A stretch of DNA of 64,000 bases from Bacteroidales bacterium. GTDB taxonomy: Bacteria; Bacteroidota; Bacteroidia; Bacteroidales; UBA932. Shown here one piece after another: positions 1-64,000 of the stretch. The notes beneath the pieces were generated by a model. It was not told where the DNA came from, made no database searches, and worked only from the letters and a program-made list of their open reading frames with translations. The position numbers were made by a program, and so were the translations under genes. The stretch is taken from positions 42,790-106,789 of the forward strand of contig JAGCVJ010000014.1 of NCBI GenBank assembly GCA_017962375.1. Direction: 5' to 3'. Each line of letters begins with the position of its first letter. Positions within the stretch are counted from its first letter, which is position 1.

Positions 1-1870
1 TCTGAGGATTGGCAGCCCAAGTCTTCCCTCGGTCCTCAAAGCTTGCCATTTCCATAGGATCAGGACTGTATGGTCCCGGGATAGCCTCGCTGCTTCCCAT
101 CGTTGATGCATACAGCGGATATGCCACCCAAAGGCAGGTGTACATGCTGTACTGGTACATGTATGTATAATTGCGGTCTCCGTCTGCAAAGAAGGTGCTT
201 GTGAAGTAGTCTGAGCCTGTTTGAGATGCCGGAAGCTCAAGCCAACCGTTGATTGCCTGGCTTCCACCTTCTCCAGGTTCCTGGCTTACTGCAAGTTCTA
301 CAGAAGATGCTCCTGTATAATTAAGCGTAATGGTGCCGGTCCTTGAATTGGCGCCCGCTGCCTGTGCCGCTACATTAAACGTTATGTTATTGCCGCTTAC
401 TGCAACATTGGTTATCCAGGAAGCATTTGAAGTTGCTGTCAGAGTTACTCCCGATACCGGATTTGTAATCGTATAGCTTGCTGTCTGCGAACCGCCGGCC
501 TTACCTACCACTACAGGGTTGGAGGAGGTGATGCTGATGGCAGGGCCTGTCGGGCCAGATCCCTCCGCGATATACAGAGCCACAGGCTTCTGGCTGGAAG
601 TGTAGCAGCAGAATCGCGGGCTGCTCTGATTGTACTGGAGGGTTCTTGTTGTGGCATTGCCGCAGGCAATCGTAGCCACTCCGCTGCTGATGGAAATGTT
701 CCAGTTATAAGCATCTGCCTGCTCTATGCTGGTATTGCCACTATCCCAGGCCAGATAATTGCCGTAATTGACATCGCCGGATTTATCGTTCTGGATAGTC
801 CAGGAACTTCCATTCTTCTTTAACTTGACAGGAAGCACAGTACTTGTATTGTCCAACACGATAGTATTGCCTGTCTTGGTGATATTTTCACTAGTATGGA
901 TTGTTCCGCTCAAGCCCCCCATGGCTTTATCGAATCCGGAAGCGGCGATGATATAAGTTCCTTCAACCAGGCCGGACTGATTCTGTACCAGAGTATAGGT
1001 TACCGACGTGGAAACCGGAGTTGCATAGCCGCTCATGTTCATTCCGAATCTCGTCATCTTGCCGATCGAGAAGCTCAGAGTTCCTGAGAAGGCGCTTTCA
1101 GGCTTGGTATATGTGTTCTGGTCCGTTGAAACCACCACGCTTGAGAAACCAGCATTCTCTACCGGCATCGCTGTGAAATAAACAGGGAAAGTTCCGTCAG
1201 AAGGAACAACGGCATCGTCATAATTCAACGTTATCTTCTTGCCTCCGTTGGCATAAGTTCCAGCATCGTCGCCAGAAACCACATAATAACCGGTGACTAT
1301 CTTGTCGAATGTAACCTCAACTCTCTTGATTTTCTCGCCCGGAACAAGGCCTTTCAACGTCATCTTGTTAACGGTAATGATTCTCTGCATCATGAACTGC
1401 AGCGAGTTAAGAGCCGTAGCGGATGTTATTTCATCGGTTATCATTCCATCTGCATCCGGGTCATAGGAAGACTCTCCAGGGCTCTGAGTATCCTGAATCT
1501 TTATGTTTCCCTTGTTGCTGAATTCCTTGGCAAACCTTGCCGAATAAACATATTCGTCAGCCTGTACAGTAGCAAACTCCACTGTAAGGTCGATTCTTTT
1601 CATATCGGCGCTATAGTCAATTTCGGTAATGGTTCCCAAAGTCCCGTTCTCATAAATCCTGAAGTATTCGTCATCGCCTTCAGACCAAACATATGAAGCT
1701 TTGTCGTCTCCTTCAACCAATGACGTTTTGGTGTCTGCACCCTTGGTAAAAGAAACCTTGACAGTCCTCTTGTAAACCTCCGGCTGAGGTTCAGACTTGT
1801 CCTTTGCGCATCCCAGCAGCATCGCTGAGACAGCTGCTATCAAACCTATTTTGCAAAATATTCTTTTCAT
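1..1870 (-). CDS. Surface lipoprotein A, 3-prime end cut by window edge: pilin-like N-domain, shared mid module, BACON-like Ig domain, then start of a DNA/RNA non-specific endonuclease-like domain
   Basis: Hand translation from the ATG at 1868-1870 gives MKRIFCKIGLIAAVSAMLLGCAKDKSEP (lipobox LLGC). The frame stays open to position 1, so there is no stop and the ORF is absent from the track. Mid module ends RTLQYNQSSPRFCCYTSSQKPVALYIAEGSG. BACON-like stretch: GGSQTASYTITNPVSGVTLTATSNASWITNVAVSGNNITFNV..RTGTITLNY. The last residues, INGWLELPA..DRNYTYMYQYSMYTCLWVAYPL, resemble the N-terminal part of Endonuclease_NS lipoproteins. Confidence 0.6.
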   Translation of the reverse strand, partial: MKRIFCKIGLIAAVSAMLLGCAKDKSEPQPEVYKRTVKVSFTKGADTKTSLVEGDDKASYVWSEGDDEYFRIYENGTLGTITEIDYSADMKRIDLTVEFATVQADEYVYSARFAKEFSNKGNIKIQDTQSPGESSYDPDADGMITDEITSATALNSLQFMMQRIITVNKMTLKGLVPGEKIKRVEVTFDKIVTGYYVVSGDDAGTYANGGKKITLNYDDAVVPSDGTFPVYFTAMPVENAGFSSVVVSTDQNTYTKPESAFSGTLSFSIGKMTRFGMNMSGYATPVSTSVTYTLVQNQSGLVEGTYIIAASGFDKAMGGLSGTIHTSENITKTGNTIVLDNTSTVLPVKLKKNGSSWTIQNDKSGDVNYGNYLAWDSGNTSIEQADAYNWNISISSGVATIACGNATTRTLQYNQSSPRFCCYTSSQKPVALYIAEGSGPTGPAISITSSNPVVVGKAGGSQTASYTITNPVSGVTLTATSNASWITNVAVSGNNITFNVAAQAAGANSRTGTITLNYTGASSVELAVSQEPGEGGSQAINGWLELPASQTGSDYFTSTFFADGDRNYTYMYQYSMYTCLWVAYPLYASTMGSSEAIPGPYSPDPMEMASFEDRGKTWAANPQ

Positions 1871-1880
1871 GGCAGACATT

Positions 1881-2003
1881 TTAAAAATCACCTTCATCAT
1901 CGTAATCGTCGTCCGGAATAGTATTAGTACTCTGGGCAATGCAATTTTCTGTGCAAACGGCAAAGACCCTGCACTTTGGAACGGAGTATTTCTCCCGCTC
2001 CAT
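1881..2003 (-). CDS. Small acidic ORF A-prime (40 aa), 10 nt upstream of lipoprotein A
   Basis: Hand translation: MEREKYSVPKCRVFAVCTENCIAQSTNTIPDDDYDDEGDF. Shares the Y-x-x-P-x-C-[KR]-V-[YF] core and an acidic aromatic C-terminus with the other cassette ORFs. No signal peptide. Confidence 0.5.
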   Translation of the reverse strand: MEREKYSVPKCRVFAVCTENCIAQSTNTIPDDDYDDEGDF

Positions 2004-2137
2004 TTTGTTAAGGCAAATTAATTTCATCAATTAAAAAATTCTTTTTCCGACCCCAATCACTCAAAATCTGGCCCCGCAAAGTGATGCAAGTTAACAAAAA
2101 ATTCTTTTGGTTCTTTCTTTTCTCAGCCCCAGAAACA

Positions 2138-2171
2138 AAGAAGTCCGGAACCTGATTGTTTCGGACTTCTT
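2138..2171 (-). terminator. Hairpin downstream of lipoprotein B
   Basis: AAGAAGTCCG, a 14-nt loop, then CGGACTTCTT. On the minus strand it is followed by TGTTTCT, a weak U-tract. Confidence 0.45.
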
Positions 2172-2193
2172 GCATCACGACAAAAATCGTGTT

Positions 2194-4029
2194 TTATTTA
2201 GGAGCGCCAGCTCCAGCCTGGGCAATATACAGAAGAACTTCCTCTGTATTCTGCCAAACTCCGTCTACCATATTATAGCAGTAGAACAACTGCATATAGC
2301 CGCTTCTGCCAGAGCTTGAAGTATTCTGAGGAAGAGTAATAGTAAGTGTTCCCGTATTTCCAGATACTGAGTTGCTGGTAGTAAGAGGAATATTATAAGT
2401 AGAAACAGGACCCGACTGCGGCTGGATCTCTCCGTCAGCAGCTGGATACTTGATCTCGTAAGTAACGGTATAGGTACCGCCTGCTGCAGGCAGATACATT
2501 GTGTTGCCTACATAAACCATCGGCTCATATCCTGAAGGAGTGTTGACTCCTGAGGTGAAACGGAATTCAGGAACCGGAACAATTAGCGGATCACCTTCGC
2601 CAGTGCCTTCAAGTTTGTAGATTGCCAACGCTTCTGAAGCCAAGAAGGCATTGTCCATAAAGAATTCTTTATTATTATGATGATAACTCAGATACTTAAA
2701 TCGGCTCGCAGTATTATACGGGGTCATAAAGGCTTCGCCGTTTTCTTCCAGATGAACTTCCCAGCTAATGCCCTTCTCAGTCTCAGTAGAAGAACAGTTA
2801 TACAAATAAGTCCACTGGCTATAGTTGGAGCTAGGAGAAGAAGTTATCAAGGCGCCAATATACTTGTTGGCAAACTCCCCATTCTTGCACTCGAGCATAA
2901 CTGTATTCTTGCCGCTTCCCTTCTTCAGGGTGAATACCTGAACATCATCGCCAGGATTCTCGATAGTGGCCTTGTCTGAACTCTTAACGATATCAGCCTC
3001 TTTTCTCCAAGGGTAAGACCACATTTCTGTTGCCATTGCCTTGTCGTAAACGGTTGACGCAATCACGAACTCAGAGCCTGCGGTAAGCTCAGAATAATCG
3101 GTGACAAGCTTATACTGCAGAGGCTCTGGAGTGATGCCGCTCATGTTGAGATTGAAGGATGCAACCTGTCCCATCTTGAAATTGCCCTTTCCAGAAGGGA
3201 ATGTAACTTCCTTGGTGAAAACTCCTGCATCGGTCTTAACCTTTACAGTAAGTGTCTTGCCTTCCAGGTTTACAGGAAGAACTGAGAACCAGAACACCTT
3301 GCTGGCGTTGCTCTCTGCAGAAAGCTTGGAAGGATTGAGAGTCAGATACTTGTTCTGCTCAAATCCACCGGTGTAATACTCGTTTTCAGGATACATGGAG
3401 TTTCCTGTCAGGTACTCGGTAGAAGAAAGCTCAATGCTCTTGATGGTAACATCCTCAGGGAAGTTCTTGAGCATGAATTTTCCGTATGCTGCAATGTGGG
3501 AGAACTTGAGAGTTATCTTCTCAGGCATTGCGTTGGCAACAATAGCATGGTCAAGCGATGCAAACAGAATATGCGCTGCCTCATCGACAGATGTCATAGT
3601 AGGAGTCTGCTCCGAAGGAACTGCAAATCCCAATCCCCATCCGCCGTTATTTCCTGTGAAAGCGGTAGCAGGACTGACAGCCTGAAGCCAAAGCTCTGTG
3701 TCATCCTGTGGAAGATTGCTGAACTGAGCGTCAAAAGAAGCGGTTTTGCCGTCTCCTGAAGGAATGACGGTTGCCTCGTCAGACCAGTTTACGTTCAAGC
3801 TGAAGATAACCTTAACTTTCTGGTCTGCAGACCATACGGTTGGATAACCCTCAGATGTCTTGTCGCCGAAGTAAGTCTTTGTAGAAGGCTCCTGGGTCTG
3901 GGCGTTGAAGCTGATTTTAACAGCCTGCCTTTCCTGCTCTTTTGCAAGAGGAGAACTATCCTTGCTGCAGCTGATGAATGAAGTTGCAACTACTGCAACT
4001 ACTGCGAATAAACTGAAATACTTTCTCAT
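2194..4029 (-). CDS. Modular surface lipoprotein B: pilin-like N-domain, mid module, Ig/BACON-like C-terminus
   Basis: ORF track, 611 aa. Lipobox FISC followed by SKDSS. N-domain is paralogous to C, D and E (FSHIAAYGKFMLKNFPE, SNASKVFWFSV, FPSGKGNF). Mid module ends ALAIYKLEGTGEG. Confidence 0.85.
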   Translation of the reverse strand: MRKYFSLFAVVAVVATSFISCSKDSSPLAKEQERQAVKISFNAQTQEPSTKTYFGDKTSEGYPTVWSADQKVKVIFSLNVNWSDEATVIPSGDGKTASFDAQFSNLPQDDTELWLQAVSPATAFTGNNGGWGLGFAVPSEQTPTMTSVDEAAHILFASLDHAIVANAMPEKITLKFSHIAAYGKFMLKNFPEDVTIKSIELSSTEYLTGNSMYPENEYYTGGFEQNKYLTLNPSKLSAESNASKVFWFSVLPVNLEGKTLTVKVKTDAGVFTKEVTFPSGKGNFKMGQVASFNLNMSGITPEPLQYKLVTDYSELTAGSEFVIASTVYDKAMATEMWSYPWRKEADIVKSSDKATIENPGDDVQVFTLKKGSGKNTVMLECKNGEFANKYIGALITSSPSSNYSQWTYLYNCSSTETEKGISWEVHLEENGEAFMTPYNTASRFKYLSYHHNNKEFFMDNAFLASEALAIYKLEGTGEGDPLIVPVPEFRFTSGVNTPSGYEPMVYVGNTMYLPAAGGTYTVTYEIKYPAADGEIQPQSGPVSTYNIPLTTSNSVSGNTGTLTITLPQNTSSSGRSGYMQLFYCYNMVDGVWQNTEEVLLYIAQAGAGAPK

Positions 4030-4036
4030 TTTAATT

Positions 4037-4042
4037 TCCTCC
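4037..4042 (-). promoter_or_regulatory. Shine-Dalgarno-like GGAGGA, 7 nt before the ATG of lipoprotein B
   Basis: Minus strand reads CTTTAAAATCAGAGGAGGAAATTAAAATG. The stop of the small ORF lies 8 nt upstream of the GGAGGA. Confidence 0.5.
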
Positions 4043-4049
4043 TCTGATT

Positions 4050-4187
4050 TTAAAGATCACCCCAGTCCTCTTCTGGTGAAGGGTCAACCTCGTCGCCTGA
4101 GCTCATTGTGGCGATAGTGCCCTCTAATTTAACGGAATACACTTTGCAAAAAGGCTTAGCATATTCCTCTCTCTTGTGTGTTATCAT
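4050..4187 (-). CDS. Small acidic ORF B-prime (45 aa)
   Basis: MITHKREEYAKPFCKVYSVKLEGTIATMSSGDEVDPSPEEDWGDL. This is the 3-prime part of track ORF 4050..4286. The internal ATG at 4187 is preferred because of homology with D-prime and E-prime, and because the promoter-like box lies downstream of the longer start. Confidence 0.6.
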   Translation of the reverse strand: MITHKREEYAKPFCKVYSVKLEGTIATMSSGDEVDPSPEEDWGDL

Positions 4188-4255
4188 AATTGTTATACGT
4201 ATAATAATATATTTTTCAACTAGTATTCTTCGCAGAAAATCGCGAAAAAGCGGCG

Positions 4256-4264
4256 CAAAGTTTA
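4256..4264 (-). promoter_or_regulatory. Imperfect Bacteroidetes -7-like box (TAAACTTTG) upstream of B-prime
   Basis: Minus strand CTAAACTTTGCGCCGCTTTTTCG. The context matches the box upstream of D-prime (GCTAACTTGCGCCGCTTTTTTCG). Confidence 0.4.
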
Positions 4265-4272
4265 GAATAAAA

Positions 4273-4310
4273 GTCCAAAAAAGCAAGAGCTCGGCGCAAT
4301 ACCGAGCTCT
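4273..4310 (-). terminator. Intrinsic terminator of lipoprotein C
   Basis: AGAGCTCGG, a 7-nt loop, then CCGAGCTCT. Followed on the minus strand by TGCTTTTTTGG. Lies 32 nt after the stop codon. Confidence 0.75.
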
Positions 4311-4341
4311 ATTCCATTTAGAAATCTCAAAAAGAGGTAAG

Positions 4342-5664
4342 TTAGTTCTCGTAGGTTACATCGATATTGTAAGCCTTAACTCCACTGTAAATGTTAGTAA
4401 CAATTATTGTTAAAACTTTTCCTGTTTCTACTGTCGTTGAACTAACAGTCACATCAGGCGTACCCCAAAGTGATCCGCTTCCTACAGCAGTGTCACCTAC
4501 CTTCAAGGTTATTAAGCCATCCGTATCATCGTCAACTCCGCCCAATTTGATAGATAGACTCTTAATTTTTGCAGATCTCTCAAGCGTCGTGGTAAATGTT
4601 ATTGAGCCGGCAGCCCAATGCTCATCGCCAATAATGCTGAAATCAGTCTCCTGATCATAATCAGGGTTCTGAGTAGTGGTAATAGTCCAAGTATTTCCCT
4701 GGCTATCATTACCCGTAACTGTAGCTGCATTAATCTTGGTGCGACCGGTTCCGCTGCCAAATTGAATCGTTGCTGTCTTTTCAACAAGAGGCATTTCGAT
4801 AGTGAATGAAGCAACCCTTCCGGCCTGGAAATTACCTTTTTCTGCAGGGAAAGTGATGGTCTTAACATAATCCCCTACATTGGTGTGTACAGTAACTTTC
4901 AGGTTCTTGCCCTGCAGATCAACAGGCTTAACAGCAAACCAGAAAACTTTGCTTGCATTGCTCTCGGCAGATATCGCTGAGACATTAAGGCTAATAGTCT
5001 TAGAAGCGGTTTTATCTGCATAAGTTCCAGTTGCAGGATAGAAATAAACACTTCCTGCAATATTCTCGTCTGCCTCAAGGTCAATGCCAGAGATTGTTAC
5101 ATCCTCAGGGAAATCTTTGAGTGTAAATCTTCCGTAAGCCGCAATGTGAGAGAAAGAAAGAGATACATTATCAGGGAAAGTAGTAAATGTTGCAGACTTG
5201 GCGGCCATAATGTGAGCAGCTTCATCTACAGAGCTCATGGTCGGAGTCTGAGTTGCAGGAAATACAACTTCAACACGACTAGATGCAGCTTCCCAGGAAC
5301 TAGCGGCTACAGCTGGGCTGAGAGCATAGAACACATAGTTTCCACTGCCATCATCTGTGACCTCAGCATTGAAAGTAGCAGTCTTGCCGTCTGCAGAAGG
5401 AGTTACATCTGCCTGAACGGCATTGGCATAGTTAAGAGCAACGCTAACCTTCTGGGTTGAAGTCCAAATAGTTGGATAACCTGACGAAGTCTTGTCACCG
5501 AATTGAGTCTTAGTAGCTGGGTTAGAAGATTTAGCAATGAAGGTTACCTTTTTGGCTATAGAATCTGAAAGATTCTCCACATCTTCATTTTTGCTGCAAC
5601 TTGCCACAGTCAATCCAGCAACGGCTGCAAGGCATAAAAAACTAAAAAACTTGTTCATTTTCAT
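4342..5664 (-). CDS. Modular surface lipoprotein C: pilin-like N-domain plus a short C-terminal beta-rich module, no mid module
   Basis: ORF track, 440 aa. Lipobox VASC followed by SKNEDVEN. N-domain close to D (SVDEAAHIMAAKSATF, LKVTVHT, TITFPAEKGNFQAG). The GGAGGA position favours the second ATG at 5658. Confidence 0.85.
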   Translation of the reverse strand: MKMNKFFSFLCLAAVAGLTVASCSKNEDVENLSDSIAKKVTFIAKSSNPATKTQFGDKTSSGYPTIWTSTQKVSVALNYANAVQADVTPSADGKTATFNAEVTDDGSGNYVFYALSPAVAASSWEAASSRVEVVFPATQTPTMSSVDEAAHIMAAKSATFTTFPDNVSLSFSHIAAYGRFTLKDFPEDVTISGIDLEADENIAGSVYFYPATGTYADKTASKTISLNVSAISAESNASKVFWFAVKPVDLQGKNLKVTVHTNVGDYVKTITFPAEKGNFQAGRVASFTIEMPLVEKTATIQFGSGTGRTKINAATVTGNDSQGNTWTITTTQNPDYDQETDFSIIGDEHWAAGSITFTTTLERSAKIKSLSIKLGGVDDDTDGLITLKVGDTAVGSGSLWGTPDVTVSSTTVETGKVLTIIVTNIYSGVKAYNIDVTYEN

Positions 5665-5670
5665 TCCTCC
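5665..5670 (-). promoter_or_regulatory. Shine-Dalgarno-like GGAGGA before lipoprotein C
   Basis: Minus strand TTTAAAATTATGGAGGAATGAAAATGAAC. The spacing fits the second ATG. Confidence 0.45.
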
Positions 5671-5676
5671 ATAATT

Positions 5677-5733
5677 TTAAAGATCATCCCAGTCTTCTTC
5701 TGGTGAAGGGTCAACTTCGTCGCCAGAGCTCAT
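5677..5733 (-). pseudogene. Truncated small ORF C-prime: only the conserved 18-codon tail remains (MSSGDEVDPSPEEDWDDL)
   Basis: The tail is near-identical to B-prime, D-prime and E-prime. The upstream in-frame sequence (..DSSLTLCHFSASVA) has lost the EEY..P.C.VYS half. It may still be translated from its own ATG. Confidence 0.35.
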
Positions 5734-5757
5734 AGCAACACTGGCGGAAAAGTGACA

Positions 5758-5765
5758 CAAAGTTA
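5758..5765 (-). promoter_or_regulatory. Exact TAnnTTTG -7 box (TAACTTTG), 24 nt upstream of the C-prime ATG
   Basis: Minus strand TTTAACTTTGTGTCACTTTTCCGCC. Confidence 0.5.
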
Positions 5766-5800
5766 AAGAAGAGTCAACTAAAATTGCAAATCACAGTAAA

Positions 5801-5831
5801 ACAAAAAACGGGCAGGATTTTGTCCTGCCCG
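5801..5831 (-). terminator. Intrinsic terminator of lipoprotein D
   Basis: CGGGCAGGA, a 5-nt loop, then TCCTGCCCG. Followed on the minus strand by TTTTTTGTTTT. Confidence 0.8.
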
Positions 5832-5856
5832 CCCTAAAAGTACTATTCGAAAAAAA

Positions 5857-7956
5857 TTATAATGCAAATGATGCGCTCTTAAACTCAAAGTATCTGTTAT
5901 TATTGCCATTTACATGCACATTGTAGGTAATTTTGTAATAACAGTTGCTCCAGTCTTGTCCGCTAGGTTTTGTGATTGTTACAGATCCGTTTGCGCTGAA
6001 AGAAGGAGTTGCAGTGTAAACTGGATTTGAGAAGTCTGCGTTCTTTGATACAACAACAGTCATGGAATTTACCGTAATCTTGCTAGCAGCGCCATGAGAA
6101 ATTACAATAGAGCTGAAATCTTGCTCAAAAGCTGTTGTACTGAAAATTGTCCTGTCTACATCATCTAGCTGTTTGCCACCAATTCTCCACGGATTTTCTG
6201 TAGTGTTACCCATAACTTTCCAAGAGATATCTCCCTGAGTTATATTTGATTCTGTAGCGTAGCCATTGTCGCCACCAGTTACGGAACCGTCAAGAGTATA
6301 ACCGGAAACGAATGTTGCTGAAATTTCAACATCTGATGTTCCAACAGTGAAGGTTGCAACAGCAGTGTTGCCGCTAACTGTTGCACCAGTTACATACCAT
6401 GAGGAGAATGCGGAACCGGAAGCTGCAGTTGCAGTCAGAGTAACAGTTTTGCCTTCCTGAACCTTAGTGCCAGAAGCTATCTCGTCTCCATCAACGGTAA
6501 CAACGAAGGAGCCTCCAGTCAGTGGCTGGGTGTAGGTAATGGTATGTTTAACTTCGGCTACCAATGGATCACCGGAACCGGTGCCTTCAAGCTTGTAGAT
6601 GGCAACATCCTGCTGACCTGAAGCATAGCAAGCAAAAAGTTTCGCACCATTGTTGAATCTCAGAATGTTGCTTGAATACTGCTTGGCGGATAACTCAGCT
6701 ACACCATCACTGCCAAGGATTACGCCGAATGAAGTATTGTCACCTTTTGTGCTAAAGGTCTTCAAATAATTGCCCCCATTAGCAGAACCAATATAATAGT
6801 CCTCAACAAGGATACCTCCGTTGTTGCCTTTGAATGCAACGGTATTTGTTATCGTGCCTGCCTCAAGGAGGAATGTCTGAACGGCATCACCAGGGTTGAC
6901 AACAGTGTTTGTACCCTTGGTTATAGCAGCGGCAGCTCTGTTATTACCGTTGTCGGTAGTGCCAAGAGCATAATCTGCTTCATTTGCTACAATGATAACC
7001 TCAGAATTAGCGGTAAGCTCGTCATAGCTGGTAACAAGTGTATAAATCTTGTCAGCAGCTGGGGTTATTCCATTAAAGTCGATGTTGAAGGCTGCAACCT
7101 TTCCAGCCTGGAAATTGCCCTTGCCGGAAGGGAAAGTGATGGTCTTTACGTAATCGCCTCCATCGGTATGAACGGTGACTTTCAGGTTCTTGCCCTGCAG
7201 GTCAACTGGCTTGATTCCAAACCAGAACACCTTGCTTGCATTGCTCTCGGCAGAAATCGCTGAGGAGCTAATGCTAACGGTCTTTGCTGCAGAATTGTCT
7301 GCATACTCGCCGGTCTCAGGATAGAAGTAAACTCTTCCAACAATGTTCTCGTCTGCGGTAAGATCAACGCCTGTGATAGCAACTGTCTCAGGGAAGTTCT
7401 TGAGCATGAACTTTCCGTATGCTGCAATATGAGAGAAAGTCAAAGAAACTGAAGACTCTTCTGAAGGGAACTCAGTAAATGTAGCGGACTTGGCTGCCAT
7501 AATGTGAGCTTTCTCGTCAACAGAACCCATTGTAGGTGCCTGATTTGCCGGGAAGTCTACCTGAACGCTCTGATAACTAGCGTTCCAGGAAATAGCGGCA
7601 ACGGCTGGACTGAGAGCGTAGAAAACATAATTACCGCTTTCGTCATCATTAACTGTTACGGTGAAAGTAGCGGTCTTGCCATCTGCAGAAGGGGTTACGG
7701 TAGCCTGCTTTGCATTGGCAAAGTTAAGAGCTATGCTAACCTTCTGGTTGCTTGTCCACACTGTTGGATAACCAGCGGAAGTCTTATCACCAAAAATGGT
7801 CTTGGTGTCTGGATTAGCAGATTTAGCGTTGAAGCTAACCTTCTTTACAGGGGATGTAGGAAGATTCTCTTCTATTTCATTTTTGCTGCAGCTGGCCAAT
7901 GTCATGGCAGCAATGGCAGCAAGGCATAAATAATTAAAGAACTTTTTCATTTTCAT
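5857..7956 (-). CDS. Modular surface lipoprotein D: pilin-like N-domain, mid module, InlB-B-repeat-like module, C-terminal beta-rich module
   Basis: ORF track, 699 aa. Lipobox LASC followed by SKNEIEEN. Mid module ends VAIYKLEGTGSG. Repeat-like segment: HTITYTQPLTGGSF..GSAFSSWYVTGATVSGN. The second ATG at 7950 is favoured by the GGAGGA position. Confidence 0.85.
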   Translation of the reverse strand: MKMKKFFNYLCLAAIAAMTLASCSKNEIEENLPTSPVKKVSFNAKSANPDTKTIFGDKTSAGYPTVWTSNQKVSIALNFANAKQATVTPSADGKTATFTVTVNDDESGNYVFYALSPAVAAISWNASYQSVQVDFPANQAPTMGSVDEKAHIMAAKSATFTEFPSEESSVSLTFSHIAAYGKFMLKNFPETVAITGVDLTADENIVGRVYFYPETGEYADNSAAKTVSISSSAISAESNASKVFWFGIKPVDLQGKNLKVTVHTDGGDYVKTITFPSGKGNFQAGKVAAFNIDFNGITPAADKIYTLVTSYDELTANSEVIIVANEADYALGTTDNGNNRAAAAITKGTNTVVNPGDAVQTFLLEAGTITNTVAFKGNNGGILVEDYYIGSANGGNYLKTFSTKGDNTSFGVILGSDGVAELSAKQYSSNILRFNNGAKLFACYASGQQDVAIYKLEGTGSGDPLVAEVKHTITYTQPLTGGSFVVTVDGDEIASGTKVQEGKTVTLTATAASGSAFSSWYVTGATVSGNTAVATFTVGTSDVEISATFVSGYTLDGSVTGGDNGYATESNITQGDISWKVMGNTTENPWRIGGKQLDDVDRTIFSTTAFEQDFSSIVISHGAASKITVNSMTVVVSKNADFSNPVYTATPSFSANGSVTITKPSGQDWSNCYYKITYNVHVNGNNNRYFEFKSASFAL

Positions 7957-7962
7957 TCCTCC
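7957..7962 (-). promoter_or_regulatory. Shine-Dalgarno-like GGAGGA before lipoprotein D
   Basis: Minus strand TTTAAAATTATGGAGGAATGAAAATGAAAAAG. Confidence 0.45.
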
Positions 7963-7968
7963 ATAATT

Positions 7969-8112
7969 TTAAAGATCACCCCAGTCTTCTTCTGGTGAAG
8001 GGTCAACTTCATCGCCAGAGCTTAAAGTAGCAATGGTGCTCTCGAAATTTACGGAATACACTCTGCAAACTGGAGCAGTGTACTCCTTTTCCGTGTTAAA
8101 ATTGAACTTCAT
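7969..8112 (-). CDS. Small acidic ORF D-prime (47 aa)
   Basis: Hand translation: MKFNFNTEKEYTAPVCRVYSVNFESTIATLSSGDEVDPSPEEDWGDL. Confidence 0.6.
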   Translation of the reverse strand: MKFNFNTEKEYTAPVCRVYSVNFESTIATLSSGDEVDPSPEEDWGDL

Positions 8113-8163
8113 TTTTATAAATATGTATTATTATTTTTGTTCGATTAGGTCGAAAAAAGCGGC

Positions 8164-8171
8164 GCAAGTTA
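8164..8171 (-). promoter_or_regulatory. Imperfect -7-like box (TAACTTGC) upstream of D-prime
   Basis: Minus strand GCTAACTTGCGCCGCTTTTTTCG. Context conserved with the B-prime box. Confidence 0.35.
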
Positions 8172-8264
8172 GCATAATAAATTTGACACTTCCAAATTTT
8201 TTGGCGGAAAAACTCAAAAAATACCACTCAGCGGTGCATTACAGGCCTGTTTTGTAACATCTAT

Positions 8265-8302
8265 GACAAAAACAAAAGCGGGCAGGAATATCCCGCCCGC
8301 TT
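8265..8302 (-). terminator. Intrinsic terminator of lipoprotein E
   Basis: AAGCGGGCAGG, a short loop, then CCCGCCCGCTT (one mismatch). Followed on the minus strand by TTTTGTTTTTGTC. Confidence 0.75.
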
Positions 8303-8324
8303 AAATGCTAATACGTTCCAGAAT

Positions 8325-11246
8325 CTATTCGGCATTAACTCCCCAAACTACAAAACGTTTCCCTGTTGTTGCTGTAAGAGTCAATTGCTTATCCTGAGTC
8401 ATACCAGAAAGCGATATCTCAAAATAGTAATTTGCAGGTGCTCCACTCAAAGTAAATGGAGTATTATTACTGATTCCAGCATCACTAGTCAAAGACAAAA
8501 CAGATGGTGTTGCATCAACACCAGACAAAGTAATCTTGACTGTTTCGTTATTCCAAGCAGCGATATGAACATGAAGTTTGGTTGTTCCAGAAGGAACAGT
8601 AATTATCATTGCGCCAGCCTTACTGCTTGTTCCACACTTTATTGCATTATATTCGGTATTTGAAATAACAACTTTTGCTGCAGTTGCACTAGTTCCACCG
8701 CTAGTGCTTAGTGTTACATTACTTGTATTAATATCAGAATAATCCCCACCTGCCTCTGAGTCAAACCTTGCTGCTATAGAAACATCTGACGTTCCCATAG
8801 TGAAAGTAGCAGTTTCAGTGTTTCCGCTTACGGTAGCTCCAGAAACTGTCCAGCTAGTAAAGTTGTAGCCAGAAGCTGGAGTTGCAGTAAGGGTAACTAC
8901 TGTACCTTCCAAAACTTCAGTTCCTGAAGATATGGCAGAACCATTAACCTTTACGGTGAATGAGCCTCCAGCTGATGGCTGAGTAAATGTAACAGCATGT
9001 GCAGTAGGAGTATGGGCTTGGGTAATGGTAATGCCATCGGTAGACCAAACCTTTATCTGGTCATTGTTGTTATACCATGCTATAGTTCCCACTGCAGTAA
9101 TAACATCTCCTTCGGCAAGTCCGGAAGGAACTCCTGCGGCAGCATAAACCACATATGTATTGCTTCCATTCTTGACAGAAATGTTCTTATCGTTAATTCC
9201 GGTCACCTCAAGGTCATTGACCTGAACATATGCACTCTGATATGTACTGAGATTCCCAACAAGCTGAGAGAGTGTGAATACCTGAGGAGCTACCGTTGCC
9301 TGCGAACCGGTAAAGTTGGCAGTCAGGGCTGTGATTTCAGCACAATTGTGGTACATCGTAGCTGTTACGGTTATTGGACCTGACAATGTCTGACCCTGTA
9401 GCAAACCATGATCTGTTACAAAAACCAATGTAGAACCTGTAGCGTCTTTGATTACTGCATTCTTTGTATCAGGAACAAATGAAATTACTGCATTGGTAAG
9501 AGTTCCGGAATAATCACCTGCAGTAGCTGCCAGAGCGTTGAGTTGGGCAACTGTGGTGAAATCTGAACCAGGAGTGCTTACTTCACACTCTTTCTCTGCG
9601 ATATCACTCATGTTATAACCTGGAGCTCCGGCAAATGCCTTGACTGTGCAAGTTTCAGTGATTGTAAACGGCTCAGTATATTCCTGAGTAGTTCCGATAG
9701 GATTACCGTCATCATCGATACCAGGAGTAGTTCCATCAGTGGTATAGCCGATTCTTGCACCTGATGCGGAGCAAGTGATGGTAACGGTATTCGTTGAAGA
9801 ATTGAACGATATTTCTGGAGTTGGACACTTAGGATCATCAATCAGAGATGAGCCTTCTCCACTTCCTTCGAGTACATATACAACAACTTCCTTCTGACCA
9901 GAAGCATAGCAAGAGAAGATTGGAGGATTATTGCCGCTATTGTATTTAATAATATTACGAGTATTTTCCCCGCTAGCTTTCAATACGGTATAACCATCCT
10001 CAATTGTTACGCTGAAAGAAGCATTTCCATCCTTGGTGTCCTGACTCTTAAGATAATTTGAACCAGAACTTGCAGCATAAATATACTTATCTGTCTGATC
10101 ACCGTTTACGCACTTGAATGCAACTGTGTTGGATTCAGTACCGGCCTCAAGAGTGAATATCTGAACAGCATCGCCAGGATTGGTAATAGTTTTAAGATCT
10201 TCGCTCTTATCAACATCAGTATGAGCTCTATTATTACCATTCTGAGTAGTGCTCATTGCTTTTGCATAATCCTTAGCAACAATTATTGCCTTTGCACCAG
10301 GAAGCAATTGCTTCTTGTCAGTGAGGATTTTATAAACCTTGTCTTCTCCAGGAGTGATGCCTGCCATGCTGATTGTAAATGTAGCAACTTTTCCAGCCAG
10401 GAAGTTACCCTTACCGGTAGGGAATGTGATGGTCTTTGCATATACTCCAGCATCTGTATGAACAGCAACCTTAAGAGTCTTACCCTCCAGATTTACAGGC
10501 TTAAATGAAAACCAGAAATCGGTGGTGTTATTCTTATCTATCTCAAGGTCTGAAACATCAAGATTAACGCTGTTGCCAGCAGAATTTACTTCATAAGACC
10601 CGTCTGAAGGTTTGAAACGGAATCTTCCTGCAACCTGCTCCTGTGCGGTAAGCTCAATGCTGTTGATTGTAACAGTTTCAGGCAGGTTCCTGAACTGGAA
10701 CTTACCATAAGCAGCAATGTGAGAGAAAATCAGTGTAACAGGAGTAGTCTCCTCTGGGAACTCAGAGAATGTAGCTGACTTGGCCGCCATTATATGAGCC
10801 TTTTCATCAACGGAATTCAGGGTTGGTTTCTGTGATGCTGGGAAGTCAACCTGAACGTTGCTGTTATCTGCATTTGCATTCCAGTTTATCACTGAAGCAG
10901 CAGGGCTTAAGGCATAGAAAACATAACTATCCTGTCCGTCATCTTCAATGGTAGCATTGAAAGTAGCGGTTTTACCATCTGAGCTAGGAGTTACCTCTGC
11001 CTGCTTAGCAGAACCGAAGTTAAGGGAAATGCTAACCTTCTCGTTTTCTGTCCAAACGGTAGGATAACCAGCATCTGTCTTGTCGCCGAAAGCGGTCTTG
11101 GTGGAAGGATTGGAAGCCTTTGCACTGAAAGAGATCTTCTTTACAGATTTTTCAGGAAGGTTCTCAACAGTCTCGTTTTTGCTGCAGCTTGCCAGTGTCA
11201 GACCAGCTATGGCAGCAAGGCATAAGTAATTAAAGAACTTTTTCAT
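8325..11246 (-). CDS. Modular surface lipoprotein E, the largest: pilin-like N-domain, mid module, CHB_HEX_C-like segment, OB-fold-like (DUF5689-type) module, InlB-B-repeat-like module, C-terminal module
   Basis: ORF track, 973 aa. Lipobox LASC followed by SKNETVEN. Segments: ARIGYTTDGTTPG..TVKAFA; DFTTVAQLNAL..VIKDATGS..IKVWSTDGITI; HAVTFTQPSAGGSF..GYNFTSWTVSGATVSGN. Confidence 0.85.
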   Translation of the reverse strand: MKKFFNYLCLAAIAGLTLASCSKNETVENLPEKSVKKISFSAKASNPSTKTAFGDKTDAGYPTVWTENEKVSISLNFGSAKQAEVTPSSDGKTATFNATIEDDGQDSYVFYALSPAASVINWNANADNSNVQVDFPASQKPTLNSVDEKAHIMAAKSATFSEFPEETTPVTLIFSHIAAYGKFQFRNLPETVTINSIELTAQEQVAGRFRFKPSDGSYEVNSAGNSVNLDVSDLEIDKNNTTDFWFSFKPVNLEGKTLKVAVHTDAGVYAKTITFPTGKGNFLAGKVATFTISMAGITPGEDKVYKILTDKKQLLPGAKAIIVAKDYAKAMSTTQNGNNRAHTDVDKSEDLKTITNPGDAVQIFTLEAGTESNTVAFKCVNGDQTDKYIYAASSGSNYLKSQDTKDGNASFSVTIEDGYTVLKASGENTRNIIKYNSGNNPPIFSCYASGQKEVVVYVLEGSGEGSSLIDDPKCPTPEISFNSSTNTVTITCSASGARIGYTTDGTTPGIDDDGNPIGTTQEYTEPFTITETCTVKAFAGAPGYNMSDIAEKECEVSTPGSDFTTVAQLNALAATAGDYSGTLTNAVISFVPDTKNAVIKDATGSTLVFVTDHGLLQGQTLSGPITVTATMYHNCAEITALTANFTGSQATVAPQVFTLSQLVGNLSTYQSAYVQVNDLEVTGINDKNISVKNGSNTYVVYAAAGVPSGLAEGDVITAVGTIAWYNNNDQIKVWSTDGITITQAHTPTAHAVTFTQPSAGGSFTVKVNGSAISSGTEVLEGTVVTLTATPASGYNFTSWTVSGATVSGNTETATFTMGTSDVSIAARFDSEAGGDYSDINTSNVTLSTSGGTSATAAKVVISNTEYNAIKCGTSSKAGAMIITVPSGTTKLHVHIAAWNNETVKITLSGVDATPSVLSLTSDAGISNNTPFTLSGAPANYYFEISLSGMTQDKQLTLTATTGKRFVVWGVNAE

Positions 11247-11252
11247 TTTAAT

Positions 11253-11258
11253 TCCTCC
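11253..11258 (-). promoter_or_regulatory. Shine-Dalgarno-like GGAGGA, 6 nt before the ATG of lipoprotein E
   Basis: Minus strand TTTAAAATTTACAGGAGGAATTAAAATGAAAAAG. Confidence 0.5.
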
Positions 11259-11266
11259 TGTAAATT

Positions 11267-11410
11267 TTAAAGATCACCCCAGTCTTCCTCTGGTGAAGGG
11301 TCTACCTCGTCGCCAGAACTCATAGTAGTAATGGCGCCTTCCAAATTGATAGAGTATACTTTGCACTGTGGTGCAAGATACTCTTCTGATTTGATGAACT
11401 TGAGTTGCAT
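11267..11410 (-). CDS. Small acidic ORF E-prime (47 aa)
   Basis: Hand translation: MQLKFIKSEEYLAPQCKVYSINLEGAITTMSSGDEVDPSPEEDWGDL. Starts only 35 nt after the stop of lipoprotein F, with no hairpin between them. Confidence 0.6.
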   Translation of the reverse strand: MQLKFIKSEEYLAPQCKVYSINLEGAITTMSSGDEVDPSPEEDWGDL

Positions 11411-11445
11411 TGTGTCTGTTATTTAATTTTTAGCTAAAAATATAA

Positions 11446-13611
11446 TTATTCAAATGTAACCTTGATGCCCTTAATACGTCTGTGTCCTGTAGTTCCGGTT
11501 ACTGTAAATGTAACAGCGCTAGAAGATCCAGTCCAAACACCAGTAGAATTATTATAAGTTACAACATCAGTAGAAATAGCATTTGATCCGTCACCAGAAC
11601 CGAAGGTAAGCTCAATCATGCTTATCTTCTTGCTAGAGTCGTTAGCGGTAACAGTGAAGTAGCCGCCACCGTAAACTCTTACAGCAGTTCCTGTAGTGTA
11701 GTATTTAGGAGTGTTGCTGTTGGTACCCTTGTCAAATGTGACAGTTGCATTGGTGCCTGTTACGGTCTTTACTTCCTGTGCATTTGAATAACCTGTAGAC
11801 AAGTCAAAGGTCTCGGTGAGAACGCTTGAAGACTCAAGGTTAGCTACAATGTTGATGTCAGCAGTACCTACCTTGAAGGTTACAACATGGGAAGTGGTGC
11901 TGCTGAGATTTACTGCATTGGTAATGCTCCAGGTGGTGAAGTTATAACCGCCAGTCAATACTATCTCGGCCTTTACTTCAGTGCCTTCAATATACTTGGC
12001 GCCTGAAGTGATTTCAGTTCCGCCAACAGTTACTTTGATAGAACCGCCGGCTTCCGGCTGGGTAAAGTTGATGGCGTGCTCTGTTGGAGTGTGCTCGGTA
12101 ATGGTTAAGTCATCAGCCTTCCAAACCTTGAGCTCTTTGAATACAGTATCGTCCTTCTTAAACTGTGTAACGGTTCCGATTACTGTAATCTTATCACCTA
12201 CAACACAGGTTGGAGTGCCATAGTTGCAGTATACGATGAAACCGGTATACTCTCCATCTGTAACGGTAACGTTCTTTCCATCAACAGCAGTAACTTCAAC
12301 ATTTTCAAGCTTAGCGTATGTGTTCTGATAAGTATTATACTGCCAGCCCATATTGAAGATAGTCAATACCTGAGGATCAACTACAGCGCCTTCACCAGTG
12401 AATGTGGCATCCATGGTGGTGATCTCAGAATAGAGGCTCTGGTAATTCTGGAGGGTAACTGTGATGTTGCCGGTATAGGTCTGGCCCTGCTTCAAGCCGT
12501 GGCCGGACTTGTAGTACATAACTGAACCTGTTCCGTCTGTAATGATGGCAACAGTAGTATTAGGAACAAATGAAACAACTGCATTGGTGAGCTTACCTGT
12601 CTTGGATGTTGGGGTTTCGCCAACTTCATCAGCAAGTTCGTTGAGCTCTGCAACAGTTGTGAAGTCGAAAGTTTCGAGAGTCTTGTCGTAAGCGAAAGCT
12701 ATCTTCTTCATCTTGCCAGCCTTGAACTCATAGTCCTTGTCTGCAGAGATAACCTTTTCCTGAGCTCCGTTGGATGCGGTAACGGTGATGGTGAAGTCAT
12801 CGCCTTCGTTAACAACGAAAGGCTTAACTGCAAGATAGAAAGTGGCCTTTTCGCCTGCTGCTATTGCCTCGCCGCTGTTTACAACCAGGTTAGCTACGTT
12901 GCTTACATAGGTTTCGCCGCTTGGGGTGAAGCCAGGATTGTAAGGATCTGTGAAATCGATGTAGTAGGTACCTACGATATCAACTCCGTCGGCTGTGATG
13001 GAAATGCCGGAAACTGTAATAGCTTCTCCTTTCTTTGTAGCGTTCTCAACCTCAACCTCAATAAGAGAGGAAAGATGCCTCATCTGGATAACAGGCCTTT
13101 CGTCGCCAGAAATTTTAGATGCTACACCTGCGATAGGATAGTTGTTGCCGGAAATATGAGCAGTGCTGTTGTTGCCCTTCTGAGTCTGGTTGCCCTTTGC
13201 GGTGGATCCTACAGTCACATAACCTGCAGATGTGTTGGCAGGAGTGGTGATCTGCTTTGTGTAAGGATAGAAAGCGTACCAGTTGTAGGTCTTGGTTTCA
13301 TCAAAGCTGGCATCAAGGGTTCCTGTGAAGGTGGCGGTTGCGCCTGCAGCTGATGTCTTGAACTGGCCGTCGCTGACATAAGCAGGAGTATCCTCGCCAG
13401 CAACATTGTGGAACAGGTTGATAGCGTCATTGGCAGCCCACAGCGTCTTCATGCCGTCATTGGTGGTCTTGGTGTTGACGCCGTTAAGAGTTACTGAGAA
13501 ATCGGTCTTCTCGATTTCCTTCATTCCGGTATCGTTCTTAGAACATCCGGTGAATGCAATGGCAGCTACTGCCAAAGCACTCAAAACGTAAGATTTGAAT
13601 TTCTTTGTCAT
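11446..13611 (-). CDS. Modular surface lipoprotein F: divergent pilin-like N-domain, OB-fold-like module, InlB-B-repeat-like module, C-terminal module
   Basis: ORF track, 721 aa. Lipobox FTGC followed by SKNDTG. Segments: NTKTTNDGMKTLWAANDAINLF, YAFYPY, MRHLSSLIEVEV; FTTVAELNEL..AIITDGTGS..LKVWKADDLTI; HAINFTQPEAGGS..GYNFTTWSI; C-terminus PKYYTTGTAVRVYGGG. Confidence 0.85.
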   Translation of the reverse strand: MTKKFKSYVLSALAVAAIAFTGCSKNDTGMKEIEKTDFSVTLNGVNTKTTNDGMKTLWAANDAINLFHNVAGEDTPAYVSDGQFKTSAAGATATFTGTLDASFDETKTYNWYAFYPYTKQITTPANTSAGYVTVGSTAKGNQTQKGNNSTAHISGNNYPIAGVASKISGDERPVIQMRHLSSLIEVEVENATKKGEAITVSGISITADGVDIVGTYYIDFTDPYNPGFTPSGETYVSNVANLVVNSGEAIAAGEKATFYLAVKPFVVNEGDDFTITVTASNGAQEKVISADKDYEFKAGKMKKIAFAYDKTLETFDFTTVAELNELADEVGETPTSKTGKLTNAVVSFVPNTTVAIITDGTGSVMYYKSGHGLKQGQTYTGNITVTLQNYQSLYSEITTMDATFTGEGAVVDPQVLTIFNMGWQYNTYQNTYAKLENVEVTAVDGKNVTVTDGEYTGFIVYCNYGTPTCVVGDKITVIGTVTQFKKDDTVFKELKVWKADDLTITEHTPTEHAINFTQPEAGGSIKVTVGGTEITSGAKYIEGTEVKAEIVLTGGYNFTTWSITNAVNLSSTTSHVVTFKVGTADINIVANLESSSVLTETFDLSTGYSNAQEVKTVTGTNATVTFDKGTNSNTPKYYTTGTAVRVYGGGYFTVTANDSSKKISMIELTFGSGDGSNAISTDVVTYNNSTGVWTGSSSAVTFTVTGTTGHRRIKGIKVTFE

Positions 13612-13622
13612 AACTGCTGATT

Positions 13623-13775
13623 TTAAGCATTCATAGGATCACCATCGTCTTCCCAGTCATCAATTGTGCCGTCTCCGCTGGCACAGATAATTCCCTCTGA
13701 CTCGAGGTCCAGGAATTCGATCTCAGGAGTCTCATAGAACTCCTTGATTCTCTGAACAGTAAAGTTTTTCTTCAT
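13623..13775 (-). CDS. Small acidic ORF F-prime (50 aa)
   Basis: Hand translation: MKKNFTVQRIKEFYETPEIEFLDLESEGIICASGDGTIDDWEDDGDPMNA. Stop lies 11 nt before the ATG of lipoprotein F. Confidence 0.5.
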   Translation of the reverse strand: MKKNFTVQRIKEFYETPEIEFLDLESEGIICASGDGTIDDWEDDGDPMNA

Positions 13776-13834
13776 AATATGTTAATGTTGTAATAATTCT
13801 ACTGCGCTCCGGGGGCAATACCCCATAGAGCATT

Positions 13835-13842
13835 CAAAGTTA
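13835..13842 (-). promoter_or_regulatory. Exact TAnnTTTG -7 box (TAACTTTG) upstream of F-prime, at the head of the array
   Basis: Minus strand TTCATAACTTTGAATGC, 59 nt upstream of the F-prime ATG. A short GGGG..CCCC hairpin lies in the leader. Confidence 0.5.
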
Positions 13843-13989
13843 TGAAATAAAACAATACTCTACGAGTATTTTTTCAAGAAAACGCAAAAAAAGTTCAGCT
13901 TTTGAGGAAAAAGCGGAAATGAGAAGGAAAAAAGATGAAAGATGATAAAAGTAAGGAAGAAGGAAGGGCGTGGAGATAAAGAGGCGGTA

Positions 13990-14487
13990 TCAGAAGCAGT
14001 ACACGATAATGTAGTACATCATGAAGCCGCAGGAGATGAGCTTGAGAAGGGTGCCGCAGACAAAGCCCGCAAAAGCGCCAAGAGCGGGAACTATGCTCTG
14101 GCCTGCTTTTTTGCCGGAGAAGGCGGCCTCGCAGACGAAGGCTCCTATCATAGGGCCTATGATTATCCCGATGGGGGCGAAGAACAGGCCCACCAGAACC
14201 CCTGCCAGAGCGCCTCTGGAAGCGTATTTGCTGCCTCCAGATGCCTTGGTGAGGTAGGAAGGGACCAGGTAGTCCAGAACCGTAACCACAGCCATGATGG
14301 CCATCCAGATTAGAAGCAGGCGGGTGGACATGGTGTTGCCCGCAGAGTCTGTGCCCTTGCCCCAGAAGTAAAGGACCACCATTCCCAGCCAGGAGATAGG
14401 AGGGCCGGGAATGACCGGAAGCACGCATCCGATGATGCCGAGCAGTCCGAGGAATATTGCAAGAGCTATGATGACGTATGAGAGCAT
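13990..14487 (-). CDS. DUF456-like membrane protein
   Basis: Track ORF 13990..14559. The internal ATG at 14487 (MLSYVIIALAIFLG..) avoids overlap with the upstream gene. LPVIPGPP and GGSKYASRGALAGVLVG patterns are present. Confidence 0.65.
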   Translation of the reverse strand: MLSYVIIALAIFLGLLGIIGCVLPVIPGPPISWLGMVVLYFWGKGTDSAGNTMSTRLLLIWMAIMAVVTVLDYLVPSYLTKASGGSKYASRGALAGVLVGLFFAPIGIIIGPMIGAFVCEAAFSGKKAGQSIVPALGAFAGFVCGTLLKLISCGFMMYYIIVYCF

Positions 14488-14503
14488 CTGCGTTGGGTTT
14501 AGG

Positions 14504-15394
14504 TTAGTCTCGGCCTTTGTACGGATAGTCTTTGAGGTTGATGTTGCACCAGGCGTCAATCAGCTCGTTGTCCTTGCTCTTGAGGGCTTTCTTGTAAAGG
14601 TCGCGGATGATCTTCATGTAGTTCAGGGAGCGTCCTTCGCGGAAGGAGCTGACCCCAACGTCTTCTGTTCCGCCCCAGCTGTAGTACATCTCTCTGGTGG
14701 TGGAGCAGATGCGGGCAAAAGAGCCTGTGTAAGGCTTGAGGTCTGAGTCGGTGAGGTCAAGGTAGAACTGGAGCTGCTCCTCTGTGCACTCGGCAAGCTG
14801 CTCGTCGCCGGCCTTCATCTTAGGGTCTGCAACATAAACGGTTATGCCGTCTTTGAAGACGTATGGCTCATAGTAGCCTGCGGTGTACATATCTTCGTAA
14901 ACCACTCCCCTGACGGCAAACTGGGCGCCGCTCTGCCAGCGGATGAAACGAGTTAAGGTGTTGGTGTACTGGTAGTCCAGGCTGTGGACGGTTTTCCAGC
15001 AGGCGGAAATCACCCAGTAGGCAAGCTGCTCGGCAGAAGGCATCAGAAGATAGACTCTGCCTTTTTTCGGCTTGCCGGTCTTGATGTCCTTTCCCGTATA
15101 GTAAGTGTACTCCTCCACAGGATAGCCCTCCCAGCCGGGAACGTCATAGTGGGTGGTTACATACTCCCCTTTCATGTAGGCGGCCTTGAGGACTGTCTCG
15201 CAGCGGGCTATAAGAGTCTGGAGGCTGTCTTTGACATACTGCTTTACTGCCTTGTCCTTGAACGGGTTCATCTTGCGGAGCTTCTCCACCTTCTGTCCGT
15301 TGGTGGCGAGCAGGTCCTTGTCCTGGGCCGAGGCGCCGGACTGGATGCCGCAGAGGATGATCGCGATAATAAATATGCTGGCTATCCGCTTCAT
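14504..15394 (-). CDS. Secreted hypothetical protein
   Basis: ORF track, 296 aa. Signal peptide MKRIASIFIIAIILCGIQSGASA. No family recognised. Confidence 0.7.
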   Translation of the reverse strand: MKRIASIFIIAIILCGIQSGASAQDKDLLATNGQKVEKLRKMNPFKDKAVKQYVKDSLQTLIARCETVLKAAYMKGEYVTTHYDVPGWEGYPVEEYTYYTGKDIKTGKPKKGRVYLLMPSAEQLAYWVISACWKTVHSLDYQYTNTLTRFIRWQSGAQFAVRGVVYEDMYTAGYYEPYVFKDGITVYVADPKMKAGDEQLAECTEEQLQFYLDLTDSDLKPYTGSFARICSTTREMYYSWGGTEDVGVSSFREGRSLNYMKIIRDLYKKALKSKDNELIDAWCNINLKDYPYKGRD

Positions 15395-15400
15395 TTGCTG

Positions 15401-17668
15401 TTATTTGTTTGAGGCTGGTTCCTTGTCTTTCTTGTTGTAGATCATCACCGGGCCATCTTCTCTCTTTTCGGCTTCCTTCTGGATCCTCACCTCTTCATCC
15501 AGGTCTCTAAGGCGCTTGGCCTCAGCGTCCTGGGCTTCTTTCTGCCGCTGCCTTTCCAGCTCGGCCTGGTCTTCTTCACGGATTTTCTGCCTTACGCTGT
15601 TGGCGATATCCATAATCTGGTCGTAGGACTTAGGGAAGAAGTCTCTGGTCTGGAAGAAATGCGGGAAAGTCTTCTTGCGGAGGAAGCCGCCGCGGTTGGA
15701 AGGCTTAACCTTACGGGTGGTGAGCTCGCTTCTGGAATGAGGCATTTCTTCCCCTCTCCAGTTGAAGTCTCTGAGCCTCATCTTTTCAATAGGAAGGCCG
15801 TAGGTCGGGTGGACGTCGCTCTTCACGTCCTGGATGTATCTTACTCTCTCAATGTTCTGGTCAACGATCTTGGCCGTGAGAAGCTTGCACTCCTTCTGGT
15901 TCATCAAGGTGATGGTGCTGTCTCTCTCTGCGAGGAATATCATGGCCTGCACTCCGCCCAGGGCGTCGAAACGGTAAACGTCGTTGTCCTTGAAGTAGGC
16001 CACCATCTCCGTGCTCTTGATCTGGTGGTAATGGATGGAGTCTTCCTGGCTTATGATGAAGGCGTTCTCTATGAGGTTGGCCTTGTAGATTGCGTTGTCG
16101 CGGACCGAAAGCTGGATGCTGTCGGCGGTGAACTGATTCTTCTCCTCGTTCCACAAGGCCGGGTTCTTGTAGAAGCGGGCTATGCTGTCCAGAGTGGTGT
16201 AAATCAGAGAGTCGCACACGCCTCTGAGGTCGCTTCGGTAGAGTTTCACGTTGTGGAACACGCTCATGAAAGTAACAGCCGTGGTGTCAAGCTGGGCTAG
16301 CGAGTCGGCAGCCATTGAAAGGGAGTCGCTGAGCACGGACAAGGAGTCCGTTTGAAGCTGATTTTTGTCCGGCTTCAGACCGCCTTTCATTTCAAGGCTC
16401 GGCTGCTGATTATCATTCAATTCGGGCTGGGAAGGGTCCTGGCCGTACGGCTGCTGGGCGTCCGGCTTTTTGACAGGAGGAGGCGGAAGAATCTTGCCCT
16501 CGTTTGCCTTGTTTCGGCGATAGGCTGCCAGAAACTCCCTGTTCTGGCGGTCTATCTCCACCATAGGGTCAAGATCTGCCAGCTGCCGGCGATTCTTGGC
16601 GTTGACAACTTCGGACGAATCTACCTGATTCATAGGTACCTGCCACATCTTCAGGGTATCTCCGCCAAGGAAGAGCGTGTCTCGCTTGTAGATGGGGCGC
16701 TGGGTAAGGGAATCCACGCCGGTCTTCTCCTCGGAGTACATTCCGGCAACGGCGTTTTCCGTCATATAGACCATCATCGGCCGCTGGACATACACGCCCT
16801 TGTCGCCCATAATGATGGCGGACTGAGCCTGGTCTCTAACCTGCACGTTGTCGTAGAGCTCAGCGTTGCCGGTTTCTCGGTGGTAGTCTATCCACCCTGC
16901 CCAGAGCTCCTGGTCTTTGGTGGCTATGTAGTTGTCTGTCTTCAGGACGAGGATCTTCTGCCTTACGCCGTATTCCGCGTTGTTGGAAAAGAGGGTATCG
17001 CGGCCTCTCCATGCGGTGGTGTTCTCGCCGAAGATGGCCACTTCCTGGTTGGAGTGGTACTCAGCCATCTCCGAAGCCACGAAGATGGAGTCAGAGTACA
17101 TGCAAACGTCATCGTTGAACATGAACATCCTCTCGGCCACGTCGTAGATGCCTTCCAGGCCTTCAACAATGTCGCCCTTGGCAGAGCGCATGGCTCCGCC
17201 GTTGTAGAACGTGGCAACGCTGTCGGCAGTGTTGTAGTCCAGGAACTGAGTCTTGAGCTGGTCGCCTTTCTTGTTGTAGAGCTTCACCTCCGTTCCGCGG
17301 AACTGTACCATGTTTTCATCGGCCAGATATGTTGCAAACTCGCTCTCGAGATGGGTGTCCTGCTGGATGATCTGCACATGGCCCATAGCGTCTATGACGT
17401 TGGAATTCACGTCCCAGGCGGCGCTGTCGCAGAGAAGATAAGCGTTGTTGTGCATGAAGCGGGCCGGGCCGTGGACCACCCTGAAAGGAGCGCCGTTGAT
17501 TTCTGTAAGCTGAATGGCCTTGGCTGAAATCAGGCGGACCAGGCTGTCTCTGTCCTGTCCGAAGTCCTGGGCCTTTGCCATCGATGTTCCCAAGGCAACA
17601 AGAAGCACGCAGAGGAACGCTCCCCTGAATCTGAAATGCAGTTTTCTTATGGTTGTCCAGACAGGCAT
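15401..17668 (-). CDS. OstA/LptA-like repeat protein (organic-solvent-tolerance N-terminal-like)
   Basis: ORF track, 755 aa with a signal peptide. Repeated OstA_N-like beta segments (HGPARFMHNNAYLLCDSAAWD..). Sits next to the SurA-like gene, as is common in Bacteroidales. Confidence 0.6.
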   Translation of the reverse strand: MPVWTTIRKLHFRFRGAFLCVLLVALGTSMAKAQDFGQDRDSLVRLISAKAIQLTEINGAPFRVVHGPARFMHNNAYLLCDSAAWDVNSNVIDAMGHVQIIQQDTHLESEFATYLADENMVQFRGTEVKLYNKKGDQLKTQFLDYNTADSVATFYNGGAMRSAKGDIVEGLEGIYDVAERMFMFNDDVCMYSDSIFVASEMAEYHSNQEVAIFGENTTAWRGRDTLFSNNAEYGVRQKILVLKTDNYIATKDQELWAGWIDYHRETGNAELYDNVQVRDQAQSAIIMGDKGVYVQRPMMVYMTENAVAGMYSEEKTGVDSLTQRPIYKRDTLFLGGDTLKMWQVPMNQVDSSEVVNAKNRRQLADLDPMVEIDRQNREFLAAYRRNKANEGKILPPPPVKKPDAQQPYGQDPSQPELNDNQQPSLEMKGGLKPDKNQLQTDSLSVLSDSLSMAADSLAQLDTTAVTFMSVFHNVKLYRSDLRGVCDSLIYTTLDSIARFYKNPALWNEEKNQFTADSIQLSVRDNAIYKANLIENAFIISQEDSIHYHQIKSTEMVAYFKDNDVYRFDALGGVQAMIFLAERDSTITLMNQKECKLLTAKIVDQNIERVRYIQDVKSDVHPTYGLPIEKMRLRDFNWRGEEMPHSRSELTTRKVKPSNRGGFLRKKTFPHFFQTRDFFPKSYDQIMDIANSVRQKIREEDQAELERQRQKEAQDAEAKRLRDLDEEVRIQKEAEKREDGPVMIYNKKDKEPASNK

Positions 17669-17686
17669 TGTTGCAGACTATAGCCG

Positions 17687-19078
17687 CTATTTCTTTTCCT
17701 CGGCGGTCTTTACCCAGCCGTCCATCTCAAACTGGCAGTCTCTGAACATCTCGTCTATGCGGATGAAGGTGGTCTTCTGCTTTTCGCTGATGAACTTCTT
17801 GATTGCCTCCTGCTGCTTGAGGTTCTGGGCGAAATTCTGCACCACTACAAAATCGCGGTCGATGTCTGCGGTGTGAGACGGAACTATTTCCTCCAGCTTG
17901 ATGATCTTGAAGATAATCTGGCCGTGGCCTTCGTTGTCCTGGCTCTCGAACGGAGCGGAAATGTCGCCGATCTTCATGTCTTTGAGAACGGCATAGTCGG
18001 AAGGCTTGAGCATATCTTTCTCAAAGTAGGTGCTTCCGGTGTTCTCGTCCACCATCACTCCGCCGTTCAGGTACGACTTAGGATCCTGGGAATACATCAG
18101 GGCAGCCTTGTCAAACGTCAGGCTGTCAGAGAGTATGGCCGTGCGGATGCTGTCCAGGCGGTTGATGCACTTCTGCCTGTTCTCGTAGCTGTACTTAGGC
18201 TTGAGAAGCAGATGGCGCACGTTGAACATGTCGCCGTTCTTCTCTATCATCTGGATCAGGTGGTATCCGTCCGGAGTTTCCACTATCTGCGATATCTGGC
18301 CTTCCTTGAGGCTTATGGCCGCGTCGGAGAAAGAAGCCCAGAACATGGTGCCGGGAGCCATTCCAAGCTCGCCGCCCCTGATGGCAGACTCCTTGTCGTC
18401 GGAATACAGGGCGCAAAGGGAGGAGAACCTCTCGCCGTTGATCACTCTCTGGCGGAACTCCAGCAGCTTCTCCTTCACATCCATAACAGCATCTTCCTTG
18501 TCGGGATAAAGCACTATATGCCTCATCTTGTACTCGGTGGAGATTATCGGGAGAGTGTCCTTGTCCACCTTCTTGTAGAACCGGCGAACCTCGCTCGGAG
18601 TGAGATTAGGCACTTCGCTAACAATCTGCCTCTGCTCCTGCTGGATGAGGCTCTGCTCGCCGAAAATGGCCCTCCAGTCTTCCTTCAGGCGGAAAAGCGG
18701 CTTGCGGAAATACTCCTCAACCTGTTTCTCTCCGCCCAGGCGGTAGAGGATGTTGTCCACCCTTTCCTGGAGCTGCATCTCAACCATATCCGAATTAATG
18801 GTAAGGCTGTCCAGCTTAGCCTGGTTCAAGAAGAGCTTCTGCTGAAGGGTCTGCTCCAGAACCTGGCAGCGCATCTTCTTGTCCTCGGTGGGAGCCACTC
18901 CGTTTGCCAGCATCAGCTGAACCTGCTCCTCAATCTGAGAAAGCAGAATGGACTCGTTGCCTATGAGAGCTATAGTTTTGTCTATCAATCCGTTATTGTA
19001 CACCTGAGCTTCCGCCTCAGAGGCCGATGCCAGGATAACCAAAGCTGCAAGAACTGCAGAAATCTTTCTAAGGAACAT
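17687..19078 (-). CDS. SurA-like periplasmic peptidyl-prolyl isomerase (parvulin type)
   Basis: ORF track, 463 aa with a signal peptide. Two parvulin-like segments (MRHIVLYPD.., VRHLLLKPK..). Confidence 0.8.
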   Translation of the reverse strand: MFLRKISAVLAALVILASASEAEAQVYNNGLIDKTIALIGNESILLSQIEEQVQLMLANGVAPTEDKKMRCQVLEQTLQQKLFLNQAKLDSLTINSDMVEMQLQERVDNILYRLGGEKQVEEYFRKPLFRLKEDWRAIFGEQSLIQQEQRQIVSEVPNLTPSEVRRFYKKVDKDTLPIISTEYKMRHIVLYPDKEDAVMDVKEKLLEFRQRVINGERFSSLCALYSDDKESAIRGGELGMAPGTMFWASFSDAAISLKEGQISQIVETPDGYHLIQMIEKNGDMFNVRHLLLKPKYSYENRQKCINRLDSIRTAILSDSLTFDKAALMYSQDPKSYLNGGVMVDENTGSTYFEKDMLKPSDYAVLKDMKIGDISAPFESQDNEGHGQIIFKIIKLEEIVPSHTADIDRDFVVVQNFAQNLKQQEAIKKFISEKQKTTFIRIDEMFRDCQFEMDGWVKTAEEKK

Positions 19079-19146
19079 CTGTTATACTTTTTTCAACTAT
19101 TATCTTTTTCTCAGCGACGGCTTCATCTGCCGCCTCTGCCGCCAGG

Positions 19147-20637
19147 CTAAAGCCCGCGGCTGTAGTTCGGAGCCTCACGGGTGATGGTCACATCGTGAGG
19201 ATGGTTCTCCCTCACTCCGGCTGAAGTGATTCGCACGAACTTGGCGCTGCGCAGGGTTTCTATGTCCTTTGCTCCACAGTAGCCCATTCCGGCTCTCAGT
19301 CCTCCGGCCAGCTGGTAGATAACCTCGTTGAGCTGACCCTTGAACGGAACCTGAGCCACGATGCCTTCCGGAACCAGTTTCTTCACGTCGTCTTCCATAT
19401 CCTGGAAGTAGCGGTCCTTGCTGCCCTGCTGCATCGCCTCCAGAGATCCCATTCCGCGGTAAGACTTGAACTTCCTACCGTTGAGGATGATGGTTTCTCC
19501 CGGAGACTCCTCCACTCCTGCAAACAAAGACCCTGCCATTATGGTGCTCGCTCCAGCTGCCAGAGCCTTCACTATATCGCCCGAGTAGCGGATTCCTCCG
19601 TCAGCGATTACCGGTATGCCCGTGCCCTTGAGGGCATTTGCGGCCAGCATTACGGCCGTGAGCTGCGGCACGCCCACTCCGGCTACCACTCTTGTGGTGC
19701 AGATTGATCCAGGACCGATACCCACCTTAACGGCATCCACGCCGCACTCAGCCAGCGCCAGGGCTCCTTCTGCCGTAGCCACGTTTCCGGCCACTATCTG
19801 CATGCTCGGGAACGCCTTCCTGACTGCCTTGAGCGTCTTGAGCACCCCTTCTGAATGTCCGTGGGCCGTGTCTATGACGATAGCGTCCACGCCCGCCTCA
19901 GCCAACAGCGCCACTCTGTCCGTAACGTCTGCGGTCACTCCTACGGCGGCGGCTGTCATCAGCCTTCCCATAGAGTCTTTGCTGGCGCTCGGGTTGTCCT
20001 TTATCTGGGTAATGTCCTTGTAGGTAATCAGTCCTATGAGCTCGCCCTGCTTGTTCACCACCGGAAGCTTCTCAATCCTGTACTTCTGCAGCAGACGAGT
20101 AGCCTCAGCCAGATCCGTGCGGGTTGTGGTTATCAGGTTCTCGCTGGTCATCACCTTGCGGATAGGAGTTTTCTTGTTGGAAACAAAGCGGAGGTCTCTG
20201 TTTGTCACGATTCCTATGAGCTTTTTCTCCGGATCCACCACCGGTATTCCGCCGATGTGATTCTCCGCCATCAGCTTCAGCGCGTCTGCCACACATGCGT
20301 CCGGGGAAATGGTTATCGGGTCGAAGATCATTCCGTTCTCGGCCCTTTTCACCCGGCGCACCTGATCTGCCTGCACGTCAATCGGCATATTCTTGTGAAT
20401 CACGCCTATACCGCCCTCCCTGGCCATGGCTATCGCCATCCTGTAGTCGGTAACCGTATCCATCGCTGAAGAAACAACAGGTACCTGGAGAGTGATCTCG
20501 CGAGTAAACTTTGAAGCTATGTTTACCTCCCTCGGAAGAACGTTGGAGTGGGCGGGAACAAGAAGTACATCATCAAATGTCAGACCTTCCATGATTATCT
20601 GGTCTGCGAAGCTGCTTGGGTTAACTTTCTGTGGCAT
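19147..20637 (-). CDS. guaB: IMP dehydrogenase
   Basis: Track ORF reaches 20697. The ATG at 20637 ([17 protein letters not shown]) gives the canonical length. CBS pair, [11 protein letters not shown] and GGIRYSGD motifs are present. Confidence 0.95.
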
Positions 20638-20737
20638 GACGAGCGTATTGTTATTCCAACAAACAATAATTTGGCGAATATACTCAATTCTGCCCAAACG
20701 CCCAAAAACAACTTTCAGTTGAAGTTCAAAAACCGTC

Positions 20738-21634
20738 TCACTTCATCCTCTTTCGGAGCATGGCCAGGAGCTCCTGGTAGCGGACAAGCCCCCAGCTTTT
20801 CTGAAGCGGGGAAAGAAACCTCGGAGGAACCTCCCCTGCAAAGCGGTCTATGTAAATGTCAGGCCTGAGACGGCCTATGAAATCTGCCATGAAGTCCAGA
20901 TACTCCTCCAGCGTGAACTCGTGGAAATCCTCCCGATGCTCAGCGAACTCCTTCTCCATCCGGGTGCCGCGGATGATCTGCAGCTGATGGAACTTGACCG
21001 CCGTCACGGGCAGGGAGTTTATAACCTGGGCTTCGTCTCTCATCATGCTCAGCGATTCTCCCGGAAGGCCGAAGATGAAGTGCGCGCACTGCGTCAGCCC
21101 TCTTCTGGCCGTCTCCTCCACCGCCTTGACCGCGCACTCGAAGTCGTGCCCGCGCCCTATCCTCTCCAGCGTCTTGTTGTAGCAGCTCTCAATCCCGTAC
21201 TCCACTATCACAATCTTCCCATCATCCTGGATGCTCTGCAGCAAATCCAGCTTCTCGGAATCCACACAGTCCGGGCGGGTGCCAACAACAATGCCCTCGA
21301 TCAGCGGATGAGAAAGAGCCGTGGCATAAAGCTCCCGAAGCTTTTCCACCGGAGCGTAAGTATTGCTATATGGCTGAAAATACGCAATGTACCTCTGGGC
21401 ATGGCGGTAACGTACAGTATGAAACTCAATGCCCTCGTCTATCTGCTGGAACAGCGGCTTGTCCGGAGTGCAGTAGTTCGGATGGAAGGCATCGTTGAGG
21501 CAGAAAGAGCAGCCCCCCACTCCCTTTGTCCCGTCGCGGTTCGGGCAGGTAAAACCAGCATCCACGACCACCTTCTGCAGCCGCGCCCCGTACTTCTTCC
21601 TGAAATAGTCCACAAACGAATTCAGCTCCGCCAT
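20738..21634 (-). CDS. TIGR01212-type radical SAM protein
   Basis: ORF track, 298 aa. GFTCPNRDGTKGVGGCSFC motif. Confidence 0.85.
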   Translation of the reverse strand: MAELNSFVDYFRKKYGARLQKVVVDAGFTCPNRDGTKGVGGCSFCLNDAFHPNYCTPDKPLFQQIDEGIEFHTVRYRHAQRYIAYFQPYSNTYAPVEKLRELYATALSHPLIEGIVVGTRPDCVDSEKLDLLQSIQDDGKIVIVEYGIESCYNKTLERIGRGHDFECAVKAVEETARRGLTQCAHFIFGLPGESLSMMRDEAQVINSLPVTAVKFHQLQIIRGTRMEKEFAEHREDFHEFTLEEYLDFMADFIGRLRPDIYIDRFAGEVPPRFLSPLQKSWGLVRYQELLAMLRKRMK

Positions 21635-21640
21635 AACAAG

Positions 21641-22555
21641 CTATTTTCTAGTAACACCTGGAGTTGGGAGATACTTGCAGCCTACGCTGTCTTTGGTCAC
21701 AGTTACAACCTCATAGCCCGAGTAACCGCGTCCAAGCGGACTGCCGACAGGCCCGGCCGTTACAAAGCGGATGCCGTCAACAGTTGTATCATAGTCCATG
21801 TGCGTATGCCCGGCAAACACCACGTCCACTCCATACTTTTTGAAAAGTTCTATGTACTTTATCCTTCTTTTCTTGTGGAAATTGAAGTAGTCATCCTTCT
21901 CAGCGATATCCTCACGAATAACTGGACAATGCAAGAACACGAAAATATAGCGGCAGCTGCGGGCCTTCCTAAGCTCTCGTTCCAACCACTTGAACTGATT
22001 ATCTTCAGCATCCATCGCATCTTGCCAAAGGTCCATGTCTTTGAAGAAAGGAAGAATTTGAGAACCGGTTGCCTGCTGATTTTGAACAGAAACTACTGAA
22101 TCCTCAAATTTTTCCCATCCGTCTTTGATGCAGTTGGAGTCAAAGCCTATGAAAGCGCAGCCGTTGACGCGGATGGAAAAGCCATCGTAATCTCGAAGCG
22201 CAATATAATTGCTATGGTTTTCTTTGTTCCATGGCCGGATGTCGTGATTGCCCGGGATTTCATACACCTCGGCTTTGATCTTGGAGCGGTTGGCTCTGTA
22301 GATAGAGTCCTGGTACTTGTCGTAGGCATCGTTGATAAGGTCTCCGGTAATTATCACGCACTCAGGATTCAGGGCATTGACAGCCTCTACGGCTTTGCTG
22401 AAAAGAGTGTCGGTATGCACCAGGCCTTGGGAGTTATCGCGGAAGCCGATCTGGGGATCGGTCATCTGAACGAACGTGAACTCCGTAAACTTCGGGCTGC
22501 AAGATGCCAGAAGGCAAAGTGTTATGGTTAAGCTGAGGGCTGTATGCTTTCTCAT
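21641..22555 (-). CDS. Metallophosphoesterase lipoprotein
   Basis: ORF track, 304 aa. Lipobox LLASC. Motifs DPQ, GDLIND, GNHD and GHTHMD. Confidence 0.85.
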   Translation of the reverse strand: MRKHTALSLTITLCLLASCSPKFTEFTFVQMTDPQIGFRDNSQGLVHTDTLFSKAVEAVNALNPECVIITGDLINDAYDKYQDSIYRANRSKIKAEVYEIPGNHDIRPWNKENHSNYIALRDYDGFSIRVNGCAFIGFDSNCIKDGWEKFEDSVVSVQNQQATGSQILPFFKDMDLWQDAMDAEDNQFKWLERELRKARSCRYIFVFLHCPVIREDIAEKDDYFNFHKKRRIKYIELFKKYGVDVVFAGHTHMDYDTTVDGIRFVTAGPVGSPLGRGYSGYEVVTVTKDSVGCKYLPTPGVTRK

Positions 22556-22562
22556 GCGAGAA

Positions 22563-23378
22563 TTACTTGACTCTGTAGTAGAGGGTGCCGTCTACATAGA
22601 GGGCGTCCTTATCTCCGATGTAAGCAACGGAATGCGTCATAGGAATATCCACAGTCCTTTCAAGCGGAACCAGAAGATTTCCGTTTTCGTCATAAGCGGA
22701 TTTCTTGTAGTCCCAGTCGCCTTTGACATACCAGCCGTCCTCAATGGCTCCGGAATATACAGGGTTTGCGGCGTCCTCTTCATAGTTGTAAATGCAGATG
22801 ATGTCGCCTTTGGTTTCCAGCGGCTCTTCAAACAGCCCGTCAGGGAAATGGACACTGATCACATAGCAGTTGTCATAGCGTTTCAGAAGCTCCTCGGGAC
22901 CTGGTTCAAATTCCCATTTCTCGTCATTCATTATGTATAAAGGCTGGCCGTTTCTGCTGGACTTGAATATGGTGGCCAGGTTGCCGTCTTTATCTTTGAA
23001 GACTATCCTGTTCCCGACAAGTTCGGTTGTCAGCTGGTTCTGGTTGTAAACAACCTTTTCGGCCTTGGACTTAGGGAAGACGAATGCGCCATACACGGTG
23101 CCGTCTTCGGCTTCTTCCGGGAGAAACTTGTAGTTGTCCGCGTCATAGTCGACTACGGAGTTGTATTCATTGTTGTCATCGCAGATCAAATCTCCTTTCT
23201 CGAAATGGTAGCTGCTGGTGACATCGCTGAAATCTTCGGTGGCATAGTAGGCGGTCAAGGTTCCGGCCTCCGGAGTCTTTACCGGAGCCTGCTGGGTCTG
23301 GGTCTGGCTGTTGGATTTGCAGCAAACAGACAAAGCTGAAACCGCAAAAATGGCTGAGATGGTCAGGATTCTTTTCAT
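22563..23378 (-). CDS. Hypothetical lipoprotein
   Basis: ORF track, 271 aa. Signal peptide with Cys (SALSVCC). No family recognised. Confidence 0.7.
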   Translation of the reverse strand: MKRILTISAIFAVSALSVCCKSNSQTQTQQAPVKTPEAGTLTAYYATEDFSDVTSSYHFEKGDLICDDNNEYNSVVDYDADNYKFLPEEAEDGTVYGAFVFPKSKAEKVVYNQNQLTTELVGNRIVFKDKDGNLATIFKSSRNGQPLYIMNDEKWEFEPGPEELLKRYDNCYVISVHFPDGLFEEPLETKGDIICIYNYEEDAANPVYSGAIEDGWYVKGDWDYKKSAYDENGNLLVPLERTVDIPMTHSVAYIGDKDALYVDGTLYYRVK

Positions 23379-23414
23379 AGGTATAATGTGTTTTTACAAA
23401 GTTACTAAATTTTG

Positions 23415-23422
23415 TATATTTG
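23415..23422 (+). promoter_or_regulatory. TAnnTTTG -7 box (TATATTTG)
   Basis: Ends 23 nt before the ATG at 23445. Confidence 0.45.
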
Positions 23423-23444
23423 TTATCTGTAAACATTCATCGCG

Positions 23445-24659
23445 ATGAAAAGAATCTTAATGCTGCTGTCGGCAGCCCTTCTGCTGAACGTTTCCTGTTT
23501 TGGACAGAACGTGAATCAGCTGTTCCAGAGAATCAACAACGAAGTACGTGACATCTACGCTCCTGACGAGAGGGACAAGACTTACGAGGTTTCCCTGATT
23601 GACAACAAAGGCACGCTTACCCTGGTAGGTTCAACCACTGAAAAGGAAGCCATAGACGCCCTGTTTTCAAGGCTTGGCAAGGCCGGCATCAAGGCCGTGA
23701 ACAAGATAGATCTGCTTCCGTCCAAAAAGCTGAACGGCAAGACCTACGGAATCGTCTGCATGTCCACCGCCAGCTTCAACTGCGGCGGAAGTTTCAGCGC
23801 GGAGAGCGGAACGCAGGCCCTGATGGGAATGCCGGTCAGGATCCTGGAGGAGAATAATGACGACTGGTACCGCTGCATCAACATGGAGGGCTATACGGCC
23901 TGGGTGATTACCCGCAGCGTAAAGGCAATGACCGAGGAAGAATACAAGGCCTATCTGGCAAAGCCGAAGGTTTTTGTAAAGGTAAAGTACTCAACCCTGT
24001 ACTCAGAGAAGAATGTCAACAGCCTGCCGGTGAGCGACCTTGTCTGGGGATGTATCCTCATCGATGAAGGAAAGCACGGGGCCTGGAGGAAAGTGTCCGT
24101 AGCGGACGGCAGAACGGGATATGTTCCGGCAGCCGATGTTGTGGACCTCAAGACCTGGATGGACAACGCCGAGCCAACGGAGAAGAATATCGTGGAAACC
24201 GCCAAGCAGTTCTGCGGCTTCCCTTACGTTTGGGGAGGAACCAGCATCAAGGGCGTGGACTGCAGCGGACTTAGCAAGAGCGTCTATTTCCTCAACGGCT
24301 ATGTTCTAAGAAGAGACGCATCGCAGCAGTGCAAGACCGGAGACAGCGTGGACGTGAGCAAGTTTGTTGCAGGAAACTACACCAAGGAGGCTCTTTCCAA
24401 CCTCCGTCCAGGAGACCTGGTGTTCTTCGGACGCAAGGCCGAGAACGGAAGAAGGGAGAGAGTGACCCACGTAGCCATCTACATGGGCGACGGAATGATC
24501 ATCCACTCCTCAAATATCGTCAGAATCAACAGCCTGATTCCTGGTGAGAAAGACTACTACGCCGGATCCAAGAGAATGCTCAAGGCCCGCCGCATAATCG
24601 GCACCGCAGACCAGGGCAAGGGAGTGGTAAGCGTAAGGAAAATCGGCCTTACCGAATAA
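23445..24659 (+). CDS. NlpC/P60 cell-wall peptidase with SH3-like domains (YkfC-like gamma-D-Glu-diamino acid endopeptidase)
   Basis: ORF track, 404 aa with a signal peptide. FPYVWGGTSIKGVDCSGL (catalytic Cys) and HVAIYMGDGMIIHSS. Confidence 0.85.
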   Translation: MKRILMLLSAALLLNVSCFGQNVNQLFQRINNEVRDIYAPDERDKTYEVSLIDNKGTLTLVGSTTEKEAIDALFSRLGKAGIKAVNKIDLLPSKKLNGKTYGIVCMSTASFNCGGSFSAESGTQALMGMPVRILEENNDDWYRCINMEGYTAWVITRSVKAMTEEEYKAYLAKPKVFVKVKYSTLYSEKNVNSLPVSDLVWGCILIDEGKHGAWRKVSVADGRTGYVPAADVVDLKTWMDNAEPTEKNIVETAKQFCGFPYVWGGTSIKGVDCSGLSKSVYFLNGYVLRRDASQQCKTGDSVDVSKFVAGNYTKEALSNLRPGDLVFFGRKAENGRRERVTHVAIYMGDGMIIHSSNIVRINSLIPGEKDYYAGSKRMLKARRIIGTADQGKGVVSVRKIGLTE

Positions 24660-24699
24660 TCGCAGAGAAATAACTGATAAACATTTAAACATACACAAG

Positions 24700-25884
24700 A
24701 TGACCGACAGAAGAACTTTCTTGAAGAGCGCAGGACTGCTCACAGCTGCAGCCGCTCTTCTGAGTCCATCACAGATTTTCGCCCGGGCAAAGGGTGTTTC
24801 CAAACCGAGCGGAAAGAAAGAACTCGAACTGGAGTGGTGCCCTTTCACCGCCAAGATGAAGCACGTATTCACCATCTCCAACAGTTCCAGAACCACAACC
24901 CCTATCGTTCTGACAAGAATCACCTACGACGGATATGTAGGATACGGTGAAGCCGCCATGCCGCCATATCTTGGAGAGACCACAAACTCCGCGATCGACT
25001 ACCTGAAGAAGGCAAGGCCGGTTCTGAAGAAGTTCAAGGATCCGTTCATGATCGGAGCAATCATGGCCGAGATGGATGCCATCACCACCAACAACACCGC
25101 TGCAAAGGCTTCCATAGACATCGCCCTCCACGATCTGGTAGGAAACATCTTCGGACAGCCTTGGTGGAAGATATGGGGATTTGACCCTGCAAACTGCCCT
25201 TACAACTCCTTCACCGTAGGTCTGGCAGAAAGGGCAGAAGTTCTGGAAAAGGCAAAGGAAGCCGCTTCCGAAGGCCATCTTATCAAGGTTAAACTCGGAA
25301 GAAGCGAGGAACAGGACAAGATGATGATCAACACCATCCGCGAAGTCACCGACACCACCATCTGCATCGACGCCAACCAGGGATGGAAGGACAAGCACTA
25401 TGCCCTTGACATGATCAACTGGCTCGCCACCAAGAACGTGAACATGATCGAGCAGCCTATGCCTAAACTGATGCTCGAGGAAACCGGATGGCTGACAGAG
25501 AGAAGCCCGCTGCCAATCATGGCCGACGAGGCCTGCCAGAGGCTCAGCGATGTACGCAAGCTCTACGGCCACTACTCCGGAATCAACATAAAGCTGATGA
25601 AATGTACAGGTCTGCACGAGGCAAGGGAGATGGTATCCCTGGCCCAGGCACTGGGAATGAAGCTGATGATCGGCTGCATGACCGAGACTTCTGTCGCCAT
25701 CGCCGCCGGAGCACAGATCGCTCCTGTCTGCGAATGGACCGACCTGGACGGCAACTGGCTGATTGCAAACGACGTATTCCACTCCTCAACCGTAGTTGAC
25801 GGAAGGATTGTTCCTTCATCCAAGCCAGGTCTCGGACTCGAGATGAACAAGGGCGTAGACCTCAAATATGCCGCAGAAGAATAA
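24700..25884 (+). CDS. Dipeptide epimerase (enolase superfamily, L-Ala-D/L-Glu epimerase family) with a twin-arginine signal
   Basis: ORF track, 394 aa. N-terminus MTDRRTFLKSAGLLTAAAALL. Motifs IKVKLG, DANQGW, IEQP, IKLMKCTG and DLDG. Confidence 0.8.
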   Translation: MTDRRTFLKSAGLLTAAAALLSPSQIFARAKGVSKPSGKKELELEWCPFTAKMKHVFTISNSSRTTTPIVLTRITYDGYVGYGEAAMPPYLGETTNSAIDYLKKARPVLKKFKDPFMIGAIMAEMDAITTNNTAAKASIDIALHDLVGNIFGQPWWKIWGFDPANCPYNSFTVGLAERAEVLEKAKEAASEGHLIKVKLGRSEEQDKMMINTIREVTDTTICIDANQGWKDKHYALDMINWLATKNVNMIEQPMPKLMLEETGWLTERSPLPIMADEACQRLSDVRKLYGHYSGINIKLMKCTGLHEAREMVSLAQALGMKLMIGCMTETSVAIAAGAQIAPVCEWTDLDGNWLIANDVFHSSTVVDGRIVPSSKPGLGLEMNKGVDLKYAAEE

Positions 25885-25901
25885 CTAAAAACAAACACTA
25901 T

Positions 25902-26180
25902 ATGAGAAACCTCAGAACAATAAAGAAGGACGTTGAATTCCTTGTTGCAGAACTAGTGGATGACTGCTTCATCTATCTGGAACTCAATGGAGAAGAGAAA
26001 ATGGAAAAAGTTGGTGAAATCATCGGCGAAGCCCTTGATCTCCAGGACGACACTATGGACAAGATCAACCGCCGTCCAAAGGAAGAGAAGGCCAGCAAAT
26101 ACTACAATGCCGTCACCAAGGAGTTCCTGGAAGGCATAGACACTCTCTACGAGAAGCTCAGCGACCTCAGCAAAAAGTAA
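25902..26180 (+). CDS. Small hypothetical protein
   Basis: ORF track, 92 aa, helical-looking. Followed by a hairpin terminator. Confidence 0.6.
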   Translation: MRNLRTIKKDVEFLVAELVDDCFIYLELNGEEKMEKVGEIIGEALDLQDDTMDKINRRPKEEKASKYYNAVTKEFLEGIDTLYEKLSDLSKK

Positions 26181-26193
26181 GCATTAACCGACG

Positions 26194-26230
26194 GGCTTGT
26201 CTGCAGCAAAACCTCAGGCAAGCCTTTTTT
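26194..26230 (+). terminator. Intrinsic terminator
   Basis: GGCTTGTCTG, a loop, then CAGGCAAGCC, followed by TTTTTT. Confidence 0.65.
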
Positions 26231-26242
26231 ATAAACTGAAAC

Positions 26243-26971
26243 ATGAAAACATACATTGCAGCCATTGTGATAATGGCTATTGCAGCCCTCGCCGGATGCA
26301 AGAACAACACCCAGACAAATCAGGAGAACCCTGAGCAGAAGCCTGAAACTGAAAACGTGGCCACCCAGGAACCTGAGGCTCAGGAAACACCTCTGATAGA
26401 CCACGCCCAGAACGTGCTCAAGCTCATAGACCGCAGTCTGATTCCTGAAAGAATCAACGATTCCATCTACATGGACGCTACTGTAACGGTCAGGCCTCTT
26501 GACGATGTATATGTATCTCCTTACAGCATAAGCGCCATGAACGGAGAAGGCGGCATCTACAACATTGTTTACGTAGACCTTCTGCCAAGAACTGCAAAGG
26601 ACTACTTTGTCCTGTTCTACACTGAAGCGGGAGTGGACGGTTCCGTTACAGATTTGGTAAAGACCTACATCTACAACCCGGAAGCAGGCACCCTGAATGA
26701 AATTCCTGTGGAAGAACAGTTTGCTCCTTTCAACGTAAACGAGATGTTTGAGGGCGTAACCGTTCCGGACGACCTGAAGCTGGACTACAAGGAGCTAGTG
26801 AAAAATTATGCAGGCAAGAAAGGATTCAAGGGATTTGACATCCGCCTTGCCGGCGAAAACAGAGACACTCTGGAAGTAAGGCCAAGCTCTATAGGCTTCG
26901 GCGAGTTCTGGGATTTGGTAAAGCCTGTGAAGTACGCCTTCAACGGAGAGGGCTTTGTCAAGGTCAAATAA
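26243..26971 (+). CDS. Lipoprotein, first copy of a tandem paralog pair
   Basis: ORF track, 242 aa. Lipobox LAGC. Shares LIPERI../GGIYNIVYV../YTEAGVDGSV with the next ORF. Confidence 0.75.
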   Translation: MKTYIAAIVIMAIAALAGCKNNTQTNQENPEQKPETENVATQEPEAQETPLIDHAQNVLKLIDRSLIPERINDSIYMDATVTVRPLDDVYVSPYSISAMNGEGGIYNIVYVDLLPRTAKDYFVLFYTEAGVDGSVTDLVKTYIYNPEAGTLNEIPVEEQFAPFNVNEMFEGVTVPDDLKLDYKELVKNYAGKKGFKGFDIRLAGENRDTLEVRPSSIGFGEFWDLVKPVKYAFNGEGFVKVK

Positions 26972-26993
26972 TCGCGATTAAAACTCAGCAATT

Positions 26994-27740
26994 ATGAAAA
27001 CACTGCAATTCACAGCCCTTTTGATCTGCATCGCGATTCTGGCCTCTTGTAGCAGCGGACCTAAGAACAGCTCCGTACCGGAGGAGGATATGGAGATAGT
27101 AAGCGATGAAGAAGCCCCTATGTTTGCTGCGGAGGAATCTGTTGCCGAAGAGCCTGCCATCAACGAAGACGTTGCCCAGAACGTGTTCCACCTTCTGGAA
27201 AGAAACCTCATTCCTAAGGAGATAACGGAAGAGGAGCTCAGAGAAGCTCTGGAGAGCCAGAGGGAATTTGACGAGTACACTTCTCCTCTGAAGCTGGACA
27301 TAACCCACTGCGACGGCGGGGTGTACAACATTGCTCACGTAAACTGCTACCCTATCCTCAACAAACCGGGCAGCTACTATGTCCTCTACCGCACAGAAGC
27401 CGGCGTAGACGGTGCCGTGCTGGACAACATCAAGACCTTCACCTACAAGAACGGCATGCTTCTGGACGAGCCAAACCCTTTCAAGGCTCCTAAGTTCGAC
27501 GAGTTCTTCGAGGGAGTTGAAATCCCTGCCGAACTCAAGGCTGAGGCCAACCAGATGAAGAAACAGTACGCCAGGAACAAGAATCCGTTCCAGGGCCTGG
27601 ACCTGAGGTTCGGCGCTCAAGATGACTGCGTGATTGAATTCCGTCCAAGCTACATAGGCTCAGACGAGCTATGGGACCTGGCCAATCCGGTCTCTTACGA
27701 ATTCAACGGCACCACTTTCGTGAAGATGCCACGCTACTAG
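26994..27740 (+). CDS. Lipoprotein, second copy of the tandem paralog pair
   Basis: ORF track, 248 aa. Lipobox LASC. GGVYNIAHV.., YRTEAGVDGAV. Confidence 0.75.
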   Translation: MKTLQFTALLICIAILASCSSGPKNSSVPEEDMEIVSDEEAPMFAAEESVAEEPAINEDVAQNVFHLLERNLIPKEITEEELREALESQREFDEYTSPLKLDITHCDGGVYNIAHVNCYPILNKPGSYYVLYRTEAGVDGAVLDNIKTFTYKNGMLLDEPNPFKAPKFDEFFEGVEIPAELKAEANQMKKQYARNKNPFQGLDLRFGAQDDCVIEFRPSYIGSDELWDLANPVSYEFNGTTFVKMPRY

Positions 27741-27742
27741 TT

Positions 27743-28360
27743 TCAGAGCTTAATCCTTCTAAGACGGGCGGCAAGAGTCTTTTCTTTGCCGTCCGTTATT
27801 GCATTCAGCAATGTATGGAATCTGTCGCTGTGGTTGGGATAGACCAGATGACAGAGCTCGTGGGCTATTACATAGTCCATGAGTTCTTCCGGAAGCCTTA
27901 CCAGGTTCATGTTGAGATTGATGTTCCGCTTGGTTGAGCAGCTGCCCCAGTTGGAGGAGTTGTTCTTTATTGCTATGCGGTTGTAGCGGAACGGGTCTTC
28001 AACGATATTTCCCCTGCTGTCCCGGATCTTGACTTTGTTGGTCATAAGCTCGTACATTTGCCGAGTTCTCTGGGGCAGGATCTTGTGGGCGAGCTTGTTT
28101 ATCTCGTATGAAGACAGGGCGCCTGATTCCCTCTGGGCTTTTGCCCTCTCAAGGATTTCCTTGCGCTTGGCGATGATGCTTCCCCCTACCGAGAACAGGA
28201 AGCGCTCCGCCTCCTGGTACGAGCCGAACAAAGGCAAGGTAACCTTAACCTGCCCCTGGGATGTCACAAACACCCTTATGCTGCGGCTCTGGGGATATTT
28301 GGTGTAGATCACATCCCCCAGGCCGTTGTCATACTTTACCGTTCTGGTCTGAAGCGTCAT
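27743..28360 (-). CDS. YgjP-like (DUF45/M48-type) metal-dependent hydrolase
   Basis: Track ORF reaches 28414; the ATG at 28360 (MTLQTRTVKYDN) is preferred. HELCHLVYPNHSDRF motif. Confidence 0.8.
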   Translation of the reverse strand: MTLQTRTVKYDNGLGDVIYTKYPQSRSIRVFVTSQGQVKVTLPLFGSYQEAERFLFSVGGSIIAKRKEILERAKAQRESGALSSYEINKLAHKILPQRTRQMYELMTNKVKIRDSRGNIVEDPFRYNRIAIKNNSSNWGSCSTKRNINLNMNLVRLPEELMDYVIAHELCHLVYPNHSDRFHTLLNAITDGKEKTLAARLRRIKL

Positions 28361-28439
28361 TTGCTGTCTTTTCTCGGTGCAAAAATATGAAATCACACTG
28401 TAAAATACCGGCAAGGCGTTGATTTCTCAAAAACTTTTA

Positions 28440-28447
28440 TATCTTTG
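28440..28447 (+). promoter_or_regulatory. TAnnTTTG -7 box (TATCTTTG) for rpsO
   Basis: Ends 54 nt upstream of the ATG at 28501. Confidence 0.5.
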
Positions 28448-28500
28448 CGTCCCCGATTGTCGAGGAACAAACAATTATTAACCACAAAAATCTTAAGCAA

Positions 28501-28776
28501 ATGGCTGAGTATTTGAATTCAGACAAGAAGCAAGAGATATTTGGCAAGTACGGAAAGTCTAATAAAGACACTGGATCTGCTGAAAGTCAGATTGCTTTAT
28601 TTTCCTACCGTATCGCTCACCTTACCGAGCATATGAAGAGGAATAAGAAGGACCACGCAACACAGCGCGCACTTCTTATGCTCGTTGGTAAGAGACGCCG
28701 CTTCCTGGATTATCTTAAGGAAGTTGACATCGAGAGATACAGGAACATCGTTAAGGAACTCAATCTGCGTAAGTAA
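28501..28776 (+). CDS. rpsO: 30S ribosomal protein S15
   Basis: ORF track, 91 aa. GSAESQIALFSYRIAHLTEHMKRNKKDH.. Confidence 0.97.
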   Translation: MAEYLNSDKKQEIFGKYGKSNKDTGSAESQIALFSYRIAHLTEHMKRNKKDHATQRALLMLVGKRRRFLDYLKEVDIERYRNIVKELNLRK

Positions 28777-28793
28777 TTACGAGAGTTTCTTCA

Positions 28794-28829
28794 AAATAAA
28801 AAGGCTGACCGTTTGGGCCAGCCTTTTTT
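28794..28829. terminator. Bidirectional hairpin terminator between rpsO (+) and pnuC (-)
   Basis: A-run, GGCTGACC, loop, GGCCAGCC, then TTTTTT. Confidence 0.65.
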
Positions 28830-28839
28830 GTTTCATCGC

Positions 28840-29625
28840 TTAAGCTTCAACCGGTTCGGGCTTTTCAGGGCGGCTGAGGCGGAGCCAGATGCGCAGGCCG
28901 TTGATAGAGTTGAGCAGGTAGAAGGAGTACTTGATAACCATCACGATGGTGTAGCTGTCGCTTCCGGCGCTCATCAGGCGGTTGGTCCAGAGCATAATCG
29001 AGAAGATGTTGACCAGGTTCCAAAGATACCACTGGTCCATATAGGCCCAGGACATAAGTATCTGGCCGATAAGGTTCAGCACCAGCACAAAGGCATCCAG
29101 AAAAAGCTTGGCCTTGTCTATCTCGGCAATTTTTCCAGCCTCCAGGAGCTTGAGGTCAACCCAGTAGAGTATGCCGTAGCAGAGAGCTGTGCCCAAGATT
29201 ATCGCGATGGCAACATAAATCCACTGCCTTCCGGTAAGTCTTCTTGCCTTGACCTTGGAGGTTTCCCCTTCTTCGGTCTTCTTGCCGGCGCCCCTCTTTC
29301 TCCACTGCCACCAGCCGATGAACTGCATAGGCAGGAAGTAGAAGGCGTGCTGGGCGAACTGGCCCATATTGCCGCTGTCATAGTTGGCGTAGGCACCAAT
29401 GCTCACGTCCAGCACCCCGAACAGGAAAGTCCAGATGTTGCCGTTGGCGCTGAGGACGGTGTTTACAACGCCCATTATAGCGCCAATAGTTACAACTATC
29501 TGCTTTACGGTAATGGCATCCTGGGCTCTGATCTTGAAGATGTTGACCACTACAACGGCGGTAATCATGCCCACCAGGATGAACATGTTGAACCAGAAGT
29601 TGAACTTCTTTTCGCTTATTCTCAT
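28840..29625 (-). CDS. pnuC: Nicotinamide riboside transporter PnuC family
   Basis: ORF track, 261 aa, multi-TM. FIGWWQWRK and WYLWNLVNIFSIMLW patterns. Preferred over the antisense ORF 28813..29709. Confidence 0.8.
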   Translation of the reverse strand: MRISEKKFNFWFNMFILVGMITAVVVVNIFKIRAQDAITVKQIVVTIGAIMGVVNTVLSANGNIWTFLFGVLDVSIGAYANYDSGNMGQFAQHAFYFLPMQFIGWWQWRKRGAGKKTEEGETSKVKARRLTGRQWIYVAIAIILGTALCYGILYWVDLKLLEAGKIAEIDKAKLFLDAFVLVLNLIGQILMSWAYMDQWYLWNLVNIFSIMLWTNRLMSAGSDSYTIVMVIKYSFYLLNSINGLRIWLRLSRPEKPEPVEA

Positions 29626-29694
29626 ACTCTTTCAAAAATGGTGGGGCGTGTCGTGCACACCCCACCAGTCTTAATCTTTCTACGACAAATCCTT

Positions 29695-31980
29695 TTATTC
29701 AGCGTTTGAAGGATTATCGTCGTGATGATTGTTCCTTGGACGGCTGTTTGGACGGTCGCCGCGGTTGTTATTCGGGCGGTTGCCGTTAGGACGGTTACCT
29801 GCCGGACGGTTGTTGCCTCCGGTTGGGCGAGGCCTTCTCTGAGGCTCTACATAGCCCTCAGGCTTAGGAAGAAGAGCCTTCATTGAAAGGCGCATCTTGC
29901 CGGTCTTCTCGTCAATCTCGAGGAGCTTCACGTCTACCTCGTCGCCCAGCTTGACAACATCCTCAACCTTGTTGGTCTTCTGCCAAGCCATCTCGGAGAT
30001 GTGGAGCAGGCCTTCCTTGCCAGGAAGAATCTCCACGAATGCTCCGAAATCCTGGATGGAAACAACCTTGCCGTGGTAAACCTCTCCGGCTTCCGGAACG
30101 GTGGTGATGTCCTTGATCCACTTGAGAGCCTTGTCCATAGACTCCTTATCTGTTCCGAAGATGTCAACAGCTCCGATGCTGGTGCCGTCGTCCTTCTTCT
30201 CCTCGGTGATGGTAACGGTGGTGCCGGTCTCCTTCTGGATCTTCTGGATAACCTCTCCGCCCTTGCCGATAACGGCGCCGATGAACTCGCCAGGGATTCT
30301 GATCTGCACGATACGCGGAGCATAAGGCTTGAGCTCAGGACGCGGAGCATCCAGAGTCTTCATCATCTCGCCCATAATGTGCTGGCGTGCCTGGTTGGCC
30401 TGTGCAAGAGCCTTGGCCATAATCTCTTCAGAAAGACCGTCGCACTTGATGTCCATCTGGGTGGCGGTGATGCCGTCTTTAGTTCCCGCAACCTTGAAGT
30501 CCATATCGCCGAGGTGATCCTCGTCGCCGAGAATATCGGAAAGGATGGCGAACTTGCCGTCCTGCTCAATGAGTCCCATTGCAACACCTGCCACAGGCTT
30601 CTTGATCTGGATACCTGCATCCATAAGAGCAAGGCAGCCGGCGCAAACGCTGGCCATGGAAGAAGAACCGTTGCTCTCCAGGATGTCTGAAACCACCCTG
30701 ATTGCATAAGGATTCTCTTCTCCGGTAGGGATCATTGGCTTGAGGGCTCTCATTGCAAGGTTGCCGTGTCCAACCTCTCTTCTGGAGGTTGCCCTGGCGG
30801 CTCTTGCCTCTCCGGTTGCGAACGGAGGGAAGTTATAGTGGAGAACGAATGGCTCGGTTCTCTCTATCAGCACCTCATCCATCTCCTTCATATCCAGCTT
30901 GGTGCCCAGGGTTACGGTTGCAAGGCTCTGGGTTTCGCCTCTGGTGAAGATGGCGCTTCCGTGAGCGCAAGGCAGATAGTCAACCTCGCACCAGATCGGG
31001 CGCACGTCGGTAGTTGCACGTCCGTCCAGGCGGCGGCCTTCGTTGAGTATGAGGTCTCTCATGGCCTTCTTTTCAACTGCGGCATAATAGCGGTTGACCA
31101 TTGCGGTCTTCTCCTCTCTTTCCTCTTCAGGGATGGTCTCCATGAACTCTTCCTTGAGAGCGTCGAAAGCGTCGGTTCTCTCCTGCTTAGGAAGAGCGCT
31201 CTTGGCTATCTGGTAGCAGCGGTCATAGCAGAACTTGGCACAGGCCTCGCGAATTGCCTCGTCGTTGACCTCGTGGCAGTATTCTCTCTTGACGCGCTTG
31301 CCAACTGCATCGGTGAGCTCCTCCAGAACGGCGCAGTGCTTTTTGATTTCCTGGTGAGCGAACATGATGGCTCCGAGCATCACTTCCTCGGAAACTTCCT
31401 TCATTTCGCCCTCAACCATCATGATGTTCTGGGCTGTGGCTCCGACCATCAGCTCCAGGTCTGCCCTCTCCAGATCCTTGAATCCTGGATTGATGCAGTA
31501 CTGGCCGTCTATCCTGGCTACTCTAACCTCGGATATAGGACCGTTGAAAGGTATGTCGGAAACAGCCAGCGCACTTGCTGCGGCAAGGCCTGCCAGAGCG
31601 TCAGGCTGAGTGTCCTTCTCTGCCGAAATAAGATTTACGGTAACAAATACGGCTGCGTGGAAATCTTCCGGGAACAAAGGCCTGAGAGCGCGGTCTATAA
31701 GCCTGGCTATCAGAATCTCGTAATCGCTTGCCTTTCCCTCTCTCTTCATGAATCCGCCAGGGAAACGTCCTGCGGAATAGAATTTCTCCTTGTAGTCTAC
31801 CTGGAGAGGAAGGAAGTCCACGTCCTCTTCTGCTTCTTTGGCGCATGTAACGGTGGCAAGAAGCATTGTGCCACCCATTTTCACTACGGCCGAGCCATCT
31901 GCCTGCTTAGCCAGTTTTCCAGTCTCAATTTCAATTGTACGTCCGTCTGCGAGCTGGATTGTTTTCTTGATAATATTCAT
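29695..31980 (-). CDS. pnp: Polyribonucleotide nucleotidyltransferase (PNPase) with an Arg/Asn/Pro-rich C-terminal tail
   Basis: ORF track, 761 aa. Two RNase PH domains, KH and S1 domains, then [39 protein letters not shown]. Confidence 0.97.
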
Positions 31981-32010
31981 AATGTCGTCTAAATAATCGC
32001 GATAAAGATG

Positions 32011-33291
32011 TTACCATATGTTAAGAGGACGGCCTACCATAAGCTGCTCTACCTGGTGGCGAACATCTTCCAGAACCTTCTCGTCTGTGAGGTTGTTCAG
32101 AACCTTGTCTATCAGAGCTACAACATGCTTGATGTCGTTCTCCTTGAGGCCTCTGGTGGTAACGGCAGGAGTGCCCACCCTTATACCTGATGTCTGGAAC
32201 GGAGAGCGGGTGTCGAACGGAACCATGTTCTTGTTCACGGTGATGTCTGCCTGAACCAGGGTGTTCTCCACTACCTTTCCGGTAAGATCAGGGAACTTGG
32301 TCCTCAGATCGATAAGCATCATGTGGTTGTCGGTTCCGCCGCTGACTACCTTGTAGCCTCTTGCCATGAACTCTTCTGCCATTACTACGGCGTTCTTGTG
32401 AACCTGCTCAACGTAGGTCTTGAACTCAGGCTGCAGAGCCTCGAAGAATGCAACAGCCTTTGCGGCGATGCAGTGCTCCAGCGGTCCGCCCTGGATGCCA
32501 GGGAATACGGAAGAGTTGAGGATGGCGCTCATCTTCTTGATTTCTCCCTTAGGAGTCTTCTGTCCCCAAGGGTTCTCGAAGTCCTTGCCCACGAGGATGA
32601 TTCCTCCGCGAGGTCCACGGAGAGTCTTGTGGGTTGTTGAGGTGACGATGTGAGCGTACTTTACAGGGTTCTTCAAAAGGCCCTTTGCAATGAGTCCTGC
32701 AGGGTGAGCCATGTCTACCCAGAGGATAGCTCCAACCTTGTCTGCAATTGCTCTCATCCTCTCCCAGTCCCACTCTCTGGAGTATGCGCTAGCGCCGCCG
32801 ATGATCAGTTTCGGCTTGTGCTCCAGAGCCTTCTTTTCCATATCGTCATAGTCTATCAGTCCGGTTTCCTTGTCCAGGCCGTAAGCCACAGCGTTGTACA
32901 TTTTTCCTGATACGTTTACAGGGGAGCCGTGAGTCAGGTGTCCGCCCATGTCCAGGTTCAGGCCCATGAAGGTGTCGCCAGGATTGATGCAGGCCATCAT
33001 TACGGCCATATTTGCCTGGGCTCCGGAGTGAGGCTGAACATTTGCGTATTCAGCGTCAAAGAGCTTGCAGATACGGTCGATTGCCACCTGCTCTATCTTG
33101 TCCACTTCCTGGCATCCGCCATAGTATCTGTGGCCAGGATATCCCTCGGCATATTTGTTAGTACATACGCTACCCAGGGCAGCGAGCACCTGGTCGCTTA
33201 CAAAGTTCTCAGAAGCAATCAATTCCACGCCTCTGGACTGACGATTTTCCTCTCTTTTTATGAGTTCGGATATTTCGAGATCTTGTTTCAT
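32011..33291 (-). CDS. glyA: Serine hydroxymethyltransferase
   Basis: ORF track, 426 aa. [15 protein letters not shown] (PLP lysine motif). Confidence 0.97.
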
Positions 33292-33338
33292 ATTGTTTAA
33301 ACTGTATTAATATTCAATTTTCTGTACGCACAGACGAG

Positions 33339-33346
33339 CAAATATA
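33339..33346 (-). promoter_or_regulatory. TAnnTTTG -7 box (TATATTTG) for glyA
   Basis: Minus strand GTTATATTTGCTCG, about 48 nt upstream of the ATG at 33291. Confidence 0.5.
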
Positions 33347-33378
33347 ACAAATTAATTACAAAATCGTTGAGGAAAAGG

Positions 33379-33419
33379 CAATAAAAGAAAGAGGAGACAA
33401 CCAAAATCAGGTCGTCTCC
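33379..33419 (-). terminator. Hairpin terminator after the FGE-like gene
   Basis: GGAGACAAC, loop, GTCGTCTCC. Followed on the minus strand by TCTTTCTTTTATT. Confidence 0.55.
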
Positions 33420-33443
33420 CCTTTTTGACAAGCAAAACTGTTT

Positions 33444-34280
33444 CTAGTCATTTTCTTCCGGTGCAGGAACATCGTGGCAAACTATGCGGAATCCGCGATA
33501 GCCTGCGCGCCTCTCAGGAGAGTTGTGTCCGCGGTAAGAAACGCGGCAGCGGGATGCAGGGTTGTGCCAGCTTCCGCCTCTGATTACACGCTCTTCTCCG
33601 GTCATAGGGCCTTCCGGATTGAAGGTCTCGTTTCTGTTGTAGGCTCCGTACCAGTCGTAGCACCATTCCCATACATTGCCGCTCATATCGTAGATATTCA
33701 GCTCGTTAGGCTCCAGCTGCCCTACAGGATGGCAGGATCCGCGGTCATACCAGGCAACCCTCTCAACCAGATTGCTGCCGGAGTATTTTGTGCGGGAGCG
33801 GGCGTCGCTCTTCAGGCCGCCTCTTGCTGCAAATTCCCACTCGGCTTCTGTAGGAAGAGAGTACTTCTTGCCGGTCTTCTTGCTCAGAAGGCGGCAGAAC
33901 TCCATAGCCTCTTCCCAGGTCACATAATACATAGGATAGTCAGGGCCTACGCCGTTCAGCTTGTCAAGAGTCAGTTTGGCATCTGCCTTCCTGCTCTGCT
34001 GCACAACGCTTGTCTCCATTACAGCCTCCCACTGGGACTGGGTGATCTCGAACTGGCCGATGAAGAAGTCTCCGACAGTTACCCTGTGGATAACCTCGTC
34101 CTTGTCAGCCTCTTTGCCTTGCTCGGAAGTTCCGCCCATCATGAACTCGCCGCCCTCGACATAGATCATGGAGATCTCAATTCCGTAAACGGACTCTTTG
34201 AAATTCTCTCTCAGCTTGCCCTGCGAGAAAGCAGGCACTGTCAACAGAATCGCCAGTAAAATACTTAGAATCTTTTTCAT
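33444..34280 (-). CDS. Secreted formylglycine-generating-enzyme-fold (SUMF1/EgtB/PvdO family) protein
   Basis: ORF track, 278 aa with a signal peptide. YYVTWEEAMEFC, PTEAEWEFAARGG, NVWEWCYDWY and RGGSWHN motifs. Confidence 0.85.
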   Translation of the reverse strand: MKKILSILLAILLTVPAFSQGKLRENFKESVYGIEISMIYVEGGEFMMGGTSEQGKEADKDEVIHRVTVGDFFIGQFEITQSQWEAVMETSVVQQSRKADAKLTLDKLNGVGPDYPMYYVTWEEAMEFCRLLSKKTGKKYSLPTEAEWEFAARGGLKSDARSRTKYSGSNLVERVAWYDRGSCHPVGQLEPNELNIYDMSGNVWEWCYDWYGAYNRNETFNPEGPMTGEERVIRGGSWHNPASRCRVSYRGHNSPERRAGYRGFRIVCHDVPAPEEND

Positions 34281-34376
34281 ATCAAGTTTGTTTTTTGTGT
34301 GATAAATTCGAGAGTTTTAGGTTTGTAAATATACTCATTCTGGCGGAATATTCCAATTTAATTCAAAACAACTTGC

Positions 34377-34384
34377 TATCTTTG
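34377..34384 (+). promoter_or_regulatory. TAnnTTTG -7 box (TATCTTTG)
   Basis: Ends 31 nt before the ATG at 34415. Confidence 0.45.
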
Positions 34385-34414
34385 ACAAGCAATAGAGCAA
34401 ATTCTTTTATCGCG

Positions 34415-34954
34415 ATGGGCAACAGGAAACTACTCAACAGCGAATTGGGCCGCGACTCCATAGAGCAGTTCAAGGAAAGGCGGAAACTGCCGGTTGCGGT
34501 TGTGCTGGACAATGTGCGCAGCCAGTTCAACATAGGAAGCGTGTTCCGCTCCAGCGACGCTTTTATCGCCGAGAAGGTTATTCTCTGCGGAATCAGCGCC
34601 ACTCCCCCTTCTGCCGAAATCCACAAGTCCGCCTTGGGAGCCGAGTTCTCCGTAGACTGGGAATACTTTGAAAACACGGAAGATGCCGTTGCCGCTTTAA
34701 AAGCCTGCGGCTACAGGATTGTCAGCATTGAGCAGACGGAGAATTCCGTTTCTCTGAGCGACTTCAAGACAGCGCCCGGAGAAAAATACGCTCTTGTTTT
34801 CGGCAACGAGGTGCACGGGGTGCAGCAGAGCGTGGTAGATCTCAGCGATGCCTCCATCGAGATTCCTCAGTTCGGCACCAAGCACTCCCTGAACGTTTCC
34901 GTCTGCATTGGAGTGGTGCTCTGGGAATTCCTCCGCAAGCTGGGAAAAGTCTGA
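34415..34954 (+). CDS. TrmH/SpoU family RNA 2-prime-O-methyltransferase
   Basis: Track ORF starts at 34295; the ATG at 34415 (MGNRKLL..) is preferred because it follows the promoter box. NIGSVFRSSDAF and FGNEVHGV motifs. Confidence 0.8.
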   Translation: MGNRKLLNSELGRDSIEQFKERRKLPVAVVLDNVRSQFNIGSVFRSSDAFIAEKVILCGISATPPSAEIHKSALGAEFSVDWEYFENTEDAVAALKACGYRIVSIEQTENSVSLSDFKTAPGEKYALVFGNEVHGVQQSVVDLSDASIEIPQFGTKHSLNVSVCIGVVLWEFLRKLGKV

Positions 34955-34983
34955 CAATATTTCCTGTTGAATTTCTATTTTGT

Positions 34984-34991
34984 TATATTTG
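34984..34991 (+). promoter_or_regulatory. TAnnTTTG -7 box (TATATTTG)
   Basis: Ends 51 nt before the ATG at 35042. Confidence 0.45.
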
Positions 34992-35041
34992 TATTTGCGC
35001 AAGTTTCCAAGGATAATAACAACTTAAAAATACTACATACT

Positions 35042-35920
35042 ATGAGAATGCAAGGAAGAAGAACCAGCTCCAATGTGGATGACCGCAGAGGAATGTCTGG
35101 TGGAGCCGCTGCCGGACTTGGCATCGGCGGAATAATCATTGCCGGTCTTGTTATGCTTCTGCTTAACGGCGGCAAGCTCGACCTCGGATCTCTGGGTTCA
35201 ATCATTGAACAGACAGGAGGCATGGGCGGAACTCAGACTACCCAAGAGTATCAGCCAACCGCAGAGGAAGAGGCTTTGGCAGAGTTTTCAAAGCAGATTC
35301 TGGCATCTACCGAGGATGTCTGGACTAAGGTTTTCAGAGAGCAAGTGGGAAGAGAGTACGAACCGCCTAAGATGGTTCTTTTCACCAATGCAGTCCAGAC
35401 CGGATGCGGCGGAGCTACCGCTTCAGTAGGCCCATTCTACTGCTCTGCAGACAAATCGCTTTATATAGACCTGTCTTTCTTCTCCCAGATGAAGCAGCAG
35501 CTGGGCGCAGACGGTGAGTTCGCATACGCATATGTAATAGCCCACGAGGTTGGCCACCACGTAGAGAACCTCCTGGGAACCCTCGGGCAGGTACACCAGA
35601 AGATGCAGACCTCAGACCAGACAACCGCCAACAACTGGAGCGTAAGGCTTGAGCTTCAGGCAGACTTCCTGGCAGGCGTATGGGGCTATCACGAGAACAA
35701 GATGTTCAACTCCATCGACCAGCAGGATATCATGAACGCCATCAACTGCTCAAAGGTTATCGGCGACGACTATCTCCAGAAGAAGTCTCAGGGCTACACC
35801 GTTCCTGACGCCTTCACTCACGGAACCAGCGCCCAGAGAGAGAAGTGGCTCAAACGCGGCCTGCAGACCGGCGACCTCCGCTACGGCGACACCTACAACA
35901 TCCCTTACAGCCAGCTGTAG
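35042..35920 (+). CDS. YpfJ-like neutral zinc metallopeptidase
   Basis: Track ORF starts at 34967; the ATG at 35042 (MRMQGRRTSSNVDDRRG) is preferred. One TM helix. AHEVGHHVENLLG motif. Confidence 0.85.
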   Translation: MRMQGRRTSSNVDDRRGMSGGAAAGLGIGGIIIAGLVMLLLNGGKLDLGSLGSIIEQTGGMGGTQTTQEYQPTAEEEALAEFSKQILASTEDVWTKVFREQVGREYEPPKMVLFTNAVQTGCGGATASVGPFYCSADKSLYIDLSFFSQMKQQLGADGEFAYAYVIAHEVGHHVENLLGTLGQVHQKMQTSDQTTANNWSVRLELQADFLAGVWGYHENKMFNSIDQQDIMNAINCSKVIGDDYLQKKSQGYTVPDAFTHGTSAQREKWLKRGLQTGDLRYGDTYNIPYSQL

Positions 35921-35970
35921 GGCGATTCGGCGATGGTGCTTTGCAAATAGCTGAAAATCAGCACTCCCCT

Positions 35971-36007
35971 AATATTACCCCTCAAAAAGCGAGGGGTAAT
36001 ATTTTGT
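35971..36007 (+). terminator. Strong intrinsic terminator
   Basis: AATATTACCCCTC, a 7-nt loop, then GAGGGGTAATATT, followed by TTG. Confidence 0.8.
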
Positions 36008-36122
36008 TATGCCTGACTGTCAATAAGTTACAAGACACCATCGTCGGGTCTTCCTCGGCAAGGTATTTGAGAGGTAATAACTAAGACGATTATAGATAAA
36101 TAACAGAATAATCAATAAGATT

Positions 36123-36761
36123 ATGAAGAAAGGATTTTTTGTTGCCGCTATGGCACTGGCATTGATGTTTGCCACTGATTCCTATGCACAGGTTATCGGG
36201 AAAGACATCGTTACAAAGAATGAAATATCCGTTTCTTACGGAACGCTTTCCAACTCCGAGTGGATTGAGGTTTTTCAGGATGTTGTTACAGTCATGTTCG
36301 GTGGAGAAACAAAGCAGAAGAGCGCAGTGGGTCCTGTTTCGGTTGAGTATTTCAACCGTCTCACCCCGGTTGTTGCCGTGGGTGCCATCGGGTCCGTTGC
36401 CTCGTTCAAAGACGACGTGTTTTCTAGAGACCTGTCTGGCACCACAACAGGAGAAGCCGCCAAAACCAAAACTGGAAGCTACACCCGCTCTTACCTGACT
36501 TTCATGCCAGCGGCCAAGTTCAACTGGCTGAGGAAAGAGCATTTCGGAATGTACTCCAAAGTTGCCGCAGGCATCAGCTTCGTGAATACCAACATGAAAG
36601 ACGTTGACCCTGCAGTTGCCACTGAAAAGAACAAGGACGTGGCGTTCAACTTCCAGGCATCGCTGATCGGCATCGAGGCCGGCGGAAAGCTCCGCGGCTT
36701 TGCCGAGTTCGGAATGGGAGAGCAGGGCGCCATCCTTCTGGGCATCCGCTACAACTTCTAA
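36123..36761 (+). CDS. Outer-membrane beta-barrel (porin-family) protein
   Basis: ORF track, 212 aa. Signal peptide ending SYAQ. Alternating beta pattern and a C-terminal ..GIRYNF. Confidence 0.75.
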   Translation: MKKGFFVAAMALALMFATDSYAQVIGKDIVTKNEISVSYGTLSNSEWIEVFQDVVTVMFGGETKQKSAVGPVSVEYFNRLTPVVAVGAIGSVASFKDDVFSRDLSGTTTGEAAKTKTGSYTRSYLTFMPAAKFNWLRKEHFGMYSKVAAGISFVNTNMKDVDPAVATEKNKDVAFNFQASLIGIEAGGKLRGFAEFGMGEQGAILLGIRYNF

Positions 36762-36809
36762 AAACCTTCTTTAAAATTCTTTCTGAAGAAGCTTTTTTGA
36801 AATTATTTC

Positions 36810-36817
36810 TATATTTG
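36810..36817 (+). promoter_or_regulatory. Orphan TAnnTTTG box (TATATTTG) in an intergenic region
   Basis: No ORF follows it. A hairpin with a T-run lies about 35 nt downstream (see findings). Confidence 0.3.
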
Positions 36818-36849
36818 CATTGTCATACGATTTAATTAGAGAGCAAGTA

Positions 36850-36890
36850 GCAGGTATCGAAACATTGAATGTGGAGATGCCTGCTTTTTT
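36850..36890 (+). terminator. Intrinsic terminator, either for the OMP gene or for a short transcript
   Basis: GCAGGTATC, a 17-nt loop, then GATGCCTGC (one G-U pair), followed by TTTTTT. Confidence 0.6.
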
Positions 36891-36907
36891 ATTGATAACA
36901 CATAAGC

Positions 36908-36946
36908 AAAAACAACCGGTTACAAAGCATAACCGGTTGTTTTTTT
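36908..36946. terminator. Bidirectional terminator; serves the minus-strand protease gene
   Basis: AAAAA, ACAACCGGTTA, a 7-nt loop, TAACCGGTTGT, then TTTTTT. Confidence 0.75.
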
Positions 36947-36967
36947 GTTTTGTATAATTCTAGTTGG

Positions 36968-39517
36968 TTACAGGCTTAAATCCTCCTCAGCGATGAAAGG
37001 CGGCATATTGTTGGTGGAAGGGGTTGTGGCCTTCTGCCTCTGGTCGGTGATGGCGCGCCTAACCCTCTCATAGAGGAAGCGGTTGTGCGCTCCGTTGAGA
37101 GTAGTGGTATTGGCAGATGCCGCCTTGAACCTGGCCTGGAGCATCTCCAGCTGGCCGAGTATCATTGAAGTAACATCTGAATTTCCCTTCTCCGCAGGAG
37201 TGTAGAGGGCCGTCGTTCCTCGGGTGGCGAAGCTGCTGCCGGAATACATGTCGCAAAGCTTCTGCACATAGATCTTCTGCATCATGCGGCGGAATGCAGC
37301 CTCCTGAGGGTCTGAAGGCATTGGGGCAAAGACCAGGTTGTTGAGGTCCGTGAAGTAATTCTCGATGGTGTAGGCGCTCTTTCCAAGAGCTTCTTCTGCC
37401 TGGAGGAGGTTACCCATTACGCGGCTGTCCACAAGCCTCGAGAGGGTTCCGTTGTAGATACCCTGCATAATGCTCAGCTTGTCCTTCTTTGTCTTGGCGA
37501 AAATCTCGTCCTTGAGCAGCCACTTAGGGGTGATGAAGAAATGCTTCTTGAGGAAGGCAAGGGCTTCCTGCTGCTTTGCCTTGCTTACGAAGGAGCGGAT
37601 GTCGCCAGGTTCCTCGGCCAGTTTCTCTTCAGTCATCACTCCGCCGATATATTTGGCAACGTGGTTGACATACCTCTTGTACTGGCCCACTACCTCGTCG
37701 TATATTTCGCTGAGGTTGGTGTAAGGCTCGTTAGGAGTGGCGGTCCAGGCTTCGATATTGTCCATTACAACCTTGAGGTTGTTCATTCCTATCTCGTTGC
37801 TCTCCATATGGTTTACGCCCAGGTCTTCGCTCTGGTAACGAGGGTCGGACGGGTCAAGCTCATCACCGTATTTATAAATTCCGGTTGGATCCTTGAGTTT
37901 TTCTGTCACTATCTTTTTCAGGTATTCGCTTTCCTCCTCGGGAGTCTTGAACTGAGGATAATACCTGTAGCCCCACTCTATCGCCCACTTGTCATAAGGG
38001 CCGATGCAAGGGAAAAGAAGCTCCTGAGGGATCTTGTCCTTCTCCTCTGCGACATAGAGGAAACGTGCGTAGTCCATGATGGAGGATGCGTGGCCGTACT
38101 TCTTGAGAAACTCCACGTCCTTAAGGTTCTCCAAGGTGTAAACCGGGCAGTTGCTGCCGGCAAAATTATGCATCAATCCAAGGGTATGGCCTACCTCGTG
38201 GGATGAGACGAAACGTATAAGCTGTCCCATAAGCTCGTCAGGAAGCAGCATGTTCCTGGCCATAGAGTCAGATGGCGCACATTGTATAAAGTACCATTTG
38301 CGAAGCAGGTCCATAACGTTATGATACCAGTTGATGTGGGTCTCGATGATCTCTCCGCTTCGCGGGTCTGATACGTGAGGGCCGCTGGCATTGGCAACGG
38401 TGGACGGCTTATAGACGATAGCGGAATGGGTGGCGTCGTCCAGGCTCCAGGTCGGGTCCTCTTCCTTGGTCGGGGCCACCTTTGCCATGATGGCGTTCTT
38501 GAATCCGGCTGCCTCAAACGCTGCCTGCCAGTCGTTTACACCGGCTATCAGGTAAGGAATCCACTCCTTAGGAGTTGTAGGGTCTATGTATATCACGATT
38601 GGCTTTGCAGGCTCGACAAGTTCTCCGTTGATGTATTTCTGAAGGTCTTCCGGCTTTGGCTCCAGCCGCCAGCGGGCTACAAGACCGACTTTCTTTACTC
38701 CCTGAGGGTTCATGTCAAAGTCCGTGTACCTTTCCGTGAAATAGCCTACCCTCGGATCCACAAGACGTCCCATCATAGGCACCTTTGGAAGCAGGACCAG
38801 AGAAGCGTTGTACTCGTAGGTAGCGTTCTGGCCGTTTTCCTTAGCGTAGGTTATGACGCTGCGGAACTCGGTGTTGATAGGATAAGTCTTGATATCTGAC
38901 ACATAGCAGCGGTCCTTCATGAAGTTCTGCAAGGTTAAGGTCCTCTTCAGGCTCTTGTCGAAATGCAGAAGGGAGTTTTCCGTAAGAAGGAAGTTTGTAA
39001 CGTCTATCAGATTATCCGACTTGTCGTCATTCCAGGCAGCTATGTCGAAGGAAGCCACAATAGCCGCCGTGTTGGAATTCTTCACATTTTCCGCCATGCT
39101 TCCCGAGGCTCTTTCCTCAAGCATCACCTCATGCATGAATATCTTGTTACCGGGACCCTTGGAGAATCTGACCATAGTATGGCCGACAATATCCCCGGCA
39201 TAGCCTTCGGAGCCTCTTCTTCCGCCCTCGGCTCCCTTGCCGATTCTGGAAACCAGCGCGAGGTCTCTTCCGATTATGGAATCGTTGATGGTGATATACC
39301 ACTTGTCCTCCTGGTTGTAGACAGTGGTGAAACCTTTCATCACCTTGGCGTCTTTCTTTATGAATTTTTCAATAGACTCAGGAGCTTTCTTCTTTGAAGG
39401 CTGAAGCGGTGCCTGTCCGTCCTTCGGAGGAATCTGGGCAGAAGATGGCATTGCACTCAGGCACATTACAGCAGCGAAGCAGAATGCTGACAAAAGAGTT
39501 GATAGACGTGATTTCAT
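36968..39517 (-). CDS. Secreted zinc-dependent metalloprotease (DUF5117/DUF4953-type), paralog 1
   Basis: ORF track, 849 aa with a signal peptide. VSSHEVGHTLGLMHNF motif. Confidence 0.85.
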   Translation of the reverse strand: MKSRLSTLLSAFCFAAVMCLSAMPSSAQIPPKDGQAPLQPSKKKAPESIEKFIKKDAKVMKGFTTVYNQEDKWYITINDSIIGRDLALVSRIGKGAEGGRRGSEGYAGDIVGHTMVRFSKGPGNKIFMHEVMLEERASGSMAENVKNSNTAAIVASFDIAAWNDDKSDNLIDVTNFLLTENSLLHFDKSLKRTLTLQNFMKDRCYVSDIKTYPINTEFRSVITYAKENGQNATYEYNASLVLLPKVPMMGRLVDPRVGYFTERYTDFDMNPQGVKKVGLVARWRLEPKPEDLQKYINGELVEPAKPIVIYIDPTTPKEWIPYLIAGVNDWQAAFEAAGFKNAIMAKVAPTKEEDPTWSLDDATHSAIVYKPSTVANASGPHVSDPRSGEIIETHINWYHNVMDLLRKWYFIQCAPSDSMARNMLLPDELMGQLIRFVSSHEVGHTLGLMHNFAGSNCPVYTLENLKDVEFLKKYGHASSIMDYARFLYVAEEKDKIPQELLFPCIGPYDKWAIEWGYRYYPQFKTPEEESEYLKKIVTEKLKDPTGIYKYGDELDPSDPRYQSEDLGVNHMESNEIGMNNLKVVMDNIEAWTATPNEPYTNLSEIYDEVVGQYKRYVNHVAKYIGGVMTEEKLAEEPGDIRSFVSKAKQQEALAFLKKHFFITPKWLLKDEIFAKTKKDKLSIMQGIYNGTLSRLVDSRVMGNLLQAEEALGKSAYTIENYFTDLNNLVFAPMPSDPQEAAFRRMMQKIYVQKLCDMYSGSSFATRGTTALYTPAEKGNSDVTSMILGQLEMLQARFKAASANTTTLNGAHNRFLYERVRRAITDQRQKATTPSTNNMPPFIAEEDLSL

Positions 39518-39537
39518 TGTTATTCCAATATCTTGTT

Positions 39538-39545
39538 CAAATATA
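39538..39545 (-). promoter_or_regulatory. TAnnTTTG -7 box (TATATTTG) for protease paralog 1
   Basis: Minus strand TCTATATTTGAAC, 21 nt upstream of the ATG at 39517. Confidence 0.5.
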
Positions 39546-39556
39546 GAGATTTTTTT

Positions 39557-39594
39557 GAAAAAGCACCCTCGGGAATCCCGTGGGTGCTTTTTTT
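39557..39594. terminator. Strong bidirectional hairpin between the two protease paralogs
   Basis: GAAAAA, GCACCCTCGGG, loop AAT, CCCGTGGGTGC, then TTTTTTT. Confidence 0.8.
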
Positions 39595-39636
39595 AGGATT
39601 AGCTGATCTTCAGCTATTTACAACGGACCATAGCCC

Positions 39637-42252
39637 TTATTCTCCAAGAACGCAGGCGGTGCCGAAGTCTTCCTCTGCGATGCCGAACGGAGTTGCGGCT
39701 GCCGGGGTGGATGCCTTCTGCCTCTGGTCGGTGATGGCGCGCCTTACCCTCTCATAGAGGAAACGGTTGTGAGCTCCGTTGAGAGTGGTGGTGTTGGCGG
39801 ATGCTGCCTTGAACTTGTTCTGGAGCATCTCCAGCTGGCCAAGGATCATTGAAGAAACATCGGAATTGCCTTTCTCTTCCGGAGTGTAGATCACTATCAT
39901 TCCGCCGGTGGAATTGCCGCTGCCGCTGCCGGTGTACATGTCGCAGAGTTTCTGGACATAGATTTTCTGCATCAAACGGCGGTAAGCTGCCTCTTCAGGG
40001 TCTGTTGGCATAGGGCCGAAGACAATGGAGTTCATGTCGGTGAAGAAGTTCTCAATGGTGTAGGCATTCTTGCCCAGGGCAACTTCTGCCTTGCACATAT
40101 TGTCAAGCACGCGGTTGTCCAGAAGCTTGCCGAGGGTTCCGTTGTAGATGCCCTGCATAATGGTAAGCTTGTCCTTCTTTGTCTTCTTGAAGATCTCGTC
40201 CTTGAGCAGCCACTTAGGAGTGGTGAAGAAATGCTTCTTGAGAAAGGCAAGGGCTTCCTGCTGCTTTGCCTTGCTTACGAAGGTGCGGATGTCGCCAGGC
40301 TCTTCGGCCAGTTTCTCCTCGGTAGTGATTCCGCCGATGTACTTGGCAACGTGGTTGATGTATCTCTTGTACTGGCTTACAACCTGGTCGTAAATGTCGC
40401 TGAGGTTGGTGTAAGGCTCGTTAGGAGTGGCCGTCCAGGTCTCGATGTTGTTCATTATGACCTTGAGGTTGTTCATTCCGATTTCGTTGCTGAGCATGTG
40501 GTTAACGCCCAGGTCTTCGCTCTGGTAGCGTGGATCGGACGGGTCAGACTCGGTTCCGAACTTGTAGATTCCGGTAGGATCCTTGAGCTTTTCGGTGACG
40601 ATTGGCTTGAGGAAATCTGCCTCCTCCTTAGGAGTCTTGAACTGAGGATAGTACCTGTAGCCCCACTCGATGGCCCACTTGTCGTAAGGGCCGATGCAAG
40701 GGAACAGAAGCTCCTGAGGGATGTTGTCCTTCTCCTCTGCAAGATACAGGAAGCGGGCATAGTCCATAATGGACGAAGCGTGGCCGTACTTCTTGAGGAA
40801 CTCAACGTTCTTGAGGTTCTCCACGGTATAGATCGGGCAGTTGCTGCCGGCGAAGTTATGCCTCAGGCCAAGGGTATGTCCAACTTCGTGAGATGACACG
40901 AAGCGGATGAGCTCGCCCATAAGCTCGGTTGGCAGAACCATGTTCCTGGCGGCCTTGTCTGAAGGGGCGCACTGTACAAAGTACCAGTTCCTGAGAAGGT
41001 TCATCACGTTGTGGTACCAGTTGATGTGAGTCTCTATGATTTCGCCGCTTCTCGGGTCGGATACGTGAGGGCCGCTGGCGTTTGCAACGTCACTTGGCTT
41101 ATAGACGATTGCTGAATGAGTTGCATCCTCCAGGCTCCAGGTAGGATCTTCTTCCTTGGTAGGAGCAACCTTGGCCATGATGGCGTTCTTGAAGCCGGCC
41201 TTTTCGAATGCTGCCTGCCAGTCGTTCACTCCGGCAATCAGGTAAGGAACCCACTCCTTTGGAGTTGTAGGGTCTATGTATATCACGATAGGCTTCTTTG
41301 GTTCCACAAGCTCGCCATTGATGTACTTCTGAAGGTCTTCATCCTTTGGCTCAAGCCTCCAGCGGGCAACCAAGCTAACCTGCTTCACTCCCTGAGGGTT
41401 CATGTCAAAGTCTGTGTACCTGACGGTGAAGTAGCCTACTCTCGGATCAACGATACGGCCCATCATAGGTTCCTTAGGAAGAAGTACCATAGAAGCGTTG
41501 TACTCGTAGGTTGCGCTCTGGCCGTTCTCCTTGCCGTAGGTTATCACGCTCTTGAACTCCGTGTTGATAGGATAGGTGTTGACCTCCTTCACGTAAGAAC
41601 GGTCTTTCATTATGTTCTGGAGAGTGAAGGTGCGCTTGAGGTACTTGTTGAAGTGCAGCAGAGGGTTTTCCGTAAGCAGGAAGTTGGAAACTTCAATCAG
41701 GTTCTCGGACTTGTCGTCATTCCAGGCGGCTATGTCGAATGAAGCCACAATAGCCGTGGTGTTGGACTTGAGAACATTGTCCGCCATGCTTCCGGTAGCC
41801 CTTTCGCGGAGCATCACCTGGTGGAGGAAAATCTTGTTGCCCGGGCCTTTGGAGAAACGTACCATAGCCTCGCCAACAATGTCGCCGGCATAGCCGTTGA
41901 AGCCCCTGCGGCCTCCCTCGGCGCTCTTGGAAATACGTGAAACCAGCTCGATGTCACGGCCGATGATACTGTCGTTGATGCTGATGTACCACTTGTCTTC
42001 CTGATTGTAGACAGTGGTGAAGCCCTTCATTATCTTGGCGTCTTTCTTTACGAATTTCTCCAGCGATTCAGGGCCTTTCTTCTTCTGGGCCTGGCCTTGC
42101 GGGCCGCCTTCACCGCTCGGCATCTGGCCTGGAGGAGGCGGGAAGTTGCCGTTTCTCTGAGAATAGCCCTCAGAAACGTTAAGCGTCATCATTGCCGCTA
42201 TGCAAAGTGCTGACACAAGAGTTGTCAGACGTGCTTTTGTAGTTGATTTCAT
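39637..42252 (-). CDS. Secreted zinc-dependent metalloprotease (DUF5117/DUF4953-type), paralog 2
   Basis: ORF track, 871 aa with a signal peptide. VSSHEVGHTLGLRHNF motif. Long identical runs with paralog 1. Confidence 0.85.
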   Translation of the reverse strand: MKSTTKARLTTLVSALCIAAMMTLNVSEGYSQRNGNFPPPPGQMPSGEGGPQGQAQKKKGPESLEKFVKKDAKIMKGFTTVYNQEDKWYISINDSIIGRDIELVSRISKSAEGGRRGFNGYAGDIVGEAMVRFSKGPGNKIFLHQVMLRERATGSMADNVLKSNTTAIVASFDIAAWNDDKSENLIEVSNFLLTENPLLHFNKYLKRTFTLQNIMKDRSYVKEVNTYPINTEFKSVITYGKENGQSATYEYNASMVLLPKEPMMGRIVDPRVGYFTVRYTDFDMNPQGVKQVSLVARWRLEPKDEDLQKYINGELVEPKKPIVIYIDPTTPKEWVPYLIAGVNDWQAAFEKAGFKNAIMAKVAPTKEEDPTWSLEDATHSAIVYKPSDVANASGPHVSDPRSGEIIETHINWYHNVMNLLRNWYFVQCAPSDKAARNMVLPTELMGELIRFVSSHEVGHTLGLRHNFAGSNCPIYTVENLKNVEFLKKYGHASSIMDYARFLYLAEEKDNIPQELLFPCIGPYDKWAIEWGYRYYPQFKTPKEEADFLKPIVTEKLKDPTGIYKFGTESDPSDPRYQSEDLGVNHMLSNEIGMNNLKVIMNNIETWTATPNEPYTNLSDIYDQVVSQYKRYINHVAKYIGGITTEEKLAEEPGDIRTFVSKAKQQEALAFLKKHFFTTPKWLLKDEIFKKTKKDKLTIMQGIYNGTLGKLLDNRVLDNMCKAEVALGKNAYTIENFFTDMNSIVFGPMPTDPEEAAYRRLMQKIYVQKLCDMYTGSGSGNSTGGMIVIYTPEEKGNSDVSSMILGQLEMLQNKFKAASANTTTLNGAHNRFLYERVRRAITDQRQKASTPAAATPFGIAEEDFGTACVLGE

Positions 42253-42289
42253 AATTGATATGGTTCTTTATTGATTTTATTTCCTCGAA

Positions 42290-42580
42290 TTAAACTCCTT
42301 CTGAAGACATCTGCTCCACCACCCAGTCTACGGCAGCGGCGGCAGGGCCTTCGGGTTCCAGGAGCTTGGAGTTGCTGTAGGCCTCCAGCGCCTCCCTGAA
42401 GAGCTGCTGGCGGCTGTAGAGGTTTCCGAGCAGATACCAGGCGTAGGAATTGTTGGGCTCCTTCTTCAAAAGAGAGGAAAGGCTGGAGTGAGCTTCCTCA
42501 TTCCTGCCTTCCCGCATAAGAGCCTCAATCTCCACGGCGGAGATTATCCTTCCCAGTATCTTGTTCTTGTCCTCCATCAA
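42290..42580 (-). CDS. Small TPR-like protein
   Basis: ORF track, 96 aa. NSYAWYLLGNLYSRQQLFREALEAY is TPR-like. Confidence 0.6.
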   Translation of the reverse strand: MMEDKNKILGRIISAVEIEALMREGRNEEAHSSLSSLLKKEPNNSYAWYLLGNLYSRQQLFREALEAYSNSKLLEPEGPAAAAVDWVVEQMSSEGV

Positions 42581-42604
42581 TGCTTTATCGCCGAGAATAA
42601 AGTT

Positions 42605-43225
42605 TTATACGATTCCCTGGAATCCCATAAACGCGAGGGCCAGAAGTCCTGCGGTTATGAGGGCGATAGGAGTTCCTTTGAGAGCCTTAGGCACGTTGCT
42701 CAGCTCCAGCTGCTCCCTCATTCCGGCAAACAGAATGATGGCGATTCCGAAACCGATGGCCAGGCTCATTGAATAAACCACGCTTTCTCCCAGGTTCATC
42801 ATGTGAGACTCAACACCCTTGGCGGAAAATTCCTTGGTTACAACCAGGATTGAAGCTCCCAGAACGGCGCAGTTGGTAGTGATCAGAGGAAGGAAGATTC
42901 CCAGTGCCTGATAGAGCGTAGGGTTGATCTTCTTGAGTATGATCTCCACCATCTGAACCAGGGCGGCAATCACCAGGATGAACACGATGGTCTGCATGAA
43001 GGTGATGTCCATCTTCTCGCCGAACCAGGTGTTTATCAGAACATAATTCTGGATCAGGTATGTAACCAGAGTGGCAAGGCCCATCACAAGCACCAGGGCA
43101 AGGCTCATTCCGAAAGCAGTGGAAACTTTCTTGGACACGCCCAGGAACGGGCAGATTCCCAAGAACTGGCTGAGTACTACGTTGTTTACGAATACTGCCG
43201 ATATTATGATAATCAAATATTCCAT
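42605..43225 (-). CDS. rnfA: Rnf complex subunit A
   Basis: ORF track, 206 aa. VNNVVLSQFLGICPFLGVS motif. Confidence 0.92.
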   Translation of the reverse strand: MEYLIIIISAVFVNNVVLSQFLGICPFLGVSKKVSTAFGMSLALVLVMGLATLVTYLIQNYVLINTWFGEKMDITFMQTIVFILVIAALVQMVEIILKKINPTLYQALGIFLPLITTNCAVLGASILVVTKEFSAKGVESHMMNLGESVVYSMSLAIGFGIAIILFAGMREQLELSNVPKALKGTPIALITAGLLALAFMGFQGIV

Positions 43226-43255
43226 AATGAAAATCTTAAAAGTTTAACACTGCGC

Positions 43256-43849
43256 CTAAGCCTTTTTCTTGCGGTCCTTAAGCTTGTTGAACAATACCAT
43301 CAGGTAGCCCAGCACCAGGAATGCTCCCGGAGCCAGAACGAATACCAGCATACCGTCTGAAGAAGAGAACTTGTTCTCGAAAGCGGAAAGGTTTCCGAGC
43401 ACTTCTCTTACCAGGCCGATGCAGGTCAGAGCCAGGGTGAAGCCGATGCCTATTCCCAGTCCGTCCAGGGCGCTCTCCAGTACTGAATGCTTGTTGGCGA
43501 AAGCCTCGGCTCTTCCGAGCACGATGCAGTTAACCACAATCAGAGGGATGAAGATGCCCAAGGTCTCGTACAGGCCAGGAGTATAGGCCTGCATTACCAG
43601 CTGGACTACAGTCACAAACGCAGCTATCACAACAATATAGCAAGGTATTCTCACCTTGTTCGGAATAACCGGAGCAAGAAGAGATATAACCATATTGGAG
43701 CAGAGCAGAACCGCCATGGTGGCCAGTCCCATACCCATTCCGTTTACAGCAGAAGTAGTTGTTGCAAGCGTAGGGCACATACCCAGTACCAGAACGAAGG
43801 TAGGGTTGTTCTTGACAATACCGTCTATCAGATATTTGAACTTGCTCAT
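43256..43849 (-). CDS. rnfE: Rnf complex subunit E
   Basis: ORF track, 197 aa. KNNPTFVLVLGMCPTLATT motif. Confidence 0.92.
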   Translation of the reverse strand: MSKFKYLIDGIVKNNPTFVLVLGMCPTLATTTSAVNGMGMGLATMAVLLCSNMVISLLAPVIPNKVRIPCYIVVIAAFVTVVQLVMQAYTPGLYETLGIFIPLIVVNCIVLGRAEAFANKHSVLESALDGLGIGIGFTLALTCIGLVREVLGNLSAFENKFSSSDGMLVFVLAPGAFLVLGYLMVLFNKLKDRKKKA

Positions 43850-43852
43850 AGT

Positions 43853-44452
43853 CTATTTGTTTTCTGAAGTAATATTGCTGAATACGTTTGCGGCAATTTC
43901 CATCGCGTCGCAGAAAGCTCTTGACGAGATGGTGGAAGCGGTGATGGCGTCAATGTCGCCGCCGTCTTTCTTTACGGAAAGGTTCACGCTTCCGTCTGTG
44001 AGGTTCTTGCCGTTCCACTGAGTGATGAAATGGCTGGACTTGTCGGTGATCTTGGCGCCCAGGCCCGGAGTCTCGGAGTGAGACAGCACGGAAGTGTTGT
44101 ACACTGTGCCGTCCGGGGTGAAGCCCACCATAATGGTGAACGGGCCGCCGAAACCTTTTTTGGTAGTGCTCTCAACGGCATAGCCTACAACCTCTCCGCC
44201 TTTCTTGGCAACGTAAACCTTGTTGGTTTCGTCCGGTTTCTGAAGGTCGGCTGCAATGTTGAGCACCTCCTCTGAAGGGTTGTTGTCAAATGCCGGAACC
44301 ACTTCTTCTATCGCCTTGTTGGTCTTGGCCGTAGCGGCTGCGGCGATAGGATCTTTGGTGACAGAGTAAATGACTGCCACTGCGGCGGATGCGCCCAGGC
44401 AAACCAGCGTGAGCACAAGCACCATGTTTCTGAGTGATGATTTGATAGCCAT
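43853..44452 (-). CDS. rnfG: Rnf complex subunit G (FMN-binding)
   Basis: ORF track, 199 aa. One TM helix. DAITASTISSRAF motif. Confidence 0.9.
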   Translation of the reverse strand: MAIKSSLRNMVLVLTLVCLGASAAVAVIYSVTKDPIAAAATAKTNKAIEEVVPAFDNNPSEEVLNIAADLQKPDETNKVYVAKKGGEVVGYAVESTTKKGFGGPFTIMVGFTPDGTVYNTSVLSHSETPGLGAKITDKSSHFITQWNGKNLTDGSVNLSVKKDGGDIDAITASTISSRAFCDAMEIAANVFSNITSENK

Positions 44453-45489
44453 TACTTTTTCTGCGCCTCCTCCGCAAATCTCTTAGGTTGGAATTTGTTC
44501 AAAAGCGGAACGGTAGCGTTCATTATAAGTATCGCGAAGGAAACTCCTTCCGGATAAGCGCCGAATGTTCTGATAAGAACCGTGATGACACCTATTCCGA
44601 TACCGAAGATCACCTGCCCCTTTGCTGTCATAGGAGAAGTCACATAGTCTGTAGCCATGAAGAACGCTCCCAGAAGCAGACCTCCGTTCAGCACGTGGAA
44701 TACAGGATCAACATACTTGGAAGAATCGCCGAGATAGAGGATTCCTGCAAATACAAATACCGTAGCCAGAATGCTCAGCGATATCCAAGGCTTGATAACC
44801 CTTCTGCAGAGCAGATAGATGAAGCCTAGAATCAGAGCCACGGCTGAAAGCTCGCCGGCGCTGCCGCCCATGTTGGCAAACAGGAGCTGAGTGTAAGACA
44901 GGCCAGGAGTTGCCATTATTTCCTGCATGGAAACGCCCTTTGCCAGCTGCTCCTTCACGAATCCGAGAGGAGTGGCGCCGGAAGTGGCGTCCAGAGCGGC
45001 TGAAGCCAGATCGGAGTTGCCGAAAAGATAACCGGTTTCAGGGGCGTGGAATGCAGTTCCCGTCATAAGCACAGGGAACGATACCAGCAGAACCACGCGG
45101 GCTACCAGAGCCGGGTTGAACAGGTTCTGCCCCAAGCCTCCGAAAGACATCTTGGCGATGCCGATTGCCACGAAGGCGCCGATAAGAATCAGCCACCAAG
45201 GCGAGCAAACCGGAAGGTTGAGGGCCAGCAGCACTCCGGTAACCACTGCGGAGAGGTCTCCCACAGTGCTTCTTTTCTTCATCAGGACCTTCTGGATAAA
45301 ATACTCGAACACCACGCAGGCCAGTACGCTCACGCATACCAGGTGTATGGCGCTCAAGCCGAAGAACCAGATTGAAACCAGAACGGCAGGAAGCAACGCT
45401 ATTATAACGTCTCCCATAATCTTTCTGGTTGATTCCTTCCCGTGGACATGCGGGGAAGGAGATACAATCAATGTATTCATTTGTTGCAC
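44452..45489 (-). CDS. rnfD: Rnf complex subunit D
   Basis: ORF track, 345 aa, polytopic. Position within the operon supports the call. Confidence 0.9.
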   Translation of the reverse strand: MQQMNTLIVSPSPHVHGKESTRKIMGDVIIALLPAVLVSIWFFGLSAIHLVCVSVLACVVFEYFIQKVLMKKRSTVGDLSAVVTGVLLALNLPVCSPWWLILIGAFVAIGIAKMSFGGLGQNLFNPALVARVVLLVSFPVLMTGTAFHAPETGYLFGNSDLASAALDATSGATPLGFVKEQLAKGVSMQEIMATPGLSYTQLLFANMGGSAGELSAVALILGFIYLLCRRVIKPWISLSILATVFVFAGILYLGDSSKYVDPVFHVLNGGLLLGAFFMATDYVTSPMTAKGQVIFGIGIGVITVLIRTFGAYPEGVSFAILIMNATVPLLNKFQPKRFAEEAQKK

Positions 45490-45503
45490 GTTTTAATAGT
45501 CAA

Positions 45504-46835
45504 TTACTTCTTTGGACGGCTCCTCATTATCTTCATCACTGCAGCCTTGCTCTGGCGGATGGTGTCCAGCAGAGGAATGAATGCAGGACAAGTGAACGAG
45601 CAGCAACCGCACTCGATGCAGTCATAAACGTGATGCTCTTCCAGCTCGTCCATCATGCCAGCCTTGCCCAGCTTGTTCAGCAGATAAGGCTCAAGTCCCA
45701 TAGGGCATGCGCCCACGCATTTGCCGCAGCGGATGCAGTTGCTCTCCTCCTTCCTCTTTGTCTGGGCCTCTGTCATATAGAGGATTGAGGAAGTACCCTT
45801 GAGGGTTGGAGCGTTGATGTTGGAAATGGCCTTGCCCATCATAGGGCCGCCGCTGATGATCTTGGAAGCGTCCTCAGGCACTCCGCCGCAGTAGTCCATA
45901 ATGAAGCTCAGCGGTGTTCCCACCCTGTGCAGGAAGTTTCTCTGGGCCTTGCTGCAGTCTCCGGTAACGGTCATAATGCCTTCGAACAGAGGCTTGTTCT
46001 TCTGGACAGCCTCGTAAACGGCAAAGGCAGTGCCCACGTTCTGCACTACAGCGCCCGTATCTACAGGAAGCCCCTGAGAAGGAACTCTCTTGCGGATGAC
46101 AGCGTCTATGAGCTGTTTCTCGCCGCCCTGCGGATATTTCTTTTTCAGCGGAACAATTTCAACTCCAGGATATTTCGGAGCCAGATCTGAAAGCTTCTTT
46201 ATGGCCTCAGGCTTGTTCTCCTCAATTCCAACATAGTACTTGTCCACTCCCAGGGCCTTCATAAGTATGGTTCCTCCGATGAGCACCTGCTCCGGCATCT
46301 CCATCATAACCCTGTAGTCTGATGTCAAATAAGGCTCGCACTCGGCGCCGTTTATTATAACGCAGGTAGGAGTTGCTGTTGGAGGAGGAGACAGCTTCAC
46401 GTTTGTAGGGAAAGTGGCGCCTCCCAGACCTACAACTCCGCAGGCCTTGATCCTGTCAACTATCTCTTTCTTGTCCAGCTTAATTTCTCTCACGATTTCC
46501 TCCGAGCGGTCTATGTCTTCCATCCACTCGTCGCCTTCCACCTCAATGGTTACGGTGTTGACAGGCCTCTTCGCCAGGTCGTTGACCATGCCGATAGCCT
46601 TTACCGTACCGCTTACAGAAGAATGAACCGGCGCTGAAACAAAACCGGTAGGATTTCCTATGATCTGGCCCACTTTCACCTTGTCGCCCACTGCAACGCA
46701 AGGCGCTGCCGGAGCTCCAAGATGCTGTGCCATGGAAATGTACACGATCTTAGGAATAGGAAGTTTCTCGATTTTGGCGTCCTTTGATATTTTCTTGTCT
46801 GCAGGATGGACGCCTCCCATTCTGAATGTTCTCAT
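45504..46835 (-). CDS. rnfC: Rnf complex subunit C
   Basis: ORF track, 443 aa. CIRCGKCVGACP and CIECGCCSFTCP motifs. Confidence 0.93.
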   Translation of the reverse strand: MRTFRMGGVHPADKKISKDAKIEKLPIPKIVYISMAQHLGAPAAPCVAVGDKVKVGQIIGNPTGFVSAPVHSSVSGTVKAIGMVNDLAKRPVNTVTIEVEGDEWMEDIDRSEEIVREIKLDKKEIVDRIKACGVVGLGGATFPTNVKLSPPPTATPTCVIINGAECEPYLTSDYRVMMEMPEQVLIGGTILMKALGVDKYYVGIEENKPEAIKKLSDLAPKYPGVEIVPLKKKYPQGGEKQLIDAVIRKRVPSQGLPVDTGAVVQNVGTAFAVYEAVQKNKPLFEGIMTVTGDCSKAQRNFLHRVGTPLSFIMDYCGGVPEDASKIISGGPMMGKAISNINAPTLKGTSSILYMTEAQTKRKEESNCIRCGKCVGACPMGLEPYLLNKLGKAGMMDELEEHHVYDCIECGCCSFTCPAFIPLLDTIRQSKAAVMKIMRSRPKK

Positions 46836-46838
46836 AGC

Positions 46839-47774
46839 CTATTCTGTTTTTTGAACCGGTATCTCTACTTTCTTTTCTTCTGGCTGGGCCTGGGGCTGAA
46901 CCGGCTTTGCCTGCGCTGCTGCGGCAGGGGTTGCGGCTGCCGGCTTAACAGCTGCCGGCCTAGGAGGGAAGTTCACTTCGTGAATTGCTCCGGTAGGACA
47001 TTCAACCACGCACTTGCGGCACATGCGGCACTTGGTGAAGTCGATATAAGCCAGATTGGTTTCTACGGTTATGGCCTCGAAAGGACAAACCTTGGCGCAT
47101 TTTCCGCAGCCGATGCAGGCGCTCAGGCAAGCCTTTCTGGCAACCGCGCCTTTTTCCTTGTTGCGGCAGGCCACATAAACTCTCCTGCCCTTAGGACCCT
47201 TGTTCCTGAGCTCGAGAAGCAGCTTAGGACAAGCCTTGGTGCAGGCTCCGCAGCCCGTGCACTTTTCTTCATCCACCTCCGGAAGCCCGGTCTTAGGGTT
47301 AACCTTGATGGCGCCGAACTGGCAGGCAGCCTCACAGTCTCCGTAGCCGAGGCAGCCGAACAGGCAGTCCGTCTCTCCTCCGTACAGAGAGGCAACCGTG
47401 GCACAAGAGGCAACGCCTTCGTACCTGGTGGTCTTCTTTCTTTTTTCGCAATTTCCATTGCATCTCAAAACTGCAACCTGAGGTTCTTTGGCTTCAATTG
47501 TCTGGCCGAGTGCCTCAGCGACTTTCTGCATAACAGCATTGCCGCCCACCGGACAGAAAAGAGAGCCCAATCCCTCTTTTACAGCAGCTTCCGCAAATGC
47601 CCTGCATCCGGCCTTGCCGCAGCCGCCGCAATTGGCGCCCGGCATCAGAGCTTCCACGGTATCGATCCTAGGATCTTCTTCTACCTTGAACTTCTGAGCC
47701 ACAATGTAGAGCACAATCGCCAGCAACAGTCCCAGAACTGCAAGTGCGGCGATAGTAAAGATTATTATATTCAT
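46839..47774 (-). CDS. rnfB: Rnf complex subunit B (polyferredoxin) with an Ala/Pro-rich C-terminal extension
   Basis: ORF track, 311 aa. N-terminal TM helix and several CxxCxxC clusters. Tail PPRPAAVKPAAATPAAAAQAKPVQPQAQPEEKK. Confidence 0.9.
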   Translation of the reverse strand: MNIIIFTIAALAVLGLLLAIVLYIVAQKFKVEEDPRIDTVEALMPGANCGGCGKAGCRAFAEAAVKEGLGSLFCPVGGNAVMQKVAEALGQTIEAKEPQVAVLRCNGNCEKRKKTTRYEGVASCATVASLYGGETDCLFGCLGYGDCEAACQFGAIKVNPKTGLPEVDEEKCTGCGACTKACPKLLLELRNKGPKGRRVYVACRNKEKGAVARKACLSACIGCGKCAKVCPFEAITVETNLAYIDFTKCRMCRKCVVECPTGAIHEVNFPPRPAAVKPAAATPAAAAQAKPVQPQAQPEEKKVEIPVQKTE

Positions 47775-47785
47775 TTAGTTATTAG

Positions 47786-48217
47786 TTAGTTGTCTTCTTC
47801 ACTGGGAGCAATTTCAAAGCTGAAATGGCGGCCGATTTTCTTTCTGAAAAGGTAGAGGAAAAAGAAATAGACCGTTATAGCTCCCAGAACGGTCAAACCC
47901 GTTGCCAATTCGCTTGCTCCCAAGTGTTGCAAATATAACAAAAAGGTTACTAATATGACAGCGGGAATTGCATAAACAAGCCAGACGGCTTTCATTCCCA
48001 TAGATTCTTTCAGATTGACGCAAACTTTATCACCCACCTTGAAGCGGCCGGTGTCGGATGTCTTGACTTCTATTGTCTTTTCAGCCATGTCGGCGGCAGA
48101 GCACAGCCCCTTGGCGTGGCAGGACGCGCAGGCGCTCTTGGACACGATCGAAACCTTGTATCCGGAGGGGGTTACCTCAGCAACAATGCCGTCGTGACCA
48201 ATTATCCCTTTTTTCAT
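47786..48217 (-). CDS. RseC/MucC-family (SoxR-reducing system) protein
   Basis: ORF track, 143 aa. N-terminal Cys-rich segment plus two TM helices. Leads the rnf operon. Confidence 0.75.
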   Translation of the reverse strand: MKKGIIGHDGIVAEVTPSGYKVSIVSKSACASCHAKGLCSAADMAEKTIEVKTSDTGRFKVGDKVCVNLKESMGMKAVWLVYAIPAVILVTFLLYLQHLGASELATGLTVLGAITVYFFFLYLFRKKIGRHFSFEIAPSEEDN

Positions 48218-48229
48218 CGCCGATGAAAA

Positions 48230-49024
48230 CTATTTGATTTTGCACTCAACCGGATACTTGGTGCCGGTTATAGCAGAGATTCTTCCCTGAACCTTGCCCA
48301 CAATCACAGGAGACTCGAAAAACAGAGGAATCTTGTTCTGGTCGTCAGATACCCAGATGGTCATGTCCTCCTTGCCGTCGAACACGTTTCCGGCCACCAC
48401 CTTGGCGGTGAACTTCATTGTCCTGTAGGTGCCCATTCCCGGGATCTTCTTGTTCTCCTTGCCCTGATATATGAAATACAGGTTGTAGATTTCCTTGTCA
48501 ATGACAAACTCCAGAGGCTTCTTCACCCCGATGCTCGACTCGGCAAAACTCATTGTCCTGTACTTGAAGAACAGCGTCAGCAGATCCATAGTGTTAGCCG
48601 TTCCCTTGAGAAGGGTGTCAACCGCCGGCTTGTCTCTTTTCTGGGTGCGGCTGTTAATTGTATAGTTGGCGTTGAAAACCAGGGTGTTGTTCATGTGATA
48701 CTTTCCCTCGGAGGCTTCTCTGTGGAATTTCACCGGCCGGAAAGTTTTCTCGTTGAACCTTGTCTCAAACCTCTCCCTGACCTTGAAGAACATGTCGAAA
48801 AACTTGAATGAACGGCCTGTCAGAAGGACATAGTAACACCCGTCTGAATATGTCAGCTGACACGTTGCGCTCCCCACGTCGGTGACAACTCCGCCCCAGG
48901 TGTAGTTCATTATGAAATTAAGCTTCTCGCCACTCTGGAAAGGATAGTCGTTCTTCTCCTGAGCATAGATGGCAGAAGAAAAAGCAGTTATGGTCAATAC
49001 CAGACAAACAAAGAATTTTTTCAT
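48230..49024 (-). CDS. DUF3108-like secreted protein
   Basis: ORF track, 264 aa with a signal peptide. FQSGEKLNFIMNYTWGGV pattern. Confidence 0.5.
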   Translation of the reverse strand: MKKFFVCLVLTITAFSSAIYAQEKNDYPFQSGEKLNFIMNYTWGGVVTDVGSATCQLTYSDGCYYVLLTGRSFKFFDMFFKVRERFETRFNEKTFRPVKFHREASEGKYHMNNTLVFNANYTINSRTQKRDKPAVDTLLKGTANTMDLLTLFFKYRTMSFAESSIGVKKPLEFVIDKEIYNLYFIYQGKENKKIPGMGTYRTMKFTAKVVAGNVFDGKEDMTIWVSDDQNKIPLFFESPVIVGKVQGRISAITGTKYPVECKIK

Positions 49025-49056
49025 AGCCGTTCCGTTTTCTTCCTGTTTTGAAAAAA

Positions 49057-50562
49057 TTATGCCATAGGGTCGTATTCGTCTTCAGGCATGGTCGGGAACT
49101 CGCCCATGCCGCTGTTGATTCTGGACTGGTAGGAAATCGGAGAAGGAGCGGAAGGAGGCATGGAAGCGTACGAGTCGTTGCGGTCCACAAACTTCATCTG
49201 GGAAGCTATGAACTTGAGTTGAACCTCTCCGGTGGCGCCATTACGGTGCTTGGCTATGATTACGTCGGTGAGGCCCGGCTCCATGTTGATGTCTTCCAGC
49301 CCGTAATACTCAGGACGGTGGAGGAAAAGCACAATGTCCGCATCCTGCTCAATGGCTCCTGACTCTCTCAGGTGAGTCAGCTGAGGCTTTTTCTGTCCGC
49401 CGGTAGAAGACTCTGCCTGGCGGCTGAGCTGCGCCAGCGCTATAACCGGAACGTCCAGCTCCTTGGCAATTGCCTTCAGGCTTCGGGAAATCTCCGCAAC
49501 TTCCTGCTCTCGAACTCCCTTGAGTTCCTTGGAGCCGGTCATAAGCTGCAGGTAGTCTATGATTATCAGCTTCACGCCGCTGTTGCGCACAAGCCTGCGG
49601 GCCTTGGCCCTGAGGTCCACTATAGGGAGTGAAGGAGTGTCGTCTATATAAATCGGAGCTTCCACCAGACGCTTGATGCTGTCGTCCAGCTGTGTCCAGT
49701 CTGCCTGAGTCATCTTGGTGCTTCCCTTGATCTTGTCTGAAGGAAGCCCGCTCTCGGCCACCAGAAGCCTCTCGATGAGCTGGGTAGGAGCCTGCTCCAG
49801 GGAGAAGAACGCAATCGGGATATTGAAATCCACCGCCATGTTTCTGGCCATTGTCAGCACGAAGGCGGTCTTTCCCATACCAGGACGGCCGGCTATGATC
49901 ACCAGGTCAGAAGGATGCCATCCGAAGGTAATCTTGTCCAGAGCCATGTATCCGCTCTGCAGGCCGGTCTGCCCGCCCTCTTTGCTCTGCAGCTCCTCCA
50001 GGCTGGCCAGCTTGTTCTTTATGATTTCGGAAATGGTCTGCTCCTTGCGGCTCATGTTGGTCTCCGACAGCTCGAACAGCTTCTGCTGCACGGTGTTCAA
50101 AAGAGAGTCCACCGGCTCGCTCTCGTCGTAAGACTTGCGGAGAGTCTCGTTGGTGATAGAGATCATCTCTCTCTGGATGAACTTGTCCACCAGAATCTTG
50201 GCGTAGAAGTTCACATGCACCGCCGCTCCTATGTCGGAAGTGAGGCGAGTCAGGTAGTCCAGCCCGCCTGCGGCATCAAAGTCTCCGTTGAGCTTCAGCC
50301 TTTCAGCCACCGTCATCATGTCCACCGGGCGGGAGGACGCGCTCAGCTGGCTGATTGCCTTGAATATCATCTTGTTCTCCGGCTTGTAAAAACAGCCTTC
50401 CTGAAGAACCGTCATAAGCTCTTCCACTATATCCTGGTCCAGCATCAAAGCTCCCAGCACGGAAGCCTCCACCTCCGGAGCCTGAGGCACTTTCACCCCG
50501 TGCTCCAGCGCTGACACCTCGAGGTCTGCCTCTGCTTTCCTGTTTCTTGCAGTCTTTGCCAT
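49057..50562 (-). CDS. dnaB: Replicative DNA helicase
   Basis: ORF track, 501 aa. Walker A GRPGMGKT, plus IIIDYLQLM. Confidence 0.96.
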   Translation of the reverse strand: MAKTARNRKAEADLEVSALEHGVKVPQAPEVEASVLGALMLDQDIVEELMTVLQEGCFYKPENKMIFKAISQLSASSRPVDMMTVAERLKLNGDFDAAGGLDYLTRLTSDIGAAVHVNFYAKILVDKFIQREMISITNETLRKSYDESEPVDSLLNTVQQKLFELSETNMSRKEQTISEIIKNKLASLEELQSKEGGQTGLQSGYMALDKITFGWHPSDLVIIAGRPGMGKTAFVLTMARNMAVDFNIPIAFFSLEQAPTQLIERLLVAESGLPSDKIKGSTKMTQADWTQLDDSIKRLVEAPIYIDDTPSLPIVDLRAKARRLVRNSGVKLIIIDYLQLMTGSKELKGVREQEVAEISRSLKAIAKELDVPVIALAQLSRQAESSTGGQKKPQLTHLRESGAIEQDADIVLFLHRPEYYGLEDINMEPGLTDVIIAKHRNGATGEVQLKFIASQMKFVDRNDSYASMPPSAPSPISYQSRINSGMGEFPTMPEDEYDPMA

Positions 50563-50571
50563 AAATCTCTC

Positions 50572-51768
50572 CTAAAGTTTGTCCAAAGCCCTCCTTACCG
50601 CCTCAATTCCAAGGTCTATCTCCTGATCGGTGATGCACAGCGGAGGGGCTATCCTGAAGGATGTCGGCTGGAAAAGGAACCAGTCCGTAAGCACTCCCTC
50701 ATCAAGTAGTAAATATAGCACTTTTTTCGCTTTCTCTGCATCCCCCAGATCAACGGCAATCAGCAGGCCCGCCGCACGAATCTCTTTGACAGCGGGATGT
50801 GAAATCAGGGCGTCATAAATTTTTTTCGACTTTCTTTCCACTTCCCCCACCCAGTCTTTCTCAAGCAGGAGCTTCAGCGATGCCAGGGCCGCCGCGCAGC
50901 ACACCGGATGGCCGCCGAAGGTGGTGATATGCCCCAGAGGAGGGTCTGTCTGCCAGCATTTCATCCTCTCTGAAGATGTTACCATCGCTCCCAGCGGCAT
51001 TCCTCCACCCAGCGCCTTTGCCAGAGTAAGTATATCGGGGACAACACCGTACTTTTCAAACGCGAACATCTTTCCCGTTCTCCCGAATCCGGTCTGCACC
51101 TCGTCAAATATCAGCAGAGCCCCCACGGAGTCGCATTTTTTCCTCAGCGATGCCAGAAATCCGTCCTTAGGTATCTGCACTCCGCCTTCTCCCTGTACCG
51201 GCTCTATTATAACGGCTGCGGTATGTTCGTCGATTACCGACAGAGAATCCACATCGTTGAACACGATATGCTCCACCATTGGCATAAGCGGGCGGAAGGC
51301 TCCCTTGAACTCCTCGCTGCTCATAAGGCTGAGGTTGCCCTGGGTGCTTCCGTGATAGGCATTGCGGCAGCTCACTATTTTTCTTCGGCCGGTTATCCTC
51401 TTTGCCAGCTTCACAGCGGCCTCGTTTGCCTCGCTTCCGCTGTTCACATAATACACGCAGTCCAGAGATGAAGGAAGTATCGATGTCAAAAGACGGGCGT
51501 GCAGCACCTGCGGAGACTCTATCATCTCCCCGTAGACCATCAGGTGGGCATAGTTTTCCATCTGCTGCTTTACAGCCTCCACCACTTCACGCCTGGCATG
51601 GCCCACGTTGCTTACGCATACGCCGGATATGAAATCGAGATATCTTCTGGATTCGGAGTAAAAGAAAACACCCTCTGCCTTCACTATGGATAATCCTAGC
51701 GGGGAAGAGGATGTCTGTCCTACATGCCTGAAGAAGAGATCCCTTAAAGTATAGGACCTGTCCTCCAT
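50572..51768 (-). CDS. Class-III PLP aminotransferase (acetylornithine/ornithine aminotransferase-like)
   Basis: Track ORF reaches 51837. The ATG at 51768 (MEDRSYTL..) starts just after the upstream stop. LIFDEVQTGFGRTG motif. Confidence 0.85.
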   Translation of the reverse strand: MEDRSYTLRDLFFRHVGQTSSSPLGLSIVKAEGVFFYSESRRYLDFISGVCVSNVGHARREVVEAVKQQMENYAHLMVYGEMIESPQVLHARLLTSILPSSLDCVYYVNSGSEANEAAVKLAKRITGRRKIVSCRNAYHGSTQGNLSLMSSEEFKGAFRPLMPMVEHIVFNDVDSLSVIDEHTAAVIIEPVQGEGGVQIPKDGFLASLRKKCDSVGALLIFDEVQTGFGRTGKMFAFEKYGVVPDILTLAKALGGGMPLGAMVTSSERMKCWQTDPPLGHITTFGGHPVCCAAALASLKLLLEKDWVGEVERKSKKIYDALISHPAVKEIRAAGLLIAVDLGDAEKAKKVLYLLLDEGVLTDWFLFQPTSFRIAPPLCITDQEIDLGIEAVRRALDKL

Positions 51769-51772
51769 AACG

Positions 51773-52636
51773 CTATTTTTTCTTTGCTGCTTTCTTTGCA
51801 GTTTTCTCTTCTGACTCTTGAGCCTGGTCTTCTGCAAACCTGGAGCTTACGAGAATCCTTCCGCAGTACTCGCAAACGACAATCTTCCTGCTCTCGTCTA
51901 TGTCTATCTCCCTCTGAGGAGGTATCTTGTTGAAGCATCCGCCGCAAGCGCCTTTCCAGACGGTAACCACAGCCATCTTGTTGCGCACGTTGCCTCTAAC
52001 CTTCTTGTAGGCTGCCAGCATCCTGGCATCGAGCTGCTCCTGGTAGGATGAGCTTACCTGCTGAAGCTGCTGTACTTCTTTCTCGGTCTCTTTCTCAATG
52101 TTCTCCAGCTCCTTGCGCTTTGCCTCAAGGTCTGCCTCACGGCCCTTGGTCTCCTCATCCAGAAGCGCCAGTTCCTCTTTCTTCTCCACCAGCTTCTTTG
52201 TGCCCTCGTTCGCCTTCTTCTCGGCCAGCTGCACTGCCAGCTGCTGGAACTCTATCTCCTTGGAAATGGACTCGAACTCGCGGTTGTTCCTTACGTTGTT
52301 CCTCTGCTGCTCGTACTTCTTGATGGACATGCGCCTTTCTTCCATCTCGTTTTTTCTCTCGGCGATGAAAGCCTCTATCTCCTTGATATCTTTCTGGATA
52401 TCTTGGTGCTTGACCTTCAGGCCGGTTACCTCGTCTTCAAGATCTCTGACCTCCAGAGGAAGCTCTCCCCTGAGAAGGTAAATGGAGTCTATCTTGGAGT
52501 CTGTCTGCTGGAGAAGATACAGCAGGTGGAGCTTGCGTTCCATTTCCGCTGCGTCAGCGTTCTTTGTGGAAATCTGCAGGGATGTAAAGGTCTCCCCGCC
52601 AGTCTGAGGTTTTTTCGTATTCTTTGTTGTTGCCAT
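51773..52636 (-). CDS. COG1579-type coiled-coil zinc-ribbon protein
   Basis: ORF track, 287 aa. Long coiled coil followed by CGGCFNKIPPQ..CEYCGRIL. Classic partner of NIF3. Confidence 0.8.
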   Translation of the reverse strand: MATTKNTKKPQTGGETFTSLQISTKNADAAEMERKLHLLYLLQQTDSKIDSIYLLRGELPLEVRDLEDEVTGLKVKHQDIQKDIKEIEAFIAERKNEMEERRMSIKKYEQQRNNVRNNREFESISKEIEFQQLAVQLAEKKANEGTKKLVEKKEELALLDEETKGREADLEAKRKELENIEKETEKEVQQLQQVSSSYQEQLDARMLAAYKKVRGNVRNKMAVVTVWKGACGGCFNKIPPQREIDIDESRKIVVCEYCGRILVSSRFAEDQAQESEEKTAKKAAKKK

Positions 52637-52637
52637 A

Positions 52638-53435
52638 TCAATAATAAAATATCGGGCTCTTGTCGGCCTCGCTCAATAGGACGGCAAATTTAGGAAATTT
52701 TTTCTTAATAATGTGTTCCAGAAGCTCTATTGCCGGAAGTTCGGAGTAATGATGACCCACGTCCACCACCATAAATCCGGAAGGACAATAAAAATTGTGA
52801 TGCGTAACATCCCCTGTCACAAGCACTTGCGCACCAGCCTCCACTGCATCTGCAATTGCTCCCTGTCCCCCTCCCGAAGAAACCGCCACCTTGGATACTT
52901 TCCCCGGAATCAAAGACGACGTCCTTACGCATTCACATCCAAACGCCTTCTTAACTTTCTCCACAAAGGCATCGCTTCCCATCGGCCGGGCAAGCTTCCC
53001 CACCCGAGAAAAACCGTCCGCTCCCAGCACAGACACATCTCCCAGCCCCAAACGTCCGGCCATTATATCGTTCAGCCCTCCACTGGCCTTGTCAAGCGGC
53101 GTGTGAGAAGAGTAAACCGTTATCCCGGAACGAATCGCGAGCATTATTGTATCTGACCTGACATCCCCTTCCAGAATGGAAAGGCACGGCTTGTGCACAA
53201 TCAGAGGATGGTGGGTAACTATCATATCGCACCCTTTCTCCACTGCCTCTTTCACTACTTCAAGCGAGCAGTTCAGCGCTATCAACGCCTTCGAAACCAG
53301 AGCCTGCGGATTTCCTACTGTAAACCCACTGTTGTCCCACTCGGCCTGCAGGCCAAGCGGCGCAAATTCCTCTATCGCCTCAGCGATTTGCCTCGCCCTG
53401 ACCTTATTCTGTTTCATTTTCGCTGTCATTTTCAT
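52638..53435 (-). CDS. Nif3-like dinuclear metal-centre protein
   Basis: ORF track, 265 aa. MIVTHHPLI motif. Start uncertain: ATGs at 53435, 53429 and 53417. Confidence 0.85.
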   Translation of the reverse strand: MKMTAKMKQNKVRARQIAEAIEEFAPLGLQAEWDNSGFTVGNPQALVSKALIALNCSLEVVKEAVEKGCDMIVTHHPLIVHKPCLSILEGDVRSDTIMLAIRSGITVYSSHTPLDKASGGLNDIMAGRLGLGDVSVLGADGFSRVGKLARPMGSDAFVEKVKKAFGCECVRTSSLIPGKVSKVAVSSGGGQGAIADAVEAGAQVLVTGDVTHHNFYCPSGFMVVDVGHHYSELPAIELLEHIIKKKFPKFAVLLSEADKSPIFYY

Positions 53436-53763
53436 CGCCCTCCTGATTCATTACCGCCACCAGCCTTGCCCTGATAGACCTGAGCCTCTCAATGACTTCC
53501 AGCTTGCTGTCAGCCCCTGAAAGATTCTGCTTCAGGCGTGCCTTGGCCCCTTCCAGAGTCATCCCGCACTCTTTCACCAGATGGTGTATCATCTTGAAAG
53601 TGCCAATGTCTTTCTGGGTGAAAAACCTGTTGCCTTTCTTGTTTCTTACCGGCTTGATGAACGATGAGAACTTGTCTGACCAGAACCTGACCAGCGAAGC
53701 GTTCTCTCCCAGGATCGCTGAGACATCCCCTACCGTATAATATAGTTTGCTGCCTTCTTCCAT
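53404..53763 (-). CDS. MerR-family HTH transcriptional regulator
   Basis: The track ORF begins with TTG at 53772; the first ATG is at 53763 (MEEGSKLYYTVGDVSAILGENASLVRFW). Confidence 0.75.
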   Translation of the reverse strand: MEEGSKLYYTVGDVSAILGENASLVRFWSDKFSSFIKPVRNKKGNRFFTQKDIGTFKMIHHLVKECGMTLEGAKARLKQNLSGADSKLEVIERLRSIRARLVAVMNQEGDENDSENETE

Positions 53764-53864
53764 ACTCTGCAAATTTAAACAAAAATGAGAAACGCACTAA
53801 AAGACTTTTAGAAGCAAGAATATTTCGCACCCCATTCCTTGAATTTTGAACAGTTCCACTATAT

Positions 53865-54617
53865 TTAAGAGGATGATAACAAGAATAGAGCTATTTCATA
53901 CATAAGTTCATATTGCTCCATAAATGGAGCACAAAAAGACAATCCCGATTGTTCTAAAAAAGAATTGACTGTCTCGAAATCAACATAATAGATGTTATTC
54001 TTAAAAGAAATACACCAAGGAGTTCCTTTAAAAAAACTATATGGATATATATCTATTATGTTGTTTCCATCTTTATCTATCAGCAACATTTCAAAATCAG
54101 GAATGTAGACAATTAACTCCGGATTATGCGAAAGTTTTTCAAAATCCTTAAATGATAATTGAAACGAATTAATTTTTAATTTCCTGAGCTTTTTCTTTGT
54201 GTATTTTTTACTTGGATTAATAAATCTATAGTCAGTATTTGCAAAATCATCTATGCCCTTTAGGTATTTTTTATACAGCTTCTCATCAACATTGAATTTC
54301 AATAAATCACAAAGCTGGTTCTGATTGTTATTTATTTGATGACATAAACTATCAACCATACTGGATTTAATTATTTGAGGTATCTGACGATGAGAAAAGG
54401 ACGAGTTTTCTTGCGGTATATACTCATAACAATCACCCTTCTTCTTAAAACAAAGGGAGCAGAAAGGTGGTGCATACCCTACGGAATACTCTCTATACTT
54501 AATCACAATATCGGCAATAGTGTCTTTATCAATTTCTTGAGAATACAATACTCCTATATTGAAGAATACAAGTAATATACAAAGAGTCTTATTTTTAATT
54601 CTGTTGTTACTGGACAT
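53865..54617 (-). CDS. AT-rich secreted ORFan
   Basis: Track ORF 53865..54623 starts with TTG; the first ATG is at 54617. Signal-like LCILLVFFNIGVLYSQ. No family recognised. Very low G+C. Confidence 0.55.
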   Translation of the reverse strand: MSSNNRIKNKTLCILLVFFNIGVLYSQEIDKDTIADIVIKYREYSVGYAPPFCSLCFKKKGDCYEYIPQENSSFSHRQIPQIIKSSMVDSLCHQINNNQNQLCDLLKFNVDEKLYKKYLKGIDDFANTDYRFINPSKKYTKKKLRKLKINSFQLSFKDFEKLSHNPELIVYIPDFEMLLIDKDGNNIIDIYPYSFFKGTPWCISFKNNIYYVDFETVNSFLEQSGLSFCAPFMEQYELMYEIALFLLSSS

Positions 54618-54786
54618 TACCAATATTAGCCTCTAATTATACCAAGTACAAGATAATAAAAAAGAAAGTAGTTTTGTTGACCATAGTGCACAAAATGCAA
54701 TTATTTTTGAATTTGTTCATTATAAAAAACATCCCAACATCTATGTCATCAGGTAAAAGAAGATAAATGTTTTCGAAAAGAAATGT

Positions 54787-54794
54787 TAATTTTG
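54787..54794 (+). promoter_or_regulatory. TAnnTTTG -7 box (TAATTTTG) for alaS
   Basis: Ends 45 nt upstream of the ATG at 54839. A GCCGAAA..TTTCGGC hairpin (54804-54824) lies in the leader. Confidence 0.45.
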
Positions 54795-54838
54795 TACGAT
54801 TATGCCGAAATGTGTGTTTTCGGCAGATTTGACAGTAT

Positions 54839-57466
54839 ATGGAATCAAGAAAGATAAGAGAAACATTTCTGGAGTATTTCAGAAGCAAGGAGCACGAGAT
54901 AGTGCCGAGCGCGCCGATGGTGGTGAAGAATGACCCGACGCTGATGTTTACAAATGCAGGCATGAACCAGTTCAAGGACATATTCCTGGGCAATGCCGCG
55001 CCATTTGCCAAGAGAGCGGCGGATAGCCAGAAGTGCCTGAGAGTTAGTGGAAAACACAACGACTTGGAAGAAGTGGGGCACGATACCTACCATCACACAA
55101 TGTTTGAGATGCTGGGCAACTGGAGCTTCGGGGACTACTTCAAGAAAGAAGCCATTGAGTGGAGCTGGGAGCTGCTGACCAAGGTGTTTGGCATAGATCC
55201 GGGAAGGCTGTATGCTACGGTGTTTGAAGGATATGAGCCGGATGGCCTGGGAATGGATGAAGAGGCCAGAGACAACTGGCTGAAATTCCTGCCTGCCGAC
55301 AGAGTGCTGATGGGAAACAGGAAAGACAACTTCTGGGAGATGGGAGAGCAGGGTCCGTGCGGCCCGTGCAGCGAGGTGCATATAGATCTTCGCGATGATG
55401 ATGAAAGGGCAAAGGTGCCAGGGAGAGAACTGGTGAACAAGTCTGACCCTCTGGTAATTGAGATATGGAACCTGGTGTTCATGCAGTTCAACAGGAAGGC
55501 AGACGGAAGCCTGGAGAAACTCCCTCACAACAATGTAGATACGGGAATGGGATTCGAGAGGCTCTGCATGGCCCTGCAGGGAAAGAAGAGCAACTACGAC
55601 ACAGACGTGTTCACCCCGCTGCTGAACAAGGTTGGAGAGATTGCAGGTGTTAACTATGCAACTGCTGACGAGAAAGTCAGAGTGGCAATGAGAGTGGTGT
55701 CTGACCACGTGAGGGCAATAACGTTCTCCATTGCAGACGGGCAGCTGCCGTCTAACGTGAAGGCCGGATATGTGATCCGCAGGATTTTGCGAAGGGCGGT
55801 AAGATACGCCTACACATTCCTAGGAGTTAAAGAGCCGCTGCTGTTCAAGCTGGTGCCTACGCTGGTGGAACAGATGGGAGACTTCTATCCTGAGATCAGA
55901 AAGCAGGAGACGCTGATTTCCAAGGTGATCAAGGAAGAAGAAGACGCCTTCCTCAGGACTCTGGAAAGAGGAATCAGGCTGATGGACGAGGTAGTGGCCA
56001 AGTGCAAAAGCACAGGATCTTCCCTTGTAAACGGAACAGACGCGTTTGTATTGTATGACACATTCGGATTCCCGATAGACCTTACTGAACTTATTGCAAA
56101 GGAGAACTCTCTGGAAGTGGATCTTCCGGGCTTTGAGGCTGAGCTCAAGAAGCAGAAGGAAAGAAGCCGCAACGCGGACGCCAAGAAAGAAGGAGACTGG
56201 GTATATGTCCTGGATCCGGAAGAAGAGTCTGTGTTCACGGGATATGACAACATTTGTGAAGAAAGAGTTCAGATACTCCGCTACAGAGAAGTCAAGACCA
56301 AGGGCAAAGACCTGTTCCACTTAGTATTGTCCAAGACTCCGTTCTATGCCGAAAGCGGCGGACAGGTGGGAGACAAGGGATGGCTCTGCTCTGTTTCCGG
56401 AGAGAAAATCGCGATAATAAACACAGTAAAGGAAAACGGGCTGAGCATACACGTGGCAGAGAAAATGCCTTCTGACGTGAATGAGCTGTTCACGGCCCAG
56501 GTGGACGAGGAGCTCAGGCTCTCCACCACAGCCAACCACAGCGCCACCCACCTTCTGGACTATGCGCTGAGGAAAGTGCTCGGAACACACATTGAGCAGA
56601 AAGGCTCCTATGTAAGCCCTCAGAACCTGAGGTTCGACTTCTCACATTTCGAGAAAGTTTCTCCGGACAAGCTCCGCGAAGTGGAAAGGCTGGTGAATGC
56701 CCTTATCCGCAAGGATATCAAGAAGGAAGAAATGAGAGACATGCCGATAGAAGAAGCCAAGAAGCTTGGAGCAATTGCCCTCTTCGGCGAGAAATACGGA
56801 GACAAGGTAAGGGTGATCAAGTTTGCAGACAGCGTTGAGTTCTGCGGCGGAACCCACATTCCTTCCACCGGAATGATAGGCTATTTCAAGATCCTCAGCG
56901 AAAGCGCCATTGCAGCGGGAGTCAGAAGAATAGAGGCTACAACAGGAAAGAACGCGGAAGACATTATCTACGCTTCAGAAGACCTGATGCTGAACCTGAA
57001 GGAGCTGTTCAAGAACGCCCCTAACCTGATGGACAGCGCCAAGAGGATGATTCTTGAGAACGACCAGCTCCGCAAGCAGGCCGAGGACATGATGAAGGAG
57101 AAGGCCGTCACCCTCAAGGACAAAGCCAAGACTCTGGCGGAAAACATAAACGGAATAGACTTTATCCGCGTGAAAGGCGTGTTCCCGGCAGAACTTATGA
57201 AGACCGTGGCCTTTATGCTAAGGGCCGAATGCACGAGTACGGTATTTGCAGGCGGTATAGCAGATCCTGCAAAGCCGGGGCTGGTGCTGATGTACACCGA
57301 TGACCTGGTAGCCAAGGGAATGAACGCCGGCAAAGACATACGTCCTGCAGCCAAGTTCATAAACGGAGGCGGAGGCGGACAGCCGTTCTTCGCCAGCGCC
57401 GGAGGTAAGAATGCGGAAGGAATAGACGCTGCCCTGGATTGCATTAGAGAAAACCTGACCAAGTAA
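54839..57466 (+). CDS. alaS: Alanine-tRNA ligase
   Basis: ORF track, 875 aa. [15 protein letters not shown], and the HSATH editing motif (NHSATHLL). Confidence 0.97.
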
Positions 57467-57472
57467 AGGGGG

Positions 57473-59026
57473 ATGAATTCAATTAAAGAGGCCATAAAGG
57501 GTTTCTTGAAGAAACTGGGAGTAAAGACTTTGGATATGTATATGCTGAAGTCTTTCCTGGGGCCTTTTATTGCCGTGTTCGCCATTGTCACCTTCATCCT
57601 GATGATGCAGTTCTTGTGGCTGTACATCGACGAGCTTGTAGGAAAGGGCTTGGGCTTCAAGGTTATAGCCCAGTTCCTTATGTGGGGAAGCTGCACGCTG
57701 ATTCCTTACGCCCTGCCGCTTGCCACCCTGCTGGCTTCCATCATGACAATGGGAAACCTGGGCGAGAACAGCGAGCTGCTCTCAATGAAAGCAGCCGGCA
57801 TCTCCCTCCAGAGAATAATCAGGCCGCTCAGCTATGTGGCCATAGTGATAGTTGTGGGAGCCTTCTTCGCTTCCAACAACCTAATTCCTGTAGCATACAA
57901 CAAGATCTACACCCTCAGGGAAGACATAACCAACACCAAGGAGGAGATCAAGATTCCGGTTGGCATATTCTACGACGGAATCGAGGGCTTCTCCATAAGG
58001 GTGGGTGCAAGAGACAAGAACATGCTCATGCACCAGATAATGATCTACAACCACACCAAGGAAAGCGGAAACTCAGACCTGACCATCGCCGATTCCGGAA
58101 GATTTTCCATCACTCCAGACAAGAAGGGATTCCTGATCACACTTTACAACGGCATCAACTACAAGGAAACCAACGAGCGCACCTATACCGACACCACTCT
58201 CCAGCTTCAGAGGATCAAGTTCAAGTTCCAGCAGATAGCCATCCCGCTTGAAAACTACGCTTTCAGCCAGAGCAAGGAAGGCAGGTACAGCGGAGAGGTA
58301 ATGGCAAAGAACATTACCCAGCTCAGCCGCGACAAGGATTCCCTTTCACACGCTAACGACTCTTCTTTGAACTACCACACCCAGAGGGCTATACACGGAG
58401 ACTGGCTGGGGCATCAGGACCAACTGGACACGGCCCGCAACAAGGGCTACCGAAAGAGCTTCAAGGCAGAGGAACTGTATAAATGGAAGACAGATGCAGA
58501 CAAGGTCAACGCCCTCCAGAGCGTGTACGGAGCCCTGAACAACGAGAAAGTTTCTCACTCGTTCTACAACGCCCAGATTTACCAGACCGCATATCCTCTC
58601 AGAAGAACCATCATAGAGAGATACCGCAAGTTCACCTTGAGCCTGGCCTGCCTGATTTTCTTCTTCATCGGCGCCCCTATTGGAGCCATCGTGAGGAAGG
58701 GCGGACTGGGAACGCCGGCCATTATCTCCATACTGTTCTTCGTGCTGTACTGGGTGGTGGACATCAGCGGAAAGAAACTGGCCAACGACGGAGCCATAAC
58801 CCCGTTCCTGGGAGCTTTCATTTCAACGATTGTACTTGCACCACTTGCGGCATTCCTAACCTGGAAATGCACCCAGGACTCCGTTACATTCAATCTTGAA
58901 ACTTTCGGAAAGGACATAAAGAACTTCTTCCAGAGACTTTTCAGCAAGACCAAGAGACTTCAGTATAAGCTCAACATGCAGAAGATCCTCAAAGAGGAAG
59001 AAGAGAAGATGCAACAGAATGGATAA
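57473..59026 (+). CDS. LptF/LptG (YjgP/YjgQ) family permease
   Basis: ORF track, 517 aa. LDMYMLKSFLGPFIAVF motif. Six TM helices with a periplasmic insert. Confidence 0.85.
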   Translation: MNSIKEAIKGFLKKLGVKTLDMYMLKSFLGPFIAVFAIVTFILMMQFLWLYIDELVGKGLGFKVIAQFLMWGSCTLIPYALPLATLLASIMTMGNLGENSELLSMKAAGISLQRIIRPLSYVAIVIVVGAFFASNNLIPVAYNKIYTLREDITNTKEEIKIPVGIFYDGIEGFSIRVGARDKNMLMHQIMIYNHTKESGNSDLTIADSGRFSITPDKKGFLITLYNGINYKETNERTYTDTTLQLQRIKFKFQQIAIPLENYAFSQSKEGRYSGEVMAKNITQLSRDKDSLSHANDSSLNYHTQRAIHGDWLGHQDQLDTARNKGYRKSFKAEELYKWKTDADKVNALQSVYGALNNEKVSHSFYNAQIYQTAYPLRRTIIERYRKFTLSLACLIFFFIGAPIGAIVRKGGLGTPAIISILFFVLYWVVDISGKKLANDGAITPFLGAFISTIVLAPLAAFLTWKCTQDSVTFNLETFGKDIKNFFQRLFSKTKRLQYKLNMQKILKEEEEKMQQNG

Positions 59027-59981
59027 GAAGACAAGAATCATCTATATGGGCACTCCGGAATTTGCGGTGGGCCCGCTGAAGGCGTTGCTGGATGCCGGAT
59101 ATGACATTCCGGCGGTGGTAACCGTTCCCGACAAGCCTAAAGGCAGAGGGCTGCAGATGGCCCAGAGCGATGTTAAAAAGTTTGCTCTCGAAAGAGGAAA
59201 CATAGACATCCTCCAGCCGGAAAAACTCCGCGACGAAAACTTCCTCTCCCGGCTTAAAAGCTACAATGCCGATCTTTTTATCGTGGTGGCTTTCAGGATG
59301 CTGCCGGAAGTTGTCTGGAAGATGCCCAAGATGGGAACTTTCAACCTTCACGCCTCTCTTCTGCCAAAGTTCAGGGGCGCCGCCCCTATCAACTGGGCCA
59401 TAATCCAGAGAGAAAAGGAAACCGGAGTCGCCACGTTCTTCATCGACGATAAAATAGATACTGGCTGCATCCTTCTCCAGGAAAAATGCCCAATTGAGGA
59501 AAGGGAAACCGTGGAGACTCTTCACGACAAACTGATGGAAATGGGCTCAAGCCTTGTAGTCAAGACCGTACAGGAGCTTGAAAAAGGCACGATTACGCCT
59601 CAGCCTCAGGACGCTTCTTCTCTCACCGAGACAAACTCTGCCGCTCCAAAGCTCAACAAGACCAACTGCAGAATAGACTGGAGCAGAACCGCCGAAGAAT
59701 GCGACGCCCTGGTAAGGGGCCTCTCTCCTTTTCCCGCAGCCCTGGCTACAATGGAAACCGGCAGCGGAGAAACTGTGGAGATGAAAATCTTTGCAACGGA
59801 ACTCTCAGACAAAAAAGCGGGGAAAGTTATCTTTACAGACAAGTCCATATTTGTTCCTTGCTCAGACAAGATGCTGGAGATAACCTCTTTGCAGCCGGCC
59901 GGCAAAAAGAGAATGGGCGCAAAAGACTTCATAAACGGCCACAAAAACCTCATCGACGATGAAAACATCCGCTTCTTCTGA
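59019..59981 (+). CDS. fmt: Methionyl-tRNA formyltransferase
   Basis: ORF track, 320 aa. IIYMGTPEFAV, NLHASLLPKFRGAAPI motifs. Confidence 0.95.
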   Translation: MDKKTRIIYMGTPEFAVGPLKALLDAGYDIPAVVTVPDKPKGRGLQMAQSDVKKFALERGNIDILQPEKLRDENFLSRLKSYNADLFIVVAFRMLPEVVWKMPKMGTFNLHASLLPKFRGAAPINWAIIQREKETGVATFFIDDKIDTGCILLQEKCPIEERETVETLHDKLMEMGSSLVVKTVQELEKGTITPQPQDASSLTETNSAAPKLNKTNCRIDWSRTAEECDALVRGLSPFPAALATMETGSGETVEMKIFATELSDKKAGKVIFTDKSIFVPCSDKMLEITSLQPAGKKRMGAKDFINGHKNLIDDENIRFF

Positions 59982-60645
59982 AAAGACAATTGTCATTCTC
60001 TGCGACGGAAATTTCCCTTCTAAAGGCAAAGCCAGAAAACTCCTGGAAAAGGCCTCCAAGAAGGACCATGTTCTAATTGCCTGTGACGGGGCCGTCTTGA
60101 GCCTGGTCAAAAACGGGATGAGCGCAGACCACATAGTGGGCGACATGGACACTCTTCCCAAGAAGTGGCAGCAGAAATTCAAGGCCATAATCCACAAGGA
60201 AGAAGAACAGGATTTCAATGACCTTTGCAAGGCTTTCCGCTTTGCCATGGGGCTGATAGACAGCTCTACCAGCAACATCGTGATACTGGGAGCCACCGGC
60301 AAGAGGGAAGACCATTCTCTTGGCAACATCTCCTACCTTCCGCTCTTTGCCCAGACTCTCAGAGAGAAATTCCCGAAGCAGAAAATCAATATCTCAATGG
60401 CAACAGACTATGGCGTGTTTGTCCCGGTCCTTAACACCACAAGGCTGAAAGGAGAAATCGGTGACAAGATCTCCATATTCGCCTTTGACAACACGCTTCA
60501 GATAAAGTCCACGGGCCTTGAATACAAGACCGATGACGTTGTGTTTGACCTGTGGTGGAAAGCCACTCTGAACACATTCAAAAAGCGGGATGTGCTGCTT
60601 AAGTTCAGCCATCCCGCCAAAGCCTTGCTTTATTTTCCTTTCTAA
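59959..60645 (+). CDS. Thiamine diphosphokinase
   Basis: ORF track, 228 aa. IVGDMDTL and ILGATGKREDHSLGNI motifs. Confidence 0.85.
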   Translation: MKTSASSEKTIVILCDGNFPSKGKARKLLEKASKKDHVLIACDGAVLSLVKNGMSADHIVGDMDTLPKKWQQKFKAIIHKEEEQDFNDLCKAFRFAMGLIDSSTSNIVILGATGKREDHSLGNISYLPLFAQTLREKFPKQKINISMATDYGVFVPVLNTTRLKGEIGDKISIFAFDNTLQIKSTGLEYKTDDVVFDLWWKATLNTFKKRDVLLKFSHPAKALLYFPF

Positions 60646-62309
60646 GCCAGGAACATTCCTACCATTGCGGCTGAAACCAGTGCAACGAGGGCAGATCCGA
60701 GCAATGCCCTGATTCCGTATTCGCCGAGTATGGACTGCTTGTTAGGAGCCATGCCTCCGACACCTCCGATTATGATACCGATAGAGGCGAAGTTTGCGAA
60801 TCCGCAGAGCACGTAAGTTGCCATCACGATGGACTTAGGAGAAGAGAATACACTGTTCTGGAGCATCTCGGTAAGAGAGCCGTAGCCGATGAACTCGGTG
60901 AGGATGAGTTTCTCTCCGAGGAGTCTTCCCACATAACCTATATCCGCGCTCGGAACTCCGATGAGCCAGATGATCGGATAGAACAAGTATGAGAGTATGC
61001 ACTCCAATGAGAGGTCTGTGTACCTTCCCTCTGTAGCTGCGGCAATCCAGCGGTCCATAGCCGGGAAGCTTATGATGTTCAGAATGTAGTTTACACCTGC
61101 AATCAGAGCGTAGAATACCAGCAGCATCGCTGCCACGTTTGCGGCGAGCTTCAGACCCTGGGTTGTTCCTATTGATATGGCATCCAGCACGTTGCTTCCG
61201 AGTTTTTCCTTGGAAACCTGTACGGAGTTATCTATCTTCTCGGTCTCTGGCTTGAGGATCTTGGCCATTGCGATTGCTCCAGGAGCCGCCATCACGGAGG
61301 CGCTCAGAAGGTGCTTTGCAAATTCTACTGTCATCACCGGATCTCCGCATCCCAGCATTCCGATATATGCCGCCAGCACTCCACCACTCATCGTGGCCAT
61401 ACCGGACACCATAATCAGCATAAGTTCGCTTCGGCTCATTCTAGGAATATATTCCTTGACCATCAGCGGAGCCTCGGTCTGACCCAGGAAGACGTTTCCG
61501 GCGCAAGACAAAGACTCAGCACCTGAAATGTTCATAAGCTTGGTCATTATCCATCCCATAAACCATACGACCTTCTGCAGAATGCCGAGATAGAACAGCA
61601 AGCTAGTCAGGGCTGAGAAGAATACGATGGTAGGAAGAATCTGGAATACGAAAATATATCCTATGCTCGTGGTGTCCATCAAAGGACCGAACAAAAAGTC
61701 TGCACCCGCCTTGGTCCAGCCCAAGACGGCCACGAAGCATTTGCCGAATACCTCGAAGAATTTCTGAACCGGAGGGAACATCAATACGCAGAACGCAATG
61801 ATGAACTGCAGCAGCAGAGCCATGCCCACAGTCCTCCAGTTAACCTTCTTGCGGTCAGTTGAGAACAGCCAGGCTATCAGCACGATAACTGCAATACCAA
61901 GGATTCCCTTTCCTATTGCTCCGGCACTGAAATGCAGTTCCTTTTCCTGCAGAATCCTGCTGAACATCTCCTTACGTTTAGCCAGTTGCTCATCCTTTGA
62001 GATTTCGTCAGGATTGACGCTCCCTGCTGAAATACTCTGAGCTGACGCATTTTCAACTTCAGCAGCATCTGCTCCGGCAACTTCAGCTACGGTCTCTGAG
62101 GTTTGAGGTTCAGCAGCCTGCGGCTGTTCAACCTGGGCGGTAGCTGTTGGTTCATTCTGGTTAGTTACCGCTGCATTCACAATGCCGCATACAAATCCCA
62201 CGGCAATGATAACCAGCGCAACCTTCAGAAACTTAGGCCCCATGAATCCAATCCTGGGCCCGCTTTTCTTTGTAGTTTTCTTCATATAGATTTGGTTTTG
62301 TCTTTCCAA
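60642..62309 (-). CDS. NupC/CNT-family nucleoside transporter with an N-terminal extension of roughly 125 aa
   Basis: ORF track, 555 aa, with a TTG start at 62309; the first ATG is at 62285 (MKKTTKK). CNT core begins around ..ILGIAVIVLIAWLFSTDRKKVNWR. Confidence 0.85.
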   Translation of the reverse strand: MERQNQIYMKKTTKKSGPRIGFMGPKFLKVALVIIAVGFVCGIVNAAVTNQNEPTATAQVEQPQAAEPQTSETVAEVAGADAAEVENASAQSISAGSVNPDEISKDEQLAKRKEMFSRILQEKELHFSAGAIGKGILGIAVIVLIAWLFSTDRKKVNWRTVGMALLLQFIIAFCVLMFPPVQKFFEVFGKCFVAVLGWTKAGADFLFGPLMDTTSIGYIFVFQILPTIVFFSALTSLLFYLGILQKVVWFMGWIMTKLMNISGAESLSCAGNVFLGQTEAPLMVKEYIPRMSRSELMLIMVSGMATMSGGVLAAYIGMLGCGDPVMTVEFAKHLLSASVMAAPGAIAMAKILKPETEKIDNSVQVSKEKLGSNVLDAISIGTTQGLKLAANVAAMLLVFYALIAGVNYILNIISFPAMDRWIAAATEGRYTDLSLECILSYLFYPIIWLIGVPSADIGYVGRLLGEKLILTEFIGYGSLTEMLQNSVFSSPKSIVMATYVLCGFANFASIGIIIGGVGGMAPNKQSILGEYGIRALLGSALVALVSAAMVGMFLA

Positions 62310-62336
62310 ACTGCATTGATATTACAAATATACAAT

Positions 62337-63014
62337 TTATTGGTGCAATTCGGGAATTGGATCCAAGATTATACCCTTGCTGCGGAATTCTCGAAGATTG
62401 TGCATCTTGGTAAGTATCATGTCTGAAGGTATTGTAAAAGTCATATATCTCTGAATAAACTCTTCTTCCGTCATACCTTCTTCCAAGTCTTCAATAACGC
62501 ACTCAGGTAACTTCAGGCGCCAATGAACCTGCTCACAGCCTGTGGATGAGGAAATAATTGTCAAGTATGCCCGTCCATCTGTATCTGTATTTAAAGGATC
62601 ACTTAGCTTTAAAACAACCTCTCCAGTATTTATATCATACTCGGAGGTTATAATATTAACATTATAATGCTCCTGCTCAAACAAAACAGAAACTTCGGCC
62701 CTATCTGTCATACCAAGAAATCTGTTCAGATCTGACAACCTGTTTACTATTATGCTATCGTTCTTGTAGTACAATATACTTGCAATATAAGAATTCGCTC
62801 CTAATCCAGAAGTGTCAAATCTGTCCATTTGGCGGCGGAGAGCTTTTATTTTTAAAATGAATATTTCATTGTCATCTAGGTTGACATACTTCCAATATCC
62901 CTGATAAAAAGATGGTTGGTCTTCTTCAGGTAAAGAAATAAGTTCCTGAGCAAAAAGGTTTTTAGGAAAAAGTACAAAACCAATTAGCAAAATCATTAAA
63001 AAACACTGTTTCAT
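62337..63014 (-). CDS. AT-rich small secreted protein; candidate immunity-type partner of the upstream gene
   Basis: ORF track, 225 aa. Signal peptide MKQCFLMILLIGFVLFPKNLFAQ. Starts 8 nt after the upstream stop. No family recognised. Confidence 0.6.
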   Translation of the reverse strand: MKQCFLMILLIGFVLFPKNLFAQELISLPEEDQPSFYQGYWKYVNLDDNEIFILKIKALRRQMDRFDTSGLGANSYIASILYYKNDSIIVNRLSDLNRFLGMTDRAEVSVLFEQEHYNVNIITSEYDINTGEVVLKLSDPLNTDTDGRAYLTIISSSTGCEQVHWRLKLPECVIEDLEEGMTEEEFIQRYMTFTIPSDMILTKMHNLREFRSKGIILDPIPELHQ

Positions 63015-63022
63015 ATCTGTTT

Positions 63023-64000
63023 TTATTGAATAATCATACGATTACAATCAAAGGGCTGGACATAATCATAATCTATATTCTTCCACCCTATATCTAAACT
63101 CAAGGTATCGATAGCATTATCATACAAACTTGTTTCTCCAAAAAACACTTCAAATCCTATTCCCTCTAAAACTTCTCTTATTCGTTGCACTCTATTGAAA
63201 TCCGAGGTGTACTTAGAGCTATCAAACATATCATCAAAAAAGTGTCGTAGGTTTCTTGTAAGTGTTCCATATGATTTTTCTTGTATAAAGGTATTAAAAG
63301 TTGCTTGATCTCGGAGCCTAACTATCAGAACATTACTTGCCGTAACTATGCCGTATGTGAAATCCAAAGGTGAATTGGCGCGAGAGCTGAAATCATTACA
63401 CATTGCAGCAAAATCTGCTGAAGTCATACCTATACTTCCTTCAGGATGAAGGTGAAAATGATACACTCTGTTCACACTAACAGGTACAGGAACACTGTGA
63501 TGCCCGCCTTTAATTACGATATCAGAGGAAGAACCGGCTATTCTCAATACAGCGTACTCCCTGAGGGAGTCGCCAGGAAAAGATCTCTGTATAAATTGTT
63601 TTGCAAGCAATTTTCTTACAGCTTCAGGAATATTCTCATTTTCTGACAATAATGCTAAGCGAGTACAAGCGTCGTTAAAGGTATAACTTGCAACAAAACT
63701 CATAGTGCTCTGGACATTATGAATTTGCAGATAATTACCAGAAAAGGAAACATTGCTGCCAGCATTGCCCATCATATTCAAAGCTTTGAACCAGCAGCTA
63801 TCAGAATATTTCTTTGGTATTTCGATATAAGGAGAAGGAGAGCCTTCTACTATATCATCTTGATAGATTACTGCCTGGTGACAACCCCCGGAAAGAACCG
63901 TTACCGTATAATAGGTTTTGTTATTTTGAATATTACCACCTCCATATCCCGGATCTGGAGGAATTCCGCCTCCATCATAATTACCTGTCTGATAATCTAA
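63023..64000 (-). CDS. C-terminal part of a larger protein, open to the window edge: Gly-rich linker followed by a JAB/MPN-like domain
   Basis: The track lists 63023..63781 from a TTG start. The same frame has no stop up to position 64000 (hand translation LDYQTGNYDGGGIPPDPGYGGGNIQNNKTYY..). REYAVLRI..HFHLHPEGSIGMTSADF matches E..HxHx7[ST]xxD. Confidence 0.55.
   Translation of the reverse strand, partial: LDYQTGNYDGGGIPPDPGYGGGNIQNNKTYYTVTVLSGGCHQAVIYQDDIVEGSPSPYIEIPKKYSDSCWFKALNMMGNAGSNVSFSGNYLQIHNVQSTMSFVASYTFNDACTRLALLSENENIPEAVRKLLAKQFIQRSFPGDSLREYAVLRIAGSSSDIVIKGGHHSVPVPVSVNRVYHFHLHPEGSIGMTSADFAAMCNDFSSRANSPLDFTYGIVTASNVLIVRLRDQATFNTFIQEKSYGTLTRNLRHFFDDMFDSSKYTSDFNRVQRIREVLEGIGFEVFFGETSLYDNAIDTLSLDIGWKNIDYDYVQPFDCNRMIIQ

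What the first reader, a model, noticed from the sequence alone, without database searches (positions are those of the whole stretch)
1..13860. Six tandem cassettes: promoter box, small acidic ORF, modular pilin-like surface lipoprotein, terminator
Reading the minus strand from about 13842 down to position 1, the same unit recurs six times: F-prime/F, E-prime/E, D-prime/D, C-prime/C, B-prime/B, A-prime/A.

Each large gene encodes a lipoprotein (lipobox Cys) with a fimbrillin/type-V-pilin-like N-domain. B-E are clear paralogs, sharing FSHIAAYGKF, SNASKVFWF and TITFP.GKGNF. A and F are distant versions of the same pattern.

Each large gene is preceded, at 10-20 nt, by an 18-50-codon ORF. That ORF encodes a very acidic product with no signal peptide.

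No enzyme, transporter, regulator or mobile-element gene is interleaved in the array. Hand counts on single 60-nt lines give about 38-48 percent G+C inside the array, against about 55-57 percent in the adjacent core genes.

I do not recognise this pairing as a described system.
Basis: partly seen in the sequence, partly recalled or inferred. Interest (0 to 1): 0.9.

Follow-up and report, generated by a model that had tools for sequence, protein, structure and literature searches.

The report
Small acidic protein paired with pilin-like lipoprotein
A rumen Bacteroidales genome carries six tandem gene pairs, each joining an unannotated ~45-residue acidic protein to a pilin-like surface lipoprotein; the pairing recurs in nearly all related loci examined, is under purifying selection, and matched no family in Pfam, NCBIfam or PDB sequences.

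Summary
On the minus strand of 1-13860 lie six lipoprotein genes (A-F). Five are preceded by an intact 40-50-codon acidic ORF, and C by an 18-codon remnant. The ORF stop lies 1-20 nt before the lipoprotein start.

The N-domain has the FimA/Mfa type V pilin fold (AF2 pLDDT 83.5; Foldseek top hits are Bacteroidales FimA-family structures). The C-terminal modules vary: a beta-trefoil, Ig-like domains, an InlB-B-repeat, BACON and, in A, the start of an Endonuclease_NS nuclease.

The small ORFs are real genes. Median dN/dS is 0.15, and an exhaustive HMM search found 73 clusters of proteins, all 34-121 aa. They share a Y-x-x-P...E-G-x-I-x-x-S-G module, a variable linker and an acidic tail with a W, Y or F at or near the C-terminus. 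Neither Pfam, NCBIfam nor PDB sequences match them.

The pairing is robust. 31 of 32 homologous lipoprotein genes in other genomes and metagenomes have such an ORF directly upstream. 8 of 9 diverse small-ORF representatives precede a fimbrillin-like lipoprotein.

C' is a decaying relic. Gene A carries an enzyme domain.

The function is not shown. My best inference is a dedicated cytoplasmic partner of the lipoprotein's N-terminal part, made by translational coupling. The main rival is a cis-acting leader ORF.

The parts
1..1879 (-). Gene A (partial, runs off the window start). Lipoprotein with a fimbrillin-like N-domain, a beta-trefoil M domain, BACON (aa 488-541) and the beginning of an Endonuclease_NS domain.
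   Evidence: From residue 261 onward it is 68% identical to the 830-aa PF01223 protein of L001.
1881..2003 (-). Small ORF A' (40 aa, pI 4.07): MEREKYSVPKCRVFAVCTENCIAQSTNTIPDDDYDDEGDF. Its stop lies 1 nt before the ATG of A.
   Evidence: (HMM E 1.7e-17).
2087..2093 (-). Promoter-like box TAACTTG (near the Bacteroidetes -7 consensus TAnnTTTG) upstream of A'.
   Evidence: The consensus is from my own knowledge.
2138..2171 (-). Terminator-like hairpin plus T-run after gene B.
   Evidence: (I4) and the sequence.
2194..4029 (-). Gene B, a 611-aa lipoprotein: fimbrillin-like N-domain, beta-trefoil M domain and an unassigned C-terminal region.
4050..4187 (-). Small ORF B' (45 aa). A GGAGG element lies at 4038-4042, between its stop and the ATG of B.
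   Evidence: (E 3e-19).
4256..4264 (-). Promoter-like box TAAACTTTG upstream of B'.
4286..4310 (-). Terminator-like hairpin after gene C.
4342..5664 (-). Gene C, a 440-aa lipoprotein: fimbrillin-like N-domain plus a C-terminal domain.
5677..5733 (-). C', an 18-codon remnant (MSSGDEVDPSPEEDWDDL) containing only the acidic tail. It is a decaying relic.
   Evidence: E 2.6e-5. It is disrupted in L008 and L039.
5758..5765 (-). Promoter-like box TAACTTTG, placed where the first half of C' would be.
5805..5835 (-). Terminator-like hairpin after gene D.
5857..7956 (-). Gene D, a 699-aa lipoprotein. The N-domain (aa 1-299, window 7060-7956) was modelled as a FimA/Mfa-like fold. It is followed by the beta-trefoil M domain, Flg_new_2 and a C-terminal domain.
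7969..8112 (-). Small ORF D' (47 aa). It is identical to NCBI MBP5518155.1, a 'hypothetical protein' of a Bacteroidales MAG.
   Evidence: (E 5e-22).
8165..8171 (-). Promoter-like box TAACTTG upstream of D'.
8276..8302 (-). Terminator-like hairpin after gene E.
8325..11246 (-). Gene E, a 973-aa lipoprotein. Its modules are the N-domain, the beta-trefoil M domain (aa 299-468, window 9843-10352), Fn3_assoc/CHB_HEX_C_1, the unassigned X domain (aa 556-755), Flg_new_2 and a C-terminal domain.
11267..11410 (-). Small ORF E' (47 aa). Only 35 nt separate it from the stop of F, with no promoter box or terminator between them.
   Evidence: (E 3e-21).
11446..13611 (-). Gene F, a 721-aa lipoprotein: a divergent fimbrillin-like N-domain, the X domain (aa 310-517), an InlB-B-repeat-like region and a C-terminal domain.
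   Evidence: (N-domain HMM E 2.7e-75).
13623..13775 (-). Small ORF F' (50 aa, net charge -10). A 50-aa member of the same 90%-identity cluster is NCBI MBP5518158.1, a 'hypothetical protein'.
   Evidence: (E 8e-17).
13835..13842 (-). Promoter-like box TAACTTTG upstream of F'; this is the upstream end of the array.

Best explanation
**What is shown**
- This is an array, variable in copy number, of paralogous two-gene cassettes in a rumen Bacteroidales genome.
- Each cassette encodes a leaderless acidic protein of about 45 residues. It has three parts: an N-terminal module (Y-x-x-P-x-C/V-x-V-x-x-V/I/L-x-x-E-G-x-I-x-x-S-G), a linker of variable length, and an acidic tail with W, Y or F at or near the C-terminus.
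- The small gene's stop codon lies 1-20 nt before the start of a lipoprotein gene. That lipoprotein has the type V pilin (FimA/Mfa) fold in its N-terminal domain and interchangeable modules in its C-terminal part (beta-trefoil, Ig-like, InlB-B-repeat, BACON, nuclease).
- The two genes stay together across deep divergence, and the small protein is under purifying selection along its whole length.
- The unit 'small gene + signal peptide + N-domain' can be exchanged independently of the C-terminal cargo.

**What is inferred**
- The pair is co-transcribed from a Bacteroidetes-type promoter and translationally coupled. One small protein would then be made at the same mRNA just before each lipoprotein.
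- The small protein acts in the cytoplasm on the N-terminal part of its cognate pre-lipoprotein, meaning the signal-peptide region or the strand-complementing pilin-like domain. It would serve as a dedicated escort or holdase that keeps this beta-rich, polymerisation-prone domain export-competent until Sec translocation. This resembles the small acidic chaperones encoded next to type III secretion substrates.
- The lipoproteins themselves would be surface-displayed binding or enzyme proteins on a pilin-like stalk.
For: **The gene pair**
- Small-ORF HMM hits occur only at the six upstream sites in the window.
- Gaps range from -8 to +51 nt, mostly 1-20, and include overlapping stop/start pairs.

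**Coding and selected**
- Median dN/dS is 0.15. F' orthologues show 5-6 synonymous and 0 non-synonymous changes.
- pS/pN is 0.65/0.15 in the N-module and 0.43/0.06 in the tail.
- The family comprises 73 clusters at 50% identity, all 34-121 aa.

**Co-occurrence**
- From the large-gene side: 9 of 9 genome loci, 20 of 21 metagenome loci and 2 of 2 distant N+M homologues.
- From the small-gene side: 8 of 9 diverse representatives precede a lipoprotein with a lipobox and the TK/R...W N-terminal motif.
- These loci include Alistipes and Tidjanibacter genomes.

**The link is to the N-terminal part, not the cargo**
- Partner lipoproteins carry many different C-terminal domains.
- Window A and the L001 nuclease lipoprotein share 68% identity only from residue 261 onward. 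The L001 protein has a different N-domain and no small ORF.

**N-domain fold:**

**The architecture of the small protein argues against a tunnel-geometry arrest peptide**
- The best-conserved part is 20-35 residues from the stop.
- The linker varies by roughly 5-25 residues, and 0-10 residues follow the aromatic residue.
Against: - No binding, localisation or expression data exist.
- At about 45 aa, half of it probably disordered, the protein is far smaller than known secretion chaperones.
- Some fimbrillin-like lipoprotein genes do without a small ORF. These are the L001 599-aa and 830-aa genes, the L007 647-aa gene, and gene C, whose C' is decaying.
- A profile-profile comparison of the small protein with the N-domain shows no strand mimicry.
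- Purifying selection and tight spacing fit the leader-ORF rival equally well.
Confidence: 0.35

Rival explanations
1. Cis-acting leader ORF. The small ORF exists to deliver or regulate ribosomes at the lipoprotein start codon, by termination-reinitiation in a class whose ribosomes ignore Shine-Dalgarno sequences. Its acidic, proline-containing tail (DEVDPSPEEDW, VPPTPEE) would act as a hard-to-translate nascent chain that tunes this coupling, like the Mg2+-sensing leader peptide MgtL, whose EPDPTP motif causes intrinsic ribosome destabilisation.
For: - The stop lies 1-20 nt before the start, or overlaps it, in essentially every pair.
- GGAGG lies between stop and start in 10 of 22 cassettes against 3 of 29 control genes, p=0.008. 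This is odd for SD-blind Bacteroidia (PMC7797042, PMC13000457).
- In 6 of 22 related loci a stem significantly more stable than shuffles joins the spacer to signal-peptide codons and encloses the start codon.
- The resemblance of the tail to the MgtL EPDPTP motif is from my own knowledge.
Against: - The most conserved part is the N-terminal module, at a variable distance from the stop. Selection acts on the whole peptide.
- The window cassettes show no start-site sequestration.
- Gene C persists while C' decays, and other family members have no small ORF.
- According to PMC10798248, even elongating F. johnsoniae ribosomes make little use of SD sequences.
Confidence: 0.25
2. RiPP-like or exported peptide. 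The N-module would be a leader recognised by a maturase or exporter encoded elsewhere, and the acidic tail would be the core peptide. Once outside the cell, the peptide could act with the lipoprotein, for example by occupying the donor-strand groove of the pilin-like domain.
For: - A profile built only from window-type sequences also finds P0099 (MEKKYEAPVVEVIRLETEDVITASG...CC...) at E 9e-4 library-wide.
- P0099 lies directly upstream of a radical SAM enzyme, PF04055 plus a 4Fe-4S domain.
- The N-module has a pattern of alternating hydrophobic residues that reads as beta-strand; this is my reading of the sequences.
Against: - There is no maturase, protease or transporter in or beside the array here, nor in any of the lipoprotein-linked loci.
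- The tail lacks the Cys/Ser/Thr pattern of known cores.
- There is no signal peptide or double-glycine leader.
- The P0099 match is borderline and is the only case of its kind.
Confidence: 0.1
3. DNA-mimic or immunity protein. The acidic protein would neutralise the nuclease (gene A) or nucleic-acid-binding domains before export, as NuiA, barstar and colicin immunity proteins do.
For: - Nuclease partners recur: window A, the L024 849-aa protein, and a separate Endonuclease_NS gene after the paired lipoprotein in L030.
- Tails such as DDDYDDEGDF resemble the acidic C-terminal tips of single-stranded-DNA-binding proteins; this comparison is from my own knowledge.
Against: - Most partners have no nuclease domain.
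- The L001 nuclease lipoprotein, whose C-terminal part is 68% identical to A's, has no small ORF.
- The M domain is a beta-trefoil, a fold that I associate with carbohydrate or ligand binding rather than DNA binding (the functional reading is mine).
Confidence: 0.04
4. The small ORFs are chance or non-coding. The conservation would then reflect a 5' UTR RNA element or gene conversion between cassettes.
For: - Nucleotide identity is high in the tail, spacer and signal-peptide stretch among B'-E'.
- Weak, sub-threshold Rfam hits occur near the terminators.
Against: - pS greatly exceeds pN in both halves.
- Distant members keep the amino-acid motif with different codons.
- No Rfam family reaches threshold.
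- Folding z-scores are inconsistent.
Confidence: 0.02

Closest known systems
Type V pilins and fimbrillin-like surface lipoproteins of Bacteroidales (FimA/Mfa superfamily; Pfam Mfa_like_1 PF13149; PDB 3ufi, 3t2l, 4k4k, Mfa2-4)
   Same: - Lipoprotein signal peptide.
- Two-lobed beta-sandwich fold.
- An invariant T-K just after the first beta-strand, at the position where, from my own knowledge, type V pilins are cleaved by an Arg/Lys-specific protease.
- Adhesin-like C-terminal extensions, as in tip pilins.
   Different: - No stalk or anchor pilin genes lie in the locus.
- The window proteins do not reach any Pfam pilin model.
- The long modular C-termini include a beta-trefoil and a nuclease.
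- To my knowledge, and, no small partner gene is described for the fim or mfa operons.
Dedicated secretion chaperones encoded next to their substrates (for example class I type III secretion chaperones)
   Same: Small, acidic and leaderless; encoded adjacent to an exported protein; associated with its N-terminal part; co-diverging with it.
   Different: - About three times smaller.
- There is no specialised secretion system; the partner is a Sec/lipoprotein substrate.
- No structural or binding evidence exists.
- The resemblance is functional analogy only, not homology.
Regulatory leader peptides and arrest peptides (MgtL, SecM, TnaC, SpeFL)
   Same: A short ORF in the leader of the regulated gene, a stop codon next to the downstream start, and an acidic, proline-containing C-terminal stretch.
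   Different: The conserved module is far from the stop and at variable spacing. The whole peptide is under selection. No conserved alternative RNA structure is present in the window.
Radical-SAM-modified RiPP precursor peptides
   Same: Similar size and a very similar N-terminal motif: Y-E-A-P-x-V-E-V-I-x-L-E-x-E-D-V-I-x-A-S-G.
   Different: No maturase lies nearby. The tail is acidic and aromatic instead of Cys-rich. The peptide is obligatorily coupled to a lipoprotein gene.

Membership tests
FimA/Mfa (type V pilin) superfamily - large genes | Lipoprotein signal peptide with a lipobox cysteine | tested here: met
   Cys at residue 21-24 in all six genes, preceded by a hydrophobic stretch.
FimA/Mfa (type V pilin) superfamily - large genes | Two-domain beta-sandwich fold matching solved FimA-family structures | tested here: met
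   AF2 model of D residues 1-299: pLDDT 83.5, pTM 0.79. The top 22 Foldseek PDB hits are all Bacteroidales FimA/Mfa-family proteins, E 2.6e-9 to 1e-4. TM-scores are only 0.35-0.50, so this is a distant member.
FimA/Mfa (type V pilin) superfamily - large genes | Match to a curated pilin sequence model (Pfam Mfa_like_1, P_gingi_FimA or similar) | tested here: not met
   No window protein matches at E <= 0.01. Only 2 of the 23 sequences in the N-domain alignment match PF13149, with best E 8.9e-9; one is homologue P0026.
FimA/Mfa (type V pilin) superfamily - large genes | Proteolytic removal of the N-terminal strand at a conserved Arg/Lys, followed by donor-strand polymerisation with stalk and anchor subunits | not testable with these tools
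   An invariant T51-K52 follows the first strand, which is compatible with cleavage. No stalk or anchor genes are in the window. Cleavage and polymerisation need experiment.
Regulatory leader / arrest peptide - small ORFs | Short ORF co-transcribed in the leader, ending next to the downstream start | tested here: met
   Gaps of 1-20 nt with no room for a terminator; the promoter box lies upstream of the small ORF. Transcription itself was not measured.
Regulatory leader / arrest peptide - small ORFs | Conservation concentrated in a C-terminal arrest motif at fixed distance from the stop, or in regulatory codons only | tested here: not met
   Y, P and E of the N-module are the invariant or near-invariant positions. 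The linker and post-aromatic lengths vary.
Regulatory leader / arrest peptide - small ORFs | Alternative mRNA structures that sequester the downstream start or form a terminator | tested here: inconclusive
   Not seen in the six window cassettes. It is significant in 6 of 22 cassettes overall, all in other loci.
RiPP precursor peptide - small ORFs | Adjacent maturase, recognition element, protease or exporter genes | tested here: not met
   None lies in or beside the array, nor in any lipoprotein-linked locus. Only P0099 has a radical SAM neighbour.
RiPP precursor peptide - small ORFs | Membership of a curated precursor family | tested here: not met
   No Pfam or NCBIfam family matches more than one of the 59 scanned family members, even at E <= 1.
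Endonuclease_NS (PF01223) extracellular nuclease - gene A | PF01223 domain | tested here: inconclusive
   The domain is cut off by the window start. The visible 80 residues align at high identity with the start of the nuclease region of a PF01223 protein and at 43% with that of the L024 849-aa protein.

The most novel reading that the evidence does not exclude
The small acidic proteins are a previously unrecognised component of the biogenesis of type V pilin-like surface lipoproteins in Bacteroidales. Each would be a dedicated, co-translationally supplied partner that binds the pilin-like N-domain or signal region of its cognate lipoprotein. Their production may exploit Shine-Dalgarno-assisted reinitiation in a class whose ribosomes are otherwise SD-blind.
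Probability: 0.25. Interest if true: 0.8.

Novelty: new variant of a known kind. Interest (0 to 1): 0.65.

Why it matters
Fimbrillin-like lipoproteins are among the most abundant and variable surface proteins of gut and rumen Bacteroidales. As far as I know, how they are kept export-competent, sorted to the surface and regulated is only partly understood.

This work defines a small-protein family that matched no curated family or paper I could search:
- 73 clusters at 50% identity;
- no Pfam or NCBIfam model;
- labelled 'hypothetical' or not called at all.

It is almost invariably welded to the 5' end of these genes and travels with their N-terminal domain. It therefore gives a concrete, genetically testable handle on that biology. 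The family occurs in Alistipes and Tidjanibacter MAGs as well as in uncultured rumen lineages.

It also shows that standard annotation misses a conserved partner gene, and that these arrays change copy number and swap modules. If the GGAGG elements are functional, the cassettes would be a rare case of SD use in Bacteroidia.

Tried and rejected
2. **Strand mimicry.** hhalign of the small-ORF profile against the N-domain profile gave nothing.
3. **Invertible promoters.** No inverted repeats flank the intergenic regions.
4. **Known RNA leaders or riboswitches.** Only sub-threshold Rfam hits appeared.
5. **Start-codon sequestration as a general mechanism.** It is not present in the window cassettes.
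6. **Stop-codon readthrough or frameshift fusion.** The gaps of 1, 11, 12, 19 and 20 nt have no consistent frame.
7. **Plasmid or phage origin.** tblastn of one small-ORF representative (P0079) found nothing.
8. **Sequence-level identification of the M domain.** Pfam and PDB sequence searches gave nothing; it was solved only by fold, as a beta-trefoil.
9. **Broad alignments for locus retrieval.** They were rejected as too divergent, so the genome and metagenome scans reached only fairly close relatives of the N-domain.
10. **PG1828 and BamJ NCBIfam hits.** These are weak matches to the N-terminal (signal-peptide) region only, far below cut-off.

Full report
**1. Observation**

The minus strand of 1-13860 carries six large ORFs: A 1879..1 (cut by the window start), B 4029..2194, C 5664..4342, D 7956..5857, E 11246..8325 and F 13611..11446. 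All begin with a lipoprotein signal peptide with Cys at residue 21-24, followed by an acidic stretch.

Upstream of each lies a short ORF on the same strand:
- A' 2003..1881
- B' 4187..4050
- C' 5733..5677
- D' 8112..7969
- E' 11410..11267
- F' 13775..13623

Their products have pI 4.05-4.5, net charge -5 to -10 and no signal peptide. The stop-to-start gaps are 1, 20, 12, 12, 20 and 11 nt. A family HMM, built from window and database members, hits these six sites and nothing else in the 64 kb. The five intact ORFs score E 1e-17 to 1e-22 and the C' remnant 2.6e-5.

G+C is 0.40-0.50 in the array against 0.53-0.58 next to it. The contrast is sharper at third codon positions, 0.33-0.52 against 0.63-0.75.

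**2.

- Promoter-like boxes (TAACTTTG, TAACTTG, TAAACTTTG) precede A', B', C', D' and F'. Terminator-like hairpins follow B, C, D and E.
- Only 35 nt separate F from E', with neither a box nor a hairpin. F-E'-E is probably one transcription unit.
- C' is an 18-codon remnant, because the promoter box replaces its first half. In the two closest relatives it has decayed to MSSGGEVDTSP* while gene C is intact.
- Gene A is not enzyme-free. From residue 261 to the window edge it is 68% identical to an 830-aa lipoprotein that carries Endonuclease_NS.
- The shared motif SNASKVFWF is missing from E.

**3. The large proteins**

Pfam finds only BACON (A), Flg_new_2 (D, E) and Fn3_assoc/CHB_HEX_C_1 (E); it finds nothing for the N-domains.

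An AF2 model of D residues 1-299 has pLDDT 83.5 and pTM 0.79. Its best PDB matches are Bacteroidales FimA/Mfa-family 'cell adhesion' proteins and Mfa2, Mfa3 and Mfa4, with E 2.6e-9 to 1e-4 and probability 1.0. A 36%-identical homologue carries Pfam Mfa_like_1 plus Lcl_C. The fimbrillin-like assignment is therefore supported by fold, although the TM-scores (0.35-0.50) mark a distant member. An invariant T-K follows the first strand, at the position where type V pilins are cleaved (own knowledge).

The domain after the N-domain in A, B, D and E has no Pfam or PDB sequence match. It models at pLDDT 97.4 as a beta-trefoil, with fascin, FRG1, IL-1, FGF, lysenin and ricin-B-type lectins as hits. Of the 119 homologue sequences retrieved, 103 contain it, and 91 have the same N-domain. 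E and F also share a 200-residue domain that I could not assign.

I read the large proteins as modular surface binding or enzyme proteins on a pilin-like base.

**4. The small proteins are real and form an undescribed family**

- Median pairwise dN/dS is 0.15. F' orthologues differ by 5-6 synonymous and no non-synonymous changes.
- Both halves are constrained at the protein level: pS/pN is 0.65/0.15 for the N-module and 0.43/0.06 for the tail.
- An exhaustive profile search of 1.84 billion representatives found 73 clusters at E <= 1e-3, all 34-121 aa.
- They share four features:
  - a basic N-terminus;
  - the module Y-x-x-P-x-C/V-x-V-x-x-V/I/L-x-x-E-G-x-I-C/A-x-S-G;
  - a Gly/Ser/Pro/Asp-rich linker of variable length;
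  - an acidic stretch with W, Y or F at or near the C-terminus.
- No Pfam, NCBIfam or PDB sequence matches.
- Where sources name them at all, they are 'hypothetical protein'.

**5. The pairing is the rule**

Retrieval by the lipoprotein N-domain:
- 9 of 9 genome loci have a family small ORF ending just before the gene. These are rumen Bacteroidales MAGs, an Alistipes and a Tidjanibacter.
- 20 of 21 metagenome loci do too; the exception is the C-type relic.
- Both distant N+M homologues that I looked up have one.

Retrieval by the small ORF:
- 8 of 9 diverse representatives precede a lipoprotein gene with a lipobox and the TK/R...W N-terminal signature, at -8 to +51 nt.
- These include a second, independent three-cassette array that also contains a nuclease fusion (L024) and cassettes in polysaccharide-utilisation-like and mobile-element contexts.
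- The ninth, P0099, has a Cys-rich C-terminus and precedes a radical SAM enzyme.

Limits of the rule:
- Not every fimbrillin-like lipoprotein has a small ORF.
- Orthologous loci at the same syntenic site hold four large genes rather than six, so the array varies in copy number.

**6. The small ORF is tied to the N-terminal part of its partner**

Partner lipoproteins carry many different C-terminal domains. Window A and the L001 nuclease lipoprotein share their C-terminal two-thirds, but they have different N-domains, and only A has a small ORF. The unit that moves is small ORF + signal peptide + N-domain.

**7. Mechanism**

Shown:
- adjacency and co-orientation;
- spacing compatible with translational coupling;
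- protein-level selection;
- linkage to the N-domain.

Inferred:
- co-transcription;
- coupling;
- any physical interaction.

I favour a dedicated cytoplasmic partner (escort or holdase) of the pre-lipoprotein's N-terminal part, for two reasons. First, the small protein looks like a binding module plus a flexible linker plus an acidic tail. It does not look like an arrest peptide, because its best-conserved part sits at a variable distance of 20-35 residues from the stop. Second, gene C survives the loss of C' while near-identical paralogues remain available in trans.

This remains an inference, with confidence 0.35.

The main rival is a cis-acting leader ORF (0.25). In its favour:
- the tight spacing;
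- a GGAGG element in 10 of 22 cassettes against 3 of 29 control genes, p=0.008, which is unusual because Bacteroidia ribosomes are blind to SD sequences (PMC7797042, PMC13000457, PMC10798248);
- stems enclosing the start codon in 6 of 22 related loci.

None of those stems is in the window cassettes.

A RiPP-like or exported peptide (0.10) rests on the P0099 lead only. A DNA-mimic inhibitor (0.04) and a non-coding element (0.02) are poorly supported.

**8. Comparison with known systems and novelty**

The large genes are new, distant members of the type V pilin-like lipoprotein superfamily. They are not shown to be pilus subunits: the locus has no stalk or anchor genes and the proteins do not match the Pfam pilin models.

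The small proteins belong to no curated family. Two literature searches aimed at small proteins or ORFs beside fimbrillin genes found no description of such a partner.

I therefore rate the finding as a new variant of a known kind, namely a pilin-like lipoprotein locus with a conserved, unannotated small partner gene. Interest is 0.65.

Noticed in passing
window 4038-4042, 5666-5670, 7958-7962, 11254-11258 (minus strand); also L010, L013, L016, L027: A GGAGG Shine-Dalgarno-like core lies between the small-ORF stop and the lipoprotein start in 10 of 22 cassettes, against 3 of 29 other genes in the window (Fisher p=0.008). In C and D its spacing fits the second ATG (MKM-KK...). This is unexpected in Bacteroidia, whose ribosomes are reported to ignore SD sequences.
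   Followed up: partly
L010 ~9000-9080, L013 ~8030-8110, L014 ~5960-6040, L015 ~5965-6045, L024 ~8615-8700, L030 ~7965-8050: In 6 of 22 cassettes the spacer just after the small-ORF stop pairs with codons ~10-15 of the signal peptide (dG -9 to -16 kcal/mol, p<0.05 against shuffles). The pairing encloses the lipoprotein start codon. The arm sequences differ between loci. This is not seen in the window cassettes.
   Followed up: partly
L020 1582-2647 (also L021): A 49-aa peptide, MEKKYEAPVVEVIRLETEDVITASG...GQCCAGMAAIDVG, has an N-terminal motif very like the small-ORF module. It sits upstream of a radical SAM / 4Fe-4S enzyme, so it is a probable RiPP precursor in what looks like a Firmicutes-type context. 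It may be a homologue or a convergent leader.
   Followed up: partly
window 9843-10352 (E aa 299-468); the same domain occurs in A, B and D: A beta-trefoil domain (AF2 pLDDT 97.4) with no Pfam model. It is present in 103 of the 119 homologue sequences retrieved, nearly always right after the pilin-like N-domain. It is an uncurated domain family.
   Followed up: partly
window 8982-9581 (E aa 556-755) and 12061-12684 (F aa 310-517): E and F share a ~200-residue domain at 44% identity, with no Pfam or PDB sequence match. 16 database homologues carry it. Its fold was not determined.
   Followed up: no
window 1-1100 versus L001 14215-16707: Module swap: window A and the L001 nuclease lipoprotein are 68% identical from residue 261 onward but have unrelated N-domains. 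Only the window version has a small ORF.
   Followed up: yes
window 5677-5733; L008 ~8200-8260; L039 ~370-410: C' is a truncated small ORF. In the closest relatives it has acquired non-synonymous changes and a premature stop (MSSGGEVDTSP*) while gene C stays intact.
   Followed up: yes
L017 212-841; L027 6766-7698; L022 7221-10692: Site-specific recombinase genes (Resolvase, Phage_integrase) lie immediately beside some cassettes. This suggests phase variation or mobility in those lineages. No inverted repeats flank the window promoters.
   Followed up: partly
window 13895-20697; L001 1-7282; L030 1138-7579: The array sits at a conserved chromosomal site beside DUF456, an OstA_2/LptD-like gene, a PpiD-type rotamase and IMPDH. 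Copy number differs between relatives (4 versus 6 large genes). A distant relative (L030) has one cassette plus a separate nuclease gene beside the IMPDH, rotamase and LptD-like genes.
   Followed up: partly
window 1-13894 versus 13895-64000: GC3 of the array genes is 0.33-0.52, against 0.63-0.75 for neighbouring genes. This is a much stronger contrast than total G+C, and suggests foreign origin or very different codon-usage constraints.
   Followed up: partly

Follow-up and report, generated by a model that had tools for sequence, protein, structure and literature searches.

Organization of the lipoprotein gene array

Six paralogous lipoprotein genes, A to F, were called as ORFs in tandem on the minus strand at positions 1-13611 of the window (the whole 64,000-nucleotide stretch of DNA analysed). 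The array derives from the genome of an uncultured rumen Bacteroidales and its neighbours are housekeeping genes (DUF456, OstA-like protein, PPIase, IMPDH and DUF362). The first-pass annotation had described six proteins with a common N-domain and different module sets, and both the ORFs and an all-against-all BLASTP comparison bear this out. The genes, their modules and the supporting evidence are as follows:

11446..13611 (-): gene F, 721 aa; divergent pilin-like N-domain 12682-13611, tandem 'OB-like' module 12052-12681, InlB-B-repeat-like module 11812-12051, C-terminal module type F 11449-11811 (ORF, BLASTP to E and D, jackhmmer modules)
8325..11246 (-): gene E, 973 aa; N-domain 10347-11246, β-trefoil 9813-10346, CHB_HEX_C/Fn3_assoc 9567-9812, 'OB-like' module 8982-9566, InlB B-repeat 8712-8981, C-terminal module type E 8328-8711 (ORF, Pfam, BLASTP)
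5857..7956 (-): gene D, 699 aa; N-domain 7042-7956, β-trefoil 6523-7041, InlB B-repeat 6262-6522, C-terminal module type D 5860-6261 (ORF, Pfam, BLASTP)
4342..5664 (-): gene C, 440 aa; N-domain 4771-5664, C-terminal module type C 4345-4770 (ORF, BLASTP)
2194..4029 (-): gene B, 611 aa; N-domain 3130-4029, β-trefoil 2584-3129, BACON-like Ig domain 2197-2583 (ORF, Pfam, BLASTP, hhalign)
2..1870 (ORF 2-1900) (-): gene A, partial, cut by the window start; N-domain about 956-1870, β-trefoil 467-955, BACON 206-466, start of the Endonuclease_NS region 2-205

The annotated start of gene A overlaps the small ORF upstream of it, and its true start is probably at window position 1870. A conserved acidic ORF of approximately 47 aa, a new finding and overlooked by current annotation, lies upstream of each array gene, with only a remnant at C. 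The small ORFs and the transcription signals identified around the genes are:

13623..13775 (-): small acidic ORF before F, 50 aa
11267..11410 (-): small acidic ORF before E, 47 aa
7969..8112 (-): small acidic ORF before D, 47 aa
5677..5739 (-): 3′ remnant of the small ORF before C, 5′ part lost
4050..4187 (-): small acidic ORF before B, 45 aa
1881..2003 (-): small acidic ORF before A, 40 aa, divergent
8276..8302 (-): downstream of gene E, terminator-like hairpin with a 12-pair stem and then a T-run
5805..5835 (-): downstream of gene D, hairpin resembling a terminator
4286..4310 (-): downstream of gene C, hairpin resembling a terminator
8164..8196 (-): promoter-like motif of the Bacteroidetes type, TTTG ... 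TAACTTGC, ahead of the D cassette

Small ORFs are found ahead of family genes in all related loci examined, and the remnant before C is shared with the related contigs L001, L003 and L007. A dN/dS of about 0.18 across copies indicates purifying selection. The copies before E, D and B are nearly identical despite the different ends of these genes, and as such the small ORFs do not co-vary with the tip. Similar -7 boxes occur at about 13842, 5765 and 2093 as pattern matches only, and a promoter function for all of these boxes is predicted from the sequence.

A pilin-like base shared by the six proteins

The N-domain common to A-F comprises approximately 300 aa. By BLASTP it is most conserved between C and D (71% identity; E 2e-143), followed by C-E (59%) and D-E (55%), while B shares 38-45% identity with the others and A and F approximately 25% (E 1e-7 to 1e-21). 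An AF2 model of the C N-domain (pLDDT 88.4), compared against known structures with Foldseek, consists of N- and C-terminal transthyretin-like β-sandwiches, a fold like that of type V (FimA/Mfa) pilins. The best PDB matches are the Bacteroidales FimA-superfamily 'cell adhesion' proteins 3t2l, 3ufi, 3sy6, 4rdb and 4k4k (E 1e-8 to 1e-7), and the Mfa3 tip (5nf4) and Mfa2 anchor (5nfi) pilins are also among the matches. Except for 3gld-type noise, the top 13 are all Bacteroidales pilin-superfamily structures (E 1e-8 to 5e-5), with a TM of only about 0.5. No pilin family of Pfam or NCBIfam matches the N-domain at E <= 0.1.

All six proteins carry a signal peptide with a lipobox Cys (e.g. LASCSK, FISCSK, LLGCAK, FTGCSK). 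The residues from the lipid Cys onwards (CSKNE, CSKND, CSKDS, CAKDK) place a Lys at +2 and then N/D and E/D, resembling, as an inexact match, the Bacteroidetes surface lipoprotein export signal, which is K-(D/E)2 or Q-A-(D/E)2 after Cys+1 (PMC5080379). Furthermore, at least 109 of 126 family members combine the lipobox with a [ST][KR][TS]xFG motif 24-30 residues past the Cys (K in 89, R in 20), and most of the 17 sequences shown as missed by this expression carry an S-K/R or T-K-S variant. In the model of the C N-domain the motif sits in a low-pLDDT loop directly after strand 1. This position agrees with the pilin layout, where an anchor strand is followed by a β1-β2 loop with an Arg/Lys protease site (PMC13655056), and cleavage may likewise occur here. 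No C-terminal donor strand is evident from the sequence, the next folded module beginning within about 10 residues of the pilin unit, which is consistent with the tip/accessory class of pilins that lack donor strands (PMC13655056). No stalk or anchor pilin gene is found among the immediate neighbours of the array, nor is a pilin family among the 25 of 54 Pfam families shown for the remainder of the window.

A β-trefoil family and variable C-terminal ends

The N-domain is followed in A, B, D and E by a mid module common to the four proteins (BLASTP), all of whose translations contain the end peptides by which this module had been recognised in the first-pass annotation. The AF2 model (pLDDT 97.2) is a twelve-strand β-trefoil, with 39 PDB matches at E <= 1e-3 in Foldseek and trefoils throughout the top 50 listed, including lysenin, FRG1, botulinum HA33 and fascin (E about 1e-4, TM up to 0.65). 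Across 39 members of the module, no Pfam β-trefoil family, Ricin-B and fascin included, gave a significant match. Single weak matches were obtained at E 0.009-0.07 to Fascin (the best, 0.009, in one member), DUF569 and the ulvan-lyase trefoil. The family has conserved motifs of its own (STTQN-NNR, NTRN-LRYN and FSCY-SGQ), comprises more than 6000 cluster representatives and is absent from Pfam and NCBIfam, such that a very large β-trefoil family missing from the domain libraries searched is exposed. It recurs in proteins of the Oscillospiraceae/Ruminococcaceae, 6/48 of those scanned also carrying an Endonuclease_1 domain. The latter is unrelated to the Endonuclease_NS of A, so that the trefoil family is linked in two phyla to nucleases of two separate families, and most trefoil proteins are without a nuclease.

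Pfam confirms the BACON domain previously proposed in A (E 1.7e-5; score 25.1 against a gathering cutoff of 25), the InlB B-repeat (Flg_new_2) in D and E (37.7 and 55.5, respectively; cutoff 23.6) and CHB_HEX_C_1/Fn3_assoc in E (CHB_HEX_C_1 45.8; cutoff 22). The last domain of B is BACON-like as had been suggested (hhalign against BACON, 97.9%), while the nuclease-like domain seen to start in A corresponds to PF01223 Endonuclease_NS in full-length A orthologues (805-834 aa). Two modules, the N-domain and the mid module, were identified with AlphaFold and Foldseek, and two domains that previously had no name are now named. The shared modules are truly homologous by BLASTP and profile searches, with 44% identity between E(562-830) and F(316-594) and 57% between D(471-573) and E(750-845). 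The 'OB-like' designation could not be upheld, as a weak PF01336 match is found in only one of 11 members (E 0.004) and a PDB profile search returned no match. C-terminal modules are indeed present in C, D, E and F as annotated, but they represent four sequence-unrelated types (hhalign probability 26% or less) rather than a single shared module. Only A ends in an enzyme, the other five tips being Ig-like or other small all-β modules. Among 125 family members the C-terminal ends form at least 22 sequence clusters, and five different ends occur on the six closest relatives of E, which argues against simple deletion from one ancestral architecture.

Module exchange between related genomes

Comparison was made with related loci, which without exception come from metagenome contigs or MAGs. 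Against these relatives, array blocks reach 97-100% identity, compared to about 77% in the housekeeping flank, the latter also being the flank identity to contig L001. Identity to L001 reaches 97.6-99.4% over E residues 466-767 (CHB plus 'OB'), the region that starts with the D small ORF and reaches D residue 555, all of C, and the mid module of B (residues 315-493). Module swapping between relatives is directly supported. The breakpoint check places many block ends within about 15 residues of module junctions (E, 466 vs 478 and 767 vs 755; D, 555 vs 565; B, 315 vs 300 and 493 vs 482), in agreement with the shuffling proposed earlier. The N-domain and mid module of D are 97-99% identical to L001 while its C-terminal module is only 77% identical, and C is 99-100% identical to its counterparts in L001 and L003. 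Identity swings between about 75% and about 99% at least five times within 11 kb, reproduced against L001 and L003.

Locus content and gene ends also differ among relatives. Gene content varies among L001, L003, L005, L008 and L013; F is matched in L013 by an orthologue of 62% identity at the corresponding site and is absent from L001. The homology of E to all relatives stops at about window position 8781, and in L004 a body 98% identical to that of E carries a non-homologous end module.

A proposed surface-binding function and its alternatives

Uncultured rumen Bacteroidales are major fibre degraders whose adhesion targets are mostly obscure. We suggest that the array probably encodes exchangeable surface proteins that resemble tip pilins and serve as adhesins or binding proteins, with a nuclease among them. 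The array consists of six cassettes, most seemingly transcribed separately, in which a promoter-like box and the acidic ORF precede a large lipoprotein gene that is usually followed by a terminator hairpin. From its signal peptide and lipobox Cys, every lipoprotein is predicted to run through an anchor strand and a flexible Lys/Arg loop to the two transthyretin-like sandwiches, a base without an evident donor strand that matches the layout of tip or accessory pilins. The tips would be ligand-binding or enzymatic modules, namely the lectin-like β-trefoil, CHB_HEX_C, InlB B-repeat, BACON, the tandem β module ('OB-like'), several unrelated end modules of approximately 130 aa and, in A, a DNA/RNA non-specific endonuclease. 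The proteins are most likely displayed on the cell surface, attached by their lipid and anchor strand or else carried on the tip of a pilus that has its stalk gene at another locus, and may serve in adhesion or capture with specificities that differ between them. Diversity arises through cassette gain and loss, and through homologous recombination and horizontal exchange among related rumen lineages, in which entire modules are swapped and the crossovers frequently lie in conserved linkers and 5′ ends.

An overlapping explanation that specifies the ligand is the capture and degradation of extracellular nucleic acid at the surface, for nutrient scavenging or biofilm remodelling, with the trefoil and 'OB-like' modules binding DNA or RNA and A degrading it. 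Endonuclease_NS ends A and several relatives (including P0120), the trefoil family also occurs with Endonuclease_1, weak PF01336 matches exist (including P0041), and surface lipoprotein DNases of Bacteroides provide a precedent (PMC8851478). We nevertheless consider it unlikely, given that most trefoil proteins lack a nuclease, most structural matches to the trefoil are lectins for sugars or lipids, with fascin and FRG1 in addition, an OB fold could not be confirmed and the array holds no gene for a TonB-dependent transporter or nucleoside uptake. The array could also be read as ordinary tandem paralogues that arose by duplication and domain deletion, the mosaicism being an artefact of chimeric metagenome assembly. 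The paralogues within the window are old (62-86% nucleotide identity), no inverted repeats were found among them, and the comparison loci are all metagenomic. This is improbable, however, as three independent L001-type assemblies agree at 99.9-100% identity over 13-20 kb, the identity alternations are reproduced against two contigs, and the non-homologous ends on near-identical bodies in L004 and E run counter to it.

The first-pass annotation had likened the constant anchor and variable tips to adhesin or polymorphic effector families. The pilin-like base fits the former. The latter is not supported: only A is enzyme-ended, immunity genes are lacking downstream and no toxin-delivery domain was found. 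The variable ends, the nuclease of A and a small ORF adjoining every gene would fit a toxin system with a constant delivery domain and small immunity proteins. Such a system is nonetheless very improbable: the small ORFs lie upstream rather than downstream and show no covariation with the tip, five of six tips belong to no toxin family, the N-terminus is a lipoprotein pilin-like unit instead of a T5/T6/T7 or Rhs delivery module, and each gene is followed by a terminator and the next cassette.

Returning to the array as a set of tip-pilin-like binding proteins, we raise tentatively, as a joint and rather doubtful proposal, that the acidic ORF and lipoprotein gene form an obligate, undescribed two-gene unit and that the trefoil is a new nucleic-acid- or glycan-binding extracellular domain. 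The small cytoplasmic protein may be dedicated to these surface proteins, in their biogenesis or in the control of their expression, for instance by linking or limiting the expression of different cassettes, and could as such be a new factor by which type V pilin-like proteins are made or regulated. Should the trefoil bind nucleic acid or glycan, the array would represent a horizontally traded rumen surface-capture toolkit. The locus provides a concrete, testable case of surface-binding diversification in rumen Bacteroidales, in which lineages about 23% diverged in their housekeeping flank exchange entire folded modules carried on a pilin-like base.

Comparison with known systems

Polymorphic toxins (CDI, Rhs, MAF) share with the array a constant N-terminal part, exchangeable C-terminal ends and recombination at conserved junctions. 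They differ in that the array has no immunity genes, a single secreted-type nuclease as its only toxin-like end, and a lipoprotein anchor rather than a secretion-system delivery domain. The mid module has the same fold as the trefoil lectins and related proteins (botulinum HA33, lysenin C-domain, fascin/FRG1), at 10-18% identity. The JCSG FimA-superfamily structures 3t2l (BF1858), 3ufi (BACOVA_04980) and 4k4k (BACUNI_00621) are the best structural matches of the N-domain (E about 1e-8, full-length alignment), at about 12-15% identity and a TM of about 0.5, but consist of the pilin unit alone (256-278 residues).

Type V tip and accessory pilins, namely Mfa3/Mfa4/Mfa5 and FimC-E of P. gingivalis and BovFim1C and the DGR-diversified BfrT/BthT of Bacteroides, share the lipoprotein precursor, double transthyretin-like sandwich, anchor strand, basic-residue loop and lack of an evident donor strand, as well as a variable tip with a ligand-binding head beyond the pilin unit (PMC13655056; bioRxiv 10.1101/2024.11.15.621889). 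In contrast to these, the array has neither an anchor or stalk pilin gene nor a Pfam pilin match, its extensions are chains of up to five modules, it varies by recombinational module swapping and not by DGR mutagenesis, and every one of its genes has its own small upstream ORF.

Modular architecture of the array

Each of the six minus-strand paralogs, lying 5′ to 3′ on that strand in the order F, E, D, C, B, A, encodes a product with an N-terminal signal peptide and lipobox cysteine. A small acidic ORF is located 5′ of every large gene, its stop codon lying 10-20 nt ahead of the lipoprotein ATG, and the two together are termed a cassette.

Genes and small ORFs of the array, 5′ to 3′ on the minus strand (window coordinates)
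13623-13775, minus strand, small ORF before F
11446-13611, minus strand, gene F, 721 aa
11267-11410, minus strand, small ORF before E
8325-11246, minus strand, gene E, 973 aa
7969-8112, minus strand, small ORF before D
5857-7956, minus strand, gene D, 699 aa
5677-5739, minus strand, small ORF before C, 3′ remnant only
4342-5664, minus strand, gene C, 440 aa
4050-4187, minus strand, small ORF before B
2194-4029, minus strand, gene B, 611 aa
1881-2003, minus strand, small ORF before A
2-1900, minus strand, gene A, ORF truncated by the window start

The first-pass annotation had proposed modules common to several of these proteins, and these were recovered by all-against-all BLASTP; the four peptide strings it quoted are present in the translations. 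An N-domain of ~300 aa is common to 6/6 proteins, with amino acid identities of 71% (C-D), 59% (C-E) and 55% (D-E), 38-45% for B against the others, and about 25% for A and F (e-values: 1e-7 to 1e-21). The mid module (~170 aa) occurs in A, B, D and E. E and F share a ~200-aa module plus an InlB-B-repeat (44% identity), and the InlB-B-repeats of D and E share 57% identity. Pfam agreed with the earlier calls of BACON (A), Flg_new_2 (D and E) and CHB_HEX_C_1/Fn3_assoc (E), as did profile comparison with that of a BACON-like last domain in B (97.9%). The N-domain, the mid module, the 'OB-like' module and the end modules have no match in Pfam or in NCBIfam, where no relevant family was recovered for the array proteins, and PDB sequence searches with A and with E returned no match. 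The G+C content of the array (41-48%; window 1-14000) is lower than that of the adjoining housekeeping block (52-55%; 14001-22000), which is consistent with horizontal origin or turnover.

Two of the earlier labels call for revision. Under 'C-terminal module' stand four different end types, in C, D, E and F, none of which hhalign relates to another (probability 26% or less), and a single shared C-terminal module was therefore rejected. The 'OB-like' label finds only a weak PF01336 match in 1/11 members, and the PDB profile search was empty. Homologs of the F end module comprised unnamed fragments only. Across 125 family members the last 130 residues fall into at least 22 clusters, and five different end clusters are found among the six nearest relatives of E.

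A pilin-like N-terminal domain

A model of the N-domain (C residues 22-298; pLDDT: 88.4), built from a multiple alignment, matches structures of the Bacteroidales FimA/Mfa (type V pilin) superfamily, the best being 3t2l, 3ufi, 3sy6, 4rdb and 4k4k (e-values: 1e-8 to 1e-7), with the Mfa3 tip (5nf4), Mfa2 anchor (5nfi) and DUF1812 (3gf8) ranked lower. Strand 1 (C residues 37-46) leads into a loop of low model confidence that includes T51-K52-T53, and a [ST][KR][TS]xFG motif is located 24-30 residues past the lipid Cys, with K in 89/126 and R in 20/126 family members. Type V pilins are lipoproteins built of two transthyretin-like sandwiches, in which the N-terminus supplies an anchor strand and the β1-β2 loop contains a protease site (Arg46 in FimA) (PMC13655056). 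The N-domain appears to follow this layout, with a candidate anchor strand and a conserved basic residue in the loop. C-terminal donor strands are used by stalk and anchor pilins and are absent from tip pilins (PMC13655056). The array proteins appear to be without an evident donor strand, since the next module directly abuts the pilin unit.

The array neighbors encode DUF456, an OstA-like protein, a PPIase and an IMPDH, with DUF362 on the far side of the array in relatives. No anchor or stalk pilin gene was seen among these neighbors and the 25 of 54 Pfam families listed for the rest of the window, which, judged by those families, looks like housekeeping sequence. DUF4953 (Met-zincin), DUF5117 and DUF5118 occur in two ORFs of the scanned set (about 36968-42252, minus strand), probably adjacent 849- and 871-aa ORFs encoding tandem putative secreted zinc proteases.

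A mobile β-trefoil domain

The mid module, aligned in 39 diverse copies, gave an AlphaFold model (pLDDT: 97.2) for which the top 50 PDB matches listed by Foldseek are all β-trefoils, among them fascin, FRG1, FGF, IL-1, the botulinum HA33 lectin and the lysenin C-domain (e-value: about 1e-4; TM-score: up to 0.65; identity: 10-18%). Searched with a profile of the module, 1.84 billion cluster representatives yielded 6257 proteins at E ≤ 1e-3, of which 1692 reach E ≤ 1e-30; in these the module is found N-terminally, internally or C-terminally, with one to six copies per protein in proteins of up to 4025 aa (set P0179-P0323). Partner domains in 48 scanned trefoil proteins included Listeria-Bacteroides repeats (7), Endonuclease_1 (6), Big_2 (4), BACON (2) and CHB_HEX_C (2). 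On the basis of the modelled fold, the spread in the profile search and the variety of Pfam partners, the mid module is a mobile β-trefoil domain of a very large family absent from the searched Pfam and NCBIfam copies. Its named members derive from Oscillospiraceae/Ruminococcaceae, some of whose proteins combine the module with Endonuclease_1, Listeria-Bacteroides repeats or Peptidase_C10.

The small acidic ORF

The first-pass annotation did not list the small ORF as a partner of the large genes. Its products (40-50 aa) are without a signal peptide and have a conserved core, EY-xP-C-VYSV-xE-xIA, followed by an acidic tail (e.g. SSGDEVDPSPEEDWGDL). They have no match in Pfam or NCBIfam, and a profile search recovered 58 clusters, all unnamed and all from Bacteroidales metagenomes. 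A dN/dS of about 0.18 across nine distinct 47-codon copies indicates that the small ORF is protein-coding and evolves under purifying selection. At all related loci examined a large gene, nearly always a recognizable family member, lies directly 3′ of the small ORF; downstream of the most distant copy (locus L010) is a 522-aa protein with an hhalign probability of only 20% against the N-domain profile. The truncated remnant before C occurs at the same site in the related loci L001, L003 and L007, and yet no other gene of the array is as well conserved as C (99-100% identity across lineages).

Transcription signals

Strong terminator-like hairpins are located 3′ of E, D and C, and pattern matches to Bacteroidetes-type -7 boxes (TAACTTTG/TAACTTGC) precede most cassettes, together suggesting that the cassettes may be separate transcription units. 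A sigma-70 promoter scan was at chance level, as is expected in Bacteroidetes. Over window 1-14500 Rfam yielded only a sub-threshold L20_leader match (8264-8396, minus strand; 28.4 bits, gathering score 58.7), which overlaps the terminator hairpin after E and is most likely due to chance. Window 1-14000 contains no inverted repeats of ≥30 nt, on which basis a nearby invertible promoter or shufflon was rejected, and no recombinase gene was seen adjoining the array.

Variation between lineages and module exchange

The closest relatives are the rumen MAGs RUG13464 and RUG11482 and a water-buffalo rumen Bacteroidales bin; a related-locus search with one of the alignments recovered only three genome loci. 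The chromosomal site of the array is fixed and its gene content varies. F is absent from L001 and has orthologs in L008 and L013. In L003 its place is taken by a different family member and a duplicated DUF456 fragment; here (L003:5689-9676) the 883-aa family member has a complete DUF456 gene on one side and a DUF456 fragment of 131 aa on the other, an arrangement resembling a cassette-insertion scar. L005 retains E and A alone, with toxin-antitoxin, Fic and ATPase genes in between. The array is interrupted or flanked in L005:1-12000 and L013:8510-11050 by Fic, RelB/PIN, HepT, PDDEXK_2 and AAA ATPase genes, which are typical accessory or defence-island content. On another rumen contig (L012:1-12153) a tyrosine recombinase gene (Phage_integrase) is surrounded by six or more small-ORF/pilin-like cassettes, which occupy both strands, and two of the large genes end in Endonuclease_NS.

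The housekeeping flank shares 77% DNA identity with L001, and within the array near-identical blocks alternate with segments of 60-85% identity.

Near-identical blocks shared with L001 (window coordinates)
8947-9851, E residues 466-767 (CHB plus 'OB'), 99.1%
6292-8022, from the small ORF before D to D residue 555, 97.6%
4002-5636, the whole of C with the C-B spacer, 99.4%
2552-3087, B residues 315-493 (trefoil), 97.6%
1633-2127, from the B-A spacer to A residue 80, 99.8%

Five block ends are no more than about 15 residues from a module junction (478, 755, 565, 300 and 482), and further ends map to the conserved signal-peptide region. In comparisons with four different relatives, the homology of E ends at about window 8781, the InlB/end-module junction of E, and resumes at 8156. 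The related locus L004 matches E at 98-100% identity as far as about residue 800, where a D-type end follows. Near-identical blocks on a 77% flank, ends near junctions and the different ends on the relatives of E support the module shuffling proposed from the sequence. Paralogs inside the window are only 62-86% identical and long inverted repeats are lacking, which points to neither recent conversion within the genome nor an invertible element; as judged from these DNA comparisons, the exchange runs between lineages.

Proposed role of the array

The best-supported reading is that A-F are putative tip-pilin-like surface lipoproteins, in which a conserved pilin-fold base would present interchangeable binding modules and, in A, a nuclease. 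The proteins may either cap pili with a stalk encoded at another locus or remain monomeric on the outer membrane. Diversification of the family is best explained by cassette turnover and by linker recombination between rumen Bacteroidales lineages. A ligand-specific variant, in which the array captures extracellular nucleic acid, is suggested by the recurrent association of trefoil and nuclease in two phyla.

A toxin/immunity system is poorly supported: in their C-terminal halves the small ORFs of E, D and B are almost the same although the ends of the downstream proteins differ, which argues against an immunity role. The same applies to pure duplication-deletion or an assembly artefact, given that the L001 type was assembled three times independently with 99.9-100% agreement, which speaks against an artefact and rules out a chimeric contig as the source of the mosaic.

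Modular surface proteins are already known, as are pilin-like bases carrying variable heads, and Bacteroides tip adhesins combine a pilin N-domain with a variable ligand-binding head; their genes, unlike the array described here, lie at the ends of operons that also contain anchor and stalk genes (bioRxiv 10.1101/2024.11.15.621889). What is new in comparison is the particular architecture of the array proteins, the identification of two previously unnamed domains (the N-domain and the mid module), the small ORF as an obligate-looking companion of the family genes, and direct evidence of module-level exchange between lineages whose housekeeping flank is about 23% diverged.

Follow-up and report, generated by a model that had tools for sequence, protein, structure and literature searches.

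Organization of the lipoprotein array

The stretch of DNA that was analysed (64,000 nt, hereafter the window) comes from an uncultured rumen-type Bacteroidales bacterium and carries an array of six tandem lipoprotein paralogs, named A to F (Table 1). A lipobox was found in 6/6 paralogs, and all share an N-terminal domain of about 270 residues that was delimited by pairwise BLASTP and phmmer, while the C-terminal cargo modules vary. The N-terminal domain has no match in Pfam, NCBIfam or the PDB sequences, and searching the PDB sequences with a profile of the domain gave no significant match either. Terminator-like hairpins are present after C, D and E, so that each pair of a small ORF and a lipoprotein looks like a separate transcription unit. 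The gene order E-D-C-B-A is kept in rumen MAGs. The context downstream of A was read from an ortholog locus with 89% identity (P0002), in which the array ends with A.

Table 1. Features of the lipoprotein array, with their positions in the window
Feature	Position	Strand	Basis or remark
Paralog A	2..1870	-	residues 1-623 of the 818-residue lipoprotein nuclease, cut at the window edge; translation and P0001
Linker and start of predicted Endonuclease_NS domain of A (residues 541-623)	2..250	-	PF01223 at 567-800 of P0001
BACON-like Ig domain of A (residues 478-531)	278..439	-	PF13004
Lectin-like beta-trefoil module of A, predicted fold (residues 291-447)	530..1000	-	AF2 pLDDT 95.8
N-terminal domain of A (~270 residues)	995..1798	-	pairwise BLASTP, phmmer vs other paralogs
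Small acidic ORF upstream of A (MEREKYSVPKCRVF...DDDYDDEGDF)	1881..2003	-	10 nt ahead of A's ATG
Paralog B: N-domain, beta-trefoil, BACON-like C-terminus; no catalytic domain	2194..4029	-	
Small acidic ORF upstream of B (…SSGDEVDPSPEEDWGDL)	4050..4187	-	
Terminator-like hairpin after C	4286..4310	-	
Paralog C: N-domain, C-terminal module (~145 residues)	4342..5664	-	
Shortened remnant of small acidic ORF upstream of C (just …MSSGDEVDPSPEEDWDDL remains)	5677..5760	-	
Terminator-like hairpin after D	5805-5835		
Paralog D: N-domain, beta-trefoil, InlB B-repeat, C-terminal module	5857..7956	-	
Small acidic ORF upstream of D	7969..8112	-	
Terminator-like hairpin after E	8276-8302		
Paralog E: N-domain, beta-trefoil, Fn3_assoc/CHB_HEX_C_1, tandem OB, InlB B-repeat, C-terminal module	8325..11246	-	
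Predicted tandem-OB (DUF5689-related, HIN-like) module of E (residues 556-752)	8991..9581	-	AF2, Foldseek
Small acidic ORF upstream of E	11267..11410	-	
Paralog F: N-domain, tandem OB, InlB-B-like repeat, C-terminal module	11446..13611	-	
Predicted tandem-OB module of F (residues 311-508)	12088..12681	-	identity to E module; member of alignment A1
Small acidic ORF upstream of F (…GDGTIDDWEDDGDPMNA)	13623..13775	-	

The genes flanking the array are housekeeping genes. None of the 10 largest other ORFs scanned in the window encodes a TonB-dependent or SusCD-like transporter, and no TonB-dependent transporter adjoins the array in related loci; at locus L001 the sole TonB-dependent receptor is found 6 kb downstream, past unrelated housekeeping genes. 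A nucleoside transporter and an IMP dehydrogenase are encoded in the same window. The export signal of surface lipoproteins in Bacteroidota is defined as C(x/xx)(D/E)(D/E) in PMC12478041. In the array the residues following the lipobox cysteine (CSKNEDVEN, CSKNEIEEN, CAKDKSE) are acidic from +4 on only, and the strict form is absent.

Paralog A carries a nuclease of the NucA/Serratia type

On the minus strand an open frame of 623 codons runs from 1870 to 2, with a lipoprotein signal (MKRIFCKIGLIAAVSAMLLGC) at its start. The sequence-only reading had interpreted its end as the beginning of a non-specific endonuclease with the catalytic part beyond the window edge; the peptide quoted in support (INGWLELPASQ...WVAYPLYAS) corresponds to residues 540-589 of A and is followed by 34 further residues up to the edge. 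By itself the in-window fragment gave no Endonuclease_NS match in Pfam and no match among the PDB sequences, so the assignment is not confirmable from the window alone. Both parts of the interpretation are borne out by P0001, a protein of 818 residues that is 100% identical to the A fragment across all 623 residues. Its residues 567-800 match PF01223 (Endonuclease_NS) with an E-value of 2.8e-29 (Pfam, 102.8 bits vs a cut-off of 23), and matches were also obtained to Anabaena NucA (1zm8/2o3b, E 6e-12) and to the Serratia nuclease. The window covers only about 57 residues of this domain; the catalytic RGH, Asn and Glu are located beyond its edge, at residues 652-694.

An intact NucA-type core is found past the edge. 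The stretch YARGHQIPNADR…TNSTPQ…WGKLED of P0001 aligns with the active-site motifs of NucA, with YARGH654Q, TN676STPQ and WGKLE694D opposite YARGH, TNMMPQ and WGNLED, respectively. R652, G653, H654, N676 and E694 are invariant in 14 orthologs; among them are what we take to be the catalytic His of (D/A)RGH, the metal-ligand Asn and the conserved Glu. The BACON domain (PF13004) is borderline: at a cut-off of 25 bits, the fragment scores 25.2 and the full-length protein 24.1. As judged from its sequence, A is an 818-residue lipoprotein in which the N-domain is followed by a beta-trefoil, then by a BACON-like domain and finally by a non-specific nuclease of the beta-beta-alpha-metal type (NucA/Serratia) with the catalytic His, Asn and Glu intact.

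The module common to A, B, D and E is, by its predicted fold, a lectin-like beta-trefoil. Foldseek matched it to HA33, the lysenin C-terminal domain, CCL2 and Rhizoctonia solani agglutinin (TMq about 0.6) and to CNL (TMq 0.5-0.63 for HA33, lysenin, CCL2 and CNL), and a profile of the module run against the PDB sequences matched fascin (4e-5). Fusions of the module with Endonuclease I and with OB folds occur as well (P0108, P0107). Pfam finds no catalytic domain in B to F, in agreement with what had been read from the letters. B, C and D contain only lectin-like beta-trefoil or Ig-like modules next to the shared chassis. No feature of these three points to nucleic acid, and it need not be their substrate.

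Tandem-OB modules of E and F are related to DUF5689

The motifs quoted earlier from E are present, and the description of the E and F modules as OB-like agrees with an AlphaFold2 model of two OB barrels (pLDDT 95.5). The two modules are 44% identical. With the tandem-OB model as Foldseek query, 43/43 matches at E ≤ 1e-3 were HIN-200 domains, 4jbm (p202) at the top, with TM-scores of 0.31-0.41 and identities of 11-16%. No Pfam match places the modules within HIN-200 at the sequence level, and the modelled resemblance would be only a fold analogy or a very remote homology.

The same reading had described the modules as DUF5689-type, which holds for their ancestry and fails as a direct profile match. 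DUF5689 (PF18942) was not matched directly by E and F, neither at E ≤ 10 nor as member 1 of the broad module alignment A6. Run in isolation, the modules of the array matched no family in Pfam or NCBIfam. Of 32 related isolated modules aligned with E and F, five match DUF5689; the only other such family is DUF4929, with one match. Three intermediate modules exceed the Pfam cut-off for DUF5689 (34.3, 35.3 and 31.9 bits vs 28.6), and these three also score 34-60 bits against the E/F-derived profile. In hhalign the broad profile A6 is paired with a bona fide DUF5689 domain (L028) at 96.5% probability (E 8e-10), the narrow profile A1 alone at 15% only. By profile comparison through these intermediate sequences, the E and F modules are homologous to DUF5689. 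The tandem-OB family comprises at least 3,001 representative proteins at E ≤ 0.001, some relatives bearing 2-4 copies, and the Pfam DUF5689 model matched 6/66 scanned proteins or isolated modules.

DNA binding by the E and F modules is what we infer from this relationship and the modelled fold, and the acidic character of the modules calls for caution: the pI is 4.5 in E (net charge -8) and 4.4 in F (net charge -12). DNA-binding surfaces of HIN and RPA are basic. What the module conserves is D, T, H, G, Y, E, Q, N and W, not K or R, a set that would also suit a sugar-binding site. The commonest partners of the module are CHB_HEX_C_1/Fn3_assoc, Big_2 and BACON, typical of glycan-active proteins, with CBM_4_9 and a dockerin seen once each; a stop-free fusion to Endonuclease_NS was found in 0 of the top 146 representative proteins carrying the module.

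Such features would be expected if the paralogs were general-purpose modular surface adhesins or glycan binders, in which the N-domain is a generic stalk, the nuclease interchangeable cargo and the OB modules bind oligosaccharide, the six paralogs not cooperating on nucleic acid. Besides the acidic modules and their partners, this explanation accounts for the lectin-like beta-trefoil in A, B, D and E and for relatives of the N-domain that carry NAGPA, Laminin_G_3 or fn3 domains and can adjoin genes for GH97, GH20 or GDSL lipase with no nuclease nearby. We nevertheless consider it unlikely. The best structural matches of the modules are dsDNA binders, the tandem-OB subset is specifically linked to this nuclease (3/3 unbiased look-ups, plus in-frame junctions, see below), and the module shares ancestry with DUF5689, on which both uptake and utilisation of DNA depend according to PMC12478041.

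Nuclease linkage in related genomes

E/F-like lipoproteins are genomically tied to the Endonuclease_NS nuclease in other genomes. In look-ups anchored on tandem-OB lipoproteins, Endonuclease_NS was the next gene in 3/3 cases, and lipoproteins of exactly the E or F architecture are followed directly, in the same reading frame, by the nuclease domain. An Alistipes lipoprotein with an in-frame nuclease behind it contains a full DUF5689 domain (E 1.9e-26).

In relatives a lone in-frame TGA followed by a hairpin often stands between lipoprotein and nuclease, and we regard this junction as a candidate read-through site. Tentatively, and at somewhat less than even odds, the nuclease could be appended to the family lipoprotein in many Bacteroidales by programmed decoding of the single in-frame UGA with its hairpin. 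One gene would then give a short form lacking the nuclease, a binder where OB is present, and a rarer long form. The genome studied here would hold the resolved version, with separate binders E and F and the constitutive fusion A, and the small acidic ORF would encode a dedicated cytoplasmic partner of the chassis. The lineages concerned are Alistipes (including the type strain A. putredinis DSM 17216), Tidjanibacter, Cryptobacteroides and rumen lineages; in the three loci anchored on tandem-OB lipoproteins, the lipoprotein ahead of the UGA bears the tandem-OB module. Owing to the high GC content, shuffling gives only weak z-scores for the hairpin that follows the TGA, averaging about -1.2, and comparison with stop-free linkers is more telling than shuffling. 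Rfam detected no SECIS element at the TGA of the five loci searched, the junction at L022 (A. putredinis DSM 17216) remaining without a match even at E ≤ 1, and neither tRNA-Sec nor a suppressor tRNA was found near the TGA loci. With no SECIS, no nearby tRNA-Sec and no redox context, selenocysteine at the TGA is unlikely.

Small acidic ORFs accompany the shared N-terminal domain

Small ORFs precede all six paralogs, whether these bear a nuclease or not. The same holds for relatives, where a small acidic ORF stands ahead of every N-domain lipoprotein, including those with phosphodiester glycosidase, LamG or fn3 cargo and those at nuclease-free loci. The tail of the small proteins is under purifying selection. 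Those tested have no family match in Pfam or NCBIfam, and the small protein of A has no match among the PDB sequences at E ≤ 10, hence no similarity to NuiA. Read-through from the small ORF into the lipoprotein was considered and rejected: only at D do the two share a frame, while A, B, E and F have differing offsets.

It had been proposed that the small proteins act as mimics or inhibitors in the manner of NuiA; as DNA mimics or NuiA-like inhibitors they would shield the cell from the nuclease. NuiA blocks NucA partly via its C-terminal residue at the catalytic metal (2O3B complex), and a conserved tail that is both acidic and aromatic (…DDDYDDEGDF, …EEDWGDL) would be in keeping with such a role. 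The proposal has become very improbable, since the small ORFs accompany the shared N-domain regardless of cargo, in 6/6 paralogs as well as in the nuclease-free loci. The proteins are also only 40-60 residues long, compared with about 135 for NuiA, they lack the database similarities looked for above, and they have no signal peptide, whereas the nuclease is exported. The small ORFs would rather be translated partners of the N-domain chassis than of the nuclease.

Proposed function of the array

Judging by its modules, half of the array seems designed for the capture and cleavage of nucleic acid outside the cell. According to our preferred reading, to which we assign a probability of roughly 0.6, the array proteins would sit on the cell surface, where the tandem-OB modules of E and F would bind extracellular DNA or RNA for A to cut; uptake of the cleavage products would depend on transporters encoded elsewhere. 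E and F as binders and A as enzyme would parallel SusE/F and SusG of a polysaccharide-utilisation locus. The earlier proposal of a surface apparatus for capture and degradation of nucleic acid is thereby retained in part, for the nuclease of A and the OB modules of E and F, and dropped for B, C and D. Several observations speak against capture and cutting: the E and F modules are strongly acidic, and the residues conserved in the module are not K or R; stop-free nuclease fusions are lacking (0/146) and the module partners are typical of glycan-active proteins; E and F have no direct DUF5689 match and the narrow profile reaches 15% hhalign probability; the 10 largest other ORFs that were scanned include no TonB-dependent or SusCD-like transporter; and the residues after the lipobox cysteine depart from the strict export signal.

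An alternative is that the array serves DNA import of the ddb or transformation type, E and F passing DNA to a DdbC-like TonB-dependent transporter encoded elsewhere, for nutrition or competence, and A trimming the substrate. According to PMC12478041, DUF5689/DdbD works with DdbC and a homolog is essential for Riemerella transformation; the nucleoside transporter and IMP dehydrogenase of the window could also be counted in favour. We hold this to be improbable. A TonB-dependent receptor is encoded by 0/10 of the scanned ORFs, and the only one at L001 is 6 kb away; the OB module is part of a large multi-domain lipoprotein and not a free-standing DdbD-like protein; and the nuclease belongs to Endonuclease_NS, as opposed to the endonuclease/exonuclease/phosphatase (EEP) family in BT3560-3563/ddb.

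So far a single type of locus, ddb, has been linked to how gut Bacteroidales use extracellular DNA, and that only recently; it has EEP nucleases, a TonB-dependent transporter and DUF5689. Under the capture-and-cut reading the array suggests that there is a second arrangement, found widely among Bacteroidales of rumen and gut, in which a NucA-type nuclease and DUF5689-related, putative binding modules are carried on one paralogous lipoprotein family without a dedicated transporter. DUF5689 is also extended to the at least 3,001 representative proteins given above (E ≤ 0.001). Should DNA binding by the E and F modules prove true, they would offer a handle on surface nucleic-acid capture, with bearing on nutrition, biofilm matrix turnover and gene transfer.

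Comparison with known systems

Like NucA and the Serratia marcescens nuclease (PF01223; 1ZM8, 2O3B, 1QL0), A matches the full-length profile and has the ARGH…N…E motifs, including the 'YARGH' variant of NucA, and it would likewise be of the secreted, sugar-non-specific type. In A, however, the domain forms the C-terminal quarter of an 818-residue lipoprotein, behind the N-domain, beta-trefoil and BACON-like domain, and in contrast to the NucA system a NuiA-like gene was not found at the locus. The predicted beta-trefoil of A, B, D and E shares its fold with Ricin-B/HA33-type lectins, and one relative weakly matches RicinB_lectin_2, whereas A has no Pfam ricin (RicinB) match.

With the HIN-200 proteins (AIM2, IFI16, p202, p204) the modelled E and F modules share two consecutive OB barrels of about 190 residues in total; they differ in being acidic where HIN is basic. 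DUF5689 is the family of DdbD from the DNA-utilisation locus ddbABCDEF of B. thetaiotaomicron, and PMC12478041 proposes DdbD as the DNA-binding partner of the outer-membrane transporter DdbC in Bacteroides DNA-utilisation loci, reports 4JBM (p202) as structural match for DdbD/DUF5689 and describes a DdbD homolog as indispensable for the natural transformation of Riemerella. The E and F modules resemble DdbD in their predicted tandem-OB, HIN-like fold, with p202 (4JBM) likewise as top structural match, and in being tied to secreted or surface nucleases in Bacteroidales. Unlike DdbD they are embedded in large multi-domain lipoproteins, the array has no adjoining TonB-dependent DdbC, and the nuclease is Endonuclease_NS and not of the EEP family as in ddb (BT3560-3563).

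The SusE/F/G proteins of polysaccharide-utilisation loci offer an analogy already applied to ddb (PMC12478041): lipoproteins stand side by side, some of which would only bind while one is catalytic. In contrast to these loci the array has no SusC/D pair, its members are paralogs sharing one N-domain, and each appears to have its own terminator besides an upstream small ORF.

Organization of the lipoprotein array and its small ORFs

Six consecutive lipoprotein genes (paralogs A to F) occupy the minus strand of the window between positions 1 and 13,800. Every one of them starts with a signal peptide plus lipobox Cys, and they have in common an N-terminal domain (N-domain, about 270 residues). 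Over that shared region C and D are 71% identical, E shares 55-59% identity with C or D, and identity falls to about 25% when A or F is compared with the other paralogs. A small ORF lies ahead of each gene, ending 10-20 nt short of the ATG, and strong hairpins follow three of the genes; the array is therefore a series of small-ORF/lipoprotein pairs, apparently transcribed separately, and not a single operon. A scan of ten of the largest remaining ORFs gave housekeeping or unrelated genes throughout (OstA-like protein, PPIase, IMP dehydrogenase, PNPase, SHMT, two met-zincins, AlaRS, LptF/G, nucleoside transporter), with no TonB-dependent receptor among them. The nucleoside transporter and IMP dehydrogenase genes share the 64 kb of the window with the nuclease array, which may be a coincidence.

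Coordinates of features in the window
Feature	Position	Strand	Remark
A	1870..2	-	lipoprotein gene, continues past window edge
Small ORF	1881-2003	-	40-60 residues
B	2194..4029	-	lipoprotein gene
Small ORF	4050-4187	-	40-60 residues
Hairpin	4286-4310	-	strong, terminator-like, directly after C
C	4342..5664	-	lipoprotein gene
Small ORF of C	5677-5760	-	N-terminal half lost, only …MSSGDEVDPSPEEDWDDL left; just after terminator of D
Hairpin	5805-5835	-	strong, terminator-like, directly after D
D	5857..7956	-	lipoprotein gene
Small ORF	7969-8112	-	40-60 residues
Hairpin	8276-8302	-	strong, terminator-like, directly after E
E	8325..11246	-	lipoprotein gene
Small ORF	11267-11410	-	40-60 residues
F	11446..13611	-	lipoprotein gene
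Small ORF	13623-13775	-	40-60 residues
IMP dehydrogenase	19147-20697	-	
Met-zincin	36968-39517	-	DUF5118, DUF5117, DUF4953
Met-zincin	39637-42252	-	adjoining paralog of the preceding gene, same domains
Nucleoside transporter	60642-62309	-	Na+-dependent (NupC/CNT-type)

The small ORFs belong to a family found across Bacteroidales families. Their C-terminus is acidic and aromatic, the pattern …Y.AP..(E/K)(V/I)..(V/I)..E.G…S… being followed by an acidic tail whose last residue is aromatic or Leu. They are also present in the related loci L001-L044, ahead of almost every N-domain lipoprotein with any cargo; the copy truncated at C is absent at the C-like gene of locus L002 and complete in L005. 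In the last 17 codons of eight 47-codon copies, 129 differences are synonymous only and 37 change the amino acid; the peptide tail is thus under purifying selection. No match was found in Pfam or NCBIfam for any small protein tested, nor among PDB sequences for that of A, the proteins have no signal peptide, and the copies of A. putredinis are annotated as 'hypothetical protein'. N-domain lipoproteins with other cargo (an NAGPA array, an fn3 protein, a LamG protein) have the small ORF with no nuclease nearby, which marks N-domain and small ORF as a general chassis. A NuiA-like inhibitor role, as proposed by the sequence-only reading, is not supported, since the small ORFs track the N-domain whatever the cargo, nuclease or not, including all six paralogs. 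In locus L042 (JGI 3300028048, Ga0256405_10004588), N-domain lipoproteins with NAGPA phosphodiester-glycosidase domains, each with its own small ORF, are arrayed beside GDSL lipase, GH97, GH20 and histidine phosphatase genes; here the same chassis is put to a glycan-related function.

The nuclease of paralog A

The peptide on which a nuclease had been predicted corresponds to residues 540-589 of the open frame of A. The in-window fragment alone matches neither Pfam Endonuclease_NS nor any PDB sequence. The prediction was borne out by P0001, the full-length form of A (818 residues), which the protein search flagged as encoded by the window's own sequence: it shows 100% identity across all 623 in-window residues and contains PF01223 at 567-800 (E 2.8e-29). 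Its closest solved relatives are structures of Anabaena NucA (1zm8, 2o3b, E 6e-12), the latter being the NucA-NuiA complex, followed by Serratia nuclease, EXOG and EndoG. Motifs YARGHQIPNADR, TNSTPQ and WGKLED line up with the NucA motifs and are invariant across 14 orthologs; all three lie past residue 623, which places the catalytic part beyond the window edge, as had been expected. About 40 more relatives of 770-1091 residues share this architecture, and at the locus of the 89% ortholog the nuclease gene closes the array, with unrelated genes following. In itself the nuclease is unremarkable, and automatic annotation has already named it; some relatives carry the source names 'DNA/RNA non-specific endonuclease' or 'endonuclease G'.

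Tandem-OB modules of E and F

Residues 556-752 of E and 311-508 of F form a module of two OB barrels (tandem-OB module), for which Pfam gave no match even at E <= 10. The AlphaFold2 model of the E module, built on 20 homologs, shows two beta-barrels (pLDDT 95.5). In a Foldseek search against the PDB, 43 of 43 matches at E <= 1e-3 are HIN-200 domains (p202, AIM2, IFI16, p204) spanning the whole module, with 4jbm on top; single-OB proteins follow (YgiW, RPA, Ten1/Stn1, LysRS anticodon-binding domain). TM-scores to HIN-200 are modest (0.31-0.41), a consequence of the barrels being oriented differently to each other.

An exhaustive profile search found the module in 3,001 representative proteins. 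In an alignment of 32 modules, made up of E, F and 30 divergent relatives, five match DUF5689, the sole such family besides one DUF4929 match. Three pass Pfam's DUF5689 cut-off, two covering nearly the full model, and the same three score 34-60 bits with the E/F-derived profile. The broad module profile matches a genuine DUF5689 domain (93.7 bits, from Alistipes locus L028) with 96.5% probability (E 8e-10, 146 columns), whereas the narrow E/F profile alone reaches just 15%. On these results E and F count as distant relatives of DUF5689 and not as members by Pfam's criterion. A match of the broad profile to residues 19-110 of 9sf9_A / 9sf8_A is weak and not significant (E 0.09-0.12); these residues are the N-terminal part of a protein solved as 'endonuclease/exonuclease/phosphatase domain-containing protein', and the match would agree with an OB module ahead of an EEP nuclease.

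Among the top 146 of the 3,001 representatives (P0117-P0262), 104 have a lipobox-like N-terminus and none is a stop-free fusion of module and nuclease. Usual partners are CHB_HEX_C_1/Fn3_assoc, Big_2 and BACON, occasional ones tRNA_anti-codon OB folds and LTD. Some of these proteins carry 2-4 copies in up to about 1,900 residues, and the module is frequently combined with the same beta-trefoil as in the paralogs.

Extent of the nucleic-acid theme

The beta-trefoil common to A, B, D and E (model pLDDT 95.8) matches lectins best (HA33, lysenin C-terminal domain, CCL2, CNL), an assignment of the carbohydrate-binding kind that the sequence-only reading had named as possible counterevidence. Fusions of this beta-trefoil with Endonuclease I and with OB folds also exist (P0108, P0107). 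Against the theme, too, the modules of E and F are acidic (pI 4.4-4.5), unlike the neutral nuclease domain, and B, C and D show no nucleic-acid-related feature; the lack of stop-free fusions among the 146 representatives and the usual partners of the module there point the same way. Genomic context ties nuclease and module together: three look-ups anchored on the tandem-OB lipoproteins P0091, P0095 and P0051, not on nucleases, found Endonuclease_NS as the next gene in every case, in three unrelated neighbourhoods. A nuclease query against species-representative genomes gave 35 loci from rumen Bacteroidales MAGs, Alistipes, Cryptobacteroides and Tidjanibacter, and in the closest rumen MAGs the genes again stand in the order E-D-C-B-A. 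The theme is thus confined to the subset with nuclease or tandem-OB module, in the window A, E and F. The underlying observation and the nuclease and OB/DUF5689 calls were right, and a nucleic-acid apparatus comprising A, E and F is plausible; its extension to B-D is unsupported and to the small proteins wrong.

In-frame TGA ahead of the nuclease in related loci

In many loci the nuclease seems to be a separate gene behind an N-domain lipoprotein. In each of these the lipoprotein ORF ends in TGA and the nuclease frame opens at the next codon in the same frame, remaining open for 282-420 codons and starting with a Gly-rich linker. A systematic scan found a single in-frame TGA at 23/23 nuclease-only segments behind a long same-frame ORF, in 21 distinct loci (junctions in L004, L013-L023, L025-L029, L035, L037-L041; for example L022:12080-12082, Alistipes putredinis DSM 17216). 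Of the stops that close long frames in these loci, 42% are TGA. Where the nuclease is called as an ORF of its own in L037, L039, L040 and L041, it has no signal peptide. A GC-rich hairpin begins 6-10 nt 3' of the TGA in most junction loci; folding energies of the 48 nt behind the TGA are -15 to -32 kcal/mol, compared with -6 to -19 kcal/mol for Gly-rich linkers of stop-free fusions (-20.0 vs -13.1 kcal/mol within a single genome, GC content being equal). Neither an Rfam family or SECIS (five loci searched) nor a special tRNA turned up, and a literature search found no description of the arrangement. The most economical reading, as a candidate, is programmed UGA read-through or other UGA recoding, which would yield a minor nuclease-bearing isoform. 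The window is without such a junction: B-F stop at TAA or TAG and A is a continuous fusion.

Comparison with DNA-utilisation loci

The report on the ddbABCDEF DNA-utilisation locus of B. thetaiotaomicron (PMC12478041) gives DdbD as annotated DUF5689, as the predicted substrate-binding partner of the TonB-dependent transporter DdbC, and as similar in its model to p202 bound to dsDNA (PDB 4JBM). The putative DNA binding by DUF5689 itself rests on structure and genetics. DdbD and the E module thus have an identical top structural match. New relative to this known Bacteroidales theme are the tandem-OB link, the transporter-less paralog array and the features found in its relatives.
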